Positions 1-64,000 of a stretch of 64,000 nt of DNA are shown one piece after another. How positions within the stretch are numbered: the first letter of the stretch is position 1; each line of letters opens with the position of its first letter. The notes below the pieces were generated by a model. It was not told the DNA's origin. It saw only the letters and a program-made list of their open reading frames with translations, and did no database searches. This DNA is from a bacterium (lineage in GTDB: Bacteria > SAR324 > NAC60-12): the NCBI GenBank assembly GCA_965209155.1, contig OZ242383.1:4103403-4167402 (forward strand), given 5' to 3'. Position numbers and translations under genes: made by a program.

Positions 1-2
1 AA

Positions 3-164
3 GAAGTTTTGAAACTCGCAGAAGAAAAAGGAGCAATCCCCGGTAAAGCGGAAGGTTATATCTTGCAGGGAGACAAAGGACAGTATAAAGACGATGACCC
101 GGTTGATCTGGAGGAAGACAGCCAATTCATCACGATTCCCGACAAACCCACCCCGGTAGCGTAG
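3..164 (+). CDS. 3' end of a probable ubiquitin-like (beta-grasp) protein, cut by the window edge
   Basis: Open frame 3 reads EVLKLAEEKG...DDDPVDLEEDSQFITIPDKPTPVA* (TAG 162-164), 11 bp upstream of the E2-like gene. The call rests on operon context and the tail. Confidence 0.6.
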   Translation, partial: EVLKLAEEKGAIPGKAEGYILQGDKGQYKDDDPVDLEEDSQFITIPDKPTPVA

Positions 165-175
165 CTTTTTCTGAG

Positions 176-550
176 ATGTCCAACAGTATAGAACAGATTA
201 AAACCGAGTTGGAATCCTTGGGACATGAGACCTCCCTGTTTGATAGCCCACAAGGAAAAGCGGTTTCTTTCGACTATACCGTCGAGACGGGTCCCTACAA
301 AGGCAAGCAAGTCAGGCTGGGTATCAGCTTTCAAGGAAGCGAACCTTATCCTGAATATCCTCCCCACTGGGTTCATGTATCTCCGCCAATTGACGATGGC
401 AGAGGAGGAGTGGTTGAAAAATACGACGTAAACGGGTGCGAATGGCTCGCAATGAGCAGGCCCCCCGGGGAAATATGGGACCAGCTACCGACAAAGCACA
501 TGGCCGCCTACCTGAATGAACATTTACGACGAATCTGGATAAATGCATGA
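176..550 (+). CDS. Prokaryotic E2/UBC-like protein
   Basis: YPEYPPHW motif (E2 YPxxPP) and WLAMSR motif; overlaps the JAB-E1 gene by ATGA. Confidence 0.7.
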   Translation: MSNSIEQIKTELESLGHETSLFDSPQGKAVSFDYTVETGPYKGKQVRLGISFQGSEPYPEYPPHWVHVSPPIDDGRGGVVEKYDVNGCEWLAMSRPPGEIWDQLPTKHMAAYLNEHLRRIWINA

Positions 551-2028
551 GGTTCGAGACCGTTCTCACCGCCGAGGCGGATTCTACCTCCAGCAAGCAC
601 TTGTTGCAACATTACCGGTGCAATAATCTTCAGGAAGATCTTTGCTTCGCTCTGTGGCGTCCTTCTACGGGACGATTGCGTCTCACCGCGTTGATTGACG
701 AAATCATTCTTCCCCTGAAAGGTGAACGTATCCTGCATGGCAATGCCAGCTTCCAACCCCACTACCTCGCGCGGGCGATGAAAATAGCGCGTAAAAAAAA
801 AGTGGGACTGGGTTTTATGCATAGCCACCCGAATCCCGGATGGCAGGGGATGAGTGACGCTGATATCGAAGCAGAGCGGGACGTTCTGGCTTACCCGGCG
901 GGGGCGACGGGCTTGCCTTTGGTGGGATTGACAATTGGTACCGATGGTTACTGGAGCGCGCGCTTCTGGGAAAGAGACCCCTGTCCGTCAGGCAGACAGG
1001 CTGGACGAATGCGCCGTCATTGGTGCGAGAAAGTTCGAGTCATCGGACCGCAATCCTACAAGATTTACTTCAACGACAACATCGCGCCCTCCCCGCGACG
1101 GAGGGATATTCTCAGGCGTACTTTCGACACATGGGGACGTGAATCGCAAAACACGATTGCACGTTTGAAAGTTGGTATTGTGGGACTTGGCAGCGTCGGT
1201 TGCATCGTCGCGGAAGCCGTCGCTCGAATCGGAATCACGCAAGTTACGCTGATCGATCCCGATAAAGTCGAAGAGCACAACCTCGACCGTCTGCTTTATG
1301 GTACTGTAAAAGATGTCGGTAAATTAAAGGTGGATATAGCCGCTCGAGCGATGCGGCGCAATGCCACCGCAGAAAGAATCCAAATTACTACTCTTCCAGT
1401 TTCAATTCACAACGAATCGGCTTATAAAGCGGCCCTGGATTGCGACGTACTCTTCAGTTGCGTCGACCGGCCGCTTCCCCGAGACGTTTTGAATTACATC
1501 GCGCTGGCTCATTTGATTCCGGTCATTGATGGAGGAATCGCCGTAGAAAGCGACAGACGGCAAGACCGTTTGTTTTCGGCGCACTGGCGTGCGCACATCG
1601 TCACTCCGTATCATCAATGCCTGCGTTGCAACGGGCAATACAATTCCAGCATGGTGGTAATGGAATTGGACGGGTCGCTTGACGACCCGTCTTATATCAG
1701 CAATTTGCCTCCTGAAGAGCGGATAGGTAACCAGAATGTTTTTCCATTCAGTTTGGGCGTTGCCGGGATGAAAGTGAATTTGATGCTTCGGTACCTGCTC
1801 GCCTGCGATTGGTGGCCATTGGTGAGACAACAGGACTACCAATTCGTAACTGCTAAAACACGTATCATCAATGGCGAATGTCACCCCAACTGCTCAATCC
1901 ATCAACGTAGTGCGCAGGGAGATGCGGGAAACCCACAATACTTAATCCATGAACCCAAGGAATCGCCAAAATTGAGATGGCGTGCAATTTGGCAGCACTT
2001 CATCAAGATTTTCTATAAGGAATCGTAG
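547..2028 (+). CDS. JAB/MPN metallopeptidase fused to ThiF/E1-like adenylyltransferase
   Basis: N-terminal E...HSHP...MSDAD (JAMM motif); C-terminal GLGSVG, NLDR, CVD and CLRC motifs of ThiF/E1. Confidence 0.85.
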   Translation: MRFETVLTAEADSTSSKHLLQHYRCNNLQEDLCFALWRPSTGRLRLTALIDEIILPLKGERILHGNASFQPHYLARAMKIARKKKVGLGFMHSHPNPGWQGMSDADIEAERDVLAYPAGATGLPLVGLTIGTDGYWSARFWERDPCPSGRQAGRMRRHWCEKVRVIGPQSYKIYFNDNIAPSPRRRDILRRTFDTWGRESQNTIARLKVGIVGLGSVGCIVAEAVARIGITQVTLIDPDKVEEHNLDRLLYGTVKDVGKLKVDIAARAMRRNATAERIQITTLPVSIHNESAYKAALDCDVLFSCVDRPLPRDVLNYIALAHLIPVIDGGIAVESDRRQDRLFSAHWRAHIVTPYHQCLRCNGQYNSSMVVMELDGSLDDPSYISNLPPEERIGNQNVFPFSLGVAGMKVNLMLRYLLACDWWPLVRQQDYQFVTAKTRIINGECHPNCSIHQRSAQGDAGNPQYLIHEPKESPKLRWRAIWQHFIKIFYKES

Positions 2029-3061
2029 ACATCTTGATTTCTGTACCGTACAATTTAGCTTTATCTAGAAGGGCTTTGAGGCAATAATTTACACTATTGC
2101 GAAATTGTACACGAGGACCAAGTGTAATTATGTTTCCTGAACCAAATATATTGTGAACTTTGAGATCCTCAACTTCGTAATAATGCCTTATGTGCGAAGG
2201 AGCATTGTATTGTCCCCCAGACTCAAAGCAAATCTTTTTTCTAACAGAATCAGATTCAGGAATTACAAAGCGATATTCGTTTTCATATTCATACGCTTTA
2301 TCCTTAAACAAATATCGGATCCCTTTCAAGTGATCCGCAACAATCCCTGCCAATATATCCTGAGCATCTATAAATGGTTTTCCGCGAATGCTTTCAAACG
2401 GCTTTAGATAATTATATAGAGTATCCCAGACTGATTTAAGAAGCTGATCAGTACACTTCACCTCATCAGTACCGTAAAGGACTTTCCACAATAGACCACT
2501 TGGTACCGTTAGCTTTAAAGAGCAACCTTCACCCTCTTTTCCGTAGGTTCGCCAATACACGAGATCATCACTCTCATCCCTTTCTGTCTTTTTTGTATCG
2601 GGGCGAATGAATGAGGCGATATATGCGTGATGCGCGTTACTTGTCCTCAATAATTCTTGTCCGTTTACCAGCTTTAGATTCCGATAAAAATATTTTCCTT
2701 CATCCGGATCGTTGAAATGCGCAGAGTCATATAGTCGTAACGAAGCAGTCCGCCGTGCCATCGGAGCATCCTGACCTTTCATCGGAGCGTTTTCAAGCAT
2801 TGAAAGGAGTGTAGCGATACTCGTATAGTGAATGACATGAATTTTTTTCCCACCTTCAGATTCCTCGAGCCTATGACGATTTTCGATTTCACGACATAAG
2901 TCTTTCACTACGTCTTTCAGCATAGGACCCACAATATCGGACACATACCACTTACCGAGTTCAGGATTGCTTTCATAGTATTCATAATTATTCTCAATGT
3001 GTTCTATACCTGCTGTTACTAACACTTTCAATTTCTCCATTTTCTCATCTGTCTTATTCAT
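2003..3061 (-). CDS. DUF2971-like protein
   Basis: HYTS, FNDPDEG, YWRTYG and K..AYEYENEYR motifs. Confidence 0.7.
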   Translation of the reverse strand: MNKTDEKMEKLKVLVTAGIEHIENNYEYYESNPELGKWYVSDIVGPMLKDVVKDLCREIENRHRLEESEGGKKIHVIHYTSIATLLSMLENAPMKGQDAPMARRTASLRLYDSAHFNDPDEGKYFYRNLKLVNGQELLRTSNAHHAYIASFIRPDTKKTERDESDDLVYWRTYGKEGEGCSLKLTVPSGLLWKVLYGTDEVKCTDQLLKSVWDTLYNYLKPFESIRGKPFIDAQDILAGIVADHLKGIRYLFKDKAYEYENEYRFVIPESDSVRKKICFESGGQYNAPSHIRHYYEVEDLKVHNIFGSGNIITLGPRVQFRNSVNYCLKALLDKAKLYGTEIKMSTIPYRKS

Positions 3062-3212
3062 CTGGTCACTCCTTATGGGCAGACGAAATTGGTGTCTTGG
3101 TATAAAACCAATCCACCAGTGTAAATAAAATTGTGAGTCAATGCCGTCCTATAAGTATACGAAACTACAAGGAATTTTCACATATAAAACCTTCCAGGTT
3201 ATTCGTAGAAAT

Positions 3213-4251
3213 TCAATCCTGCTGTCGCGTCAGCATGGCTGCGAAGTCTGTTGGCAGTTTGACCCCATTTTTCTGCTCGAAGTCCGCTACGCTTTCATAG
3301 TCGTTATGAAATGCGGCGATGATGTCCACCCCTCTATCTCTGGCAGAGATCAGGTCGGACCTGGCTTTTTCCCATTCTTTCAGATGCAACCAGGCCTCAC
3401 CCCGATTGGCGTATGCCTCGGGATAATCTGGTTTCAGTTCTGTGACCTTTTCATAGTCCGCAATGGCAAGGTTAAACTCGCCTTTACGATAGTATGAAAT
3501 ACCACGATTAAAATAAGCCACGGTATCATTTGGTTTCAGTTCTATAGCCTTGGTGTAGTGGCATATAGCGTTATCGTGAAGTCCTTTGTCTTGACAGGTT
3601 AACCCTTTATAAAACTCCGTGTAGGCACTCTGGTGGATGTCTTGATGTTTGATGAATCCCTGGAGGTCGTTGTAGATGGTTTGAGTAGACAGGCCGTGGT
3701 ACTTTCGCAGGTGCTCCAAGATTGGTTGTTTGAGGTGTTTGGGGATAGTGATTACGTCGTCTGGCTCAAGAAAGCCCTGCGGTGGTCGCACGAAGAGGCT
3801 CTTTTGGGCGATGACGCGATTTCTGGGATTCCGAGGCCTGTTTATATGTTTTTCTATCGATTTTCTTTTTTGTAAGATAATTCTGCCGTTTTTGTCGTGA
3901 GAGCCATCGCAGGCAAAAAAAAGGGCTACAAGGTAATCGGTCGTAAAATCGATCAGGTTGGTTTTTCCGCCAAAGTGTTGCAGTTCGGTCAGGATTTCAA
4001 ATTCGTCGGTTTCATGAGTATACTTTTTTGCCTTGTTGAGAATTTCTTGTTGGACCTTCTCAATATCAAAGTGCTCAGTCTCGATAAAAATTATATTGAC
4101 GGTAAAGGCTTGAGGAGACTTTCTCGAAGCATTCAGGTTCACCACGGTAAATGTAGTCGCCACCGGCTGATTTTTCCGCTATCTCGCGGATTATGTCCAA
4201 AACCTCGCTGAGTTTGTCGTTTTGAGGATGGGACGTGTCTGGTGCGTTCAT
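3213..4251 (-). pseudogene. FRG-domain + TPR protein, frameshifted near 4086-4090
   Basis: ATG at 4251 gives ...YIYRGE...SSSLYR in one frame. LQHFGGKTNLIDFT...ALFFAC and the TPRs lie in the 4163-3213 frame. Deleting one base of a 5-nt homopolymer fuses them. Confidence 0.75.
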
Positions 4252-4340
4252 GATTTAATTTCCATCAATGTGATTTCTTCGCGGTCTGTTCTGTGAGTTG
4301 TCGTGGATTAATAATAACAGAAACCAAACGACTTGGGTTA

Positions 4341-5782
4341 TCATTCGTCAACGTTTGGGACCTCTGACATGGCTTTTTTGTATTCGGCAATCCATTCTTC
4401 CGCTTCTTTTTTGTTGTAGGAGCTGGTAATGGCACCGCTGTTTTCTGGTAGGCCAATACCGAACGGTTGGCTTACATATGGACTCAGCCTCTGTCGCAAC
4501 AAACCTGCTTTTTCCTCAGATAATCCTTTTTCAAGGGCATCCGCGGCTTTTTGGTATAATCCTCCGGACAATACACTCGACAGATCACCCTTTTTATCGA
4601 TTGATCTTTCGATACGCTCTACGAAAGGGGTAGAAGAGGACCATTCTTGGATTCCGGCTCCTTTCAGGTTTGCCTTTTTTAGAAAGGTCCCAATTAGAGA
4701 TGCATGAGAAAGTTTTGCTCCTTGCAATTGTGCCCCTGAAAGATATGCTCCCTCTAGATGCACGTTTGCAAGATTAGCTCCTTGCAGAAGAGCTTCGTGG
4801 AGATACGCTGCTTGCAAATGTGATCCCATAAGATTCGCTCCTGATAGTCGCGCTTGGGAAAGATTCGACCCTTGCAAGTACGCTGAGATGAGAACAGCGC
4901 CTTGTAGATTTGCCTGTTCGAGAAAAGCTTCTTCCAAGTGTACCTTTACAAGATTGGCTTCTTGCAATTGCGCCAATTTAAGCTCAGCTTTACTCAAGCT
5001 CGCTTGAGATAGAATTGCCGCCCGCAAACGCGCTCCCCTGAGATTGGCCCCGTTCAGCCAGCTATTCTGCAAGTTGATATGGAGACCTTTGAAAACGTCA
5101 TGTTTTTGCACGAAAAGCAGGGTCAGCAGGCTTTGTACTTCTTCGGAGGGTTTCGACTGGTGGGTTTTGCGATATTCGTCCTCGCCCGTCGTGCGGCGAA
5201 TATGGGCGCATAAAATGTCCAAGACGGTTTGACTCAAATCCGGGGTGTTCTGTGCCAGATGAAAGCGCTCGTCGGCGCCGCCCGAACTGTACATCCTTTG
5301 GTGAGCTTCATTCTTGGTGTCTTGCGCCAGATGAAAGAGTTCATAGGCACCGCCCAAGCGTACGGAGTCCGAGTCGTTTCCCAGGTGTTCGATGGCATTT
5401 TTAAGGCGTTCCTGTCGCAGACCCTTTTCTGTGTTCTGGTTCGCTTTTGCCTGCTCCACCGTGGCTTTTGCCTGCGCTTTCGCAGTGTCTTCCATTGCTC
5501 TGGCACGCTTGTATGAAATCCAGGCTTGCAGGGTCAATAGAATGCCGCCCATACTGATTCCGAGAAATATGAGGATTTCGTTTTTTCTCCGGGCAAGCCC
5601 AAAAGCTGGCCAACGCACTCTTCAATTTTTTTGGAAACACTATTAGTGGATACCCCTGAAAACGGGCGAATACAATCTTCAACGACATCAGAAAACATGA
5701 CGGCCACGAAAACCACTGCCAACAGGACAAGGGCACTGATTAGCAGATATGAAGGCGTCCTGTTATCGGATTTTTCTGCCAT
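4341..5782 (-). pseudogene. Membrane-anchored pentapeptide-repeat protein, frameshifted at 5581-5586
   Basis: A(N/Y)LxxA pentapeptide repeats and a VRLGGAYEL motif. The upstream hydrophobic ORF 5782-5534 joins in frame if the 6-nt homopolymer were 7 nt. Confidence 0.75.
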
Positions 5783-5865
5783 CTTTTAATCCCATAAGGT
5801 GGTGCACATCGTACCCTTCAAATTATTCCTGGATTATCTACGGTTGGATTCACAGTAACGGGAAA

Positions 5866-6381
5866 TTACTCATTGAGGTGGCAGATACCATTGATTTTTA
5901 TAATAAAAGGCTGGACATTTGAATACTGCTGGCGACGCTTCCCTTCGAATTCAACTCGCAGTTTTTTTGATTTCAGAATTTTGAAATCCAATTTGAGTAT
6001 ATCTTCACACGTATTTAAAAGTTTTAAATAGAGCACGGATACCAGTCGAGCGAACTTCTTGAATCTTTCCGGCTCTTTTCCAAAGGATCGATAGAGATTC
6101 GGAATTGGAGATTCGGTTATTTGGGGGATACTTCCATATGGCGATGAGGCCTGACGAGAAATGAAATTCTCTAGCAGTTGATTGTATACATTGACTGTAG
6201 AAGGATTGGTAGTTTCCAGAGATTCATTGAGAAGAATCCTTTTTGCACGCATTTCAGCAATCTCATCTGGTGAAAATCCGGAGAACCCTATCTCACTGGA
6301 TAAACCGGGGTTTTGCCTTCCTTGATCTTCCTTCAGAACGACTTCCCAAACGGTTTGGGAGCCAGATCTGGTTTGCATCAC
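5866..6381 (-). CDS. Hypothetical protein, probably a C-terminal fragment
   Basis: 171-aa ORF, AT-rich, no convincing start signal and no motif recognised. Confidence 0.4.
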   Translation of the reverse strand: MMQTRSGSQTVWEVVLKEDQGRQNPGLSSEIGFSGFSPDEIAEMRAKRILLNESLETTNPSTVNVYNQLLENFISRQASSPYGSIPQITESPIPNLYRSFGKEPERFKKFARLVSVLYLKLLNTCEDILKLDFKILKSKKLRVEFEGKRRQQYSNVQPFIIKINGICHLNE

Positions 6382-6709
6382 TTCCTGCGGACTGACCCAG
6401 GCGACCTGCTTCTCTTGGAAAGATCTTCCCCGCCAACCCGGCAGTCCAGATCCATAAAAACGAAACGTCGACGTTCCTTCACATTTTAATGAATAGCGAA
6501 TTTACCATCAAGCCTGTATTTCGAGTTACGCGTTGACAACCATACATAAGACAAAGTGTACTATTTCCGTCAAACCACTCCACAATCAGCTTAAGCTTGA
6601 TTAGCCCATGTTGTTAGAGCATAATTTGCTGCTAATGATTCCAAATGTGAGAACCACCTCACAAACTCTAAATATTTTACGGTACGGAATCGTACCAAAG
6701 GGATTTGGA

Positions 6710-7567
6710 ATGGAAATAACGACGGATATATATCTTGGCGACAGCAAAGAGCAATTAAAACTGCTCAAAGATAATTCAGTTGACCTGATAGTCACCTCCC
6801 CGCCCTATGCCGATCAACGTAGAGGTACATATGGTGGTATTCATGCTGATGATTACGTAGAATGGTTTTTACCCATATCCGAGCAACTACTACGCGTTTT
6901 AAAGTCTTCAGGAACTTTTATACTGAATATCAAAGAAAAAGCGATGAAAGGAGAACGTTGTACTTACGTGATCGAGCTGATTCTGGAAATGCGAAAGCAA
7001 GGATGGCATTGGACGGAAGAATTCATATGGCATAAAAAAAATTGTTACCCTGGCAAGTGGCCTAATCGTTTTCGTGATGCATGGGAAAGACTGCTTCAAT
7101 TCAATAAAAATCGCAAATTTCACATGTACCAGGAGGAAGTTATGGTTCCGGTAGGTGATTGGGCAACCACACGACTGAGAAACCTTTCCGAAACCGATAA
7201 AACCCGTGATAATTCAAAAGTTGGAAGTGGATTTGGTAAAAATGTTTCAAACTGGCTTAACCGGGATAAAACTTATCCAACGAACGTTCTGCACCTGGCC
7301 ACTGAATGCAATAACAAAAATCACAGTGCCGCCTTTCCTGAAGCTTTACCGGAGTGGTTTATTAAATTATTTACGAAAGAAAAAGATTTGGTTCTTGATC
7401 CGTTTATGGGGTCTGGAACTACGTTGTTTGTGGCAAACCGAATGAAACGAAATTCCATCGGTATCGACGTGGTTCCCGAATACTGTGAGATGGTTAGAAA
7501 AAGATTAAGCCCCGTCGAATTATATCTATTGGAACCAACAGCAGAATATGAAAAAGCTCAACCTTGA
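6710..7567 (+). CDS. N4/N6 DNA methyltransferase, beta class
   Basis: TSPPY catalytic motif precedes the DPFMGSGTT SAM-binding motif. Likely start MEITTD at 6710; the ORF is open from 6608. Confidence 0.92.
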   Translation: MEITTDIYLGDSKEQLKLLKDNSVDLIVTSPPYADQRRGTYGGIHADDYVEWFLPISEQLLRVLKSSGTFILNIKEKAMKGERCTYVIELILEMRKQGWHWTEEFIWHKKNCYPGKWPNRFRDAWERLLQFNKNRKFHMYQEEVMVPVGDWATTRLRNLSETDKTRDNSKVGSGFGKNVSNWLNRDKTYPTNVLHLATECNNKNHSAAFPEALPEWFIKLFTKEKDLVLDPFMGSGTTLFVANRMKRNSIGIDVVPEYCEMVRKRLSPVELYLLEPTAEYEKAQP

Positions 7568-8288
7568 AGATGTGTTGAAATACGTTGAGGAAAATATTGG
7601 TTTTTTTCATACAAAACGAATTCAAAACCTTGACAATTTAAAGCTGTCAAAAGTTCTCAAACGAAAGAATCCCTATCTTTTCAAAGCGAAATACGTGTTG
7701 ACTGCCGAACAGATTGTAAGAGGATTGACTGATGCACATATCTCTTCGAATGAAGAAACTATTTTTGGTGATTGGCTGGAAGGGCTGGCAATTTTCATTA
7801 ACAGAAAGGTTTACAATGGATACAAGTCAGGTATCAGAGGAATTGATCTTGAATTTGACAGCAACAATACCAGATTTATCGTTACCATTAAATCAGGGCC
7901 AAATTGGGGTAATAGCTCGCAACAGGCCAAAATGGTCTCGGATTTTAGAACTGCAAAAAAAGTCCTGAGAACCAGTAATTCAAACTTGAATGTAATTGCT
8001 ATAAACGGTTGTTGCTATGGAAGGGACAACAAACCGGATAAAGGAGATTATTTCAAATATTGTGGTCAACGGTTCTGGGAATTTATCTCTGGAGATAGTG
8101 AACTGTTTATGGGAATCATTCAGTCACTTGGACACAAAGCCAAGGAAAAAAATGACGTTTTTATAGAAGCATACTCTAATATGCTCAATAAATTTACTAG
8201 AGAATTCGCAGACACGTTTTGTGAAGATAATGGAAAGATTGATTGGGATAAATTAGTCCGCTACAACTCAGCAAAGAATGATTCTTGA
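7548..8288 (+). CDS. Type II restriction endonuclease, PmeII-like
   Basis: Overlaps the methyltransferase; KNPYLFK, GIDLEF...IKSGPNWGN PD-(D/E)xK-type core. Confidence 0.8.
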   Translation: MKKLNLEDVLKYVEENIGFFHTKRIQNLDNLKLSKVLKRKNPYLFKAKYVLTAEQIVRGLTDAHISSNEETIFGDWLEGLAIFINRKVYNGYKSGIRGIDLEFDSNNTRFIVTIKSGPNWGNSSQQAKMVSDFRTAKKVLRTSNSNLNVIAINGCCYGRDNKPDKGDYFKYCGQRFWEFISGDSELFMGIIQSLGHKAKEKNDVFIEAYSNMLNKFTREFADTFCEDNGKIDWDKLVRYNSAKNDS

Positions 8289-8441
8289 CACTTTTACCTT
8301 CCTCCAACGACTTCATTTCTTATTTGTATAGTCCAAGTATTCCTTACAGAGAAACAATGTGAAAACCTTGATGATTCCAGGGTGGTCATTTTATAAACTG
8401 CCGTTAGTTAAATCAGTGACCATAATTTTCCTGGATTCCCG

Positions 8442-11400
8442 TCAATTTTTTCTTTGGCGCAATTCCTGAAAAAGGGCTTGGGCGGGATGCAGGGGTTTGA
8501 AATCATCGAAGCGTTTCACCTGCGTACGACAGGAATAACCCGTTACCAGTGAAAATCGTCTGCTTTCTTCATCTGCCGGGATATATTTTCCCCAACTCAT
8601 CCGGTAAATCCCTTTCGATTCGGCATAATGCTCCACCTCGTGGCCAAAGGTTCCACACATGCCGCAACAACCGAGGGGGGGGATTTCCAATTGCAAACCG
8701 AAGGCATGATAAATGCGCTGCCATTGTTTCTGAGAATCGAATTCTGCCGTTGTTTCGTGACAATGTCCGAAAAGGCGGTAAGTGGACGCTCCGCCAGCAG
8801 GATGGGACTTTCGAGGTCGTGGAAAAAGCTCACGAAAACGGGGTATTTGAGACGTCAACCACTCCTGCAGCAACTGCACCCGGTAGATGGTCTTTTCCTG
8901 ATCGAGGATTTTGGGATATTCATCGCGGTAGGTGAGCACCATACTCGGTTCGATTCCGATAATCGCAATTCCCAGTCGCGTCAGTTTTTCAAGATAGGCG
9001 GAGTTTTTTTTGGCCAACTTGAGAAATTGCGGAAGAAAGCCCTTGAAGTGCAGGGGTTTGCCATTGGCCCGGAAAGGCAGCACGTAGACCACGAAGCCGA
9101 GCATGCGCAACAAATCGTAAATATCCAGAACCAGGGACGGTTCGTAATACGTGGTGAAGACGTCCTGCATTAAAATCACGGAGCGTTCCTTCTCCCCGGC
9201 AGTCAAGCGGGCTAGCTTCGCATAATCGAAAGGAGGCGCATGCCGCTGTCGCAGCCCTTTATTCAATGGAGTCGGGTCGATTCGCGGGACGTCACACAGA
9301 CCGATAACCTTCTCCAGAACCATCCGTACCGGGTACCATCGCATGAGTTCGTTGTTCCAGCGCGCCGCGTGCGCTTGCAGGGGGGTCAACCATTCAATTC
9401 CTGCCACCATATGATCCCGCAATGGTCTGAGATAGCGGGAATGATACAATTCCAGGAACCGGGAGCGAAACTGTGGAACGTCGACATGAATCGGGCATTG
9501 CACCGCGCAGGCTTTGCATGCCAGGCAACCGGCCATCGCTTCATAGACTTCTTGGGAAAAGTCATACTCACCGCGTCTGAGAGCGAGGGTATTGCGAAGT
9601 CTGCGGAAAAAATGCGTCACCTCGTCGATTTTTTTAATGGAATCCTTGCTTTCCACTACCCCGTGCACACGGTCTCCGGAATTTTTTCGCACATGAGACA
9701 ACAGGCGCAACCACTCCCGCATCATCCCCGCTCTTCCTTTGGGAGAATGAATGCGGTCCCTGGTGACTTTCGAAGAGGGGCACATGACATGGTGAGGGTC
9801 ATAATTGAAACAAATGCCGTTTCCGTTGCAGTGGAGGGCGGCATCATATTCCGAACGGAGGGACTGCGGAATCTGGCGGTCGAAATGCCCCCTGAGGGGG
9901 GATTCCAAGGGAAGCACCCGCTCCGGGAGGGAATAAGGGGTGACGATTTTTCCCGGATTCAGTCGATTGCCGGGGTCGAAAGCCTCCTTGATCCTCCTTA
10001 GATCCTGGTAGAGTTCTTTTCCAAAAAAGAGTGGCGAGTATTCACTGCGGAAACCCTGTCCATGTTCGGCCCACATGATACCTCCGTATTTGCGGACCAG
10101 TTTGACCACCTGGTCCGACAAACTGCGGACCAGCGCTTCGTCCTCCAGTTCTTTCAGGTCCAATGCGGGCCGCACATGGAGACAGCCCACGTCCACATGG
10201 CCGTACATTCCGTATTCCAACCCGTGTTTGTCCAGTAATGCCGTGAATTCGGCAATATAGGCAGCCAGATTTTCCGGTGGGACTGCCGTATCTTCCACAA
10301 AAGGAAGGGGTCTGCGATTGCCTTGCGTGTTTCCCAAAAGACCTGCTCCTTTTTTCCTCAGATCCCAAAGATGCTTCATTTCCTCCGCATCTCGAGTGGC
10401 GTAATAACCGGTGGCCTTCCCGGAAGATTTCCACCTCCCCTGGAGGGAGGGGGAAATTGTCTGGCACAAGTCGTTCACGCGTCGTTCGAGTTCTCCGACA
10501 TCATTTCCGCTGAATTCCACCAGGTTGATCGAGCGGGTCACCGCCCATTCTTCATCTGCAATGAAATTTCGTACATGGTGATAAATCGCGTCGCCTTTGG
10601 CCAATTCCAGAATTTTTTCATCAATGGTTTCAATGGCTGCCGGCTCGTAGTCGAGTAACGAACGAGCTGCCCGGAGGGCGTCGTGGAAGGACTCGTATTT
10701 GATGACCAGCAAGTGTTTGTATTTTGGAATCGGCATGAGTTTGAGCCTGGCTTCGCTGAGAGTGACCAGGGTTCCTTCCGAACCGGCCAGCAAATTGTTT
10801 AAATTGAAGCGCTTACCATTTCCCGAATAAACCCCCGCCAGGTTGTAACCGGTCAGAAAACGGCTCATTTTCGGGAATTGTTTCTCGATCTGTTCCGCTT
10901 TTTCGGTGACAATGCTATCCACGACTCGATGGACTCGCCCCACGATGTTGTCCTGCTTCTTCAGCTCAGAGAGTCGCTCCAAACCAATCTCCCGCGTTTG
11001 CCAGAGGGTACCGTCCTCAAAGACGAATGAGAGTTCCAGAATATGGTTGCTGGTCCTGCCATAAATGCGGGATCCTTTGCCGCAGGCATCGGTGCTGATC
11101 ATTCCTCCAAGGGTCGCCCGGTTGCTGGGGGAGAGATTCGGCGCAAAAAAGACGCCGAATTGCTCGAGGTGATCATTCAACTGGTCCAGGACAACTCCCG
11201 GCTGTACGCGTACCCATCTCTCTTGCAAATCGACTTCGAGGATACGATTCATGTGCTTGGAACAATCGATGATAATTCCCGGGGAAAGCGCTTGCCCGTT
11301 GGTGCCGGTGCCCCCTCCCCGGGCCGTGAAATGGAGCCCATGAAAACGCGCTTCCTGCGCCAGGTTGAATAATTGTGAGATATCTTCAGCGGAACGGGGA

Positions 11401-11723
11401 AACACCACCGCTCGTGGGAGAATCTGGTAAATACTGTTGTCGGTCGCCGTCACCAGACGTGTGCCATAGTCGCTACGAATCTCACCAGAAAATGGCGTTT
11501 TTCTCAGTTCCTGCAAAAAGTCCCTATAGACTTTGCCCGCTTGATCATGTTCCGCAGTTTCGAGAGGATTTTCGTCCGATCGATCGACCATTGACGTGAG
11601 AGGGGTTCCATCCGGTCGATCAAAGGATATCGTGGCAGGATGCAATCGTGGGATCATGAGACCCCACTTTCCCAAAGGCGATTCTAAATCTCGCCGGCTA
11701 TATTCTTGTGAATTTTTTATCAA
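8442..11723 (-). CDS. FAD-linked/Fe-S oxidoreductase, YdiJ-like (true start probably downstream)
   Basis: RGGGTGTNGQ FAD motif, GHVDVGCLH, AEHG, CNGNGIC and CLACKAC..CP clusters, C-terminal CCG domain. Confidence 0.88.
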   Translation of the reverse strand: MIKNSQEYSRRDLESPLGKWGLMIPRLHPATISFDRPDGTPLTSMVDRSDENPLETAEHDQAGKVYRDFLQELRKTPFSGEIRSDYGTRLVTATDNSIYQILPRAVVFPRSAEDISQLFNLAQEARFHGLHFTARGGGTGTNGQALSPGIIIDCSKHMNRILEVDLQERWVRVQPGVVLDQLNDHLEQFGVFFAPNLSPSNRATLGGMISTDACGKGSRIYGRTSNHILELSFVFEDGTLWQTREIGLERLSELKKQDNIVGRVHRVVDSIVTEKAEQIEKQFPKMSRFLTGYNLAGVYSGNGKRFNLNNLLAGSEGTLVTLSEARLKLMPIPKYKHLLVIKYESFHDALRAARSLLDYEPAAIETIDEKILELAKGDAIYHHVRNFIADEEWAVTRSINLVEFSGNDVGELERRVNDLCQTISPSLQGRWKSSGKATGYYATRDAEEMKHLWDLRKKGAGLLGNTQGNRRPLPFVEDTAVPPENLAAYIAEFTALLDKHGLEYGMYGHVDVGCLHVRPALDLKELEDEALVRSLSDQVVKLVRKYGGIMWAEHGQGFRSEYSPLFFGKELYQDLRRIKEAFDPGNRLNPGKIVTPYSLPERVLPLESPLRGHFDRQIPQSLRSEYDAALHCNGNGICFNYDPHHVMCPSSKVTRDRIHSPKGRAGMMREWLRLLSHVRKNSGDRVHGVVESKDSIKKIDEVTHFFRRLRNTLALRRGEYDFSQEVYEAMAGCLACKACAVQCPIHVDVPQFRSRFLELYHSRYLRPLRDHMVAGIEWLTPLQAHAARWNNELMRWYPVRMVLEKVIGLCDVPRIDPTPLNKGLRQRHAPPFDYAKLARLTAGEKERSVILMQDVFTTYYEPSLVLDIYDLLRMLGFVVYVLPFRANGKPLHFKGFLPQFLKLAKKNSAYLEKLTRLGIAIIGIEPSMVLTYRDEYPKILDQEKTIYRVQLLQEWLTSQIPRFRELFPRPRKSHPAGGASTYRLFGHCHETTAEFDSQKQWQRIYHAFGLQLEIPPLGCCGMCGTFGHEVEHYAESKGIYRMSWGKYIPADEESRRFSLVTGYSCRTQVKRFDDFKPLHPAQALFQELRQRKN

Positions 11724-11732
11724 AACGTGACC

Positions 11733-13169
11733 TCAACGTCGCAGGGCATGAAATTTTTCCACCCACTTGAGCAGGGTGTTGGGAACATGGGCTTTTTTCC
11801 ACTCGCTGGCCGCATATTTCGCGGCTTCGGAGAAGGTGGGATAGGGATGAATGGTTGCCAATATCTTATTCAAACCCAATCCATGCTTCATGGCCAGGAT
11901 GAATTCCGCCAGCAAATCCCCCGCGTGGGAACCACAAATCGTCGCCCCCAGGATGCGATCTTTTCCGGGAGGGGTGATCACCTTGACCATTCCCCGGTCT
12001 TCCCGGTCCGTGATAGCCCGGTCCAGGTCGTCCAGACCGTAACGTGTTACTTCGTGCGGGATTTTTCTTTCCCTGGCTTCACCTTCACTCAATCCGACCC
12101 GCGCCACCTCGGGATCCGTATACGTACACCAGGGTACAACGGAATAGTCCACTTTGAATTTCTTGAAGGGATGCAACAGGGCATTGATCGCGCAATACCA
12201 TGCCTGGTGACCGGCCATGTGGGTGAACTGGTAAGGTCCTGCCACGTCGCCACATGCGTAAATATTGGATATGTTGCTGCGTAAATATGAATCCACTCGA
12301 ATGGTCCCGTTCGGATTCAGTTCGACACCCAATTCTTCCAGGCCAAAACCGGCCGTATTGGCCCTGCGACCCGTGGCTACGAGCACCCGGTCGAAGGACA
12401 AACTGGCTTCCCTGCCATCTCTCTGGTAGACCGCCCGGGCCTGCTGCGCCTCTTTTTCAAAGCGGATCAATTGCACTTCCGTCAACACCTCGACCTCATC
12501 TTTTTTGAAAGCATCCTGTACGAATCGGACAACGTCGGGATCTTCCCTGGGCAAGATTGTGGATTGAGATTGCATGACCGTAACCTGGGATCCCAGTCGA
12601 CTGAAAGCCTGGGCCAGTTCGCAACCGATGGGACCTCCTCCCACCACCAAGAGGCGTTTCGGCTGTTCCCGGATTTCCCACAAATTGTCGGAGTGTAAAT
12701 AATCCAGGTTTTCAACTCCCGGTACCGGAGGAATGAAAGGTCGGGCTCCGGTTGCCACTACGATGTTTCGGGTCGTCAATCTCCGTTCCCCCACCTGCAC
12801 TTCATGAGGAGAAAGAATACTGGCTTCTCCCTGGAAACAATCCACCCCCAATGAAGTATAGCGCTCCACGCTGTCGTGGGGCTCGATTTTACGGATGATG
12901 TCTTGAATGCGTTCCATCACCTGGGCGAAATTGACCTGGTATTTCACGTCTTTCAGACCGTATTCCGCATGTTGCTTCAAGGTCTTGGCAACCCGGGCGC
13001 TTTTGATCAAAGATTTACTGGGGACGCACCCGGTGTTCAGGCAATCTCCCCCCATCTTGTGCCTCTCGATCAATGCCACTTTGGCTTTGGTCACTGCCCC
13101 GATCAACGAGGTGACCAGTCCTGCAGACCCGGCTCCAATGACAATCATGTTGTAATCATATTTCCCCAC
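11733..13169 (-). CDS. Pyridine nucleotide-disulfide oxidoreductase (mercuric reductase/dihydrolipoamide dehydrogenase-like)
   Basis: GAGSAG, GGDCLNTGCVPSK redox disulfide, GGGPIG, HPYPT. Confidence 0.9.
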   Translation of the reverse strand: MGKYDYNMIVIGAGSAGLVTSLIGAVTKAKVALIERHKMGGDCLNTGCVPSKSLIKSARVAKTLKQHAEYGLKDVKYQVNFAQVMERIQDIIRKIEPHDSVERYTSLGVDCFQGEASILSPHEVQVGERRLTTRNIVVATGARPFIPPVPGVENLDYLHSDNLWEIREQPKRLLVVGGGPIGCELAQAFSRLGSQVTVMQSQSTILPREDPDVVRFVQDAFKKDEVEVLTEVQLIRFEKEAQQARAVYQRDGREASLSFDRVLVATGRRANTAGFGLEELGVELNPNGTIRVDSYLRSNISNIYACGDVAGPYQFTHMAGHQAWYCAINALLHPFKKFKVDYSVVPWCTYTDPEVARVGLSEGEARERKIPHEVTRYGLDDLDRAITDREDRGMVKVITPPGKDRILGATICGSHAGDLLAEFILAMKHGLGLNKILATIHPYPTFSEAAKYAASEWKKAHVPNTLLKWVEKFHALRR

Positions 13170-13267
13170 TTCGACCTCTAACGAAAAAAATTATTGAATC
13201 AATCGATCAATGTGTTATAAAGGTAGTTTGTCTGATACTGAATAATAACCTGTACTCAAAAAAAATT

Positions 13268-13486
13268 ATGCCCGTTGTTGTCCAAGTCAGAGATGGAAAT
13301 GTAGGAAAGTCTCTGATGCAACTCAAGCGTACCCTGATCAAGGAAGGATTGTTCAAGGAACTCAAAAAACGCAAATTTTACGTCAAGCCGTCCTTAGCCA
13401 GAAAATTGAAGCGCGAAGCAGCAGAAAAGCAACGCAACAAGGATTTGAAACGAGAAATTCGCGCTGCTTTGAAGGCGGACTTTTAA
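13268..13486 (+). CDS. rpsU: 30S ribosomal protein S21
   Basis: 72 aa, basic, ELKKRKFYVKPS motif. Confidence 0.85.
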   Translation: MPVVVQVRDGNVGKSLMQLKRTLIKEGLFKELKKRKFYVKPSLARKLKREAAEKQRNKDLKREIRAALKADF

Positions 13487-14010
13487 CTATAAATCGTGTT
13501 TTCGTCGAGAGGACGCTCTTTTAAGAAGTAGCAAAACGCCGACTTCCCGAAGAGCGTTTCGCATAGAAAATCAGAGCAAGGGAGAATGGGTACTTTGACC
13601 CATTTCTCTAATGATCGTTGCCCTTTACCTTTGCGCAAGATAAAATTTCAATTACGTCGACCTAAAGGGCGTTGATTTTATCCAACACTTCATTTTCCTC
13701 AGGAAAGCGTCCGGACTGTTTTTTGGAAAAAATCAGGTTTTCGTCCACTTTTACTTCAAATACGCCTCCATTGGAACTAACGAGATTTGCTTCCACTCCG
13801 AATTTTTCTTTCAATTCTGCAGCCAAACTGGATGCACGGGGTAAATAGTTTCAAGAACTGCAATATTCGATTTCAATTTTCATGCCTTCTCCTTTGTCCA
13901 AAGTTGTTTGCAAAAAGGGATGGGGTTACCCCCAAAAACAAGATTCACGGATCGGATGAACCGGGATATCTTCCAGTCTTCAGGTACTTTATTATATCGA
14001 ATTCAAATAA

Positions 14011-15378
14011 ATGTCGAAATCTTTTCCTATCTATGAATCCCATTGTCCCATTCATGGGATAATCGGATTCAACGAAAAAGAACGACGGATAATCGATCAT
14101 CCCTACTTCCAACGGTTGCGTCACATTTCTCAATTGGGGTTTGCCAATTTTGTTTATACGGGTGCCACGCATTCCCGTTTTGCGCATTCGCTGGGCGTGA
14201 TGCACCTGGCAGGGAGAATTTTTGACCGGATCGTTGCAGTAGAGCATACCTGGCTTGCCGGGTTATTCAATGAGGAGGATTGGTCCTATTTACGACAACT
14301 GGTGCGGCTGGCGGCGTTGTTACATGACGTGGGACACGCTCCATTTTCCCATTCTTCCGAGTCAACGCTCCCTCCTAAAAGCGCGCTCGAATTGCCTGTT
14401 GAATGGTATCAATCGATTTGCAGTGAAAACCAAGCCAGCCATGAAGATTTTTCGGTGGCAATCATTTATGCCATGGCCCGCGAATCCAAACCTCTCTTCT
14501 CCCTGGAGGAAGCCCGGGACATTTGTTCCTTGATTGACGCTAATATTTCGGTTTCCCCGGCATTTCTGCAACGTGGCAAAACCACTGCGGATCATTCACA
14601 AAATCGACAAGCCGCAAACATTCACCCACTGCTCAAGCAAATCATCAGCGGGGAAATCGATGCGGATCGCATGGATTATCTTTTACGTGACTCTTATTAT
14701 ACGGGTGTGAGTTACGGCAAGTTCGACCTGGACCACCTGGTGCGTTCATTGTCCTGCGTCCGGACTGAAGCAGGTATCGTTTTGGTTTTGAATTACAATG
14801 CCCTGCATGCTTTCGAAGATTTCCTGATGGCCCGTTTGCACATGTTCATGCAGGTTTATCTTCACAAGACCCTGCTGCCCTTCGATTATTATCTATCCCG
14901 GGCCCTGCAGGAAAAAGAAATAGATTTCAGCATCACCGGAGCATTGGATAATTTCTTGAAAGCGCGCGAAGATCACATTCTTGCGGCGCTACACGAAGCG
15001 CAGCATCGAAAATGGTCTTCTCGCATCGTATTTCGAAAACCGGCCAAACGTTTGTTTCAGTTTGAGCATTACCATCCACCTGAACTGAAGCAACAAGTGA
15101 TGGAACGGTTACGACAGGAAGATATAGAAAACTTGTTCCTCCGCTCCTCTCCCTATCTTTCCTTGCTCTCCCCTCGAGAGCAATCGAAACAGCAACCTTT
15201 GCTACTGAAAAACAACGTCTTGGGAAAACCGCAGTATCTTCCTGTTCACAAAGCATCGCTCCTGCTGGAGCAATACCATCGTACGGCTGATTTGCAATAT
15301 CTTTATTGCGAAGTGGAAGACTATCCAAGAGCTTGTGAAGTGCTGGTGCCGCTATTGTTGGATAAAGAATTCATTTGA
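14011..15378 (+). CDS. HD-domain phosphohydrolase (SAMHD1/dNTPase-like)
   Basis: FQRLRHISQLG, HSRFAHSLG, LLHDVGH, DADRMDY. Confidence 0.9.
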   Translation: MSKSFPIYESHCPIHGIIGFNEKERRIIDHPYFQRLRHISQLGFANFVYTGATHSRFAHSLGVMHLAGRIFDRIVAVEHTWLAGLFNEEDWSYLRQLVRLAALLHDVGHAPFSHSSESTLPPKSALELPVEWYQSICSENQASHEDFSVAIIYAMARESKPLFSLEEARDICSLIDANISVSPAFLQRGKTTADHSQNRQAANIHPLLKQIISGEIDADRMDYLLRDSYYTGVSYGKFDLDHLVRSLSCVRTEAGIVLVLNYNALHAFEDFLMARLHMFMQVYLHKTLLPFDYYLSRALQEKEIDFSITGALDNFLKAREDHILAALHEAQHRKWSSRIVFRKPAKRLFQFEHYHPPELKQQVMERLRQEDIENLFLRSSPYLSLLSPREQSKQQPLLLKNNVLGKPQYLPVHKASLLLEQYHRTADLQYLYCEVEDYPRACEVLVPLLLDKEFI

Positions 15379-16250
15379 CATGTATCATGGAGATTCAAAC
15401 TCCTGCAAAAATCAACACGCAGCTCCACATTTTAAGAAAACGCGAGGATGGCTATCACGAATTGCTGACCCACCTCGTACCAATCGCCCTGTACGACACC
15501 ATCACCCTCAGTACGAATAAAAATCAAGGTATCCGACTCCAACTCGATGGTCTGGATTGTGGGGATGAAAAGGACAACCTGATCATCAAGGCAGCCCGAG
15601 CATTTGAAGTCCGGACCGGTCTTGAAATTCATAGGGATTTTCATCTTTTCAAACGAATTCCCGCAGGAGCGGGATTGGGAGGTGGCAGCGGAAACGCAGC
15701 GGGCGTATTGCATGCCCTGAACACCCTCCACCATCATCCTCTGAAAATGCGGGAATTGAAAAAAATCGCGATGACCCTGGGTTCGGACGTACCTTTCTTT
15801 ATGGATCCCCGACCCTGTGAAGCACAAGGGAGAGGCGAACAATTGCGTCCTTTACCAGGATATCCTTCCTTTTTTTTGCTTCTCATCAAACCTCCCTTTG
15901 CCATTTCAACCGCGGAGGCTTACCGTCGTTGCCATCCCTCACCATCACTGGAAAGGATGCGGTCGCATCAAAGCAATACTATTGATTCTATTGAACGGCT
16001 CACGAATACTCTATACAATCGTTTTGAAAAAACGCTTTTTATTGATTTCCCCGAGTTGGCAGTCATCAAACAGAAACTCCTGCGGTATGGTGCAGTTGCT
16101 GCATTGGTAAGTGGGAGTGGTTCTACCGTTTTTGGAGTTTTTTCAGAAGAAGCCCACCTGAAGCGTGCCCGTCAACGAATTGCCCGGGAACGATTGGGAG
16201 ACGTGCTCTGTTCCAGAACTCTGAAGCACCACCGGTATTTTTCTCTTTGA
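15375..16250 (+). CDS. ispE: CDP-ME kinase
   Basis: PAKIN, IPAGAGLGGGSGNAA, LGSDVPFF, SGSGSTV. Confidence 0.93.
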   Translation: MTCIMEIQTPAKINTQLHILRKREDGYHELLTHLVPIALYDTITLSTNKNQGIRLQLDGLDCGDEKDNLIIKAARAFEVRTGLEIHRDFHLFKRIPAGAGLGGGSGNAAGVLHALNTLHHHPLKMRELKKIAMTLGSDVPFFMDPRPCEAQGRGEQLRPLPGYPSFFLLLIKPPFAISTAEAYRRCHPSPSLERMRSHQSNTIDSIERLTNTLYNRFEKTLFIDFPELAVIKQKLLRYGAVAALVSGSGSTVFGVFSEEAHLKRARQRIARERLGDVLCSRTLKHHRYFSL

Positions 16251-16289
16251 ATCAATTATTGCTTTTCACCCAATAAAGTATACGGAACC

Positions 16290-16967
16290 ATGTATCTACA
16301 GCAGAATCGATTGGTAGGTCTTCCGCTTTCAAAAATCCTTTGGATTTCATTTTTCATTATTCTTTCCTTGGGCCTGGAAGCATGTCGCTCCACAAGCCCC
16401 CGCACTACCAAACAGACTGTCTGGACTCAAAAAAATGCGCGAATCAATAAATTTTTGAAAATCTATGGGGGTAAATCAAACCCGACGGTCATGCTCTCTT
16501 TGAAACGGGCAAAGCCTTACTTGCCTTATATTCATAAGGAATTGAAAAAAAGGAATCTCCCACCGGAGTTGGCATTTTTGCCAATGCTGGAATCCGCATT
16601 CGACCCAAGAGCCAAATCGCACACGGGTGCGACGGGGATGTGGCAATTTACCAAGGCCACGGCCAAGGATTATGGATTGCGAGTGGGGTGGTTCAGGGAT
16701 GAACGGCTGAATTGGAAAAAATCGACCCGAGCGGCCCTGACCTACCTGGACTGGTTGAGAAAAAAATTCAATAACGACTGGGAATTGGCGTTGGCGGCCT
16801 ACAACGGAGGACCAGGCTATATCGAACGATCCATGAAAAAACAAGGGACTGGAAATTATTGGAAATTAAAATTGCGGAAAGAAACTTATGAGTATGTTCC
16901 CAAATTAATTGCCATGCTTCAAGTGGCCCGCAAGAAGTACCCCCATCTTTATAAACTGGATACTTGA
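16290..16967 (+). CDS. Lytic transglycosylase (SLT/MltD-like), probable lipoprotein
   Basis: LESAF catalytic Glu, GMWQF, AAYNGG, ETYEYV. Confidence 0.9.
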   Translation: MYLQQNRLVGLPLSKILWISFFIILSLGLEACRSTSPRTTKQTVWTQKNARINKFLKIYGGKSNPTVMLSLKRAKPYLPYIHKELKKRNLPPELAFLPMLESAFDPRAKSHTGATGMWQFTKATAKDYGLRVGWFRDERLNWKKSTRAALTYLDWLRKKFNNDWELALAAYNGGPGYIERSMKKQGTGNYWKLKLRKETYEYVPKLIAMLQVARKKYPHLYKLDT

Positions 16968-16988
16968 AAAGTCCGGTCAACGCCTTCG

Positions 16989-17459
16989 TCATACGGAAGG
17001 AATCTTTTTAAGGAGGTTCACCATTTCAATGGCGCTGAGCGTGGCCTCTGCGCCTTTGTTGCCGGATTTGGATCCCGCTCGTTCAATCGCCTGTTCTATT
17101 GAATCGGTGGTAAGCACGCCAAATGCAATGGGAACCTGATTCTGCAATGCCAGGGAGGCGATTCCCTTTGCCGATTCGGAACAAATATAATCAAAATGAG
17201 GGGTGGCCCCACGGATCACAGCGCCCAAACACACAATCGCGTCATAGTGGTTGGCCTGAGCGAGTTTCTGGGCCGCCAATGGAATTTCAAAGGCGCCGGG
17301 CACTTTGACTACCGTGACCTGGGCCTCATTGCCGCCATGCTGGTAAAAGCAATCCAAGGCTCCACGCAATAAATTTTCGGTGATCACTCCATTGAATCTC
17401 GACACCACGAATGCCATCTTTAACTCATTGGCGATCAATGCGCCTTCAATGTTCTTCAT
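16989..17459 (-). CDS. ribH: Lumazine synthase
   Basis: [26 protein letters not shown]. Confidence 0.97.
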
Positions 17460-17532
17460 TTGAATCTCTCCCGGAAAAATACGGACTGTTCACCAACTTG
17501 CCGATTGTCTCCGACAACTGAATGACGAATAA

Positions 17533-17886
17533 TCAAAAACTCACGCTTTTCTGTTTCTCTGAATGACAGAGTGCGCAGGTACAAATTTCTCTCAAGAATT
17601 TAAAAGAGTATAATCCGGTATTGTGTCCGTCACTCCAGTTGATCCGTAAAGCATAATTGCCGATGTATTCGGACTGCCGAATACGAATATCGGAGGGAAT
17701 GTCAGTCGTCCTCAATGTCTTTTCTCCCGTCATTTCATCCACGCAACTGGCGCATGGACACATGTCACGCAACCTGAAAAACGGGTAACGACTCTCGTGC
17801 CCGTCTCTCCAGAGAATGTATAAATCATTTTGAACCAGAATTGTTTCAGGCTTTCGACGTTTGATGGGATTCGACATTCGATTCAA
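17533..17886 (-). CDS. DUF971 / GBBH-N-like small protein
   Basis: LRDMCPCASC, GNYAL...WSDGHNTGLYS. Confidence 0.85.
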   Translation of the reverse strand: MNRMSNPIKRRKPETILVQNDLYILWRDGHESRYPFFRLRDMCPCASCVDEMTGEKTLRTTDIPSDIRIRQSEYIGNYALRINWSDGHNTGLYSFKFLREICTCALCHSEKQKSVSF

Positions 17887-18113
17887 AAAATGACGATGCG
17901 ATTGTATCTAAAACATTTTGTAAAGTCTCTCACAAAACCACACACCTGAAAAGAAAAAAAAGAGTATATACCCAGTCGCATTTCCAGATTGAGAGGACCG
18001 AGGTGAATGAGTTTTGACAAATTCTGGTATTCAAGGTATAGCATGTTCTCGAGAACAGAAGAATCAACGCATTATCGACTGACCTCAGAAGTTTTGACCA
18101 AATAGCGAAAGCA

Positions 18114-18728
18114 GTGATGACTCCCAAGGAACGATTGTGTCAGCGTTGGAAGCGATCCCGCATCGTCACCAGTGAAAGGGTTCTGTCCGCTTTCATGCAA
18201 GTGGCTCGTGAAAATTTCGTACAAGCGGATTCCATCGAGTTGGCTTACCAGGACCATCCCCTTCCCATTGGATATGAGCAAACCATTTCACAGCCTATGA
18301 CCGTACTGGTGATGATACAACTGCTGGAAGTCGAAAAAAATCACAAAGTTTTGGAAATTGGTGCAGGAAGCGGGTATAATGCAGCCATCCTTTCCGTACT
18401 GGGACAATACGTCTATTCCCTGGAAATGATTCCTCAATTGGTGGCCTTTGCCAAACAGAATATTTCCCGCAGCGACATTAAAAATGTCGAAGTCCTGCAA
18501 CATGACGGCAAACATGGATACGTCGTTGCCGCTCCTTTTGATCGTATCATTGTGACTGCGGCTGCATCCACAATTCCTGAAAAATTGCTGGAACAATTGG
18601 CGGACAACGGCATTTTGGTCATTCCAGTGGGCGATCCCTATGGATGTGAAATGCTCAAAATCCGTAAACAGGGCCTGGAATTCAAAACCAGCAAACATGG
18701 TTTGTTTTCTTTTGTTCCTTTAGTTTGA
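18114..18728 (+). CDS. pcm: Protein-L-isoaspartate O-methyltransferase
   Basis: QTISQP, VLEIGAGSGY, PFDRIIVTAA. Confidence 0.95.
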   Translation: MMTPKERLCQRWKRSRIVTSERVLSAFMQVARENFVQADSIELAYQDHPLPIGYEQTISQPMTVLVMIQLLEVEKNHKVLEIGAGSGYNAAILSVLGQYVYSLEMIPQLVAFAKQNISRSDIKNVEVLQHDGKHGYVVAAPFDRIIVTAAASTIPEKLLEQLADNGILVIPVGDPYGCEMLKIRKQGLEFKTSKHGLFSFVPLV

Positions 18729-18759
18729 AACATATTTATCAATCTCATTTTCAATTGTC

Positions 18760-19758
18760 GTGATGAAAGGCGTTATTCTCGCAGCAGGCTATGCGACTCG
18801 TTTCCTTCCAGCTTCCAAAACCATCCCCAAAGAAATGTTTCCACTGGTGGACATCCCGGTGATCGATTTCATTGTGCGGGAAATGGTCACCTCCGGAATT
18901 CGGGATATTTTAGTGGTTTCCTCCCGGAGGAAAAAAACCCTGGAAGACTATTTTGACCGGGAAGTCGAATTGGCTACCAGTTTTGCCCAATCGAATGAAC
19001 TGGAAAAGCTGGAGCGGATTCAACCCATTGACGTCAATATATTTACGATGCGCCAACAATACATGTTGGGAACCGGAAACGCTCTCATGCTGGTAGAACC
19101 CTTCGTTGCGAACGAGCCTTTTGTGGTGGCTTACCCGGACGACATTATTTTTGATACTCCACCTTTATCCAGGCAACTGATCGATGCTTACCACAAAACC
19201 GGAGACACGATCCTGGCAGTGCAGGAAGTCAGCGCTCACGACCTTTCTCGATACGGTGTCATTGAACCGGAAGGGAGTGGTTCTTTGCTCAAGGTACGTC
19301 AAATGGTGGAAAAACCCATAGCGGGAACCGAACCCAGCCACTTTGTTTCCTATGGACGATACCTGTACACTCCCGAAATTTTCGACGTCCTCCGAGAAAC
19401 CGGGAGAAACCACTACCAAAAAGAAGGTTTTCCACTCGATCGAGAACACGATACTTCGCGAAAATCCCAATCCGACCCACCAAACACCACTGTGAAAGAG
19501 TTCACCCAAACCGACGCCTTGAATGCGCTTGCCAGAAAAGGTCGGGTGTCCGCAGTTCACTTTCGAGGAGAGCGTTTTGACGTGGGGGAGCCCTTGGGTT
19601 ACGTACAAACTGCAATCAAACTGGCTTTGCGACGTCAGGAGTTTCGTCAACCCCTGTTAGTCTTTCTCAGGCAAGTGCTCAGGGATGAAGAGACAGTCGA
19701 GCAATGTGACAAAGAAATGACGCAGTCGGAATCTCGGGAGGCGACCCGTGAGAAATAA
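18760..19758 (+). CDS. galU: UTP-glucose-1-phosphate uridylyltransferase
   Basis: LAAGYATRFLPASKTIPKEM, VEKP. Confidence 0.85.
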   Translation: MMKGVILAAGYATRFLPASKTIPKEMFPLVDIPVIDFIVREMVTSGIRDILVVSSRRKKTLEDYFDREVELATSFAQSNELEKLERIQPIDVNIFTMRQQYMLGTGNALMLVEPFVANEPFVVAYPDDIIFDTPPLSRQLIDAYHKTGDTILAVQEVSAHDLSRYGVIEPEGSGSLLKVRQMVEKPIAGTEPSHFVSYGRYLYTPEIFDVLRETGRNHYQKEGFPLDREHDTSRKSQSDPPNTTVKEFTQTDALNALARKGRVSAVHFRGERFDVGEPLGYVQTAIKLALRRQEFRQPLLVFLRQVLRDEETVEQCDKEMTQSESREATREK

Positions 19759-20755
19759 GCCGGACGTGACGCATACCGAGTTGACATTCCAGTACATGCG
19801 GATCAATCAGCAAGCGGAAACCCTGCTTGGGTTCCTGTTGCGAAAGTTTCGTTACCACGACCGGGAGGAATGGCTCGATCACATCAACGCGGGAAGGTTG
19901 TTGGTCAACCAGAACCAGGGTGATCCCACCCAGTTGCTGAAGAGTGGCCAAATCGTCCGCTATCTCCGTCCGGACTACCTGGAACCCCCGGTGGATCCTT
20001 CTTTCGATGTAATTTATGAGGACGACTACCTGATTGCCGTCAACAAGTCGGGGAACCTGCCTACCAGTCCCTCGGGCAAGTATTTTAAAAACACGCTGGT
20101 ACATCTCCTTAAAGAATGGTTGGGATGGCAGAATTTGTACACCCTGCACCGTTTGGACCGGGAAACCAGTGGTGTTTTATTATTTGCCCGTCAAAAAGAG
20201 ATTGCGCAGCGTATGGCCGCTCAATTCCGGGAAAATGAAATAAAAAAAACTTATATTGCCATATTGAGCCGTCCTTTGCCTTCGTCCCACGTTTTCGTTT
20301 CTTTGCCAATTGCACGCGATCCAAACAGTATCATTCGTATCAAACAAGGTGTGGTGCCTTCAGGCAAACGCAGTCAAACCCATTTCCGGGAATTGGAACG
20401 GTCGTTTCGTAGAGGCGCGGCGGAGACAAAAACTGGGAACTACTCAAAAGTGGAAGTGGTTCCCGTGACCGGACGGACCCACCAAATTCGAACGCATGCC
20501 GCCTACCTGGAATGTCCAGTTGCCGGTGATAAACTGTATGGTCTTCAAAATGACGGGTTTGCGCATTGGTTGAAACAGGGAGAAGCATATCTCCGCGAAC
20601 AGCATTTTCCTCTCCATCGCCAGCTATTGCACGCGTCTCGTCTGCAATTCAATCATCCAGTGACTGAAAAAAGAATCAGCCTAGAAGCATCGGACCACTC
20701 CTTGCTGGCGGATTGTTTTTCCGATTCTTCCCACCTTCCCGGACAAGAGAAATGA
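19748..20755 (+). CDS. RluA-family pseudouridine synthase
   Basis: HRLDRETSG, GRTHQIR, LHA. Confidence 0.93.
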   Translation: MRNKPDVTHTELTFQYMRINQQAETLLGFLLRKFRYHDREEWLDHINAGRLLVNQNQGDPTQLLKSGQIVRYLRPDYLEPPVDPSFDVIYEDDYLIAVNKSGNLPTSPSGKYFKNTLVHLLKEWLGWQNLYTLHRLDRETSGVLLFARQKEIAQRMAAQFRENEIKKTYIAILSRPLPSSHVFVSLPIARDPNSIIRIKQGVVPSGKRSQTHFRELERSFRRGAAETKTGNYSKVEVVPVTGRTHQIRTHAAYLECPVAGDKLYGLQNDGFAHWLKQGEAYLREQHFPLHRQLLHASRLQFNHPVTEKRISLEASDHSLLADCFSDSSHLPGQEK

Positions 20756-22509
20756 ATTCTTTCATTGAAATCGCCCGGTACTGGGCCCATTCCTCCGTTT
20801 TTGATCGAGCCACGCGCCAGGAAGTCCAGAACCTGTTGGATCAACAAGATGAAATAGAACTGGCGGACCGATTTTCAAATCCCCTCGAATTTGGCACTGC
20901 AGGAATGCGGGGAATCATGGCAGCCGGTGTGAACCGGATGAATCGTTATACAGTCCGGCAAGCTACGGAAGGATTGGCATGCTATCTCGAGAAACAGGCC
21001 GACCCTGTCCATGCCGGTGTCGTGATTGGATACGACAGCCGCCACCATTCCGCAGAATTCGCTCGAGCTGCCAGTGAAGTCCTGGCAGCTCACGGTATCC
21101 CGGTATTTTTATTCCAGGAAATGGCACCCACACCGATGGTCTCCTTTGAAGTAATCCAGCAAAAAGCCATGGCCGGAATCGTCATTACCGCCAGCCATAA
21201 TCCTGCCGATTACAATGGTTATAAAGTCTATTGGAAAAACGGGGGTCAGATTATCCCTCCCGTAGATGAAGGAATCATCGCTGAAGTGCGCAAAGTGACC
21301 GACCTGGCATCGATTGCAGAAATATCTATCGAAAAAGCGATCGAGCGGGGAATCATTCAAAAATTGACGGAAGATTCAGATGACCGCTACCTGGAAGCAT
21401 TGGAAAATCAGGCACTGGGAGACCCTGCCAAAAACGGCAGGTTAGGTGTGATCTATACATCCCTGCATGGTACCGGGATACGGTCCGTTCCTCCTCTCTT
21501 AAGAAGACGTGGATTCCGGCAATTGAAACTGGTCGAAGCGCAGTGTAAGCCTGATAGCGATTTTTCCACGGTACGCTCCCCCAACCCTGAAGACGCTCGA
21601 GTTTTTGAACTGGCAATAGCCGCCGCCACACCCGAATATGAACTGATATTGACCAACGATCCCGATGCGGACCGGCTTGGAGTGATGGTCCGTCACAATA
21701 CCAAATGGCGCCACCTGAACGGCAACCAGGTTGGGGCAATCTTGCTCGACTACTGGCTGAGCCGACTACGCGTCATGAAGAAACTACCTCGAGATGGGGT
21801 CTTTATCCAGAGCAACGTCTCCTCACCCTTGGGAGCCAAAATTGCCCGCGCTTATGGTCTCACAGTGGTCGAAACCCTGACCGGATTCAAATGGATGCGC
21901 GCAGAAGCTTCGAGAATTGAAAAAGAGGGTACCGGTACATTTGTTTTTGCAATGGAAGAAAGCCTCGGCTACCTGGCCGGGAATCACTGTGGGGATAAAG
22001 ACGGCGTGTGGGCCGCCTTGGCGTTCGCGGAAATGACTGCATATTTAAAAGCCCGGGCATTGACCCCGTTGGACCGTTTGCAACAGTTGCATCAGCAATT
22101 CGGAATTCACCTGGACGACTTGGAAAATCGAACCTTGCCCGGTATTGACGGTCGTCGAAAAATCGAAGCGATCATGCAAGGTTTTCGTCAACATCCGCCA
22201 TCCCTTATTGGCGGAATCCGGTTGTTGCGAATTACAGACCTTTTGCAAAATGTGGTGATCCGGCCCGGATCATCCGAAACATTGCCAGGCCCCAATCTGC
22301 CGGTTTCCGATGTGCTTGTCTTCCAGTTGGAGGACGAGGCCCGCGTCATCGTGCGTCCTTCCGGTACGGAACCTAAAATCAAGTACTACTTCAACCTTTG
22401 CGGTGCCGATGAACCAACGTTGCAGAAACGACTGGATGGACTGAAAAATGATTTGCTCTCAGATTTTGAAACAACCCGACGTGGGAAGGCCAGTTCTTTT
22501 AAAGATTGA
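20752..22509 (+). CDS. Phosphoglucomutase/phosphomannomutase
   Basis: FGTAGMRG, TASHNP, DPDADR, RPSGTEPK. Confidence 0.93.
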   Translation: MNSFIEIARYWAHSSVFDRATRQEVQNLLDQQDEIELADRFSNPLEFGTAGMRGIMAAGVNRMNRYTVRQATEGLACYLEKQADPVHAGVVIGYDSRHHSAEFARAASEVLAAHGIPVFLFQEMAPTPMVSFEVIQQKAMAGIVITASHNPADYNGYKVYWKNGGQIIPPVDEGIIAEVRKVTDLASIAEISIEKAIERGIIQKLTEDSDDRYLEALENQALGDPAKNGRLGVIYTSLHGTGIRSVPPLLRRRGFRQLKLVEAQCKPDSDFSTVRSPNPEDARVFELAIAAATPEYELILTNDPDADRLGVMVRHNTKWRHLNGNQVGAILLDYWLSRLRVMKKLPRDGVFIQSNVSSPLGAKIARAYGLTVVETLTGFKWMRAEASRIEKEGTGTFVFAMEESLGYLAGNHCGDKDGVWAALAFAEMTAYLKARALTPLDRLQQLHQQFGIHLDDLENRTLPGIDGRRKIEAIMQGFRQHPPSLIGGIRLLRITDLLQNVVIRPGSSETLPGPNLPVSDVLVFQLEDEARVIVRPSGTEPKIKYYFNLCGADEPTLQKRLDGLKNDLLSDFETTRRGKASSFKD

Positions 22510-22580
22510 ATGCTCCTGGCGGGAATGATATTTTTTTAATGGAATTCATTGAAGGTGTCGTTAATTGATCAAGGATAATT

Positions 22581-23162
22581 ATGAGTGAGGAAAAACACGA
22601 AGACAGTTTGGAAATGATGGGTTTGACGGCCAAGGTTCTCAAATCCCGTACTATAATTATTTCAGATCAAGTCGACAAATATCTGGCAAAAAAAGTGCTC
22701 AACCAACTCTTGTTGCTGGAACAGGAAGATGTCCAAAAAGAAATCACCGTTTTTATCAACTGTCCTGGTGGTGAAGTTTTTTCAGGATTTGCCATTTATG
22801 ACGCGCTGCAATTCATCCAATGTCCGGTGACCACCATCGTAGCCGGGTTTGCTGCCAGCATGGGTTCGATTCTGAGCCTGGCAGCCAGTAAAAACCGTCG
22901 TTTCGCCCTCCCCCGTTCCAAAATCATGATCCACCAACCTCTTTTAACCGGATACCAGGGCCGGGCTACCGATCTCGAAATACAAGCCAACGAAATTCTC
23001 AAAACCAGGGATTTCATTATCGACATCTACTGCCAGGCTACGGGAAAAACCTATGAAGAAATCAAGATTGCCATCGATCGCGATAACTGGTTCACGGCAC
23101 AAGAAGCCCTGGCATTCGGTTTGATCGACCGCGTCATTTCCTCCCGCAAAGAGATGTCTTGA
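22581..23162 (+). CDS. clpP: ATP-dependent Clp protease proteolytic subunit
   Basis: AASMG, MIHQP, DRD catalytic triad. Confidence 0.93.
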   Translation: MSEEKHEDSLEMMGLTAKVLKSRTIIISDQVDKYLAKKVLNQLLLLEQEDVQKEITVFINCPGGEVFSGFAIYDALQFIQCPVTTIVAGFAASMGSILSLAASKNRRFALPRSKIMIHQPLLTGYQGRATDLEIQANEILKTRDFIIDIYCQATGKTYEEIKIAIDRDNWFTAQEALAFGLIDRVISSRKEMS

Positions 23163-23167
23163 ATCAT

Positions 23168-24184
23168 TCAAATCAGGGGCAGACGGTCCGTCGGATTTTT
23201 TTGCAGAATTTCCTGATCATGGAAATAGCGGATGGTGGTATTCGCCGATGAATGCCGGGCATAGGCCTGTACTTTCTGCAAAGGTTCTCCCAATTGCAAA
23301 GCCAGGGTGATGGCGGTGTGGCGCATCGTATGAGCTGAAATATCCAATCCCAGTGAATTCCCCAGACGCACAACGACGTCGTTGATTCCCTTCCCAGTCA
23401 TTTTTTGTCCCAAGGTACGGAAACCCAGAGAGACGAAAACCCAATCTCGCTCCAGATCATAGACGCGTAGGGCATCTCGCCACTTCTGCAATTCGTCGAA
23501 CAACTCGCTACGGATTTTTAAACGTTGGGGTACACCGTTTTTTGTATGGTGGAGTAAAGCCACGTGAAATTTTCCATCTTGTCGGATATCACGCCAACGT
23601 AAATTCGCCGCTTCCCCACGTCGCGCTGCCGTGAAATATAGAAATCGCAAAAGCAGACCATTGCGCCGGCGCATCAACCCCGCCACTCGGGGATCATACG
23701 TTTCACTGGCATTTGCGCCAATCATCGCGTTCAAATGAGCGATCATCAACGCTCCCTTCGTGCTGACATCCGAGACCTTTTCATTACGAATGACTGAGGA
23801 TTTGAATGGATTAGCAGGAAGGTAGCCAAATTCCGTGAGGACCTTGAATACTTTGCGCAGCGCACTCATGGTCTGGTTGATGCTTGCGGGTTTTTTCCCC
23901 TGGGATTTGAGATTGGTTTTATAATCAAGGATGATCAAGCTGTTCAGATTTTGAAGTCCATTTACTCCTTGTTGAGAAAGCCAATTTTGGAATTCCGTAA
24001 AAATACGCGAATATGCCCGCCGGGTATTGGGTTTGTAATCCTCGAACAGCAGCTTCAACGCCTGGGACGGAGAAATTTCCCCTCCAGTATTTTTCGTTCG
24101 ATCGTGCGGGGAAGCACCCGAAGTGTCGTTTAATCGGTCCGGTGGGAACCTGTTTAGCTTTTTCAATGGAACGGGGGCATCCAT
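23168..24184 (-). CDS. Tyrosine recombinase/integrase (Xer-like)
   Basis: R (AARRGE), HTMRH, ARHSS..TTIRY. Confidence 0.88.
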   Translation of the reverse strand: MDAPVPLKKLNRFPPDRLNDTSGASPHDRTKNTGGEISPSQALKLLFEDYKPNTRRAYSRIFTEFQNWLSQQGVNGLQNLNSLIILDYKTNLKSQGKKPASINQTMSALRKVFKVLTEFGYLPANPFKSSVIRNEKVSDVSTKGALMIAHLNAMIGANASETYDPRVAGLMRRRNGLLLRFLYFTAARRGEAANLRWRDIRQDGKFHVALLHHTKNGVPQRLKIRSELFDELQKWRDALRVYDLERDWVFVSLGFRTLGQKMTGKGINDVVVRLGNSLGLDISAHTMRHTAITLALQLGEPLQKVQAYARHSSANTTIRYFHDQEILQKNPTDRLPLI

Positions 24185-24498
24185 CTTGGATTTACTGAAT
24201 TATTTCGTAATCGTTTTAATTTCGAGCCAAAGGATTTTCAACTGGTGGTTGCCGATTCTGCCTGCCAGAGTGGCGTCCGCGTTCAAGTCCCCGGAAACAG
24301 GTATGCAAGAATCCTTCCTTGTTTGCGTATTCCGAAGACTGTCTTCCACAGCGTATTTTCCGAACGTCCAGCACCCTGCCAGCAAGGTGAAGGCCATCGT
24401 CGTAACGATCCCGTGGAAACCATATTCTGCCAGGATGTCTCCTCAAATCTATGAATAGACACCAAAACATCAATCACATGGTCATGTGTCCACAAGCT

Positions 24499-25698
24499 TT
24501 ATTGGTGTTTTCCGCGTTGAGGGTCTTTGAATTGACGATGCACTTCCATGAGGAATCGAGGAATAGGAAGTTCTTCCGGACATCGTGGCAGGCAATCGCC
24601 ACATTCAGTGCAAGCATCGGCGAAATTACTGGAAAACCAGGGGCTGACCGGATTAAACATGTTGTAGCGATAACGGACGAACCGCTGCATATCATAGGTT
24701 TTCCACATATTGCGAAAACGAAGCACCTCCGGAATATTGATCGATTCGGGACAAGGGAGGCACTCATGGCAGTGAGTACAGTATTCTCGACCCTTCCGAC
24801 GAAAATCGTCACTTGCCTGATCGACAAGCGTTTTGATCAGGGCAAAGCTGGAATCCGGCGACGCATCGTCCTCTATTGCCGGAGCAATGGACGCAAGGTG
24901 ACTATCAATGTGTTCCAATTCACTGGCACCCAAACTGAGTGTATGGATTTGTGGATGAGACAGGCAGAAACGGTCATTGAAATTCATGGCTGAGAGGGGA
25001 TGGGTCAAATTCAATAATTTTTGAGGAGGGTGGAACAATTGTCCTCCTTTGTCGTTGGGAGAAATGATAAACACTCCCATATCCCGGGCAGCCGCTTCCA
25101 CGATGGCCGGCCAATTGTACTGAAAAAAATAATAGTAGTGAAGATTGATGGACTCAAAAACCCCAGTGCGGATTGTTTTCAAAATGACGGGCAGCTTGCC
25201 GTGGGTGCTGAACCCCACATGCCGGATCAATCCTTCCTCTACCGCATCTTGTACTGCCTGCAAGCATCCGTTTTTTTGAAATATGCCCTCAATGTCTTCC
25301 TCCTGGTTGATCCCATGAAAATCGAAATTATCAATCACGTCCAACTGCAACCGTTCCAGTGAATCTTCAATGCATTCCCGCATTTTCTTATAACCGGGCA
25401 TCGGTCTGATTTTTGTGGTGAAGAGGAGACGACGCCGCAACTGCGATTTGGTTTCGTCCGGTTTGCCCAACTGGGGCCATATTTTGCCGTAAATTCTTTC
25501 ACTGCGTCCATAATCCCGAGCGGTTTCAAAGTGGTGAATCCCCACATCCAGGGCATATTGGCTCACATCCAGGGCATGTTGCAGGGTCTCGTCAGGGAGG
25601 ACGTCATGAGGTCCGGCCCATCCGTGAATAAAGCGCATACCTCCCAGCGTGAAAACCGGAAGTTGCAATTCGGTTTTTCCAAAACGACGATAGAGCAT
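24499..25698 (-). CDS. Aldo/keto reductase with C-terminal 4Fe-4S domain
   Basis: MLYRRFGKT, GFSTHG, CTHCHECLPCP and CTECGDCLPRCP. Confidence 0.9.
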   Translation of the reverse strand: MLYRRFGKTELQLPVFTLGGMRFIHGWAGPHDVLPDETLQHALDVSQYALDVGIHHFETARDYGRSERIYGKIWPQLGKPDETKSQLRRRLLFTTKIRPMPGYKKMRECIEDSLERLQLDVIDNFDFHGINQEEDIEGIFQKNGCLQAVQDAVEEGLIRHVGFSTHGKLPVILKTIRTGVFESINLHYYYFFQYNWPAIVEAAARDMGVFIISPNDKGGQLFHPPQKLLNLTHPLSAMNFNDRFCLSHPQIHTLSLGASELEHIDSHLASIAPAIEDDASPDSSFALIKTLVDQASDDFRRKGREYCTHCHECLPCPESINIPEVLRFRNMWKTYDMQRFVRYRYNMFNPVSPWFSSNFADACTECGDCLPRCPEELPIPRFLMEVHRQFKDPQRGKHQ

Positions 25699-25923
25699 CC
25701 AACGATTTCCTTCCTGCCAGAATTGATTTTTTCAGAAAAAATGATATTATTAACTCTTAGCAAACAACCCTTGATTTTTAAATTTTTATTTTTCCCGGAC
25801 TGACCCGGAATCAAGAGGCGGACCAGGTTTTGAGGTTTCTGAGACTCGGATCCGGTGCAAGATATCAAATCTTGGATAGAATGACATTCATTCCACGCAA
25901 ATATTTTTTTAACAAGCTAATTT

Positions 25924-26898
25924 ATGTTCGAGCCATTTGAATTACTAAATCTACGTTTTAAAAACAGCATCCTTTTTCCTCCCAACAAAGAGAACCAAGC
26001 CAACGTTGACGGCTCGGTCAATCGATCGATGATCCGTTATTACCTTGACCAGGCAATTCAAGGTATGGGGGCCATCATTCTGGAATCCGCCTACGTGCAT
26101 AAGCATGGACGCAATCATGTTTCTCAGTTGGGTATTTCAGAAGAAAAGCATCTCCAAGGACTGTCGAGATTGATCGGCGTCCTCAAGCAGGAAGGGGTGG
26201 TCGTTGGAATCAGACTGGCTCATGCGGGTGCCAAAACCTCCAATGAGATTTGTGGCGAGCAACCGATCGCTCCTTCGGTGATCAACATGGGGAAGGATTT
26301 TAGCGTGAGTCGTGAGTTCGACCGCGGGGATTGTGAGGAACTGAAAATGTTTTTCACTCACGCAGCCGAACGGGCCGAAGAAGTCGGGGCTGATTTTGTC
26401 GAAATCAACAGTGCCCAGCAATTTCTTTTGGATCAATGCTTATCTATACGATTCAATGATCGTGATGACGAATACGGTCCCCATTCTATTTCTTCGCGTC
26501 TGAAATTGAGTTTGGACGTGATCCGCTCCGTCCGAAAGCGTATCTCCAGATATATTCCCATCAGCTTCTATTTTTCCATTCATGATAAGTTGGAAGATGG
26601 TTTGACGGCTCAGGAATTGAAAACCATGATTCAACTCCTGGAAGAGAGTGGAACCGAGATTTTTCACCCCACCACCCTGCATACCATGAATAAATGTCTG
26701 GATAGCAACGAATCTTTAATCGAATGGGTTGCCAAATTTACCAACAAAGCCATAGTTGCCGAGGGAAACATCAAATCTCCTCAATTACTCAAGGATGCGT
26801 ATGGTGTTCACAAAGCACACCTCTATGCTCTGGACCAAGCTATCTTTTCCCGTCCTCAGTGGTATCAATTTCTCACTCATAAGTTCATAGACCGGTAA
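25924..26898 (+). CDS. Old-yellow-enzyme-family flavin oxidoreductase homologue with a degenerate active site
   Basis: FEPF..L.FKN, LAHAG, N.R.DEYG; the catalytic motif reads EINSAQQFLL. Confidence 0.75.
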   Translation: MFEPFELLNLRFKNSILFPPNKENQANVDGSVNRSMIRYYLDQAIQGMGAIILESAYVHKHGRNHVSQLGISEEKHLQGLSRLIGVLKQEGVVVGIRLAHAGAKTSNEICGEQPIAPSVINMGKDFSVSREFDRGDCEELKMFFTHAAERAEEVGADFVEINSAQQFLLDQCLSIRFNDRDDEYGPHSISSRLKLSLDVIRSVRKRISRYIPISFYFSIHDKLEDGLTAQELKTMIQLLEESGTEIFHPTTLHTMNKCLDSNESLIEWVAKFTNKAIVAEGNIKSPQLLKDAYGVHKAHLYALDQAIFSRPQWYQFLTHKFIDR

Positions 26899-27710
26899 CA
26901 CCAAGAGATATATAACGCTACGGCAAGGGTGTAATTAAAAGTGAGGGGCATCTCATTAAGCTCTTTGTAGTTGTTGCCAATAACAATCCCATTTTCCATT
27001 GGCTCTTGCCACCCTGAGTTGAATCATCTGATCGGCATGTTGTTTTTTCCACCAAGCGCCAGGGAGTTTGAGCCGTTTTTGGATGAGGGAACGATGGGCG
27101 CTTTCAATTTTTCCAGAGCCGATAGGGAGTTGTTGATCAATAGCTGTTTTGTATTCAAACTGTCCGGGACGATTTTTCATGTAACGTACCAAAGCGCGAA
27201 TGGGGGCCTGTTCATTGGGAATAGATTCGGATTCTTGCCTGGATTTAAACTGCTCTAACACGTTGGCTGCTCCTCCTTTTTTCATGGTTTGCTTCTGTTT
27301 TTTCAGGGCCGCTGAGCCGTCTTCAAAAGCGGCTTGGCAGGCTGCACCAAGATAATCACAGAGATGATAAAAATCAATGAGATAGTTCGCCTGAGCGCCA
27401 AAATGAGTTTCGATTTTTTCACAGATCCAAGGGGCTCCATCCCCTAAAGCATGAATCTTCGTCTGCTTTCCCAGTCCCGCTTCAAGAGCGACCTCTTTCA
27501 TCTGAAAACCCGCTTCATCTCTACCGTTCAAGGTTCCAGCATAAATGGGGTCGACACTTCCTCGAGCATAAGCTAAGGAGGTAATCCCTTCTTTCCAACT
27601 CACTTGACGCGTTTTTCTGCGATCCCCCGTAAATGTAGAGTCTGCCGTCTCTACCAGAGGCACCATGGTGCCATCACTTTCCAAAATCACCACCCCCACC
27701 CCACTGGGCT

Positions 27711-29099
27711 GAGTTATAGTCAAATTCTGGGGATGGCAATTCAGGCGGCGATCCTGTATTGAGGAATTCCATCGACAAATTGTACTCCCTCTATCACTTC
27801 GGCTAATCGTTTAAATCCGTGTAATCGGATCCAATTTTTCTGAGCGGATTCCATTAATTTGAATGCCATCGTCAAGACGGTATTTCTTGAGAAACAACCT
27901 CTGACTTTGGCAGTTCTCAGTTTGACAGTAGCGAAGGTGGATTCAATGGGATTGCTCGTTCTCAAATGCCTCCAATGCTCTGCCGGGAAATCATAGAAGG
28001 CCATCAAGGTCTCCTGATCTTTAATCAAGCAGTGAGTGGCTTTAGGATATTTCGCCTCATACATGTCAACAAAATGCTTTAAGGCTTTGAAAGCTTCCTC
28101 TTTGCTGCTGGCCATCCAAATTTGATGGAGACGATCCTTGGCTTTATGATGCTCCCTTTTTGGTAAATAGTTGAGAATGTTTCCCGTTTTGTGCATCCAA
28201 CAACGCTGCTCTTTGCTCTGAGGATAGACTTTTTTCAAAGCTTTCCAAAATCCCATCGCTCCGTCTCCCACAGCGATTTTAGGGGCCTCAGTCAATCCCC
28301 GGTGCTTCAGATCCATCAGCAGTTCCCTCCAGGATTGCTCACTTTCCCGGTAGCCATCTTCCAAGGCAACGAGCTCTTTATCTCCATTTTCTGTTGCCCC
28401 CACAATCACCAAGAGGCATTGTTTATCTTTATCCATTCTCACATTGCAATACACGCCATCGACCCAGAGATAAACATAATGACTCTGGGAGAGATCCCGT
28501 TGTTTCCAGGCTTTCCAATCCTCATACCAGCTTGATTTAAGACGGCTCACTGTCGCTGAAGACAAGCCCGCCGCTCTTTTACCTAAAATCGCTGCGAGCG
28601 CCTCCTGAAAGCCACCAGTGGAAATCCCTTTCAGATACAGCCAGGGAATCAGGGCTTCAATACTTTTACTTTTCCTCAGATAAGGGGGGATCAACTTGGA
28701 AGAAAATCGAATCCTTTCCTCTGATGAGGTGCTTTGACGATCTTTACTCCGCGGAACTTTCACGGATATAGAACCAATTCCCGTCTGAATCTCCCGATCT
28801 TGATGATAACCATGACGAACCACTCGCTGACGTCCATCCGAGAGTCGATAGGACTGATATTCCTTCATGAATATTTCCATCTCCAATTCCAACGCTTCAG
28901 AAAGTATCTTCCTGGCTTTCACTCTCAAAAGTTCACTCAAATGATCTTCAATAATTTGCTCTGGCTTCTCCAGATCAATCACGTTATAGTTGCTCATCGG
29001 CGTATCCTTTCTTTGATGTAATTCTATTTATTTTAAATTCCCATCAATAGGATACGCCACCTTCAAATTTAGTCCATCCCCAACTTTCGACTATATCTC
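27711..29099 (-). mobile_element. IS256-family insertion sequence (1389 bp)
   Basis: Imperfect 26-bp inverted repeats (GAGTTATAGTCAAATTCTGGGGATGG vs GAGATATAGTCGAAAGTTGGGGATGG) and a 9-bp target duplication CACTGGGCT (27702-27710, 29100-29108). Confidence 0.93.
27741..28997 (-). CDS. IS256-family (Mutator) transposase
   Basis: WVDG, GDGAMGFW, QRCWMH, RTSNPIES. Confidence 0.95.
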   Translation of the reverse strand: MSNYNVIDLEKPEQIIEDHLSELLRVKARKILSEALELEMEIFMKEYQSYRLSDGRQRVVRHGYHQDREIQTGIGSISVKVPRSKDRQSTSSEERIRFSSKLIPPYLRKSKSIEALIPWLYLKGISTGGFQEALAAILGKRAAGLSSATVSRLKSSWYEDWKAWKQRDLSQSHYVYLWVDGVYCNVRMDKDKQCLLVIVGATENGDKELVALEDGYRESEQSWRELLMDLKHRGLTEAPKIAVGDGAMGFWKALKKVYPQSKEQRCWMHKTGNILNYLPKREHHKAKDRLHQIWMASSKEEAFKALKHFVDMYEAKYPKATHCLIKDQETLMAFYDFPAEHWRHLRTSNPIESTFATVKLRTAKVRGCFSRNTVLTMAFKLMESAQKNWIRLHGFKRLAEVIEGVQFVDGIPQYRIAA

Positions 29100-29942
29100 C
29101 ACTGGGCTCCCTGCTAGACGGCTGCTCTTCTTTCAGGGAGAAGCATCTCTGACTGTGATGGAGGGTTCGTGCTCGGATACTGCTGGAAGGAACGTCAATG
29201 CCATAATGCTCCTTGAGTTTCTGGCTCGCTGCTGCAAAGGAGACATCGGCACCAAAATCCACCATCGCTCGCTGCAGAGGCTTTGAATAACCCTGGCACT
29301 GAACGCCAATCGAGGCACTCAAGGGTCTCTGTCTTTTTCCTCGCCGTCCTTCCCGGAAAACAAGTTCTTCGATTCCAATGGCACCAAAGGTACTGTACCA
29401 ATACAGTTTTTTTTACCATCTCGGATCAGATCCGCTTTTTGACAAGACTCTGCTTCTTTTATATCGGACTGATGGCCCAACCAGCCTTGAAGCACTTCCT
29501 GACCCAATTTACGCACTTCTTCAATCGCCCGCCTCTCAGCCTCATCGGCTGTTTGGCAACTCCCATCGTCATTTTCGATAATCCCCAGAATGGATTCCAT
29601 CCGACGGCGAAGGTGTGGATACTTCGACAGCCGTTCTTCTAATGAAAGAGATGACTCGTCACCCTCCCTTAGTTCCGAGTAACTCAAGTATTTAGACATT
29701 TTCAACTCCTGTTTGAAGGTCAATCATTCGAAATCCCCCCACTTTCAATATACTTTGAGCACTTGTCCAGCTGTTTCTCTCTGCCCCTCACTTTTAATTA
29801 CACCCCTACGGCAAAACAAGTTGGCTTGTGTGATTAATTGCTGCTATAAAGAAGGGTTGAACAGAATCTTCCTGCAGGCGAGTTTACCCATTTTTCCGAG
29901 CTCAAGCGCATAACAAATCAACACCGTACAAGAAAGGTCAAC

Positions 29943-30134
29943 ATGGCAATGATATGTCAAATTTGTGGTAAGAAGCCATTGGTGGGCAACCTCGTCAGTC
30001 ATGCTCACAATAAAACAAAGCGGCGCTGGTTGCCCAATTTACAAAGGGTTCGGATGTCCAAGGGAGGGGGTCGGAAAAAGATGCGTGTCTGTACCCAGTG
30101 CATTCGTTCAGGAAAAACGCTGGTCGCAACTTGA
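29943..30134 (+). CDS. rpmB: 50S ribosomal protein L28
   Basis: CQICGK...[16 protein letters not shown]...CTQC. Confidence 0.97.
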
Positions 30135-30173
30135 CGTACTCGTGAGTCAGATTGCTACTCTAAAAATGCGAAC

Positions 30174-31013
30174 ATGACCGAATTCAACTATCTTTCCATA
30201 TTGACGCTAGGCCCGGCAGGTACTTTCAGCGACGAAGCGGCAAAAAAGATTTGTTCACCGGCTTCAATTATCACCTATACGCATACTTTTGCGGAAGCAT
30301 TGTTCATGCTTTCCAGAGTACCTCAATCCGTTGCGGTCGTTCCTATTGAAAATTCAGTAGCGGGCATCGTAGATCAGGTGCAGGATTTACTGGTCAGTGG
30401 CAACCTGAACGTCGTCGCCGAAATCAAACTGCCCGTTCGCTACGCCCTTTTGGTTCATGGCCGCTTGAAAGAAGTCAGCACGCACTTCGCCCATCCTCAG
30501 GCCATTGAACAAACCAGTAAATATGCTGCCCGACATTTCCCGCAATCCAAAGTGGTATTCAGTAACAGCAATGTCGATTCCGGAGTACGTTTTTTTGAAT
30601 CGGTTCACCAGAACCGGTCAGTTGCCGCCATAGTCCCTGTTTCATTTGCAGAAAAATATCCGGAATTTTTATTCGAAAAAGACATTCAAGACTACAAAAG
30701 CAATACAACCCGGTTTCTGGTAGTGGAAACGGGTAACGACGAGTCGAAATTCGACTACAGCCGACAAAAAACATCTCTATTCATCGAGTTCAAAGAAGAT
30801 CGGGCTGGTTTGTTGTATGAACTGCTCAGCATATTTAATCGATTCAATATCAATCTCAGTCGTTTGGAATCGAGGCCGTCGAAAGAAACACCGTGGTTTT
30901 ACGTATTTTATGTCGACTTTACAAACAATCAATATTCGCAACAATGTCTGGAGGAACTTCAAAATTCTCCTTTTAAGTGCAAGATTTTGGGTAGTTACAG
31001 CTTGATTGCCTGA
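30174..31013 (+). CDS. pheA: Prephenate dehydratase with ACT domain
   Basis: LGPAGTFS, PIENS, TRF, LESRP. Confidence 0.9.
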   Translation: MTEFNYLSILTLGPAGTFSDEAAKKICSPASIITYTHTFAEALFMLSRVPQSVAVVPIENSVAGIVDQVQDLLVSGNLNVVAEIKLPVRYALLVHGRLKEVSTHFAHPQAIEQTSKYAARHFPQSKVVFSNSNVDSGVRFFESVHQNRSVAAIVPVSFAEKYPEFLFEKDIQDYKSNTTRFLVVETGNDESKFDYSRQKTSLFIEFKEDRAGLLYELLSIFNRFNINLSRLESRPSKETPWFYVFYVDFTNNQYSQQCLEELQNSPFKCKILGSYSLIA

Positions 31014-31039
31014 AGCTGGCCTTATTTCCGTTCAAAGTA

Positions 31040-31966
31040 ATGATGTGGTGTCCAAGCTGGTATTCAGCAGGTGTTGTTCTTTTTTTTTTCATTAATACTC
31101 CTGCTTACCCGCAATCCATTTCCCGAGTCCCTTCTGCAGGCACTCCAACAAGCTCTCCGCACGATCAAGCCACTGCGCATGATCCCTTGCGGACTTGTGT
31201 CCCAACGCCGCAACATTCCCGCGAAACGGAACTCTATCAAAAACGTCTTGAAGAGTATTTAAAAGCAAGGAGGGAGTCTCCCCAAAACGCGGAAGTCCAT
31301 TACAACCTGGGTATGCTGTATTCACGTCTTCAGCAATGGGATGAGGCTCAAAAATCTTTTTTTCAGGCATTGAATCATGATCGGGATCAAAAGAGGGTCG
31401 CACGCATTTATTTCCAACTGGGAAATGTTTTCGCCTGTCAACGTCAGTTTGAAAAGGCCATTGTCCAATACAAACAATCCCTGCGTATGGAGCCACAAGA
31501 TACCGACACACAGCACAATCTGGCACTAAGCCAACTCCTTGCCAAACAGCAACAACGGGAACAAGAGCAACAATCCAGGGGCAATTCCGACGAAAATGGT
31601 GAGAAAAATGAATCTCAACAACTTCCCAGCCCTACGAACGATCAACCCGAATCGTACCCCGAACAACCTCCAACAGAAAAACCACAGGAAAAAGAAAATT
31701 CACAACAGAACCAAGAGGGAAATTCCCGTCAAGAATCCGACGCGCAACAAGAAAGACCATCAGGGGGAAAAAACTCTTCCGAAGAAGAGTCTGTTCAATC
31801 TGAAGAGAACGGTGGTAGAACGGAGGAGGACACCATACAAGCTGCTATGACTCGTCAGCAGGCAGCGCAATTGCTCAACTCGGTTTACGAAGACCGGCGA
31901 CGATTCATAAAAAATTTTATTGATCGTCAAACGCAAGCACCGACTCCCAGCGAAAAAAACTGGTAG
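31040..31966 (+). CDS. Exported TPR protein with Q/E-rich low-complexity linker (BatC-like)
   Basis: TPR motifs (HYNLG, FQLGN, HNL) and a C-terminal ...EKNW. Confidence 0.7.
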   Translation: MMWCPSWYSAGVVLFFFINTPAYPQSISRVPSAGTPTSSPHDQATAHDPLRTCVPTPQHSRETELYQKRLEEYLKARRESPQNAEVHYNLGMLYSRLQQWDEAQKSFFQALNHDRDQKRVARIYFQLGNVFACQRQFEKAIVQYKQSLRMEPQDTDTQHNLALSQLLAKQQQREQEQQSRGNSDENGEKNESQQLPSPTNDQPESYPEQPPTEKPQEKENSQQNQEGNSRQESDAQQERPSGGKNSSEEESVQSEENGGRTEEDTIQAAMTRQQAAQLLNSVYEDRRRFIKNFIDRQTQAPTPSEKNW

Positions 31967-32013
31967 AACGAGGGTGAAAGTGGAGAGTACCGGCTAATTT
32001 TGGTAAAATTTTC

Positions 32014-33378
32014 TCAACACACTTCCGCTTCCAGTGAAAATTTTTTAGCACCGGTGATACGGACTTTCACCAAATCACCTACATGCGCATCGCTTTCCGT
32101 AATCACTACGGAATGGTGGCCTCGGGAACGCCCGGAACGTGAACCAGGTTCTCGGGGATAGAATCCTTCTACCAACACTTCCATCTCACTTCCCACCATC
32201 TCTTTGTGCTTTTCCGCTAGAATGGACTCCTGAATCTTCAAAAGGCGTCCCAAGCGTTCGTTCTTCACGGACTCTTCTAATTGTTCTGAGTATGCAGCTG
32301 CAGGGGTACCAGGTCGCGGGGAGTATTTAAAAGCATAGACCTGATCAAAACGAATGGATTCCACAGCTTCCATCGTTTTTGCGAAATCAGCTTCCGTCTC
32401 TCCCGGAAAGCCGGCAATCAAGTCGGTTGAAAGGGTGGCCTGTGGTACGTGGCTGCGCAAAAGTTGCACTTTTTCCAAATAATCATCAAGGGTGTAACGT
32501 CTTTTCATACGCTTGAGAATATGATCCGAACCCGCTTGCAAAGGCAAATGGAGTTGTTCACAGACTGCATCCAATTCCCTCAATGCCTGCGCCAGAGATT
32601 TGTTGAAGTCCTTGGGGTGCGGAGAGGTGAATCGTATTCGTTCCAAGCCTTCAATATCATTCAAGCGACGTAGCAATTCCACAAAATCCACCACTTCACC
32701 TCTCACGCCATTTGCTTTGTAAGAATTGACATTCTGTCCCAATAAGCAAATTTCCTTGGTTCCCCGATCGACCAAATGGGCGGCTTCCTGAAGAATATTT
32801 TCCGGTTTCCGACTCACTTCCAAACCTCGGGTGAGCGGCACAATACAAAAACTGCAAAAGTTATTGCAACCTTTAGTGATGGCAATGAATGCTTTCACAC
32901 CAGGCTGCGAAACATTTTCGAAGCTGAAATCGGGAATGAAATTTCGAACTTTTTGTTTAGGGGCTTTGCGTGAGGTTTGAACAACCCGCTTTCCCTGACG
33001 CACTGCCTGCAAAAGTTCTGGTAAATCAAAGAGATTGTCCGTACCAAAGACCATGTCGACATTTCGGGCGCGTTGCAGAATTTTTCCCCCTTCCTGTTGA
33101 GCCACGCATCCCCCTACTCCAATGATCACCTGGGGATTCTTTTTTTTCAATGGTTGAAGCCTGCCCAGCAGACTATAAACTTTCTGTTCGGCTTTCTCTC
33201 GCACCGAACAGGTATTTAAAATGATCAAATCCGCCTCCTGGTAATTGTCCGAATAAGCGTAATTTTCCCGGTGCAGGACTTCCAGCATTTTATCGGTGTC
33301 ATATTCATTCATCTGACAACCAAAGGTCTGAATATTGACTTTCTTTGGTGAGGGGACTGATTTTTTGGCGGTGGTCAT
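32014..33378 (-). CDS. miaB: tRNA methylthiotransferase
   Basis: GCQMNEYD, NTCSVREKA, CNNFCSFC, TRAM domain. Confidence 0.96.
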   Translation of the reverse strand: MTTAKKSVPSPKKVNIQTFGCQMNEYDTDKMLEVLHRENYAYSDNYQEADLIILNTCSVREKAEQKVYSLLGRLQPLKKKNPQVIIGVGGCVAQQEGGKILQRARNVDMVFGTDNLFDLPELLQAVRQGKRVVQTSRKAPKQKVRNFIPDFSFENVSQPGVKAFIAITKGCNNFCSFCIVPLTRGLEVSRKPENILQEAAHLVDRGTKEICLLGQNVNSYKANGVRGEVVDFVELLRRLNDIEGLERIRFTSPHPKDFNKSLAQALRELDAVCEQLHLPLQAGSDHILKRMKRRYTLDDYLEKVQLLRSHVPQATLSTDLIAGFPGETEADFAKTMEAVESIRFDQVYAFKYSPRPGTPAAAYSEQLEESVKNERLGRLLKIQESILAEKHKEMVGSEMEVLVEGFYPREPGSRSGRSRGHHSVVITESDAHVGDLVKVRITGAKKFSLEAEVC

Positions 33379-33523
33379 AAATCTAAGCTGAGCGTAATTT
33401 TGTCGAGTTGAAGATCCGACTGGAATGTGTTTTCCTCCAGCTTGTACCTCTTTTAAAATGGAGTTAAAAGGAGTATATCATACAATTAGAATGGTATGAG
33501 GGCAATCCTTAAAACGTTAAAAT

Positions 33524-34459
33524 ATGAAAGTTATATTTATGGGAACCCCACAAGAGGCGATTCCGTCGCTTCAAGCCCTGATTGATTTTCCGGATTGTTC
33601 CATCCAAACGGTTTACACCCAAGGAGACCGTCCCTCGGGACGTCGAAAAACACTCGCACCTTCTCCTGTGAAGGTCCATGCTCTGCGAGCAGGTATTCCA
33701 GTCAAGTCCCCACACACCTTAAAAGATTCAGAAGTTCTTAATGAACTGAAACAAATGGAAATTGATTTGATCATTGTTTGCGCCTACGGACAACTTTTGC
33801 CACAAGCCTTATTGGATATCCCTGCCAAAGGTTGTTTCAATTTACATTTTTCACTTCTCCCACGTTGGCGAGGTGCCAGTCCGGTGCAATCAGCAATCCG
33901 GGCGGGTGATCGAGAAACGGGAGTTTCCCTGCAAAAAATAGTGCTGAAATTGGATGCAGGGCCGCTTGTGGCCCTTTCTCAAAGAGAAAGAATCCTGGAT
34001 ACGGACACTTACTTTTCCCTGGTCAACAGACTCAGCCAGCTTTCTGCAAAGTTACTGAATGATTCTTTGCCCGAGATCTTTGACCAATCTCATACCTTGG
34101 AGGACCAGGATGAAACAGCCGTTACTCTTTGCAAAACCATAAAAAAAGAAGAAGGGTGTATCCACTGGGCTTTGGAAACAGCGATTGAGATGGAACGCAA
34201 ATTGCGTGCGTTCACTCCATGGCCTGGCATTTTTACTTTCGACGAACAAGGTCGCAGATTGCAGATCACCCAATTGGAAGTCGTCACCGACTGTTCCTTG
34301 CCCCCGGGTCTCGTACAACCGGGATTTTTAGTAGGAACGGCGCACGAGGCAGTGCGAGTGTTATCCCTCAAACCCGAGGGAAAAAAGAAGATGACTGCCG
34401 TTGAGTTTATACGAGGACATCCCCGGTTAGTCGGCACCAACCTGGGAAGGTCAGATTAG
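33524..34459 (+). CDS. fmt: Methionyl-tRNA formyltransferase
   Basis: FMGTP, NLHFSLLPRWRGASP, LDAG, PWP. Confidence 0.96.
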   Translation: MKVIFMGTPQEAIPSLQALIDFPDCSIQTVYTQGDRPSGRRKTLAPSPVKVHALRAGIPVKSPHTLKDSEVLNELKQMEIDLIIVCAYGQLLPQALLDIPAKGCFNLHFSLLPRWRGASPVQSAIRAGDRETGVSLQKIVLKLDAGPLVALSQRERILDTDTYFSLVNRLSQLSAKLLNDSLPEIFDQSHTLEDQDETAVTLCKTIKKEEGCIHWALETAIEMERKLRAFTPWPGIFTFDEQGRRLQITQLEVVTDCSLPPGLVQPGFLVGTAHEAVRVLSLKPEGKKKMTAVEFIRGHPRLVGTNLGRSD

Positions 34460-34576
34460 ATTGAATCAATACTCTCCAATTTTCAATGAATCAGCTTGAA
34501 TCTTCCAAAGCAAACGTTTAAAGCTCAATTTCACTGCAAGCTTGGAAAGAAAGGAGATTTCTTATGAAAGAATCAA

Positions 34577-35182
34577 TTGTTCTTCCATACTGTTCAAATA
34601 AACATTCAATTCCAATGCGCTTTATTTGTAATTATCCAATTCAGTCGAATTCAGAAAGCAATGACAGAGTTGAACCCTTATACGAGAGCCATGGGCACTG
34701 TTCTGGAAAAATTAAATCGTTCTTTTGGCGAAGCCGCCCAGGATGGAGCTTTGGTGCAATTCTTGTCCAACATGGTGCAAGGACGAATGCTGGATCATTT
34801 GGTCCACCGGATCAGCCTTTATTATCAAATTGACGATTCACAGTTTGAAAAAGAATTGACGATGATTTTGGTGGAAGTTTTTAGTGATGAATTGTTTTCC
34901 CAGTTTCGTCGTAAAGTAGAAGAAAAACCCATCATCGTGTTTCATATCGCTCAGCGCATCCATGACACCGAAAAAAATGAGGAATTCAATGAGGAACACA
35001 ACGAAAAACGTTCCAATCGTCTATACCTGACAATTCTGCGTCAATACCTGCAATATCATCATATCGACGAAGTCATCGAGACGCTCAATTCAAACCTTCA
35101 GATTCAACAGCTGATATATTTAGCTTCAATCAAAAAGTACCTGCTTTGGCGGCTGACCCTCCCTATTCAGAATCCTCAATAA
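34577..35182 (+). CDS. Hypothetical helical protein (start possibly 34661)
   Basis: Longest ORF in the interval; no motif recognised. Confidence 0.55.
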   Translation: MFFHTVQINIQFQCALFVIIQFSRIQKAMTELNPYTRAMGTVLEKLNRSFGEAAQDGALVQFLSNMVQGRMLDHLVHRISLYYQIDDSQFEKELTMILVEVFSDELFSQFRRKVEEKPIIVFHIAQRIHDTEKNEEFNEEHNEKRSNRLYLTILRQYLQYHHIDEVIETLNSNLQIQQLIYLASIKKYLLWRLTLPIQNPQ

Positions 35183-35297
35183 CCTGTTTTTCCCGGAGAG
35201 TATTGAAGCACAGACCGGTTTGGCAGGTCTTTTCAACAACCGTATGATCTGATAATATTAATTAAACGCCGTAATAACAATATGAGGCCAGCAGTCC

Positions 35298-35801
35298 TTG
35301 CCGGATTTAAAAAAGGGGAACTTAATGAAATATTTATTAATTTGTATGATCTTGGCATCGATCGGTGGATTTGTTTTTTCGGAAGGACAAGCTGCATCCG
35401 ATAGTTCTTCAGAAGACACCGATATAGAGCAAAATTCCGATTATCGCGCTGCCCTGGCAGCAATAAAGGCTGAAGATTATGAAAATGCCCTGGTATTTCT
35501 CAAAAAAGCAGATCAAAGCCTTCCGGAGAATGCCGATATATTGAACCTTCTGGGATACAGCTATCGTCAACTTGGGGTCTTCGAGTCGAGTTTGGACTAT
35601 TATCATCGAGCCCTTGAAATCGACCCTCAACATTTGGGAGCCAATGAGTATTTGGGAGAACTTTACCTGCAAACCGGAGAGTTGGAAAAAGCGCAAGAAC
35701 GATTAGAGGTACTTGCGGATGCATGTTGGTTTGGATGCGAGGAATATGATGAATTGAAAGAAGCCATTGAAGCCTATAAAAAAGAAAAGGGGTTGAAATG
35801 A
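35298..35801 (+). CDS. Exported TPR protein
   Basis: Signal-like N-terminus; NLLGYSYRQLG, GANEYLGELY. Confidence 0.85.
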   Translation: MPDLKKGNLMKYLLICMILASIGGFVFSEGQAASDSSSEDTDIEQNSDYRAALAAIKAEDYENALVFLKKADQSLPENADILNLLGYSYRQLGVFESSLDYYHRALEIDPQHLGANEYLGELYLQTGELEKAQERLEVLADACWFGCEEYDELKEAIEAYKKEKGLK

Positions 35802-35947
35802 ACTATCTCATACCGGTAAATGACTTGAGCCGGTTATGAAATTCTTGTTTTCTTTGCGCGTAACCAATTTGAACATGGGAACTTTATTGAACGCAATGAA
35901 CCTTCCTTTGAAATATTTATTGCCAAAGTCGCCTGAATGAAACCAGG

Positions 35948-36649
35948 ATGCTCGTCCCTCAGCAAATCAAAGCCAATCTGGAAAAAATTCGTCGAGAAAT
36001 CCAAGCGAGCGTACAAATATCCGGTCGGCATACGGAGGAAGTGCGATTGATCGCAGTCTCTAAAACATTTCCTGCTGCTGCGATAGAAGCTGCTATGGCT
36101 GCCGGACAATGGCAATTTGGAGAAAATCGGGTGCAGGAGGCACTCGAAAAGATACCCCTCCTTTCCCGGGACATTGAGTGGCACCTGGTGGGCCATTTAC
36201 AAAAGAACAAAGCCCGTCACTGCCCGGGAAAATTTCAATGGATTCATTCAATTGATTCTTCGCAGCTAGTGGATGCCTTGGAAAAAAGATGTCAACAGTC
36301 ACAATCAGTCATCAAAGTATTAATTCAAGTAAATTTATCCCGGGAAAGCAGCAAGTGGGGCATTTGGGAATGGGATGAACTGTGCCGTTTGGTTGAACAT
36401 CTCTTGTCGTGTCAATGTTTGCAATTAAAAGGCTTGATGACTATGGCTGATCATCAGGCCAATGAAAAAGAGACTCGTAAAATCTTTGCAACCCTCTATC
36501 AATGGAGGGAACGATTGATACGGCATTTTGGAATTCAGAAAGACTGCACGGAACTGTCAATGGGCATGTCTTCCGATTACAAATGGGCAATTGAAGAGGG
36601 AGCCACTTTCATTCGCATTGGTAGCGCCATCTTCGGCAGGCGTCCCTGA
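35948..36649 (+). CDS. yggS: PLP homeostasis protein
   Basis: AVSKT, FGENRVQE, GHLQKNK, LSMGMS, RIGSAIFG. Confidence 0.96.
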   Translation: MLVPQQIKANLEKIRREIQASVQISGRHTEEVRLIAVSKTFPAAAIEAAMAAGQWQFGENRVQEALEKIPLLSRDIEWHLVGHLQKNKARHCPGKFQWIHSIDSSQLVDALEKRCQQSQSVIKVLIQVNLSRESSKWGIWEWDELCRLVEHLLSCQCLQLKGLMTMADHQANEKETRKIFATLYQWRERLIRHFGIQKDCTELSMGMSSDYKWAIEEGATFIRIGSAIFGRRP

Positions 36650-36700
36650 ATAAAATTTTTATAATCACACCTCATATACCTGTAAATTAGGAGTATAAAC

Positions 36701-36958
36701 ATGTCTGTTATCCCCTTTTCATTATCTCAAGTCCTGGTTACCATATTAGATTTGTACACATTCATTCTCATTGCCCGTGCCCTGATTTCCTGGATTAACC
36801 CGGATCCTCATAATAAAATCGTTCAATTTTTATATCAAATCACAGAACCTGTGCTGGTTCCCGTACGCAGGGTGATTCCTCCCATCGGGGGATTGGATCT
36901 TTCCCTGTTGGTAGTCCTGGTCATCATTCAAATTCTCCGTAATATGGTTCCATATTGA
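36701..36958 (+). CDS. yggT: YggT membrane protein
   Basis: SWINPDP...TEPVL.PVRRVIPPIGGLDLS; follows yggS. Confidence 0.93.
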   Translation: MSVIPFSLSQVLVTILDLYTFILIARALISWINPDPHNKIVQFLYQITEPVLVPVRRVIPPIGGLDLSLLVVLVIIQILRNMVPY

Positions 36959-37122
36959 TCAGAAAATTTTCGAGGGACAAAGAGCACGAACGAAACACGA
37001 TGAATCCCTCCCAAAATCATTATGAGACATTACTTCATGTTGCACAATCGGTAATGGAAACGATTTGAAAAAAGCTCCCTTTCTGAGAGAAAGGATGGGG
37101 GCTGGAATACCCAAAAAATTTC

Positions 37123-38694
37123 ATGATAGTATATCTTATGCAATACTCGCATAAATGCATTCAATTGGTACCACGGTCTATGCAATATATTTTAAAATGG
37201 TGGATCGCTTTCTTGACAGGAGTGATTGCGCCTGCCTCGCTCTATGCTGCCGGGACATCATCGACCTCGCCCAACTCTTTACGTCTTTCTTTGGAAAGCT
37301 ATCAAGATGGCCATCTCACCGATTTGATAGCCATTTTGTCCCATCGTATCGATCAACATCCTTTCAATTTGATTGCGACTCTTCTCTTTGTTTGCGCCAT
37401 TTGTCATACATTTCTGACGGGGATATTCAGAAGGATTGCGCATCGCTGGGAACATGAATCCCGTCAACAATTAAAGAGTCGAACACAAGATGAACTCGGG
37501 GTTTGGCACGATGTCCGTTTTGGCTCACAAGTCATGCATTTTTTAGGTGAAGTGGAAGTTGTTTTTGGCTTGTGGATATTGCCTTTACTGGCAGTTGCAT
37601 TTTATTTTTTCAGTTGGCACGAAATCGTCTCATATGTCAATGGAGACGTCAATTATACGGAAGCGATGTTTGTGGTGGTGATCATGGCTCTTGCCTCTAG
37701 CAGACCTGTGGTCAAATTGGCTGAAAACAGTCTCCAACAATTTGCCCGTGTTGGCGGCAATTCTCCTGCTGCCTGGTGGTTGTCGATATTAACCGTCGCT
37801 CCATTGCTCGGCTCGTTCATAACGGAACCAGCCGCGATGACCATCTCCGCCCTTTTGCTGGGCAAACAATTTTATCAATGCAATCCTTCTCCCCGATTTG
37901 CTTATGCCACCATTGGATTGCTTTTTGTCAATATTTCGGTGGGTGGAACGCTCTCCCATTTTGCCGCACCTCCCGTCCTGATGGTTGCCGCTCCCTGGAA
38001 CTGGGATCTGGTTTTCATGATCACTCATTTCGGCTGGAAAGCAGCCTTGGGAATCGTACTGGCCAATACTCTGTATTTCCTTGTCTTTCGCCACGAGTTT
38101 GCTACGTTGAAACAGACCATTCCCGAGCAACAATCTGTAGAAAACAGTGCCGGTTCGACTCCCGTTCCTGCGTGGATCACCATTGTACATCTCATTTTCA
38201 TGGCTTGGACCGTGTTCAATGTCCACTATCCTGTTCTGTTTATTGGAGGGTTTTTATTTTTCCTCGGTTTTGTCCAGGCAACACGTCCCCATCAAAGTCG
38301 GCTTGATTTGAAACCGGCTCTGCTGGTTGGATTTTTCCTGGCGGGTTTGGTCACGCATGGCGGTTTGCAGGGGTGGTGGATTGCCCCGGTTTTGGGCAGT
38401 TTATCCGAAGTTCCTTTAATGGTAGGAGCGACAGTTTTGACTGCGTTCAACGATAATGCCGCCATCACGTACTTGAGTACCCTGGTACCTTCCTTCACCG
38501 ATGAACTGAAGTACGCAGTGGTGGCAGGTGCCGTGACGGGCGGCGGATTGACAGTCATTGCCAATGCCCCCAATCCTGCAGGGCAGTCGATACTTGCCAA
38601 ATACTTTGATGGGGGAGTTTCTCCACTTGGATTGTTAGCGGGTGCTCTCGTTCCTACTCTCATTATGGGATTATGTTTCATGCTTATACGATAG
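37123..38694 (+). CDS. Putative Na+/H+ antiporter (DUF1504-like)
   Basis: Multi-pass membrane protein; HFLGEVE, GSFITEPAAMT, NDNAAITYL, ANAPNPAG. Confidence 0.8.
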   Translation: MIVYLMQYSHKCIQLVPRSMQYILKWWIAFLTGVIAPASLYAAGTSSTSPNSLRLSLESYQDGHLTDLIAILSHRIDQHPFNLIATLLFVCAICHTFLTGIFRRIAHRWEHESRQQLKSRTQDELGVWHDVRFGSQVMHFLGEVEVVFGLWILPLLAVAFYFFSWHEIVSYVNGDVNYTEAMFVVVIMALASSRPVVKLAENSLQQFARVGGNSPAAWWLSILTVAPLLGSFITEPAAMTISALLLGKQFYQCNPSPRFAYATIGLLFVNISVGGTLSHFAAPPVLMVAAPWNWDLVFMITHFGWKAALGIVLANTLYFLVFRHEFATLKQTIPEQQSVENSAGSTPVPAWITIVHLIFMAWTVFNVHYPVLFIGGFLFFLGFVQATRPHQSRLDLKPALLVGFFLAGLVTHGGLQGWWIAPVLGSLSEVPLMVGATVLTAFNDNAAITYLSTLVPSFTDELKYAVVAGAVTGGGLTVIANAPNPAGQSILAKYFDGGVSPLGLLAGALVPTLIMGLCFMLIR

Positions 38695-38697
38695 GGA

Positions 38698-38997
38698 GTG
38701 ATGAAAGATTTATCTTATTTTTTAACGTTCCTGTTTATTTTCATGCTTGCCGGTTGTACCGAAGAATCAAGAAATCGAATATTTCGGCAAGCCGATAATA
38801 TCCTTGGGAAAGACTTGATAGTCTCTTACATCGATGAAGGAAAAATTATCAAATCCTGGGTGGTGAGGGACGGCAAAATCACAACCGGGAAGGATGATAG
38901 CGGGAGGGTGTTGGGTTATTATTATTTTTGGAGTGAAAAAGTCGGGTATGTACAAATTCCCATTGAACGCACAATCATTGAAGAGTATCGACAGTGA
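38698..38997 (+). CDS. Hypothetical lipoprotein
   Basis: LAGC lipobox after a hydrophobic stretch; RBS GGGAG. Confidence 0.7.
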   Translation: MMKDLSYFLTFLFIFMLAGCTEESRNRIFRQADNILGKDLIVSYIDEGKIIKSWVVRDGKITTGKDDSGRVLGYYYFWSEKVGYVQIPIERTIIEEYRQ

Positions 38998-39036
38998 GTC
39001 GTCTTGAATTTAAATCTTTTCAAAGAGCATTCTCCT

Positions 39037-39921
39037 TCATTCCACCACATATTGGTCTTCCAGTAATCTCTTTTCGTTGCTATCCCATACGATAACGCGC
39101 AACGCAACGAATGGATCTGTAGATTTTTGCTCAAAACTGGTGGAGAAGGGACGAAATCGTCTGATGACAAAGCGCATCGCTTCACTACGCTTGAATGGAA
39201 TTTCTTCACCCACTTCATTTTCACGTAAGGCACGGACAATGACGAAACCCGACTGGGTTTTCTCTCCGGTATTCCTGATATTGAACTGAACTTGAATCGA
39301 ATTGCTTTTAACTGTCATCCGGAATTGATCGACTATTATTTCCGGAGGGGTGAGGTCTTGAAATGGAATGCTAACTACGGGGATTGATGCGGACTGAGAA
39401 AGAACTTGTTTTTTGACGTCGGGAATTTTTTGAAAAAGCGCCTGGACGGTGGTGTGGGATTGTAAATTCTGCGCTTTTAAATTGGCAATTCGGGCATCCC
39501 GGGCATTCAAAGTATTTTGCAATTCCGCAATTTCCAGGACGAGCTCCGATTCTTTTACTTCTAAGTCGGTCTTGTCTTCTTTTTCAAAGGCTTGGGGATG
39601 TTCTGTCACCGCAAGGAGAAATTTTTTTTGATCTACCTGCCGTTCCAGGTAAAGATGTTCATCCTCCAATTGCTTTAAATCACTGCTCAATTGCTCATTG
39701 GTCTTGATTTGCTGCTCATAGTTGTTTTGCATTTTGGCAATGACAATTCGATAGGAAAAAAATTGAAAAATCGAAATCCCAACGAGCAGCGAAAACATTA
39801 AGAATGCAAACGTTACTAACAAGACCAGACGAAGCCGACTGATTTTCCAGCTGCGTTTCGGAGCGACAAATAAAAAATTGGCTTGCATCATTGACAGGAA
39901 AGTGGCTTGCAGGATAATCAA
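39037..39921 (-). CDS. Single-pass membrane coiled-coil protein
   Basis: One transmembrane segment followed by a heptad-rich region and a beta-rich C-terminus. Confidence 0.65.
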   Translation of the reverse strand: MIILQATFLSMMQANFLFVAPKRSWKISRLRLVLLVTFAFLMFSLLVGISIFQFFSYRIVIAKMQNNYEQQIKTNEQLSSDLKQLEDEHLYLERQVDQKKFLLAVTEHPQAFEKEDKTDLEVKESELVLEIAELQNTLNARDARIANLKAQNLQSHTTVQALFQKIPDVKKQVLSQSASIPVVSIPFQDLTPPEIIVDQFRMTVKSNSIQVQFNIRNTGEKTQSGFVIVRALRENEVGEEIPFKRSEAMRFVIRRFRPFSTSFEQKSTDPFVALRVIVWDSNEKRLLEDQYVVE

Positions 39922-40222
39922 GTTTATCTGCTCTCTGATCCAATATCAAACGAGGAGCATGTAAGCCCTTTTATTATTCGGAATATAGCAGGACTTGGCT
40001 GGTTATCGCAAGCAGGATCGCACCTGGAAATCTGAAGAAGCGTGTTGATTCTCCGGCGCTAGAGGGTTGGTTTGTATACGGTTCATACCAACAACCCCGG
40101 TGGATGGCGAAATGCTTTTCCACGATCAAATTCTCTGGAAATTTTAAAAGAGTGATGGTAAAATTCAGGATTACGTAAAGGTAAGAAGAGTTAAATTTAA
40201 AAGTCACAATGGAGATTCCACC

Positions 40223-42031
40223 TTGAAGAGTGAAAATGTGCTGATTATTTTCAGTATTTTGGTTTTGGCTGTTTTACTGATGAATATCTTCAGTAGTTCG
40301 GGAGGTTCAGACGCCCAGAGTTTGAATTACAGCGATTTCGTCAATCAAGTACGTGAGGGGAATATTGTCACCGCAACAATTATCGGGAATACTTCGATCG
40401 AAGGTAATAACCTGGATGGCAGTATGTATCAAACCAATATTCCACCACAAAATCCAAATTTAGTGAATATGCTTCGTGAACACAAAGTTCAAGTTTCTTC
40501 GGTACCGGAAGCAGGCATGCCCTGGTATCTCAGCTTATTGATTCACTGGGGACCATTTATCTTCATATTCGCTATCTGGATTCTTTTGATGCGGCGCATG
40601 CAAGGCCCTGCCGGACGATTATTTTCACTGGGAAAAAGCAGAGCGCAGCGTATTGATCCGAGCAAACGTAAAATCACCTTCCAGGATGTTGCGGGTGTGG
40701 AGGAAAGCAAAGACGAATTAGTGGAAATCATTGATTTTTTGAGAGATCCTGCCAAGTTCAGGAAGCTGGGAGGCCGGATCCCAAAAGGAGTGCTCATGTC
40801 AGGTCCTCCGGGAACCGGAAAAACTTTGTTGGCCAAAGCGGTTGCCGGGGAAGCTGAAGTTCCATTTTTCAGCATCAGTGGTTCCGACTTTGTTGAAATG
40901 TTCGTCGGAGTGGGAGCAAGCCGCGTTCGTGATTTGTTCGAAGAAGGGCGTAAAGACGCACCTTGTATTTTATTCATTGACGAAATCGATGCGGTTGGTA
41001 GAAGCCGTGGATCAGGATTGGGTAGCGGTAACGACGAGCGCGAACAAACCCTCAATCAATTGCTGGTTGAAATGGATGGTTTCGATGCCATGGAAGGGAT
41101 CATCGTTATTGCTGCGACGAACCGGCCCGATGTACTTGATCCTGCTTTGCTGCGACCGGGCCGTTTTGACCGGCAAATCCATGTCTCCTTACCCGACGTG
41201 AAAGGACGGGAAGAAATTTTGAAAATTCACTCCAGAAAAATCACTTTGACGGAAGGGGTGGACTTGAGTGTGATTGCCAGAGGAACTCCCGGATTTTCAG
41301 GTGCGGACCTTAAAAATTTAGTAAACGAATCTGCTTTGGGTGCGGCTCGGAAAAACCATAAAACAGTTGCTTTGGAAGATTTTGAAAAAGCCCGGGACCG
41401 GGTATTGATGGGTCCTGAGCGCTCCTCTATGGTTATGTCTGAAAAAGAAAAATTGAGCACGGCTTATCACGAAGCAGGTCACGCATTGGTGGCTATGTTG
41501 ACCGACAATGCCGATCCTGTGCACAAGGTGACCATCGTACCACGGGGCAGGGCATTGGGTGTGACTTCTTTTTTACCGGAAAATGACAATCGTGCTTATG
41601 ACATGGACTATTTAGCAGGTCGGGTCACAATCGCCATGGGAGGGCGCGCTGCCGAAGAAATCATTTTCAACGAAATCACCACCGGAGCCAGCAACGACAT
41701 TCAGCAGGCTACCAATACCGTGAGAGATATGATTTGTCGTTACGGGATGAATGAAACCATCGGCCCCATTGCCTTGTCGGATGACACGCAACAGCATGTC
41801 TTTGGCAGAGATTTCGGCAAAGAGCGTGAATACGGAGAAAAGACTGCTTCTCAAGTCGATCGCGAAATGCGGAAAATGCTTAAAGCCCATTATCAAAAAG
41901 CCAAGAAAATACTAACGGTTCATATTGAAGTATTGCATAAAATGGCCAAGATTCTGATGGAAGAAGAAACCATTGACGGTCAACAAATCCAATCTTTGCT
42001 GGGAGTCGGCCAATACGGGGGAAGTACGTGA
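40223..42031 (+). CDS. ftsH: ATP-dependent zinc metalloprotease
   Basis: Two TM segments, [14 protein letters not shown], second region of homology, HEAGH. Confidence 0.97.
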
Positions 42032-42070
42032 GAAGCCGTTCTTCAACTTCCATCCTCCGCCTACCTCCAA

Positions 42071-42988
42071 ATGATGAGCAACCCTCCTTTGAGAACAGGT
42101 CGTCGCGTCACGAAAGTTTCATTTCAGCAGACCAATAAATCCGGTAAACGTTTTCCGCTGAAATTTTATTGTCTCTGGATTTTACCTAAGACTCTCATCA
42201 GCCGAATTTCTGGAATCCTGGCCGAATGTCGTTTGTCTCCAATCGTGCTCCGTCCCATAATCAAGATCTTTATCTGGTATTATAAAGTGGATATGTCAGA
42301 AGCAGTCCAACCCCTTTGGTCTTATCCCACTTTCAATGCGTTTTTTACCAGGCGTCTGAAACCAGGGTCCCGTCCCATCGATTCGGAACCCAATACCATT
42401 GTCAGCCCGGTTGATGGCATTGTGGGACAATTTGGCACTATCCGAGGTGAACAACTGATTCAAGCCAAGGGAATGAATTTCTCCCTTAGCGATTTGTTGG
42501 GCGATCCTTCCAGAGCCAGGGAGTATGTGAATGGACAATACATTACGATTTATTTAGCTCCTTACCACTATCATCGTATTCACAGTCCTGTCCTTGGCAG
42601 CGTTCGCTATTGTGTCCACATTCCTGGTTTACTCTGGACTGTCAATCCCCTCGGCGTGAACTTTGTACGCAATCTTTTTGTACGAAATGAACGCATCGTT
42701 TCCTATTTGGAAACTCAAAAAGGAGAATGCGTAATGGTTAAAGTCGGTGCCAATGTTGTTGGAAAAATCAAAGTAGTCTACCATTCCATGACAACCAACC
42801 TATTTCGGGAAAAACGTACAGAAGTGGCTCTCGACCCACCCTATTTTCTCTGTAAAGGTGATGAGCTGGGGTTTTTTGAGTTGGGTTCAACCGTGATATG
42901 CTGTTTCAAACCCGGACAAATTTGTTGGAACGACCTGACAATCGGAGATGCACTGCGGATGGGAGAAGTCATAGGCAGGTATTTATAG
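42071..42988 (+). CDS. psd: Phosphatidylserine decarboxylase proenzyme
   Basis: FFTRRLK, SPVDG, YHRIHSP, LGST self-cleavage motif. Confidence 0.93.
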   Translation: MMSNPPLRTGRRVTKVSFQQTNKSGKRFPLKFYCLWILPKTLISRISGILAECRLSPIVLRPIIKIFIWYYKVDMSEAVQPLWSYPTFNAFFTRRLKPGSRPIDSEPNTIVSPVDGIVGQFGTIRGEQLIQAKGMNFSLSDLLGDPSRAREYVNGQYITIYLAPYHYHRIHSPVLGSVRYCVHIPGLLWTVNPLGVNFVRNLFVRNERIVSYLETQKGECVMVKVGANVVGKIKVVYHSMTTNLFREKRTEVALDPPYFLCKGDELGFFELGSTVICCFKPGQICWNDLTIGDALRMGEVIGRYL

Positions 42989-43011
42989 AGGTCGTGTCTC
43001 TTTGATCCAAG

Positions 43012-43580
43012 ATTAATTAATCTCATTAAACCACCAGCTCTGCTGGTGCGAACCTAATAGGCTTTGCCGGTCAGACATGAGAAACGTATCCGTGTCCGTT
43101 AGCCGTGCTCGTGCTCGTGAACGGTCAGTGAATTCGACGGCACATTTTGGTTAACATAGAAACAATGCGATGAAGTAACTGTTTCCCTTCGTCAAATAAA
43201 GGAGGCTGGATGATCTTCAACACGTTTAAAACATCGAGAATAGCAGCGCATTCCATTGCGGAACCTCGGGCAAATGCATAGAATCGTTGCTTGTCAGGAA
43301 AGGAATTTTTTCCACAGCCTTCTGCGATATTGAGAGGAATCGACCATGAGGCCCTTTTCAGTTGGTCAACTAAGGCTGAGTATCCTTTTGGCAATGTTTC
43401 GATGACTTGGACAGATAACGCTAAAAATTCGATGGAACATTGTTATACATCGATTTTTTCATGATCTAACATGGCAGCCTTTTTCGTTCACGAGCACGAG
43501 CACGTCTTACGATGACGAACACGTTTTGCCCCCATCCTGGGGGCCTCTTCAAGCCACCGGCTCTGCCGGTGGTGATGACT
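43012..43580. mobile_element. 569-bp non-autonomous element with IS200/IS605-type hairpin ends carrying a four-helix-bundle gene (copy 1)
   Basis: Reverse-complement match to 63048-63616 with 10 substitutions by manual comparison. Subterminal hairpins CACCAGC-TCT-GCTGGTG (43032-43048) and CCACCGGC-TCT-GCCGGTGG (43554-43572). Confidence 0.8.
43125..43472 (-). pseudogene. Four-helix-bundle protein with a premature stop at codon 10
   Basis: MLDHEKIDV* (TAA at 43445-43443, TAC in copy 2); the rest is near-identical to 63156-63503. Confidence 0.85.
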
Positions 43581-43680
43581 CAAATTCGTAACACCGGGAT
43601 GGGGAAGCGTAACGAGAGAACTGATTTCAGTCCATCACGGATTGTTAGAATCCAAACCTTATTTTAGAAAAAGGAAAAAC

Positions 43681-44463
43681 ATGATCGATTGTAGCGGGAA
43701 AAAAGGAGTGGTCCTGGGTGTTGGCAATTCAAAAAGTATTGCGTGGTCCATTTCCAAATATTTACACCTGTGTGGCGCAGAACTGGCACTCACATACCTC
43801 GAAGATCCCAAGGGGCGATTCGAAAAAAATGTTCGCACATTGGCAGATCAAGTCGGAGCCTCGATCATAAGCCCCTGTGATGTCCAACAAGAAAATGAAA
43901 TTGCATCATTAATGGACACTATATCCCAAAAGTGGGGAAGCGTCGATTTTCTGGTTCACAGCCTGGCCTATGCTGCGCAGCAAGATCTCGGGAGTTCGTT
44001 TGCCGAAACCAGCCGGGAAGGATTTCTCAAAGCCCAGGAAGTGAGTGCTTATTCTCTGATACCATTGAGTGCGGGGGTAGCGCCATTGATGCGGGTCAAA
44101 GGGGGAGGCAGTATTATTACAATGACCTATATCGGTGCAATGCTTGCAGTACCGAGCTATAACGTCATGGGACCTGCAAAAGCGGCATTGGAGTCCTCCG
44201 TACGATACCTCGCCCGGGAATTGGGTCCGGACAATATTCGCATCAATGCAATTTCTGCAGGACCTATTCGTACACTTTCTGCACTAGGTATCAAAAATTT
44301 TTCAACACTTCTTCAAGGCGTAGCAGACCATTCGGCGCTTCGGCGTAATGTTACACCGGACGAAGTGGCTCAAACCGCAGCCTTCCTGTGCAGCGACTTT
44401 TCCTCGGGTATTACCGGACAAACAATTTACGTTGATTGCGGTTACAACATCATGGGAAATTGA
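43681..44463 (+). CDS. fabI: Enoyl-ACP reductase
   Basis: SIAW, YNVMGPAKAALES, NAISAGPIRTL. Confidence 0.95.
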   Translation: MIDCSGKKGVVLGVGNSKSIAWSISKYLHLCGAELALTYLEDPKGRFEKNVRTLADQVGASIISPCDVQQENEIASLMDTISQKWGSVDFLVHSLAYAAQQDLGSSFAETSREGFLKAQEVSAYSLIPLSAGVAPLMRVKGGGSIITMTYIGAMLAVPSYNVMGPAKAALESSVRYLARELGPDNIRINAISAGPIRTLSALGIKNFSTLLQGVADHSALRRNVTPDEVAQTAAFLCSDFSSGITGQTIYVDCGYNIMGN

Positions 44464-44502
44464 GAGGGAGAATCTAAATGATTTATCGCGAATAGAAGCA
44501 AT

Positions 44503-44913
44503 ATGGATTTTGATATGAGCGGCTACGCAGAAGGAAAAACATACGATTTCCTGAAAGAAGACACTATCGACGCGCAAGTATTGCGCACTTTTCCTTACCA
44601 GGGGCCACAACAACGCGTATCCTATAAATTTAAGGAGTTTTCAGCGGTTTGTCCCTTTTCGGGATTACCTGATTACGGAATCGTGTGGGTTAAATACACA
44701 CCTCGGGATCTCGTCGTGGAACTGAAATCTTTGAAATACTATTTTCAAACCTTTCGCCAGGTAGGAATTTATCAAGAAAATGCGACTTCTCGTATTTATA
44801 ATGATTTACATCGATTGCTTCAACCACAACAACTGGTCGTCAAATCTCGATACAATACTCGCGGAGGAATCGACGCGACTTGTGTGGTTCATTCCGAGGA
44901 TCAAAGCGTCTGA
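44503..44913 (+). CDS. queF: preQ0 reductase
   Basis: EFSAVCPFSGLPDYG, ELKSLKYY, RGGI. Confidence 0.95.
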   Translation: MDFDMSGYAEGKTYDFLKEDTIDAQVLRTFPYQGPQQRVSYKFKEFSAVCPFSGLPDYGIVWVKYTPRDLVVELKSLKYYFQTFRQVGIYQENATSRIYNDLHRLLQPQQLVVKSRYNTRGGIDATCVVHSEDQSV

Positions 44914-44925
44914 CACGAGATGTAA

Positions 44926-45165
44926 ATGAGACTGAGTAAAAAACAAAAAGCCATCGTTAAAATCGTCCAGGATCAGGAAACGCTGGAGAGAAGGGTTCTG
45001 TTTGAGGCGTTAGAAGGAGTTTTAGCAGAATATTCTCTTGTAAAAGTCGAAAGAGTGGTAAAATCTTTGCAAGTAATATCTCAAAAACAAGCGATTTCAG
45101 GTCAATTGTTAAATTGTATCAGACCGTTAACCCGACCCACTTTTAGCATAGGAGGTCAGGCATGA
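44926..45165 (+). CDS. Small hypothetical protein
   Basis: ORF fills the gap between queF and the DUF899 gene; no motif recognised. Confidence 0.4.
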   Translation: MRLSKKQKAIVKIVQDQETLERRVLFEALEGVLAEYSLVKVERVVKSLQVISQKQAISGQLLNCIRPLTRPTFSIGGQA

Positions 45166-45180
45166 ATAAAGGAGACGAAA

Positions 45181-45783
45181 ATGTCAAATGAAAAGATTAT
45201 CGAGCTTGAACAAAAGATCGGGGAACTGTTAGCGGAACTGAATGCCCTGCGTAAAAAAAACATGGGAACGCCAGTACCGAATTATACCTTCTCGACTCTG
45301 ACTGGTGAGACAACACTACGCGATTTGTTCGGCCAAAAAAATAAATTACTTGCCATTCACAATATGGGTCAAGCCTGTCGCTACTGTACCTTGTGGGCAG
45401 ACGGTTTTAACGGATTGTTAATGCACCTGGAGTCGGTGATTTCAGTCGTTTTGTTATCGAAGGATTCACCTGAGATTCAGCATCGCTTCGCAAGCTCCCG
45501 AGGTTGGCGATTTCAGCTCGCCTCTCATGGTGGTGGTGACTATATTCGCGAGCAGTCGGTTTATGAAGCTTCCGATAATTTCCCAGGCGCCATCATTTAT
45601 CAGCGCGACGGTGATAGAATTCTTCGTAAAAATTCTTGCGTTTTCGGTCCCGGGGATATTTACTGCGCTCAGTGGAGTCTGCTCGGCCTTGCCGGATTGG
45701 GTGAAGGAGACTGGACACCACAATATTCTTATTGGCAACGTCCGACTAAAATGGAAGACGGTGGTGCCAACCTCCTCGACTGA
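45181..45783 (+). CDS. DUF899 thioredoxin-like protein
   Basis: CRYCTLWADG, SRGWRF, FGPGD; strong RBS AAGGAG. Confidence 0.8.
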   Translation: MSNEKIIELEQKIGELLAELNALRKKNMGTPVPNYTFSTLTGETTLRDLFGQKNKLLAIHNMGQACRYCTLWADGFNGLLMHLESVISVVLLSKDSPEIQHRFASSRGWRFQLASHGGGDYIREQSVYEASDNFPGAIIYQRDGDRILRKNSCVFGPGDIYCAQWSLLGLAGLGEGDWTPQYSYWQRPTKMEDGGANLLD

Positions 45784-45980
45784 CATCTTCCCTGTAAATC
45801 TTTCTGGGATCAAGGTATTCGCCCACCATTATCCCTTTGATGCTTCGTAAAAGTTCATTTTCGAGTACGCACCTTCATTAAGAAGTCATGTCGACCTCCA
45901 ACAATCATAAAGCTCTGCAATGCTTTCGTTACATCTTCGCTGGGCATTAATGAAAGGCCAACAAGCACATCATTCACCCA

Positions 45981-46736
45981 TCACTTCCCTGCGGTTGCTC
46001 CACCGTCAATGACCAAATCGCTGCCGGTGACAAAAGAAGACTCGTCCGAAGCCAGGTAAAGGGCCGCGTAGGCCACGTCTTCCGGCTGGCCCGCGTGGCC
46101 CAGGGGAATACTGTTGAACAGCTCCTTTCGAGATTCCTCCTCCTCCAAAAAGTGGGCGATCATCATTGTTTCGATGTTGGACGGAAGGATGGAGTTGACG
46201 CGGATCCCTTCCCTGGCGTATTGAACAGCGGTGGACTTGGTCAATAGCCGCATCGCAGCCTTGGACGTGTTGTAGGTGCACGACGTCCCCATGTTGCCTT
46301 CCAGCGCAGCCACCGAAGCGATGTTGATCATGGAGCCGCCACCCGCTTTCCGCATCTCGGGTATAGCGTGTTTTGTCCCCAGAAACGCGCCCTTGGCATT
46401 TGTATCCAAATCCCGATCCCACTGCTCGCTGGTGATCTCCTCCACCCGAGCGAATCGGCAAGTCCCCGCATTGTTCACCAGCACGTTCAGTTTCCCGAAG
46501 CGGGCGACCGTGGAGGCCACGGCTTGCTGCCACTCGGCCTCGCTGGTAACATCCAACCGGACGAAGAGGCACTCGCCACCGGTTTCATTAATTTCGGTCT
46601 CGGTCTGACGCCCTTCCTCTTCCAGCACGTCTCCAATGACCACTTTGGCCCCTTCCCCGGCAAACAGCGTGGCCATCGCTGCGCCCAGACCCCTGGCTCC
46701 CCCGCTGATAAAAGCGACCTTGTCTTTCAGTCTCAT
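45981..46736 (-). CDS. Short-chain dehydrogenase/reductase
   Basis: SGGARGLG, NNAG, YNTSK. Confidence 0.95.
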   Translation of the reverse strand: MRLKDKVAFISGGARGLGAAMATLFAGEGAKVVIGDVLEEEGRQTETEINETGGECLFVRLDVTSEAEWQQAVASTVARFGKLNVLVNNAGTCRFARVEEITSEQWDRDLDTNAKGAFLGTKHAIPEMRKAGGGSMINIASVAALEGNMGTSCTYNTSKAAMRLLTKSTAVQYAREGIRVNSILPSNIETMMIAHFLEEEESRKELFNSIPLGHAGQPEDVAYAALYLASDESSFVTGSDLVIDGGATAGK

Positions 46737-46748
46737 GGTTTCCTTCTT

Positions 46749-47456
46749 TTATTGATGATCGATGGTAGTTTGTCTCCCCGCTAACCACTGGATCCCCCGT
46801 CCCACTACCGTTCGAAAACCGGGGTTTGAGTAGGCGCGGTTATCGTCCCCGCCCTGGTAGCAGAAGACCCTCGCCTTACCGAAGGTCCGCGTCCACGCGA
46901 TCGTCTTCATACTCTGGGGATGATCGGTGGTGAGCAGGATGTGGCTATCCTCGTCCGCATCGTCTGCGTGATAGGTCTCGTCGACGATGTCCCACGGCTC
47001 CAGTGTGGCAGTGATGGGATGCCCGGTGTCCGCGACGTCGATGCGCATGGTCTGCTCCAAGGCATACGGTACTGTGCCCCCCTTATGACGCATGCCGCTC
47101 AGCTCTCTCCAGAGCGGCCAGTCGGGGAAGGCTACCAGCGCGTGATGCAGCAGAAATATCCCCTGGTCCCCATCACGGCGAATCCCCTCCAGTATCTCCT
47201 TCAGGCCTCCTCCGCTCTGCTTAGAGGTTCCTGGCTCTGATTTACCATCTTTTTCAGGGGGCGTGCTTTGGTGCCAGTTGAAGAACACGAGTACGTCATA
47301 GGTCCCTGGACCGCGTGCCGGGTCGGTAATGAAGTCCCACATGTTCTGAGGGTAGACATCGATTTCGGGAAGGGAGCGAAGCATGGACTGGAAGCCGACC
47401 ACGTCATATTCGTGCTCGCCGGTAATCACGGCTGTTTTTATCTTTCCATTCGTCAT
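46749..47456 (-). CDS. ThuA-like domain protein
   Basis: Start MTNGKIK after RBS AGGAG; HPIT, DETY, IAWTRTFGKARVF, RGIQW. Confidence 0.8.
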   Translation of the reverse strand: MTNGKIKTAVITGEHEYDVVGFQSMLRSLPEIDVYPQNMWDFITDPARGPGTYDVLVFFNWHQSTPPEKDGKSEPGTSKQSGGGLKEILEGIRRDGDQGIFLLHHALVAFPDWPLWRELSGMRHKGGTVPYALEQTMRIDVADTGHPITATLEPWDIVDETYHADDADEDSHILLTTDHPQSMKTIAWTRTFGKARVFCYQGGDDNRAYSNPGFRTVVGRGIQWLAGRQTTIDHQ

Positions 47457-47500
47457 GTTTCTGTCTCCTGCATTAGAATAATTAATGATTACAATGATAT

Positions 47501-47623
47501 GCCATCCCGGTCCCGGATCAAGTCCGGGATGATCCGGGATCCAGGTACCTGGTAGCGTTGCATACCCGTTCCACGTCGGCCGCTTCCGCGTACGGCTGGA
47601 TTCCTGGTCAAGCCAGGAATGAC
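47501..47623. repeat. Palindromic REP/RPE-like intergenic element
   Basis: Hairpins TCCCGGA-TCAAG-TCCGGGA and TTCCTGG-TCAAG-CCAGGAA joined by an ATCCAG...CTGGAT stem. Confidence 0.7.
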
Positions 47624-47675
47624 AAAGTTGCGAATACCCAAGGAGAAAAAAAGTACGCACTTTTGCCCTTCGGCA

Positions 47676-48704
47676 CTAGTTGGGCAGCAAGGCCACGGAA
47701 CGGACCTCGCCAAACTCCTTTTGCAGCTTTTGCCACGAATCACCCCCGTCTTCGCTCAGGTACACGTAACCGTAGAAGCTGGCCGCGACGATTACGTGGG
47801 GCCGCTCCTTGTGAGTGGCCATCCCATAGATATGCGAGTTGGGCTTTACCGGCAGGGACACCGGTTGCCAACTTTTCCCGGCATCCTGGGTGCGCTGCAC
47901 GGCACCGGTGACACCGGGAATCGTGTCGCCGTTGCCGACAAACATGACATCGGGGTTATCCGCTTTGATGACCATGCCGCGGCAGTAGGACGCACGAGCT
48001 CCTTCATGGAACTTGGGGAAATTGTGGTAATCCCAGCTTTCGCCTTCGTCGTGGCTGGTGGCGATCCCAAAGGGCGAGGTACAGTAGATTGTGGAACGGG
48101 CGCCTGTCTTCAGAGTCAAACTGTGAATGTCGCCATGGAAGGGGTCAGGCCCCAGGTCGGGTAGGTGTGTCCAGGTGTCGCCGCCATCCAGGCTCTTGTA
48201 AACCCCGTCAACTTCCATGCCGGCCCAGATGGTGTCGTTGTTCCTGGGATCTACCATCATGCAGGTGGTCCGCGGCGGTGAGTCAGGAAGTGCGGGAGAC
48301 AGGGGGGTCTTCATGTTTACGCCCATCTGAAGCTTGCTCCAAGTCCGCCCCCCATCCCGGGAGCGGAATCCCTCGGGTCGCGTGCCCACGAAGAGGGTGT
48401 CCGGGTCCGTAGGATCGACAGTGACCGACCAGATTTCAAGGCCCGCTGTGGGAGCATCCAGGTTTTCCCAGGTCGTGCCGCCATCGTCGCTGCGGAAAAC
48501 GCCCACCTGGGATGAGGGTAATAATTGATGACCATCAACCCCGGCCAATACCCGCCGGGGGTTGGATGGATCCACGCACAACGCCCTGACGTTGGACTCA
48601 TGCCAGATAGGCTGATAGATGGGGGTCCAGGATTCACCGCCATCGGCACTCACGTTCAGCCCTTGGCCGACAGTGCCGATGAGGATTGTATAATTTTTTG
48701 CCAT
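47676..48704 (-). CDS. BNR/Asp-box repeat beta-propeller protein (glycosyl-hydrolase-like)
   Basis: About seven SxDGGxTW-type repeats. Confidence 0.88.
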   Translation of the reverse strand: MAKNYTILIGTVGQGLNVSADGGESWTPIYQPIWHESNVRALCVDPSNPRRVLAGVDGHQLLPSSQVGVFRSDDGGTTWENLDAPTAGLEIWSVTVDPTDPDTLFVGTRPEGFRSRDGGRTWSKLQMGVNMKTPLSPALPDSPPRTTCMMVDPRNNDTIWAGMEVDGVYKSLDGGDTWTHLPDLGPDPFHGDIHSLTLKTGARSTIYCTSPFGIATSHDEGESWDYHNFPKFHEGARASYCRGMVIKADNPDVMFVGNGDTIPGVTGAVQRTQDAGKSWQPVSLPVKPNSHIYGMATHKERPHVIVAASFYGYVYLSEDGGDSWQKLQKEFGEVRSVALLPN

Positions 48705-48712
48705 GTTGCGTT

Positions 48713-48922
48713 TCCTTTCCAAAAATCATGAAGCTCTCTTTTGTTGAGACCCGCCATAGCGCCCTGCAGCACCCCGCAACCGGGGGTCGAGCAAATCCCT
48801 GAGGGCGTCGCTGAAAATATTGAGGCCGTAGACGGTGATCACCGGAATGAGGGCGTTGGGAAGCGCATGCCGGAGTCGGGGAATGAGATCGCTCCATTCC
48901 CCGATGGGCTCATTACTGTCCC
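48713..48922 (-). pseudogene. Collapsed remnant of an ABC permease pair
   Basis: Mosaic matching 60163-60284 (DppC-like 3' end), 61389-61433 (DppB-like internal) and 62184-62229 (intergenic). Confidence 0.85.
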
Positions 48923-50766
48923 AATATTTCTGCCTTTAAATCGCTGTTGATCCATGCACGAGCGAAAATCCCGCCTACAGAAAAACAACAGGTATCATTA
49001 GTTTCGCCGGCGTAGTTCTCTACCCATGGCCAGTAAGCCATGGTTACCATTGGAGTTGGTGCATAGGCCACATAAGCTTTCGACAGCCACAACTGGTTCA
49101 AACCCTTCATGATCTTGTTCGCTTCAACGGGGTCCACTGTTTGTGACCACTTTGCATAAATCTCGTTTAATTCAGGGTCATCAACCACCGCGGTTTGATA
49201 AGTTGCCCACTCTTCAATTGCAAACGTGGAAAGAGTTTGTCCCGGAAGGCCAACTGAGTTAGCAAGAAAAGTCATCGGCGCATGATTATTTTTTAGAAGC
49301 ATTCCATCCAAAGTAGTCGAATCCCGCAGATCAATTTTAACGTCGATTCCGATATCCTTCCACATAGCTGCCAGAAAAGATACCACATCTCGCTCAGGCT
49401 CCCGTGAATATGCTTGTATGGTAGTCTCAAAACCGTTCGGGTAGCCTGCCTCGGCTAATAGTTGCCTCGCACGCTCAGGGTTATACTCAAAATTTTCCTG
49501 AGTTGATCGCGGTAGCTCCTCCATAGGAGTAAAGAGAGTCCTTGGAAGTTCTGCATGGAGCTCAGCGTTTAAAATCAATCCAGCACCTCCCTGAATGGTA
49601 TTGATAAAGGCTTCTCGATCTATAGCCATGCTGATTGCTTTGCGCACCCTGATATCGTCAAAGGGCTTCACATCCAGCCTCATGCCGATTCTCCAGGCTC
49701 TCTCTGCCGCTCTCTCGATCATCTTTATTTTGGGACTTGATCTTTTTACCGAGTCGACGAACTTTTTTTCGAGTACATCATACACGTCAATCTTCCCTGT
49801 TCGTAACGCAGCGACCTGGGAGGATTTATCCTGTATTACAGTTTTTACCAGGCGGTCGATAAACGGAATCTCGTATTTCTTGTCATTGAATACGTAACTG
49901 TCCCAGTAATTGGGATTCCTTGTGTAAGATACCAAGCTGCCTTCCACGACGTCCTCGAGATGAAACGGGCCTGTCCCCAGCCCCACATGAGTCTTCCAGT
50001 CTTTCATAGCCTCGTCCGTCAGCTCACGAGGTACGATGGACGCCCCACCCCAATGCGCGAATCCAAAGTAATGCCACCATTCAGCATTGAAGGCTTTATT
50101 CTTTATTGTAAGCGTGTACCTATCCGTAGCTGTTACCGACTCCACGTCTTGAAATACTGGCACATCATAGCGCGTCCAACCCAATTCAAAGCTATAAACG
50201 ATATCCTCCGCTGTCAGCTCCCTTGATTTCATGACTCCCGGCTTGCCCGACCACATGACTCCCCGACGTAGTGTGAAAATAATTGTGTTCGCATCGGGTA
50301 ACGACCAGCTTTCAGCCAACCGACCTCTTAGGAAATCCAAAGGAAACCCTTGAGAGTGATAAAAACCAGTAATCCCTGAGCCGCGTGGCCCAAACTTCTC
50401 AATGTCTGCATGCAAAAGGGACTCATACATCGGTTCATGATAAATACCTGTCGTCCACTGACTGCCTTCTCCTTTGTGCCAGGCTGTAGGCGGAAAAGCC
50501 GCTCCATATCCATCCAGGAATGTAATACTCCCACCGTATTGCGGCCCGGCGTTCTTTGCCGCCTCCGACGAAAAACCAATTATTTCGGCTGCCCAGGCCG
50601 GGCTGCCCAAGAAGCCTGCTCCTCCCAGGATGAGGGCCAGCAGGGTTGTCCTGAAGGTTGATTTGCGGTTTAGATTAAACATAGCGATTATTGTTTTCAT
50701 TAGGATTCTCCTTAAAAAAAATGAATGAATAAATGGCATTAACAGAATAGCGATTTTCGATTTCAT
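48913..50766 (-). CDS. ABC transporter substrate-binding protein, family 5 (peptide/nickel)
   Basis: LAESW, GTGPF, RNPNYW, DIRVRKAISMAIDR, ARQLLAEAGYPNGF; signal peptide; alternative start at 50700. Confidence 0.93.
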   Translation of the reverse strand: MKSKIAILLMPFIHSFFLRRILMKTIIAMFNLNRKSTFRTTLLALILGGAGFLGSPAWAAEIIGFSSEAAKNAGPQYGGSITFLDGYGAAFPPTAWHKGEGSQWTTGIYHEPMYESLLHADIEKFGPRGSGITGFYHSQGFPLDFLRGRLAESWSLPDANTIIFTLRRGVMWSGKPGVMKSRELTAEDIVYSFELGWTRYDVPVFQDVESVTATDRYTLTIKNKAFNAEWWHYFGFAHWGGASIVPRELTDEAMKDWKTHVGLGTGPFHLEDVVEGSLVSYTRNPNYWDSYVFNDKKYEIPFIDRLVKTVIQDKSSQVAALRTGKIDVYDVLEKKFVDSVKRSSPKIKMIERAAERAWRIGMRLDVKPFDDIRVRKAISMAIDREAFINTIQGGAGLILNAELHAELPRTLFTPMEELPRSTQENFEYNPERARQLLAEAGYPNGFETTIQAYSREPERDVVSFLAAMWKDIGIDVKIDLRDSTTLDGMLLKNNHAPMTFLANSVGLPGQTLSTFAIEEWATYQTAVVDDPELNEIYAKWSQTVDPVEANKIMKGLNQLWLSKAYVAYAPTPMVTMAYWPWVENYAGETNDTCCFSVGGIFARAWINSDLKAEILGQ

Positions 50767-50975
50767 AAGATTCTCCTTAAAAAAATAAATGACAAAATGA
50801 CGCTCTCACGCGCCCATCAGCTGTTGCAAAACGGGTTTTATTCCATAGGCATTTCCTCCTTATCATCGGTTTTTCAGTAATAAAAAAGCTCTATAATCAG
50901 GAAGAACCCCCCTAATCACTGAAAGCTAAGAGCTAACAGTCAAAACTTCATTGCCCCCTGCCGTGAGTCTTTAGC

Positions 50976-50991
50976 TTCAAAAGTCATGCCA
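50976..50991 (-). promoter_or_regulatory. Candidate sigma54 (-24/-12) promoter for the substrate-binding-protein operon
   Basis: Minus strand TGGCATGACTTTTGAA vs consensus TGGCACG-N4-TTGCW; the -12 GC is GA here. Confidence 0.55.
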
Positions 50992-51075
50992 CTCGCTCGA
51001 AACGCAGGATTGGTGGGGGCTGAGGCAACTTGTGAGAAAGGAGGCTGCCAGTTTTGAGGTGATTTTTTGGTAAAA

Positions 51076-51196
51076 TCGGGCATTTTTGCCCTTCTTAAAC
51101 ACAAAAAATGGTGGATATTCGGCAGTAATGCATTGATATTAAACACTAATCCGAGATTCGGGCAGAAATGCCCGATCACTGGGCAGAAATGCCCGA
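51076..51196. promoter_or_regulatory. Three palindromic GGGCA-N4-TGCCC boxes (candidate enhancer sites)
   Basis: 51076-51091, 51158-51175, 51180-51196; a fourth box at 51801-51816. Confidence 0.65.
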
Positions 51197-51429
51197 TTTG
51201 ATTTTATTTGATGAATTTACGTCCTTTGGGCAGGGATCCGAATGCGGCCCAGCCTAAAATGAAGAAGGCTTTCACCTCAGATATGAGTTCTACCATGGGG
51301 AGGTTTACGCCTACCCATCCTCATGATTGCAGGAAAGAGGGAACAGTGATAAATTGAGGGAGAATGAAGCCACGCTTTTGAGAAAACAGATGAAACTACC
51401 TTATGGGATCAGCAATTTTGCCCGTTTGA

Positions 51430-51687
51430 ATGATACTTACAACAGATCCAATTGAGGAAAGAACAATGACATTAACGATAGAGTTACCCGACACATTGAC
51501 TCAACAATTTCGTGAACGACAGATTCCTGAAAAAGAAATAGAAGCCGTAGTCTTAGCGACTTTAGAAATCTGGCTGGCTCAACAGAAATCAGAAACGGGT
51601 GACCGTTTCACTGAAAGTGCTGTGCCTTTCATCCGGCGGCTAATTGCACAAAATCGCGAACTTTTTGAAAGATTGGCGCAACGATAA
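51430..51687 (+). CDS. Small antitoxin-like protein (start probably 51466)
   Basis: MTLTIELPD ribbon-like start after RBS GAGG; C-terminus NRELFERLAQR. Confidence 0.5.
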   Translation: MILTTDPIEERTMTLTIELPDTLTQQFRERQIPEKEIEAVVLATLEIWLAQQKSETGDRFTESAVPFIRRLIAQNRELFERLAQR

Positions 51688-51823
51688 TCATGGCTGAGAT
51701 TCAAAAACCGTGAACCGTGCTATTCATCGTAAGCAAGGGCTTCTGCAAGATAATCCTCTGCTGAGAAAAGAGTATCAGGGAATGACCAATGCCTCCTGAC
51801 TGGGCATAAATGCCCTATTCGAT

Positions 51824-54800
51824 TTATGAGGGTTTTAGGTGGTACTGTTTTATTTTTCGATACAAGGTTTTAGGATTAACCTCCAGAAGGGCTGAAACTT
51901 TGCTCTGTTGCCAGTCATTATCGTCCAGCACCCTGGTCAAATACAGTTTTTCGAATCGCTTCATAGTGGCATCCAAGGATTCATTGGTTTCACGCGCCTC
52001 AACTGAGACCGGTAGTTCTGTTTGGCTGGCATCGACTAAAGAGGAATCGAGGAAGTCGAGTTTCTTGAGCGTCAGGTAGCGATGCATGGTGTTGATCAGT
52101 TCCCTGACGTTTCCCGGCCAATCATAGGAGGTCAGAGCTTCCATAACAGCGACAGTGATCGTGGGCAGGTTCTTTGAGGAAGGGTAGTTTTGCATAAAAT
52201 GCTCGATCAAAAGGGGGATATCCTCTTTACGTTCCCGGAGAGGCGGCAAGTGAATGGGGATAATGTGGATGCGGTAGAAGAAATCCTCCCGCATCAAACC
52301 CTTTTTTATCTGCTCTTTTAAATCCTTATTGGTGGCGGCAATGACGCGAAAATCGGAGATTTCCGCTTTAAGGCCGCCTACTGGCGTGAACCCTCTGCCC
52401 TCAACAGCACGCAGCAGTTTGGCTTGCAGGTTGGGGCCGATTTCGCCCAATTCATCCAGGAAAAGCGTGCCTTTGTCTGCCAAATGGAGCAGGCCCAGCT
52501 TATCTGTGTTGGCTCCGGTAAAGGCCCCTTTTTTGTAGCCGAAAAACTCACTTTCCAAGAGGGTTTCCGCAACGCCGCCGGCGTTGACAGCAACAAAGGG
52601 TTTTTCTTTTCTATCACTCATCTCATGGATAGCTTCGGCCACCAGTTCTTTCCCGGTCCCTGATTCACCATAGACAATGACACCCGCATCGCTAGCCGCC
52701 GCCTTTAAGATCAATTCATAAATCTTTTGCATCACGGGGCTTTTGCCGATAATCTTTCCGAAGCGATAACGCTCCTTGATATTGGCCTTCAGGCGGACAT
52801 TTTCCTCACGCAAGGAGGTTTCGCTCGCTTTCAGTTCGTCCATCGCCTTTTTGAGGTTTTCGTGAAGCCTGGTATTTTCCAGGGAAATGGCGATCTGGGA
52901 GCTAAGGTGCTTGACCACCTCGAGTCGCCGGGAGGTGAAGGCTCCCTCAACCATGTTGTTTTCCAGGTAAATGATGCCGGTCAAGGCGGACTGAAGAGTG
53001 ATCGGTGCGCACAGGATGGATTTAGGACGCTCCCTCCGGATATAATCATCTATGGCAAACCGTTCTTCCCGGGCGGCGTTGTCCAAAACCAGGTGCTCCT
53101 GGGTTTGTTTCACCCAGGAGATGACCGAGAGGGAGAGGGACCCAACCTTTTCCACAGGCAAAGAAAGCGGCAGGAAATATTCGACCTGCTCGGCACTGCC
53201 ACGGGCAGCGATGAGAGACTGAGCTTCGGTTTCCAGTATCAGGGCTGCTGTCTGGGCCCCGGCATTTTCTATGAGAATACCAAGCAGGATCTCCAGCAGC
53301 GGTTCCAACTCGAGGGTACTGGAGATGGCCTCCGAGGCTTTGAGAATCGTCGCCAGGTCCAGGTTGGCCGAAGGAGACGCCGCTTCAGCACGATCATCGA
53401 CAATCAACCCGGGATATCGAGACTTCAGGTGCGCGACCTTCCGTTTTGCCCCCCAGGCTTCGTATTTTTCCATTGCTGAGCGCAGGTAAGCCCAGGCGGC
53501 GTCGCTCCGACCCTGGTTGAGCAAGTACCTGGCAGCCAGTTCATTGGCCAAGGCTTCCTCGTGGATAAATTCGCTCTCCCTGGCCAAAGCGATGGCCTGG
53601 TCATAGTGGTGCATAATGGCATCGGGTTCACCCTCCAAAACCCGCAACCGTTCGGCTTCCACCAGGTGGTATTTATGCAAATAATTAGACGGTGCGCAGC
53701 GCGCCAGTTTCTCCAACGTCTCCTGATGGCCATGAACCTGGGTGAGGATCTCCTCCTTTTCCCCCTCGCTCCCCTGGCTGTAAACCGCCAGGAGAGCGAG
53801 GGAGAGGTAGCAGTTGACCAGGGGATCCATAAGGGCATCCTTGTAGGTTTTCATCAGTTTGATCATTTCAAAAACCGTCTCCCGGGCTGCTTCGTATTCT
53901 TCGAACAGGTATAGCAGCACCAGCTTTTGGTAATTAAAACTGATCTGTTCATGATAGACGAACTCCGCACCCATCACCCTGTGGTAATGATCCATGATGC
54001 CGCTCGACAGGCTCGAAGGCTCCTCCATCAGAATCATGATTGCCTTCGTCAGCATTTCCACCTGGGGAGACCCGAGAATATAATCGATCTTCTTGAGAGC
54101 AAGCTTCAACGTCGACAATTCCCCTTTCAGCCAATTCAGTTCTTTTCCGCACATAAAGGCAATCTGACATCTTACGACAGCGCTACGACCGGCATTGAAA
54201 AAATCTCCCGTCTCGATTCCCATCTTATGAGCTTCCAGCAAGGGCTCCAATGATGCCGATAGCGGTTCCCGGTAGGACCGAGTCCCACCATTGAAACCCT
54301 CGGAAACTCTACAGTTAATTTCCTTCAGATCAAGCGCTTCCATGAGCTGTATGCCCAGACTGCCGAGTTCATAACCAAATTCAAAATCCTGCATAAACTC
54401 GCAATATATCGTTGCAAGGAGACCATAGGATTCGGGTGAATGTTTCGGATGAAAATTATTCAGCAGAAAAGAGATGCGTTTTGAAGCGATGGGCTGCCAA
54501 AGACCGTTATCCAAAGTAACCCCAGCCTCGCCATAGGCCACATGGAGCTCATAGAGGATAGGGACAAGGACCTCGGCATCCTGTTGGGTGAGCGGCTCAA
54601 AGCGCATCACGTCTGCGACGCTTTTACCGGCCAGGCCGGGTTTGATTTGAACGAGGGTCTGCTGCCACTGGTCGAGAGACAGACGGCTCAGTTGATACCC
54701 CAGTTTCTCCAGAATCTCCTCGCCCGTTTCCATGGCCTTCTTTAATTCACCCTGGTTGGTGTACGCCTTGATCAGGCATTGATAAACATTGGCCAGGTCC

Positions 54801-57793
54801 GGATCCTCTCGGACGTTGTCTTTTACGGCACCGGCCAGCTTCTCCATCAACTCGAAGCGGCCGCAGAGCCATGACATCTCCGTGGCTTCCTCATGCAGAG
54901 ATAAGGCCAGGGGGTAATGCCGTTTCCAGGCGGCGGCTCCTGAAAGCTCCAGGCCCACGGTAAAATATTCCAGGGCCTGTTCAAAAGCCGCAGCCGCCCT
55001 GGCCTTAAGACCGGCCTTCAGGTTGAGTTCCGCCAGGTGCGATCGTTCTTTCCATTTATCCTTCACCCTCCGGGCCAGGTTGAGATGATGGACGATGTCA
55101 AAAAGCAGATCTTCACCTTTCTCCGGAGCGTATTGCTTGAGCAGAGCCTGACCGATTTGAAGATGGACCGGCTGTTTCTCCTTTTGGGCAATGAGGGCAT
55201 AGGCAGCCTGCTGCACCCGGTCATGCAGGAATTTGTAGCTGCGGCTCTCCGCGCTCGCTCCGGAGATAGGATTATCCGGCTGCGGAGCTCGGAAAAAACC
55301 GAGGATCAACCCGGTTTCCAGAGCCGGCAACAGGTTCTCATAGAGTTCCCCGCTTCCGGCTCCACTGATCAGTCCTAACGATTCCAGGTCAAAGGTATTG
55401 CCGATGCAGGCCGCCAAGCTTAAGAGTTTCCTGGTTTCAGAGGGGAACCGGTGGAGCCGGTCAACCAGCAACTCCACCACATTCTCGGTCACCGCCAGGA
55501 ATTCGATGGCAGCCAGGTTCCAAATCCACTGTTTTTCCTCAGGGGAGAAGCGGATCAGGTTCTTTTCGGAGAGTAGGGTCAAAAACTGCCCCACAAAGAA
55601 GGGATTGCCTCCGGTTTTGCGCACCAGCAGTTCGGCCAGCGGTTTGGCCTCCTCAAGACGGCAGTGGCAGGTATGGACGAGCAGTAGTGAGATGTCATCC
55701 GGGTTGAGGGGCTTTAAGGGGATTATTTGCACAGGCAGGCCAGTTTTTTTGATCACCTCACGACTGATCATCAGCCGGTGATCGGCCTCCACCTCGTTGT
55801 CGCGATAGGCCCCCAGGAAAAGCAGAGGTTTCCTCTCCGGATCCTGAGCGATCCGTTCCACCAGCTTGAGGGTATCGGCGTCCACCCACTGCAAGTCATC
55901 CAGAAAAATAACCAGCGGATGGGTTTTTTCACAGAAAAGGTCGATGAACTCCAGTAAAACGGTAGTGAAGCGGTTGCGGGACTCCAGCGCTGCCATTTCC
56001 GGCAGCGGGGGTTGTGGGCCGATCATTTGTTCCAGTTCCGGGATCACCCGGGTCACCAGTTGTCCGTTGGGTCCCAGGGCAGCTCGTATCCTGCTTTTCC
56101 AACGCTCCATTCCGGATTTGTTTGCGACCGATATCTCCCGGATGAGTCCCCGCAGCGCCTCGATCAAGGCGCTGTAAGGGATATTGTGCCGGAGCTGGTC
56201 AAACTTGCCGGAGATGAGATAACCGCTTTTTTGGGCAACAGACCGGTGAATTTCACCGACCAGGGCGGTTTTGCCGACACCAGCAGTTCCCGAGACCAGC
56301 ACTATCTCGGTCCCTCCCTGGCTGACTCGCTGCAGGGCGCCTTCCAGGGCGATGATTTCATCCTCCCGGCCGTAAAGCCCCGGGGCGATCTGCAATTCTT
56401 TAGGAATGTCCAAGCGAGCCAGGGGAAAGTCGGACAGGCTCTCCTGGTTTTCCAGTTGCTCCAGACAAATCAGGAGATCGGCTGCCAGACCCGAGTGACT
56501 CTGGTAGCGCGCCTCGGCACGCTTGGCCAGCAGTTTCATCACCATATTAGAAAGAGTTTTAGGCACCCGCGGAGCCACCTGGTCCAGGGGTACGGGCTGC
56601 CGGGCAATGTGAGCGTGGATGATTTCCATGGCCTCCTGGGACCCAAAAGGCACTTTCCCGCTGAAAAGTTCATAAAGGGTAGCGCCCAGGGAATAAAAAT
56701 CACTGCGATAATCGAGGGGGCGGTTCATCCGGCCGGTCTGCTCGGGGGAGATATAGGGCAGGGTTTCCCCGCTTAGCCGGGGACTCAACGTCGTCAAATT
56801 TTCCTTAGGCAACCGGGTGGCCAGGCCGAAGCCGCTCAGTTTGACCGTCCCCGATGCCGGATCGACAAAAATATTGAACGGGTTGATCATTTTATGCAGG
56901 ATGCCCTGCCGGTGCACTTCTTTCAGGATGCCGATCAGTGAAACCGCTACCTTCAGCGAGTCCGGCAGGTCGAGCCGCGTGGTATCCATCAACTTTCTTA
57001 AAGGGAAACCTTCCGTGTTTTCCAGGATCAAGACCGATCCGTTTTTACATTGCACCAGTTCCTCTGACCTGAGGACCCCATCAATCTCCAGAGCCTGGGT
57101 GATCTCATGCTCATGCCGCATTTCCGCCAGCTCCTGGGCGCTCTGCTCAGAGGAAACCGCTCCCTTGATCAGGACCAAAAGCCCATCGCTTTGCCGCCTG
57201 CCACGCCAGAGCCGGGTCCGCCCACTTTCAAAAACGACCTCCTCCAGCGAGTAACCCGGAATCTCCGGATTTTTTCTGTCTGGAATCGTCCGCTCTTTTA
57301 GTGGATACCACTCTTTTGTTAGCCTGGATTGCGTTTCCATTCCCGGGCCAGTGGAGACTTCTTCCTTTGTCCCTTCAGGCATTTTGAAGCTTTTCAGCAG
57401 ATCCTCAAGGAAACCCTGGTCCTTTTCGATTTCGTGGATTTTTCCCAACATTCTCCGGGCAGCATGGTAATTTAATCCGATTTTTTCTGATAATTGTTGA
57501 GCCGTCGTCTCCCCGTTGCATACGGCCACATAGTAAATCCCCCAAAACCAGTAACGCAGCGGAGTTCGCGTCCGGTGCATCAGAGTGCCCGCTATGATCG
57601 AAGTCTGGTGTTTACAGTTTCTGCATTGCAGTAATTGACGTTTTTTCAGGGTATCGTATCGGTCACTACCGCAGACTGAGCACACAAAACCGGCTGGCCA
57701 ACGGAGATGGAAGAGGTGATTGCGACAGACTTCATCGTTCGAAAAATGCTTTTGGATCTCATGAATGGAATGAGCTTGAATTGTTTCATCCAC
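51824..57793 (-). CDS. Giant sigma54-dependent activator: IS1595-type Zn-ribbon/HTH, kinase-like, AAA, helical, GAF, sigma54 AAA+ and Fis-HTH domains
   Basis: LRWPAGFVCSVCG...QCRNCKHQTS; YISPEQTGR; GTAGVGKT and LDDLQW; GAF (SILCAPI..GIIYLEN); GESGTGKE, GAFTGA, FLDE, WPGNVREL; KTLYRKI. Confidence 0.9.
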   Translation of the reverse strand: MDETIQAHSIHEIQKHFSNDEVCRNHLFHLRWPAGFVCSVCGSDRYDTLKKRQLLQCRNCKHQTSIIAGTLMHRTRTPLRYWFWGIYYVAVCNGETTAQQLSEKIGLNYHAARRMLGKIHEIEKDQGFLEDLLKSFKMPEGTKEEVSTGPGMETQSRLTKEWYPLKERTIPDRKNPEIPGYSLEEVVFESGRTRLWRGRRQSDGLLVLIKGAVSSEQSAQELAEMRHEHEITQALEIDGVLRSEELVQCKNGSVLILENTEGFPLRKLMDTTRLDLPDSLKVAVSLIGILKEVHRQGILHKMINPFNIFVDPASGTVKLSGFGLATRLPKENLTTLSPRLSGETLPYISPEQTGRMNRPLDYRSDFYSLGATLYELFSGKVPFGSQEAMEIIHAHIARQPVPLDQVAPRVPKTLSNMVMKLLAKRAEARYQSHSGLAADLLICLEQLENQESLSDFPLARLDIPKELQIAPGLYGREDEIIALEGALQRVSQGGTEIVLVSGTAGVGKTALVGEIHRSVAQKSGYLISGKFDQLRHNIPYSALIEALRGLIREISVANKSGMERWKSRIRAALGPNGQLVTRVIPELEQMIGPQPPLPEMAALESRNRFTTVLLEFIDLFCEKTHPLVIFLDDLQWVDADTLKLVERIAQDPERKPLLFLGAYRDNEVEADHRLMISREVIKKTGLPVQIIPLKPLNPDDISLLLVHTCHCRLEEAKPLAELLVRKTGGNPFFVGQFLTLLSEKNLIRFSPEEKQWIWNLAAIEFLAVTENVVELLVDRLHRFPSETRKLLSLAACIGNTFDLESLGLISGAGSGELYENLLPALETGLILGFFRAPQPDNPISGASAESRSYKFLHDRVQQAAYALIAQKEKQPVHLQIGQALLKQYAPEKGEDLLFDIVHHLNLARRVKDKWKERSHLAELNLKAGLKARAAAAFEQALEYFTVGLELSGAAAWKRHYPLALSLHEEATEMSWLCGRFELMEKLAGAVKDNVREDPDLANVYQCLIKAYTNQGELKKAMETGEEILEKLGYQLSRLSLDQWQQTLVQIKPGLAGKSVADVMRFEPLTQQDAEVLVPILYELHVAYGEAGVTLDNGLWQPIASKRISFLLNNFHPKHSPESYGLLATIYCEFMQDFEFGYELGSLGIQLMEALDLKEINCRVSEGFNGGTRSYREPLSASLEPLLEAHKMGIETGDFFNAGRSAVVRCQIAFMCGKELNWLKGELSTLKLALKKIDYILGSPQVEMLTKAIMILMEEPSSLSSGIMDHYHRVMGAEFVYHEQISFNYQKLVLLYLFEEYEAARETVFEMIKLMKTYKDALMDPLVNCYLSLALLAVYSQGSEGEKEEILTQVHGHQETLEKLARCAPSNYLHKYHLVEAERLRVLEGEPDAIMHHYDQAIALARESEFIHEEALANELAARYLLNQGRSDAAWAYLRSAMEKYEAWGAKRKVAHLKSRYPGLIVDDRAEAASPSANLDLATILKASEAISSTLELEPLLEILLGILIENAGAQTAALILETEAQSLIAARGSAEQVEYFLPLSLPVEKVGSLSLSVISWVKQTQEHLVLDNAAREERFAIDDYIRRERPKSILCAPITLQSALTGIIYLENNMVEGAFTSRRLEVVKHLSSQIAISLENTRLHENLKKAMDELKASETSLREENVRLKANIKERYRFGKIIGKSPVMQKIYELILKAAASDAGVIVYGESGTGKELVAEAIHEMSDRKEKPFVAVNAGGVAETLLESEFFGYKKGAFTGANTDKLGLLHLADKGTLFLDELGEIGPNLQAKLLRAVEGRGFTPVGGLKAEISDFRVIAATNKDLKEQIKKGLMREDFFYRIHIIPIHLPPLRERKEDIPLLIEHFMQNYPSSKNLPTITVAVMEALTSYDWPGNVRELINTMHRYLTLKKLDFLDSSLVDASQTELPVSVEARETNESLDATMKRFEKLYLTRVLDDNDWQQSKVSALLEVNPKTLYRKIKQYHLKPS

Positions 57794-57844
57794 TTGGTGC
57801 TCCCATATCTAAGGCGATTTAATGAAAACATTAGATTTTAAATT

Positions 57845-58222
57845 GATGATTAAATGAAAACATTAGATTTTAATTTTCAGGTTGGAATAACCTTTCAGAT
57901 TATTTAACGCAAGAAAATTATGCGTCTTCCATCACAGAAACTTCATCACTCCTACGAAGTGGTCCGCTAAGATGATTAAATGAAAACATTAGATTTTAAA
58001 TTTTAGATTGGTATAACCTTTCAGATTATTTAACGCAAGAAAATTATGCGTCTTCCATCACAGAAACCTCATCGCTCCTACGAAGTGGTCCGCTAAGATG
58101 ATTAAATGAAAACATTAGATTTTAAATTTTAGATTGGTATAACCTTTCAGATTATTTAACGCAAGAAAATTATGCGTCTTCCATCACAGAAACTTCACCG
58201 CTCCTACGAAGTAGTCCGCTAA
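57845..58222. repeat. Tandem repeat, 3 x 126 bp, plus a degenerate partial unit at about 57809-57844
   Basis: GATGATTAAATGAAAACATTAGATTTT recurs at 57845, 57971 and 58097; units differ at only a few positions. Confidence 0.95.
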
Positions 58223-58455
58223 GATGAGAGATGATAGGCTGCTGCGGTAATTATATCTTTGGGGAATCGATGTCTTTTGAGACTGATCATGACCTTGACT
58301 CATCTCCGTACCCTCATAGCGAGGCGCATATGTCGAATTGTATTGCCAAAGTTTATACCTCTCCGGAGATTCAAGAGAAATTGCTGTCCTCCGCACAATG
58401 TGTTATTCTTTTGAAAAGACGACAAATTTCACCATTCATTCCTCTAGAGGACATC

Positions 58456-58953
58456 ATGACTGCTTTAGAATCCGTCAAAAATCACTCCTCTCCAAGACGG
58501 GTGCCTCCTCCTGCCAAGGAGTTGCTCAGGGTGAGTGAAGCCGAGTATTGGAAGACGTATTATGAACACCCGGATGGTTCATATGAATGGAACAATGGCC
58601 TCTTGGAGGAAAAGCCTATGCCAGATTTTTTAAGCATCTCCCTCTATGAATGGTTCTTCCACTTATTAAAAGAGTATTTGACCGTCTTTCCCATCGGACG
58701 GATGATGGTATTGGAAATGGGCTTTCGTTTGGCGGTGGGAAAGCAAAAGGTGAGTATTCGCAAACCGGATCTGGCCGTGATTCTCCACTCCAATCCTGTC
58801 GAGGCCAAACCGTTGGATCGTTCGTTTCATGGAGTGTGTGACCTCTGTATCGAGTTTTTATCCGACTCGACTCCCGCGGAGGAAGAAAAAGCGCTTGCGG
58901 AAGTCGAACGGCTGCGTGCTCTCCTCCAAGAGAAAGATTTTGATCCCCGCTAA
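58456..58953 (+). pseudogene. Uma2/DUF820-family nuclease, apparently internally deleted
   Basis: YEWNNGLLEEKPM, RKPDLAV, DLCIEFLSDS; then jumps to a coiled tail without the K..EY..GV.EY segment. Confidence 0.7.
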
Positions 58954-59005
58954 AATTCTATGCCCCTCACAAAGGTCTTTTTCGATCCTTATCTCTATGG
59001 CCATT

Positions 59006-60091
59006 CTACGGATTTCCTCCGGAAGGAAGGACATCGGCCAATTGGTCACGGACCCCGTAAGGGTCGAAGAGGGCTTCTACCTGAGCCCAGGTGGTGGGAT
59101 CCACCGGGATGCCTTGGGCCAATCGCTCTTGGCGCGTCTTGGCGGATCTTTCCCCCGGAAAGACAACCCCGCCCGATCCTTCCATCGGGGGGGTATCTTG
59201 AAGGTATTTCATCATCTGTTGAACCTCGGCCCGGATGGTTTCCAGGGGCGCCATACGGCCCAGGTCGATGGCGAGTATCGTGGATCCTTCACACATTTCC
59301 GCCATATAAGTTTTTCCATGAGGAACAGCGATCTGGCCAAGAAGCCCCCCGAAAAGCGCGATCATGACCGAGAGCGCATATCCCTTGTAGCCGCCTTGCA
59401 GGCCACCGAGGGGAAATTGGGCACCCCCCTCATAGAAATCGTTCGGGTTCCGACTGGGAACTCCATGCTTATCAATGATCCAAGTATCCGGCAGCTCCTG
59501 TTCCTGGTTACGGTAGACCCGTATCTTCCCCTCAGAGGTGATCGAGGTAGAAATATCAAGCAGGACCGGGGCGCCTTCAGCATGAGGGAAGGCCATCGCT
59601 AAAGGGTTTGAGCCGAGCCGGCCTTCGCGTCCGCCAAAGGGAACCAGGGGGGCCCACGGTTTTCCCGCCCAGCCCGTGAACATGATGGCAGCCAAACCGG
59701 CCGCTGCTGCCATTTCGGGGTAGGTTCCGATGCGACCCGTATGAGTCAGGTTTCCCATACTCACCAGGCTGACTCCATGGTCACGAGCCTTCTCGATCGC
59801 CATTTCGGTCGCACGTGTGGCAACCACCTGTCCGAAGGTAGAATGGCCATCGATCTGGAGGATCGCCCCATGGTCGCCAACGACTTCCGGCTCTGCCTTT
59901 GGATCGACCACGCCTTCCTCAATTTCTTTCAGGTACTGGGGTAGGCGAATGAACCCATGGGAATCGTATCCCGCAAGATTGGCCTGGACCAGGTGCTCCG
60001 CCACGATACCAGTGTGACTGGCCGGAGCACCTCCTGCCTGCAACATCACATCGGTTATCCGGACAACCTGAAGTTTCGTCAATATTGGCAT
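59006..60091 (-). CDS. Ldh2-family (type 2 malate/L-lactate) oxidoreductase
   Basis: GYDSHG, THTGRIG, GSNPLA, GYKGYAL, FPGE. Confidence 0.92.
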   Translation of the reverse strand: MPILTKLQVVRITDVMLQAGGAPASHTGIVAEHLVQANLAGYDSHGFIRLPQYLKEIEEGVVDPKAEPEVVGDHGAILQIDGHSTFGQVVATRATEMAIEKARDHGVSLVSMGNLTHTGRIGTYPEMAAAAGLAAIMFTGWAGKPWAPLVPFGGREGRLGSNPLAMAFPHAEGAPVLLDISTSITSEGKIRVYRNQEQELPDTWIIDKHGVPSRNPNDFYEGGAQFPLGGLQGGYKGYALSVMIALFGGLLGQIAVPHGKTYMAEMCEGSTILAIDLGRMAPLETIRAEVQQMMKYLQDTPPMEGSGGVVFPGERSAKTRQERLAQGIPVDPTTWAQVEALFDPYGVRDQLADVLPSGGNP

Positions 60092-60175
60092 AGATTGCTC
60101 CTGAGAATTCAGTTTGTTATCGGGCTCTCACGCGAAGCATGGGAAACCATTTATCAAAGCTCTCCTTTCCAAAAA

Positions 60176-61111
60176 TCATGAAGCTCTCTTTTGGCGAGAT
60201 CCGCCATAGCGCCCTGCCGCCCCCCGCAACCGGGGGTCGAGCAAATCCCTGAGGGCGTCGCCGAAAATGTTGAGGCCGTAGACGACAATCATCAAAGCAA
60301 GACCAGGCCAGATGGACATCAAAGGAGATAGGAACATATAAGAGCGTCCGGAGCCACTGAGCATTCCTCCCCAGGTAGGATCGGGCGGGGGGATGCCCAA
60401 ACCCAGGAAGCTGAGGCCGGCTTCCCCTAAAATCATACCCGGCACAGTTGCCGAAAACAGGATGATGATGGTCGGCATAATATTGGGCAGGATATGTCGG
60501 GTTATGATTTTCGTAGTCGGACTGCCAATCGCCGCCGCCGCTTCTACATACATATTCTCTCGAATGGCGATCACGGCGCTTCTCATGATCCTGGAAACGC
60601 CGATCCCTTGTACCAACCCCATCGCGATAATCAGCTGCCACATCCCTGGCCCCACGATAGAGACCGCAAATAAGAAAATGATGAACGGCGGAAAGCAAAT
60701 CCACCCATCCACAAAACGCTGCACCACGATATCGAACTTACCTCCGAAAAACCCGGAAGGGACCCCGATCAATAAGGCAACCAGGATCGCCAGAGCAGAC
60801 GCCCCTAAACCGACAATCATAGAGATACGAGCCCCAAAGACAATACGGCTATAAATATCCCGCCCAAGGTTGTCCGCCCCGAGGAAATACTTAAATGAGG
60901 GGGGATGCAGGTAATCTCTCGGGTGAATGTCGTTCACTCCATAAGGCGCCAGCCAATCGGCAAAAATACCAGTAAAAAGAAAGAGCAGCACGATCATCCC
61001 GCCAATAAGACCCAGGGGTTGCTCCTTGACCAGCCTGGTCAAGAACACCACCGACCTGGCACGTCGTTTGGGCTCACTGATATTGGATGGGATTTCCAGG
61101 GTATTATTCAA
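60176..61111 (-). CDS. ABC peptide-type permease (DppC/OppC-like)
   Basis: LGADNLGRD, YVEAA..IG, EAGLSFLGLG, GDALRDLLDPR. Confidence 0.95.
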   Translation of the reverse strand: MNNTLEIPSNISEPKRRARSVVFLTRLVKEQPLGLIGGMIVLLFLFTGIFADWLAPYGVNDIHPRDYLHPPSFKYFLGADNLGRDIYSRIVFGARISMIVGLGASALAILVALLIGVPSGFFGGKFDIVVQRFVDGWICFPPFIIFLFAVSIVGPGMWQLIIAMGLVQGIGVSRIMRSAVIAIRENMYVEAAAAIGSPTTKIITRHILPNIMPTIIILFSATVPGMILGEAGLSFLGLGIPPPDPTWGGMLSGSGRSYMFLSPLMSIWPGLALMIVVYGLNIFGDALRDLLDPRLRGAAGRYGGSRQKRAS

Positions 61112-61172
61112 GATCGCTCCTTTTATCGTAACGGTTATCGGTAAACTGACAACCGTTAACCGATAACTTTTA

Positions 61173-62150
61173 TCAATACCGAATCCTGGGGTCCAGAAGG
61201 GCGTAGGTCAAGTCAACCACCAGGTTGGCCAGCATGATAATGATAGCGGCAAATATCGTTATTCCGGAGATTAAGGGATAGTCTCTATCATTAATGGCCT
61301 GTACCAATAAATGACCCAGGCCGGGCAAGCCGAATATCCTCTCGATGATAATGGTCCCCCCAATCACCCACGGTAACATAAATCCGATGACGGTGATCAC
61401 CGGAATGAGGGCGTTGGGAAGCGCATGCCGGAGGATGACCACCTTCTCCTTGAGTCCCTTGGACCAACCTGTCCTGATGTAATCATTCCTGAGGATCTCC
61501 AGCATCATGGTTCGTGTCATCCTCATGACTAACCCCGACATCAGCATGCCCAAAACCAGAGAGGGCACGATGAACTGCCCCAGGTTTTTAAGCGGGTCCT
61601 TCGTGAAACTGGTATACTCTATCGGCGGAGACCACCCCCACCAAAGCGAGGGGAAGACGATGACCAGCGTCCCCAGCCAGAAGTCGGGCATCGCGATAGC
61701 GAACATAGAAAAGCTGCGCGCGGTGTAGTCGCCAATGGTGTTTTGCCGTATTGCGGAATAGATCCCGATAGGGAGGGCTATCAGGATGGCTATTGTCAAA
61801 GTCAGGAGAGCAAGCTCAAAGGTTAAGGGTAATCGCTTGAGGACTATCCCAGTCACCGGGAGCTGGCTCCATAGGGATAATCCAAGGCTGCCTTGAAACA
61901 GTCCGGAAAAAGAGCCATGTTGGTCCCGAATCACTCCTATCCAGCGTCCGTATTGGACAGGGATCGGCGCATCCAGTCCCAGGCGTTTTCTGACTTCCTC
62001 TTTGGTCATTTCTGACATGTTTCCCAGCCCAGATGCCATCTGGGACACGACATCGCCGGGAATTAAGCGAATGGCAAAGAACACGATGAGACTCATTACG
62101 AAGATAGTGGGTATAATCAGGAGGACTCTCCTGATGATGTAGGCTTGCAT
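61173..62150 (-). CDS. ABC peptide-type permease (DppB/OppB-like)
   Basis: YIIRR, LGLD.P, DYIRTG..KGL, RHALPNA, LDPRIRY. Confidence 0.95.
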   Translation of the reverse strand: MQAYIIRRVLLIIPTIFVMSLIVFFAIRLIPGDVVSQMASGLGNMSEMTKEEVRKRLGLDAPIPVQYGRWIGVIRDQHGSFSGLFQGSLGLSLWSQLPVTGIVLKRLPLTFELALLTLTIAILIALPIGIYSAIRQNTIGDYTARSFSMFAIAMPDFWLGTLVIVFPSLWWGWSPPIEYTSFTKDPLKNLGQFIVPSLVLGMLMSGLVMRMTRTMMLEILRNDYIRTGWSKGLKEKVVILRHALPNALIPVITVIGFMLPWVIGGTIIIERIFGLPGLGHLLVQAINDRDYPLISGITIFAAIIIMLANLVVDLTYALLDPRIRY

Positions 62151-62254
62151 TTTGTATCCCCTTGTCTCTCTACCCTATCTTAATCGGGGAATGAGATCGC
62201 TCCATTCCCGAAGGGCCCATTACTGTCCCGTAACTATTCAGGTCTCTGAAAAAC

Positions 62255-62626
62255 CCGTTCAGTTGAATATCATTAAAAAGATTCCCGGAGAGGAGCGATC
62301 GTTTTCAAGTCCCCCCACGATATAGTTCAATCGATCGGAAACCCTCTTCATTCATAAAAACAACTTAACGAAATCGTGACTATAGCACAATAAAATGTTA
62401 TGTAAACCCCTGATGTAAAATAAATTCGGGATTCGCAATAAAATTTAAAAAACAATAAATCTGCTCAAATGCGGGGACAGTCAGAAGCCGTTCAGTTCAA
62501 TATCGGTGAAAAAAGATTCCCGAAGAGGATCCATCACTTCACTTCACTTCCTTCCGCAGCTATTTTGAATCGAACGGGCGGGAACCCTCCCAAGATTGTG
62601 TTCAATCGATCGGGAACCCTCTTTCA
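62255..62626. repeat. Degenerate direct repeat pair in intergenic DNA
   Basis: CCGTTCAGTT.AATATC...AAAAAGATTCCCG.AGAGGA...TTCAATCGATCGG.AACCCTCTT at about 62255-62350 and 62488-62626. Confidence 0.7.
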
Positions 62627-63047
62627 CTAAAATAACTTTGAAAAGGCATATATGTCGCATTATTTTACGCAAAATCAAGCCCCCATAGCAAAAAAATGCA
62701 GGATTCATAAAAAAGTAGAAATTTTTGTCAAAATTCATCGACATCACAGAAAAGTTCTAATAACTGACTCATGCTATTTCCTTGGATATGAGTGTCGTTG
62801 TATTTCTTTTTTCTCATCTTATTTTCCAGGAGTTAGTGCAAAATCTTCATCTCGAACTCAGGTTAAATAAACGGTATCCATCGATTCAGAGGTGATGGAG
62901 AACCAGTGCAAAACCAGGGGATCCCCGTGAGCATCACTCTGCATTGCGTCACTTGCTTCTCATGGTTTAAATTGCTAAATTGTTGCAAGGTCAAGCTGGC
63001 GATGCAAAAGGTGTGTACTCGAATTCTATCTCACTTTTCTATTTGAA

Positions 63048-63616
63048 AGTCATCACCACCGGCAGAGCCGGTGGCTTGAAGAGGCCCCCAGTATGAGGGC
63101 AAAACGTGTTCGTCATCGTAAGACGTGCTCGTGCTCGTGAACGAAAAAGGCTGCCATGTTAGATCATGAAAAACTCGAGGTATACCAATGTTCCATCGAA
63201 TTTTTAGCGTTATCTGTCCAAGTCATCGAAACATTGCCAAAAGGATACTCAGCCTTAGTTGACCAACTGAAAAGGGCATCATGGTCGATTCCTCTCAATA
63301 TCGCAGAAGGCTGTGGAATAAATTCCTTTCCTGACAAGCAACGATTCTATGCATTTGACCGAGGTTCCGCAATGGAATGCGCTGCTATTCTCGATGTTTT
63401 AAACGTGTTGAAGATCATCCAGCCTCCTTTATTTGACGAAGGGAAACAGTTACTTCATCGCATTGTTTCAATGTTAACCAAAATGTGCCGTCGAATTCAC
63501 TGACCGTTCACGAGCACGAGCACGGCTCACGGACACGGATACGTTTCTCATGTCTGACCGGCAAAGCCTATTAGGTTCGCACCAGCAGAGCTGGTGGTTT
63601 AATGAGATTAATTAAT
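63048..63616. mobile_element. 569-bp hairpin-ended four-helix-bundle element (copy 2)
   Basis: Inverted copy of 43012-43580 in unrelated flanking sequence. Confidence 0.8.
63156..63503 (+). CDS. Four-helix-bundle protein (23S rRNA-IVS protein / Avd-like family)
   Basis: HEKLEVYQ, DQLKRASWSIPLNIAEG, RGSAMEC, IVSML. Confidence 0.9.
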   Translation: MLDHEKLEVYQCSIEFLALSVQVIETLPKGYSALVDQLKRASWSIPLNIAEGCGINSFPDKQRFYAFDRGSAMECAAILDVLNVLKIIQPPLFDEGKQLLHRIVSMLTKMCRRIH

Positions 63617-63631
63617 TTTCGAGAATGTCCC

Positions 63632-64000
63632 ATGAGTAAAAATGCGCGACTGGAAGTACAGGGTCGAACAGTTGAAGTTCCTCTGGTTATTGGCAGTGAA
63701 AAGGAGGTGGGGTTGGATATTTCCAATCTACGCAAGGAAACCGGCGCCATCACCTTTGATCCGGGATTTGTCAATACAGGTTCTTGTGAAAGTGGTATTA
63801 CGTTTCTTGATGGAGAGAATGGAATTTTGAGATACCGGGGAATTCCCATTGAGCAGCTTGCGGAACAGTCGAGTTTCCTGGAAGTGAGTTATTTGCTGAT
63901 TTATGGCGAACTCCCCACAATCACGCAGTTGAGGAATTTTGAAGATTCGATCACTCACCATACAATGCTGCATGAGGATTTGAAACATATCTACAATGCC
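63632..64000 (+). CDS. gltA: Citrate synthase, 5' part (runs off the window)
   Basis: MSKNARLE...FDPGFVNTGSCESGITFLDGENGILRYRGIPIEQL...YLLIYGELP. Confidence 0.95.
   Translation, partial: MSKNARLEVQGRTVEVPLVIGSEKEVGLDISNLRKETGAITFDPGFVNTGSCESGITFLDGENGILRYRGIPIEQLAEQSSFLEVSYLLIYGELPTITQLRNFEDSITHHTMLHEDLKHIYNA

Follow-up and report, generated by a model that had tools for sequence, protein, structure and literature searches.

An IS200-like element without a transposase spreads an IVS/Avd-type four-helix-bundle gene

The cargo of IS200/IS605 elements known so far is TnpA, TnpB, or IscB. According to the rules set out for this family in passages of PMC7290912, the elements have no inverted repeats, generate no duplication, insert 3′ of a tetra- or pentanucleotide, carry a hairpin at each end, and show a lagging-strand bias; the same passages define the PATEs, that is to say derivatives reduced to the ends, which are moved in trans. 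The ISC elements, which carry iscB only, are treated in part of PMC4810608. Intervening sequences (IVS) with an S23p ORF occur in the 23S rRNA genes of Coxiella and Leptospira; in the Coxiella IVS, short tandem repeats adjoin the ORF, and the origin and mobility of the protein family concerned are called unclear in the portions of PMC4990558 consulted. The related protein Avd is described, in extracts of bioRxiv 10.1101/2023.10.23.563531, as a pentameric, positively charged barrel that acts on structured RNA.

Comparison of these systems with an element found in the 64,000-nucleotide stretch of DNA analysed here (the window) revealed that (i) the element agrees with the IS200 group in having no terminal inverted repeats and no target duplication, in lying 3′ of a fixed pentanucleotide, in its subterminal hairpins, and in its size (562 bp versus 560–625 bp for the IS200 elements resident in the same genome), but lacks tnpA, in place of which a PF05635 gene, encoded on the other strand, is enclosed by a long inverted repeat; (ii) like PATEs, tnpB-only (IS1341-type) forms, and iscB-only (ISC) forms, it is transposase-less and multi-copy, has family-type ends, and is presumably moved in trans. 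The PATEs are short, non-coding, and made up of ends only, whereas the element has a 115-aa ORF with a dN/dS of 0.10 between species, and, unlike the RNA-guided nucleases TnpB and IscB, its cargo is small and helical, has no nuclease domain, and is kept by selection; (iii) it shares with the 23S rRNA IVS the protein family and the placement of the ORF in the loop of an inverted-repeat stem. However, no copy of the element lies in rRNA (the only 23S gene, at 2939 nt versus a 2925-position model, has no insertion), RNase III excision is a feature of IVS, and the hairpin-type transposon ends of the element are not reported for IVS in the parts of the literature examined; and (iv) its protein has a four-helix-bundle fold homologous to that of Avd, but neither a reverse transcriptase nor template or variable repeats lie beside its gene. 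No description of an IS200/IS605 element with PF05635 cargo was found in the published literature, ISfinder being outside this search.

Architecture and insertion sites of the element

A repeat search of the window revealed two inverted arms of 575 nt (43006–43580 and 63048–63622) that are 98% complementary. Alignment of 85 copies, together with the empty sites, fixed the ends of the element and gave a true length of 562 bp. The initial annotation had reported two inverted copies of 569 bp; the two inverted copies stand, and the length is corrected, the adjoining TAATT being host target. The subterminal hairpins described at both ends read as given in the window sequence, and the reported lack of a transposase, of terminal inverted repeats, and of target duplication was confirmed on all three counts (Table 1).

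The hairpins of the two ends have the same orientation on one strand, and the sole inverted repeat is internal. This 42-nt repeat, which had been overlooked, is 83% complementary and brackets the ORF in both window copies. The 115-aa gene had been named as the only cargo and is indeed the only long ORF, but it is broken in copy 1; owing to the premature TAA, the full 115 aa are encoded by copy 2 only of the window pair. Folded as DNA, the left-end hairpin alone has a z of −2.2 (4 of 200 shuffles were as good) and the right-end hairpin alone a z of −3.8 (0 of 200). When the whole unit is folded as RNA, its first and last ~100 nt are paired, with −186.6 kcal/mol and a z of −5.2, which was equalled by none of 100 shuffles. 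No promoter-like site was found inside the element, and no Rfam family matched it.

Table 1. Positions of the two element copies and their parts in the window
Feature	Position	Strand	Remark
Target TAATT of copy 1, host sequence abutting the left end	43014..43018	+	T/A/A/T/T in 79/79/81/81/80 of 85 copies; kept in empty paralogous sites
Copy 1, 562 bp, left end to right end	43019..43580	+	Absent from the orthologous psd-fabI spacer of G001
Copy 1, left-end subterminal hairpin, 7-bp stem, TCT loop	43032..43048	+	12–13 nt from the cleavage point; shared with metagenomic IS200 elements, likewise at their left end
Copy 1, internal inverted repeat, left arm	43082..43123	+	42 nt, 83%; 6-nt periodic units; period-6 flanks in homologues
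Copy 1, four-helix-bundle ORF, TAA at codon 10 (base 43443)	43125..43472	-	G at 43443 in other copies
Copy 1, internal inverted repeat, right arm	43485..43526	+	From repeat search
Copy 1, first right-end hairpin, G+C-rich	43528..43544	+	Common to tnpA-bearing relatives
Copy 1, second right-end hairpin, 8-bp stem, TCT loop, and 8-nt terminal tail	43554..43580	+	Exact 19-nt hairpin in at least 120 metagenome stretches
Copy 2, left end at 63609	63048..63609	-	Lies upstream of gltA, its end 22 nt from the start codon (17 nt with the target TAATT counted in); orthologous site of G001 empty
Target TAATT of copy 2	63610..63614	-	AATTA on the + strand
Copy 2, intact 115-aa four-helix-bundle gene	63156..63503	+	PF05635 / TIGR02436
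Copy 2, inverted-repeat arm upstream of the ORF	63102..63143	+	From repeat search
Copy 2, inverted-repeat arm downstream of the ORF	63505..63546	+	From repeat search
Copy 2, right-end hairpin	63056..63074	-	From window sequence
Copy 2, left-end hairpin	63580..63597	-	From window sequence

The description of the element as present twice holds for the window but not for the genome. The 4.26-Mb genome contains 85 high-scoring segment pairs (HSPs) that reach at least 540 bp, together with 26 that are shorter, all 97–100% identical, which amounts to ~100 copies rather than only two; the copies diverge from their consensus by 1.1% on average. In two DNA runs from different studies (X1 and X5), the read depth of the element is ~60–80x that of its flanks, and the copy number is therefore not an assembly artefact.

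The target consensus derived from the 85 copies is TAATT, which precedes the left end in 79–81 of them, and the flanks are otherwise unrelated. Empty sites, as expected of the mobile element initially proposed, were found both at paralogous positions within the genome and at orthologous positions in the sister species G001. In all 6 paralogous pairs displayed, the empty site continues directly after TAATT, at the point at which its counterpart carries the 562 bp, and no bases are duplicated; 1 of these pairs has a 1-nt gap, and its paralogue reads TCATT. In G001, the positions orthologous to the two window insertions are empty; conversely, the genome under study (G000) lacks one insertion that G001 has, and target duplication is likewise missing at these orthologous sites. 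Insertion is precise, 3′ of TAATT, and without target duplication.

The copies are mostly intergenic and have no orientation preference relative to neighbouring genes. Their top strand is on the presumed lagging-strand template in 62 of 85 cases (binomial p 2.8e-5; 51 of 73 with neighbours collapsed), the origin being placed by dnaA alone; GC skew and gene-strand bias, owing to their noise, gave no confirmation of it. Neither excision products nor circles were observed; k-mers that join the right end to the left end are present in one RNA-library contig, and two head-to-tail genomic dimers can account for them.

The four-helix-bundle protein and its inverted arrays

The 115-aa protein matched PF05635 with 75.7 bits (cut-off 33.8) and TIGR02436 with 69.4 bits (cut-off 24). 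Its predicted structure (pLDDT 90.8) consists of four helices and superposes on 2GSC and 2RLD with TM-scores of 0.87–0.88; phmmer aligned it to 2GSC at 2.8e-9. The fold is also similar to that of Avd (4DWL/8UB7; TM 0.74–0.77), with a sequence identity of ~10%. The family models, which place the protein in the IVS family, and the fold comparison agree with its original assignment as an IVS/Avd-type four-helix bundle.

Between species (G000 consensus versus G001 copies), the ORF has a dN/dS of 0.10–0.11 at a dS of 0.89–0.95, and 4 of 4 G001 ORFs are intact. Such values mark purifying selection on the ORF between species, and the protein is therefore regarded as functional. Within the genome, the ORF dN/dS is ~1.0, as in neutral decay, and 22 of 85 copies are without the 115-aa ORF; the neutral decay implies that most copies do not need the protein in cis. 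Identity between the two species is 94% across the left end and left repeat arm (positions 1–111), 81% in the ORF, and 85% in the right-hand 108 nt. Our best guess, by analogy with its homologue Avd, which binds structured RNA in diversity-generating retroelements (DGRs), is that the protein may bind the structured nucleic acid that its cassette forms.

In many phyla, distantly related members of the family lack IS200 ends, and their genes too stand between inverted arrays of 6-nt repeats, a layout also seen in the 23S IVS. The inverted repeat across the ORF beat all 50 shuffles in 41 of 75 homologue loci, and an inverted-repeat score of at least 20 was reached in 29 of these 75 loci versus 1 of 68 displaced controls. 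The genome itself contains three further paralogues with the cassette layout, two of which lie between ABC permease genes, and a Chlamydiae MAG has at least 20 copies, located at the 3′ terminus of a remnant DDE transposase; in one protein, PF01609 is fused to PF05635. The cassette alone, without IS200-type ends, is not repeated in this genome. The inverted 6-nt arrays, which recur across phyla, are a defined sequence feature and could serve as the binding site of the protein.

Relatives with tnpA and the proposed mode of movement

Approximately 55 nt of each end, including the exact 19-nt hairpin, match the ends of metagenomic IS200 elements that carry tnpA. Among 80 hairpin loci examined, a Y1 tnpA lies within 1.2 kb in 17, and the two-hairpin right-end context is found in 11, 5 of which have tnpA. 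The metagenomic locus L174 is a complete IS200 of ~600 bp with the 19-nt hairpin at both ends, each of which aligns to the element over ~50 nt; in L170, TAATT is followed by 12 nt and then by the hairpin, as in the element. A tnpA on a Desulfosarcina plasmid, annotated as "IS200/IS605 family transposase", has the same right-end layout. tnpA-bearing elements with shared ends, for which the initial annotation had called for a search, are found in metagenomes, and none with the hairpins of the element was found in this genome.

At least 10 genes of this genome score above the cut-off for Y1_Tnp; they belong to three IS200 types (A, B, and C) of 560–625 bp with the same layout. The hairpins of all three types differ in sequence from those of the element; type A has the same TAATT target, and type C, with five identical copies, has the TCT loop and hairpin apex in common with the element. 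The TnpAs beside the hairpin in metagenomes are only 27–41% identical to any TnpA of this genome. No classical IS200 TnpA was found in G001, which is 91% complete and whose best Y1 hit scores 79.8 bits versus 119–144 bits in this genome.

Since the sole ORF is PF05635 and a Y1 HUH TnpA is lacking, the element is to be placed as a non-autonomous derivative and not as an autonomous member of the family. None of the refuting outcomes named in the initial annotation was borne out; the ~100 copies, the empty sites, and the tnpA elements with shared ends support the original proposal of a non-autonomous IS200-like element that spreads a four-helix-bundle gene, and the element is in all likelihood an IS200/IS605 (IS200 group) derivative in which tnpA was replaced by a PF05635 cassette enclosed by an inverted repeat. 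The element retains ~55 nt from a canonical IS200 left end and ~55 nt from a right end, both with a subterminal hairpin, and the PF05635 ORF, which lies on the opposite strand inside the 42-nt inverted repeat of 6-nt units, takes the place of tnpA. The derivative would move by single-strand "peel-and-paste" transposition, its hairpin ends being cut and rejoined by a Y1 HUH TnpA supplied in trans. Candidate enzymes are those of the resident IS200 types (A for its TAATT, C for its TCT loop and apex), or the enzyme may have been lost or be extrachromosomal. The long internal stem may fold the single strand, or a transcript, and bring both ends together. Our verdict is that the cassette represents a new cargo type for IS200/IS605: with a transposase-less IS200 form that disseminates a selectively maintained Avd/IVS-type protein, the known cargo classes gain a further one, and the element is the first concrete vehicle found for a protein family whose representatives occur within 23S rRNA, in retroelements, and between the genes of operons.

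Alternative readings

An IS200 could also have lost tnpA by capturing a neighbouring gene that is now an inert passenger, with the copy number due to small size and good ends as in PATEs or MITEs. The within-genome dN/dS of ~1, the 22 copies without the 115-aa ORF, the lack of a promoter-like site in the element, and the lack of orientation preference relative to neighbouring genes fit such a passenger, and passages of PMC7290912 describe short IS200/IS605 derivatives that are moved in trans and state that transposition is more frequent for shorter elements. We nevertheless consider this unlikely: a dN/dS of 0.10 at a dS of ~0.9 with all G001 copies intact is unexpected for junk carried that long, and the cassette and its repeat arms are conserved across phyla. 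The same conservation would suit a cassette (the inverted 6-nt arrays with the gene) that is itself the mobile unit and uses its own protein, the IS200 ends being one of several vehicles and the protein aiding amplification here. The layout without IS200 ends in many phyla, the three paralogues, the Chlamydiae copies at the DDE remnant, the PF01609–PF05635 fusion, and the purifying selection on the ORF all point this way, as do the heptamer repeats before the S23p ORF of the Coxiella IVS, an ORF that Ralph and McClelland proposed to serve mobility (portions of PMC4990558). However, every copy in this genome stops exactly at IS200-type ends and TAATT, and the bare cassette is not repeated; the two species differ less in the ends than in the ORF; as far as can be judged from the dN/dS of ~1, copies with a broken ORF are no farther from the consensus than intact copies; and a 115-aa four-helix bundle has no known catalytic activity, with no recombinase, nuclease, or reverse transcriptase in the unit. 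We therefore give a self-mobile cassette little chance. Similarly doubtful is the wider proposal that the Avd/IVS-type protein and inverted 6–7-nt arrays form a self-promoting cassette that is widespread and encodes a protein that binds the folded nucleic acid of the cassette. In an IS200 shell, such a protein would be the product of a third accessory gene beside TnpB and IscB that raises transposition or retention, and the ORF-bearing IVS of 23S genes would be landed copies; if true, this proposal would answer the 30-year-old question of the origin of the 23S IVS.

It is highly improbable that the element is a retro-mobile unit, with a reverse transcriptase of the host copying the hairpin RNA, accompanied by the Avd-like protein, in the manner of a DGR. 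PF05635 resembles Avd, on which the DGR reverse transcriptase depends (parts of PMC10053308 and of bioRxiv 10.1101/2023.10.23.563531), the fold matches Avd at the TM-scores given above, and the genome has two RVT_1 genes. By contrast, the element contains no reverse transcriptase, no template/variable repeat pair, and no poly-A-type junction, and has no Rfam match; its site-specific insertion at TAATT and its hairpin ends, homologous to those of tnpA elements, are features of the IS200 derivative favoured here. The two RVT_1 genes are single loci at 2.54 and 3.33 Mb, away from the copies.

Copy number, boundaries and empty sites of the element

The genome of the host is a single contig of 4,258,857 bp, in which a blastn search with the element and 100-nt flanks gave 125 HSPs, 111 of at least 100 nt and 85 of at least 540 nt, at identities of 96–100%. 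The 85 longest copies diverge from their majority consensus by 1.1% on average, and the two copies of the window, on which the initial annotation was based, are members of a large family. Within the window, a repeat search returned a single long inverted pair (43006-43580 and 63048-63622; 575 nt, 98%). The host genome contains 98 matches to PF05635, three of them outside the element; the others lie at the coordinates of element copies or fragments (the lists were compared as wholes, not row by row). By comparison, forty relatives have 0 to 5 PF05635 matches per genome.

The possibility raised at the outset, that one of the two copies is an assembly artefact, was examined in Logan contigs of two DNA runs from different studies. 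The summed depth of the element was ~260 against 3–4 for its flanks in run X1 and ~1000 against 10–14 in run X5, and both runs have contigs that span the junction between the psd flank and the element. Therefore, the multi-copy state is not an assembly artefact. In the host genome, seven pairs of copies are adjacent or overlapping: two are head-to-tail dimers with a direct right-end/left-end joint, three are joined via T+TAATT, and two are recombined within the hairpins, with the junction inside the related end hairpins and ~44 nt short. A further T+TAATT junction is present at 26777, where the partner copy is rearranged. The host genome is repeat-dense in general. The window region 42700-43900 is present in runs X1-X20 from ten studies, all labelled as sponge or marine metagenomes, and the host evidently lives in association with marine sponges.

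Alignment of the 85 copies revealed unrelated DNA on both sides, apart from a TAATT on the left (T79 A79 A81 T81 T80) and, on the right, a weak preference for T at +1 (46/85). For each copy, the left flank, TAATT and the right flank were joined and searched against the host genome; a junction-spanning match was obtained for 34 copies, several of which are self-matches of tandem copies. In all six copies with clear paralogues, the uninterrupted paralogue reads TAATT and then directly the right flank, one of them with a 1-nt gap in the T run and TCATT in place of TAATT. These occupied/empty comparisons therefore define an element proper of 562 bp, inserted 3' of TAATT without duplication. In the sister species, which belongs to the same genus, the element is missing from the psd-fabI spacer (168 bp), and the sequence preceding gltA can be aligned through the insertion point, with the element again absent. 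In the other direction, copy L048 of the sister species corresponds to an uninterrupted spacer of 180 bp in the host. A second copy of the sister species shares its spacer with a host copy but has the opposite orientation, and is therefore an independent insertion. Empty alleles, which the proposal of a mobile unit had led one to look for, thus exist both as paralogous sites within the host and as orthologous sites between the two species in both directions.

A gap of 17 nt separates copy 2 with its TAATT (63610-63634 region) from the start codon of gltA downstream, so the gltA promoter must be inside or beyond the element; the four-helix-bundle ORF of this copy is co-directional with gltA. 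An A+T-rich repeat family of ~50 copies in the host genome, each with two TAATT sites, also forms the flanks of the element copies at 148258, 156644 and 1955609.

Coordinates of features of the window, the host genome (G000), its sister species (G001) and metagenomic loci
Feature	Coordinates	Remarks
Element, copy 1	43019-43580 (+)	window
Element, copy 2	63048-63609 (-)	window
42-nt internal inverted repeat (83%), copy 1	43082-43123/43485-43526	repeat search; absent from the initial annotation
42-nt internal inverted repeat (83%), copy 2	63102-63143/63505-63546	repeat search; absent from the initial annotation
Four-helix-bundle ORF, copy 2	63156-63503	intact, 115 aa
126-bp unit	57809-58227	window; three tandem copies, 95% identical
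Dispersed direct repeats	48713-48875 with 60163-60291 and 61384-61433	window; ~11-12 kb apart; 129 nt (92%) and 50 nt (96%)
Direct-joint head-to-tail dimers and within-hairpin dimers	G000:C1:142751-143879, 2610902-2612030, 2588863-2589952, 2612320-2613409
A+T-rich repeat family, example	G000:C1:2419474-2419561
Three PF05635 genes outside the IS200 shell	G000:C1:2689339-2689656, 1977834-1978139, 2014284-2014493	6-7-nt inverted tandem-repeat arrays on both sides
REP-associated-transposase-like Y1 proteins	G000:C1:2428344-2428670; G001:C29:722638-745882
Multi-copy unit of a Chlamydiae MAG	L088:1257-1848	one of 20 loci, L088-L131
Homologue with left-end-like hairpin	L058:470-620	Thermodesulfobacteriota MAG

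Relation to the IS200/IS605 family

According to one account of the IS200/IS605 family, its members (i) lack inverted repeats, cause no duplication and insert 3' of a tetra- or pentanucleotide; (ii) carry a TnpA-bound hairpin at each end; (iii) are excised from single-stranded DNA and inserted into it, preferentially on the lagging-strand template; and (iv) give rise to ends-only derivatives that are moved in trans (PMC7290912). The term "peel-and-paste" has been used for this transposition (PMC10055086). Every cis-feature of the family that we tested was found in the element, including the two subterminal hairpins of the initial annotation, both of which are seen on one strand. Together with the ~100 copies, this bears out the earlier proposal of a non-autonomous IS200-type unit that spreads a four-helix-bundle gene: the element is a real, highly amplified, non-autonomous member of the IS200 group with a new kind of cargo. 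No literature linking IS200/IS605 ends with such a cargo was found in open full text; subscription journals, ISfinder or supplements could hold one.

Of 20 Y1_Tnp matches in the host genome, the ten strong ones (119–144 bits) belong to three resident IS200 types of ~600, 625 and 562 bp. On the left, A+T-rich flanking sequence of the type TTAAT/TAATT precedes a stretch of 12–20 nt and then a hairpin, whose stem is G+C-rich and whose loop has 3–5 nt; the right hairpin is followed by 7–9 nt. The resident types thus have the same end plan as the element but different hairpin sequences. Type A lies to within 1 nt (the accuracy of a side-by-side reading of the sites) at the same TAATT of the A+T-rich repeat family that the element occupies; the element has inserted in this family five times and type A once. 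Type C has five identical copies, and its right-end hairpin contains the TCT loop and apex of the element's left-end hairpin. No tnpA element with the element's own hairpins was found in the host genome, where blastn-short with the terminal 70 nt and an approximate-match hairpin search yielded only a stray hairpin beside an IS5-type gene (at 3,385,369), or in the sister species, where the search gave only the 4 copies, two fragments of the right end and two weak matches, one of these ~600 bp from a RAYT-like gene. Both genomes also encode Y1-domain proteins of ~335 aa with a C-terminal extension that resemble REP-associated tyrosine transposases, five copies of which lie within 25 kb in the sister species.

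In metagenome contigs, the 19-nt hairpin with two degenerate positions was found in at least 120 stretches. Among 80 loci fetched from these, a Y1 TnpA is encoded within 1.2 kb in 17 and the four-helix-bundle protein in none, and 11 have the right-end context of the element (first G+C hairpin, short spacer, hairpin), five of them with tnpA. Locus L174 holds a whole IS200 of ~600 bp in which both ends have the hairpin; its left and right ends align with those of the element over ~50 nt each. Locus L170 has TAATT, 12 nt and the hairpin in the order of the element. Elements that carry tnpA and share the ends were found in metagenomes, and not in the host or its sister species. The TnpAs of these hairpin-bearing loci are 27–41% identical to the best TnpA of the host. 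The tnpA region of L174 matches plasmid genes annotated as "IS200/IS605 family transposase", and the Desulfosarcina ovata copy of this plasmid tnpA has a two-hairpin right end as in the element. A gut-metagenome IS200 (L167) had no megablast match in E. coli genomes. The simplest reading of these sequences is that the element derives from an IS200 whose tnpA would have given way to a cassette extending from past the left-end region to before the first right-end hairpin.

In IS608, the target base-pairs with a short stretch located 5' of the left hairpin. TTAAA is directly 5' of the hairpin in three ends (the element, type A and L170), all of which abut TAATT; these three cases would fit target pairing of the IS608 type. 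The orientation of the copies switches near 4.0 Mb, which was observed before dnaA was located at 1.795 Mb, with its antipode at 3.92 Mb. When the origin is taken at dnaA, the top strand is on the lagging-strand template in 62 of the 85 copies (p 2.8e-5; Fisher 1.8e-4) and in 51/73 after neighbours are collapsed. GC skew and the long-ORF or gene-strand bias are too noisy to fix or confirm the origin, and the lagging-strand bias is therefore counted as suggestive only.

A 592-nt contig from an RNA library equals 562 nt plus a 30-nt overlap and forms a circular path through the right-end/left-end junction. An excision circle would give such a path, which need not mean one because genomic head-to-tail dimers suffice to explain it; contigs of four runs contain no empty-site or excision joint, an absence that carries no weight in assembled contigs. 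The RNA-library contig has an element depth of 25.8 and none for the flanks, which is no proof of transcription because ~100 DNA copies exist. A scan found no sigma-70-like promoter or terminator in the element, and Rfam gave no match. In the RNA fold of the whole unit, the first and last ~100 nt are paired around a loop that contains the ORF (-186.6 kcal/mol, z -5.2); an equivalent single-stranded DNA fold would juxtapose the two ends for a TnpA dimer.

Structure and selection of the cargo protein

The sole long ORF of the element lies on the strand opposite to its left-to-right reading. In copy 1, only an 89-aa TTG-started remnant is listed because a TAA at codon 10 cuts the ORF. The protein scores 75.7 bits against PF05635 (cut-off 33.8) and 69.4 bits against TIGR02436 (cut-off 24), and has no matching family in PADLOC or PHROGs. 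Its AlphaFold model (pLDDT 90.8) has four helices and superimposes on 2GSC and 2RLD with TM scores of 0.87–0.88 and on the diversity-generating retroelement protein Avd (4DWL, 8UB7) with TM scores of 0.74–0.77.

The 115-aa ORF is retained in 63 of the 85 copies. Among the 83 copies free of ORF deletions, 55 synonymous, 189 non-synonymous and 11 nonsense changes were counted relative to the consensus (dN/dS ~1.0); copies drift once inserted. Between the host consensus and three copies of the sister species, dS is 0.89–0.95 and dN/dS 0.10–0.11. All four ORFs of the sister species are intact; two of the copies share the same flanks and could represent a single locus that was assembled twice. The identity between the two species is 94% in the left end and repeat arm, 81% in the ORF and 85% in the right-hand 108 nt, and that of the host genes beside copy 1 is 79–81%. 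The low between-species dN/dS and the conserved left end thus show that the protein has been functional in the long term and that constraint on the left end exceeds the coding level. The ORF has no orientation bias relative to neighbouring genes (upstream, 37 co-directional versus 48 opposed; downstream, 45 versus 40).

Repeat arrays around homologues

Within the searched length range, the element protein has 1618 relatives at E<=1e-5, many on contigs of 500–750 bp. The flanks of 80 loci on one-genome-per-species contigs were surveyed for repeat arrays, and 75 were kept after 5 with short or masked flanks were left out. An inverted repeat across the ORF better than all 50 shuffles was found in 41/75 loci, and a score of at least 20 in 29/75 loci versus 1/68 displaced controls. 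The best flank period was 6 in nearly all homologue loci, and homologues with inverted period-6 arrays on both sides of the ORF occur in many phyla (among loci L055-L131); the repeat unit varies by lineage and the layout is constant. Of the 34 survey failures, 19 belong to a single multi-copy repeat of a Chlamydiae MAG. There, an 85-aa remnant of an IS5-type DDE transposase overlaps at its 3' end with the four-helix-bundle gene, and the repeat array, of GGGCAN units, occurs on a single side, after the gene. We found no literature on repeat arrays around non-rRNA family members in open full text, with the same limits of coverage as for the cargo.

In 36 homologue loci, the flanking stems had no excess of G-U pairs on the ORF-sense strand (51 sense versus 47 antisense, p 0.76), and there is therefore no evidence for selection of the stem as sense RNA; the element's own stem has 3 sense versus 0 antisense, too few to count. 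The single 23S gene of the host has no insertion. In Coxiella, the 23S rRNA intervening sequence (IVS) has heptamer repeats ahead of its S23p ORF; the same paper calls the origin of IVSs unclear and cites as hypotheses that they are remnants of transposition (Burgin 1990) or mobile elements that use the ORF for their mobility (Ralph and McClelland 1993) (PMC4990558).

A strict hairpin scan of 60 distant homologue loci found IS200-type ends on both sides in none beyond the copies of the sister species. Downstream of a homologue in a Thermodesulfobacteriota MAG, a hairpin and its flank are similar to the left end of type A; this hairpin, spotted by eye, is shorter and left-end-like, and the locus (L058) is a possible second IS200-type shell. 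Among longer proteins, P0121 has PF01609 fused to PF05635. Two of the three PF05635 genes of the host outside the element directly follow the stop codon of an ABC permease, within an apparent operon.
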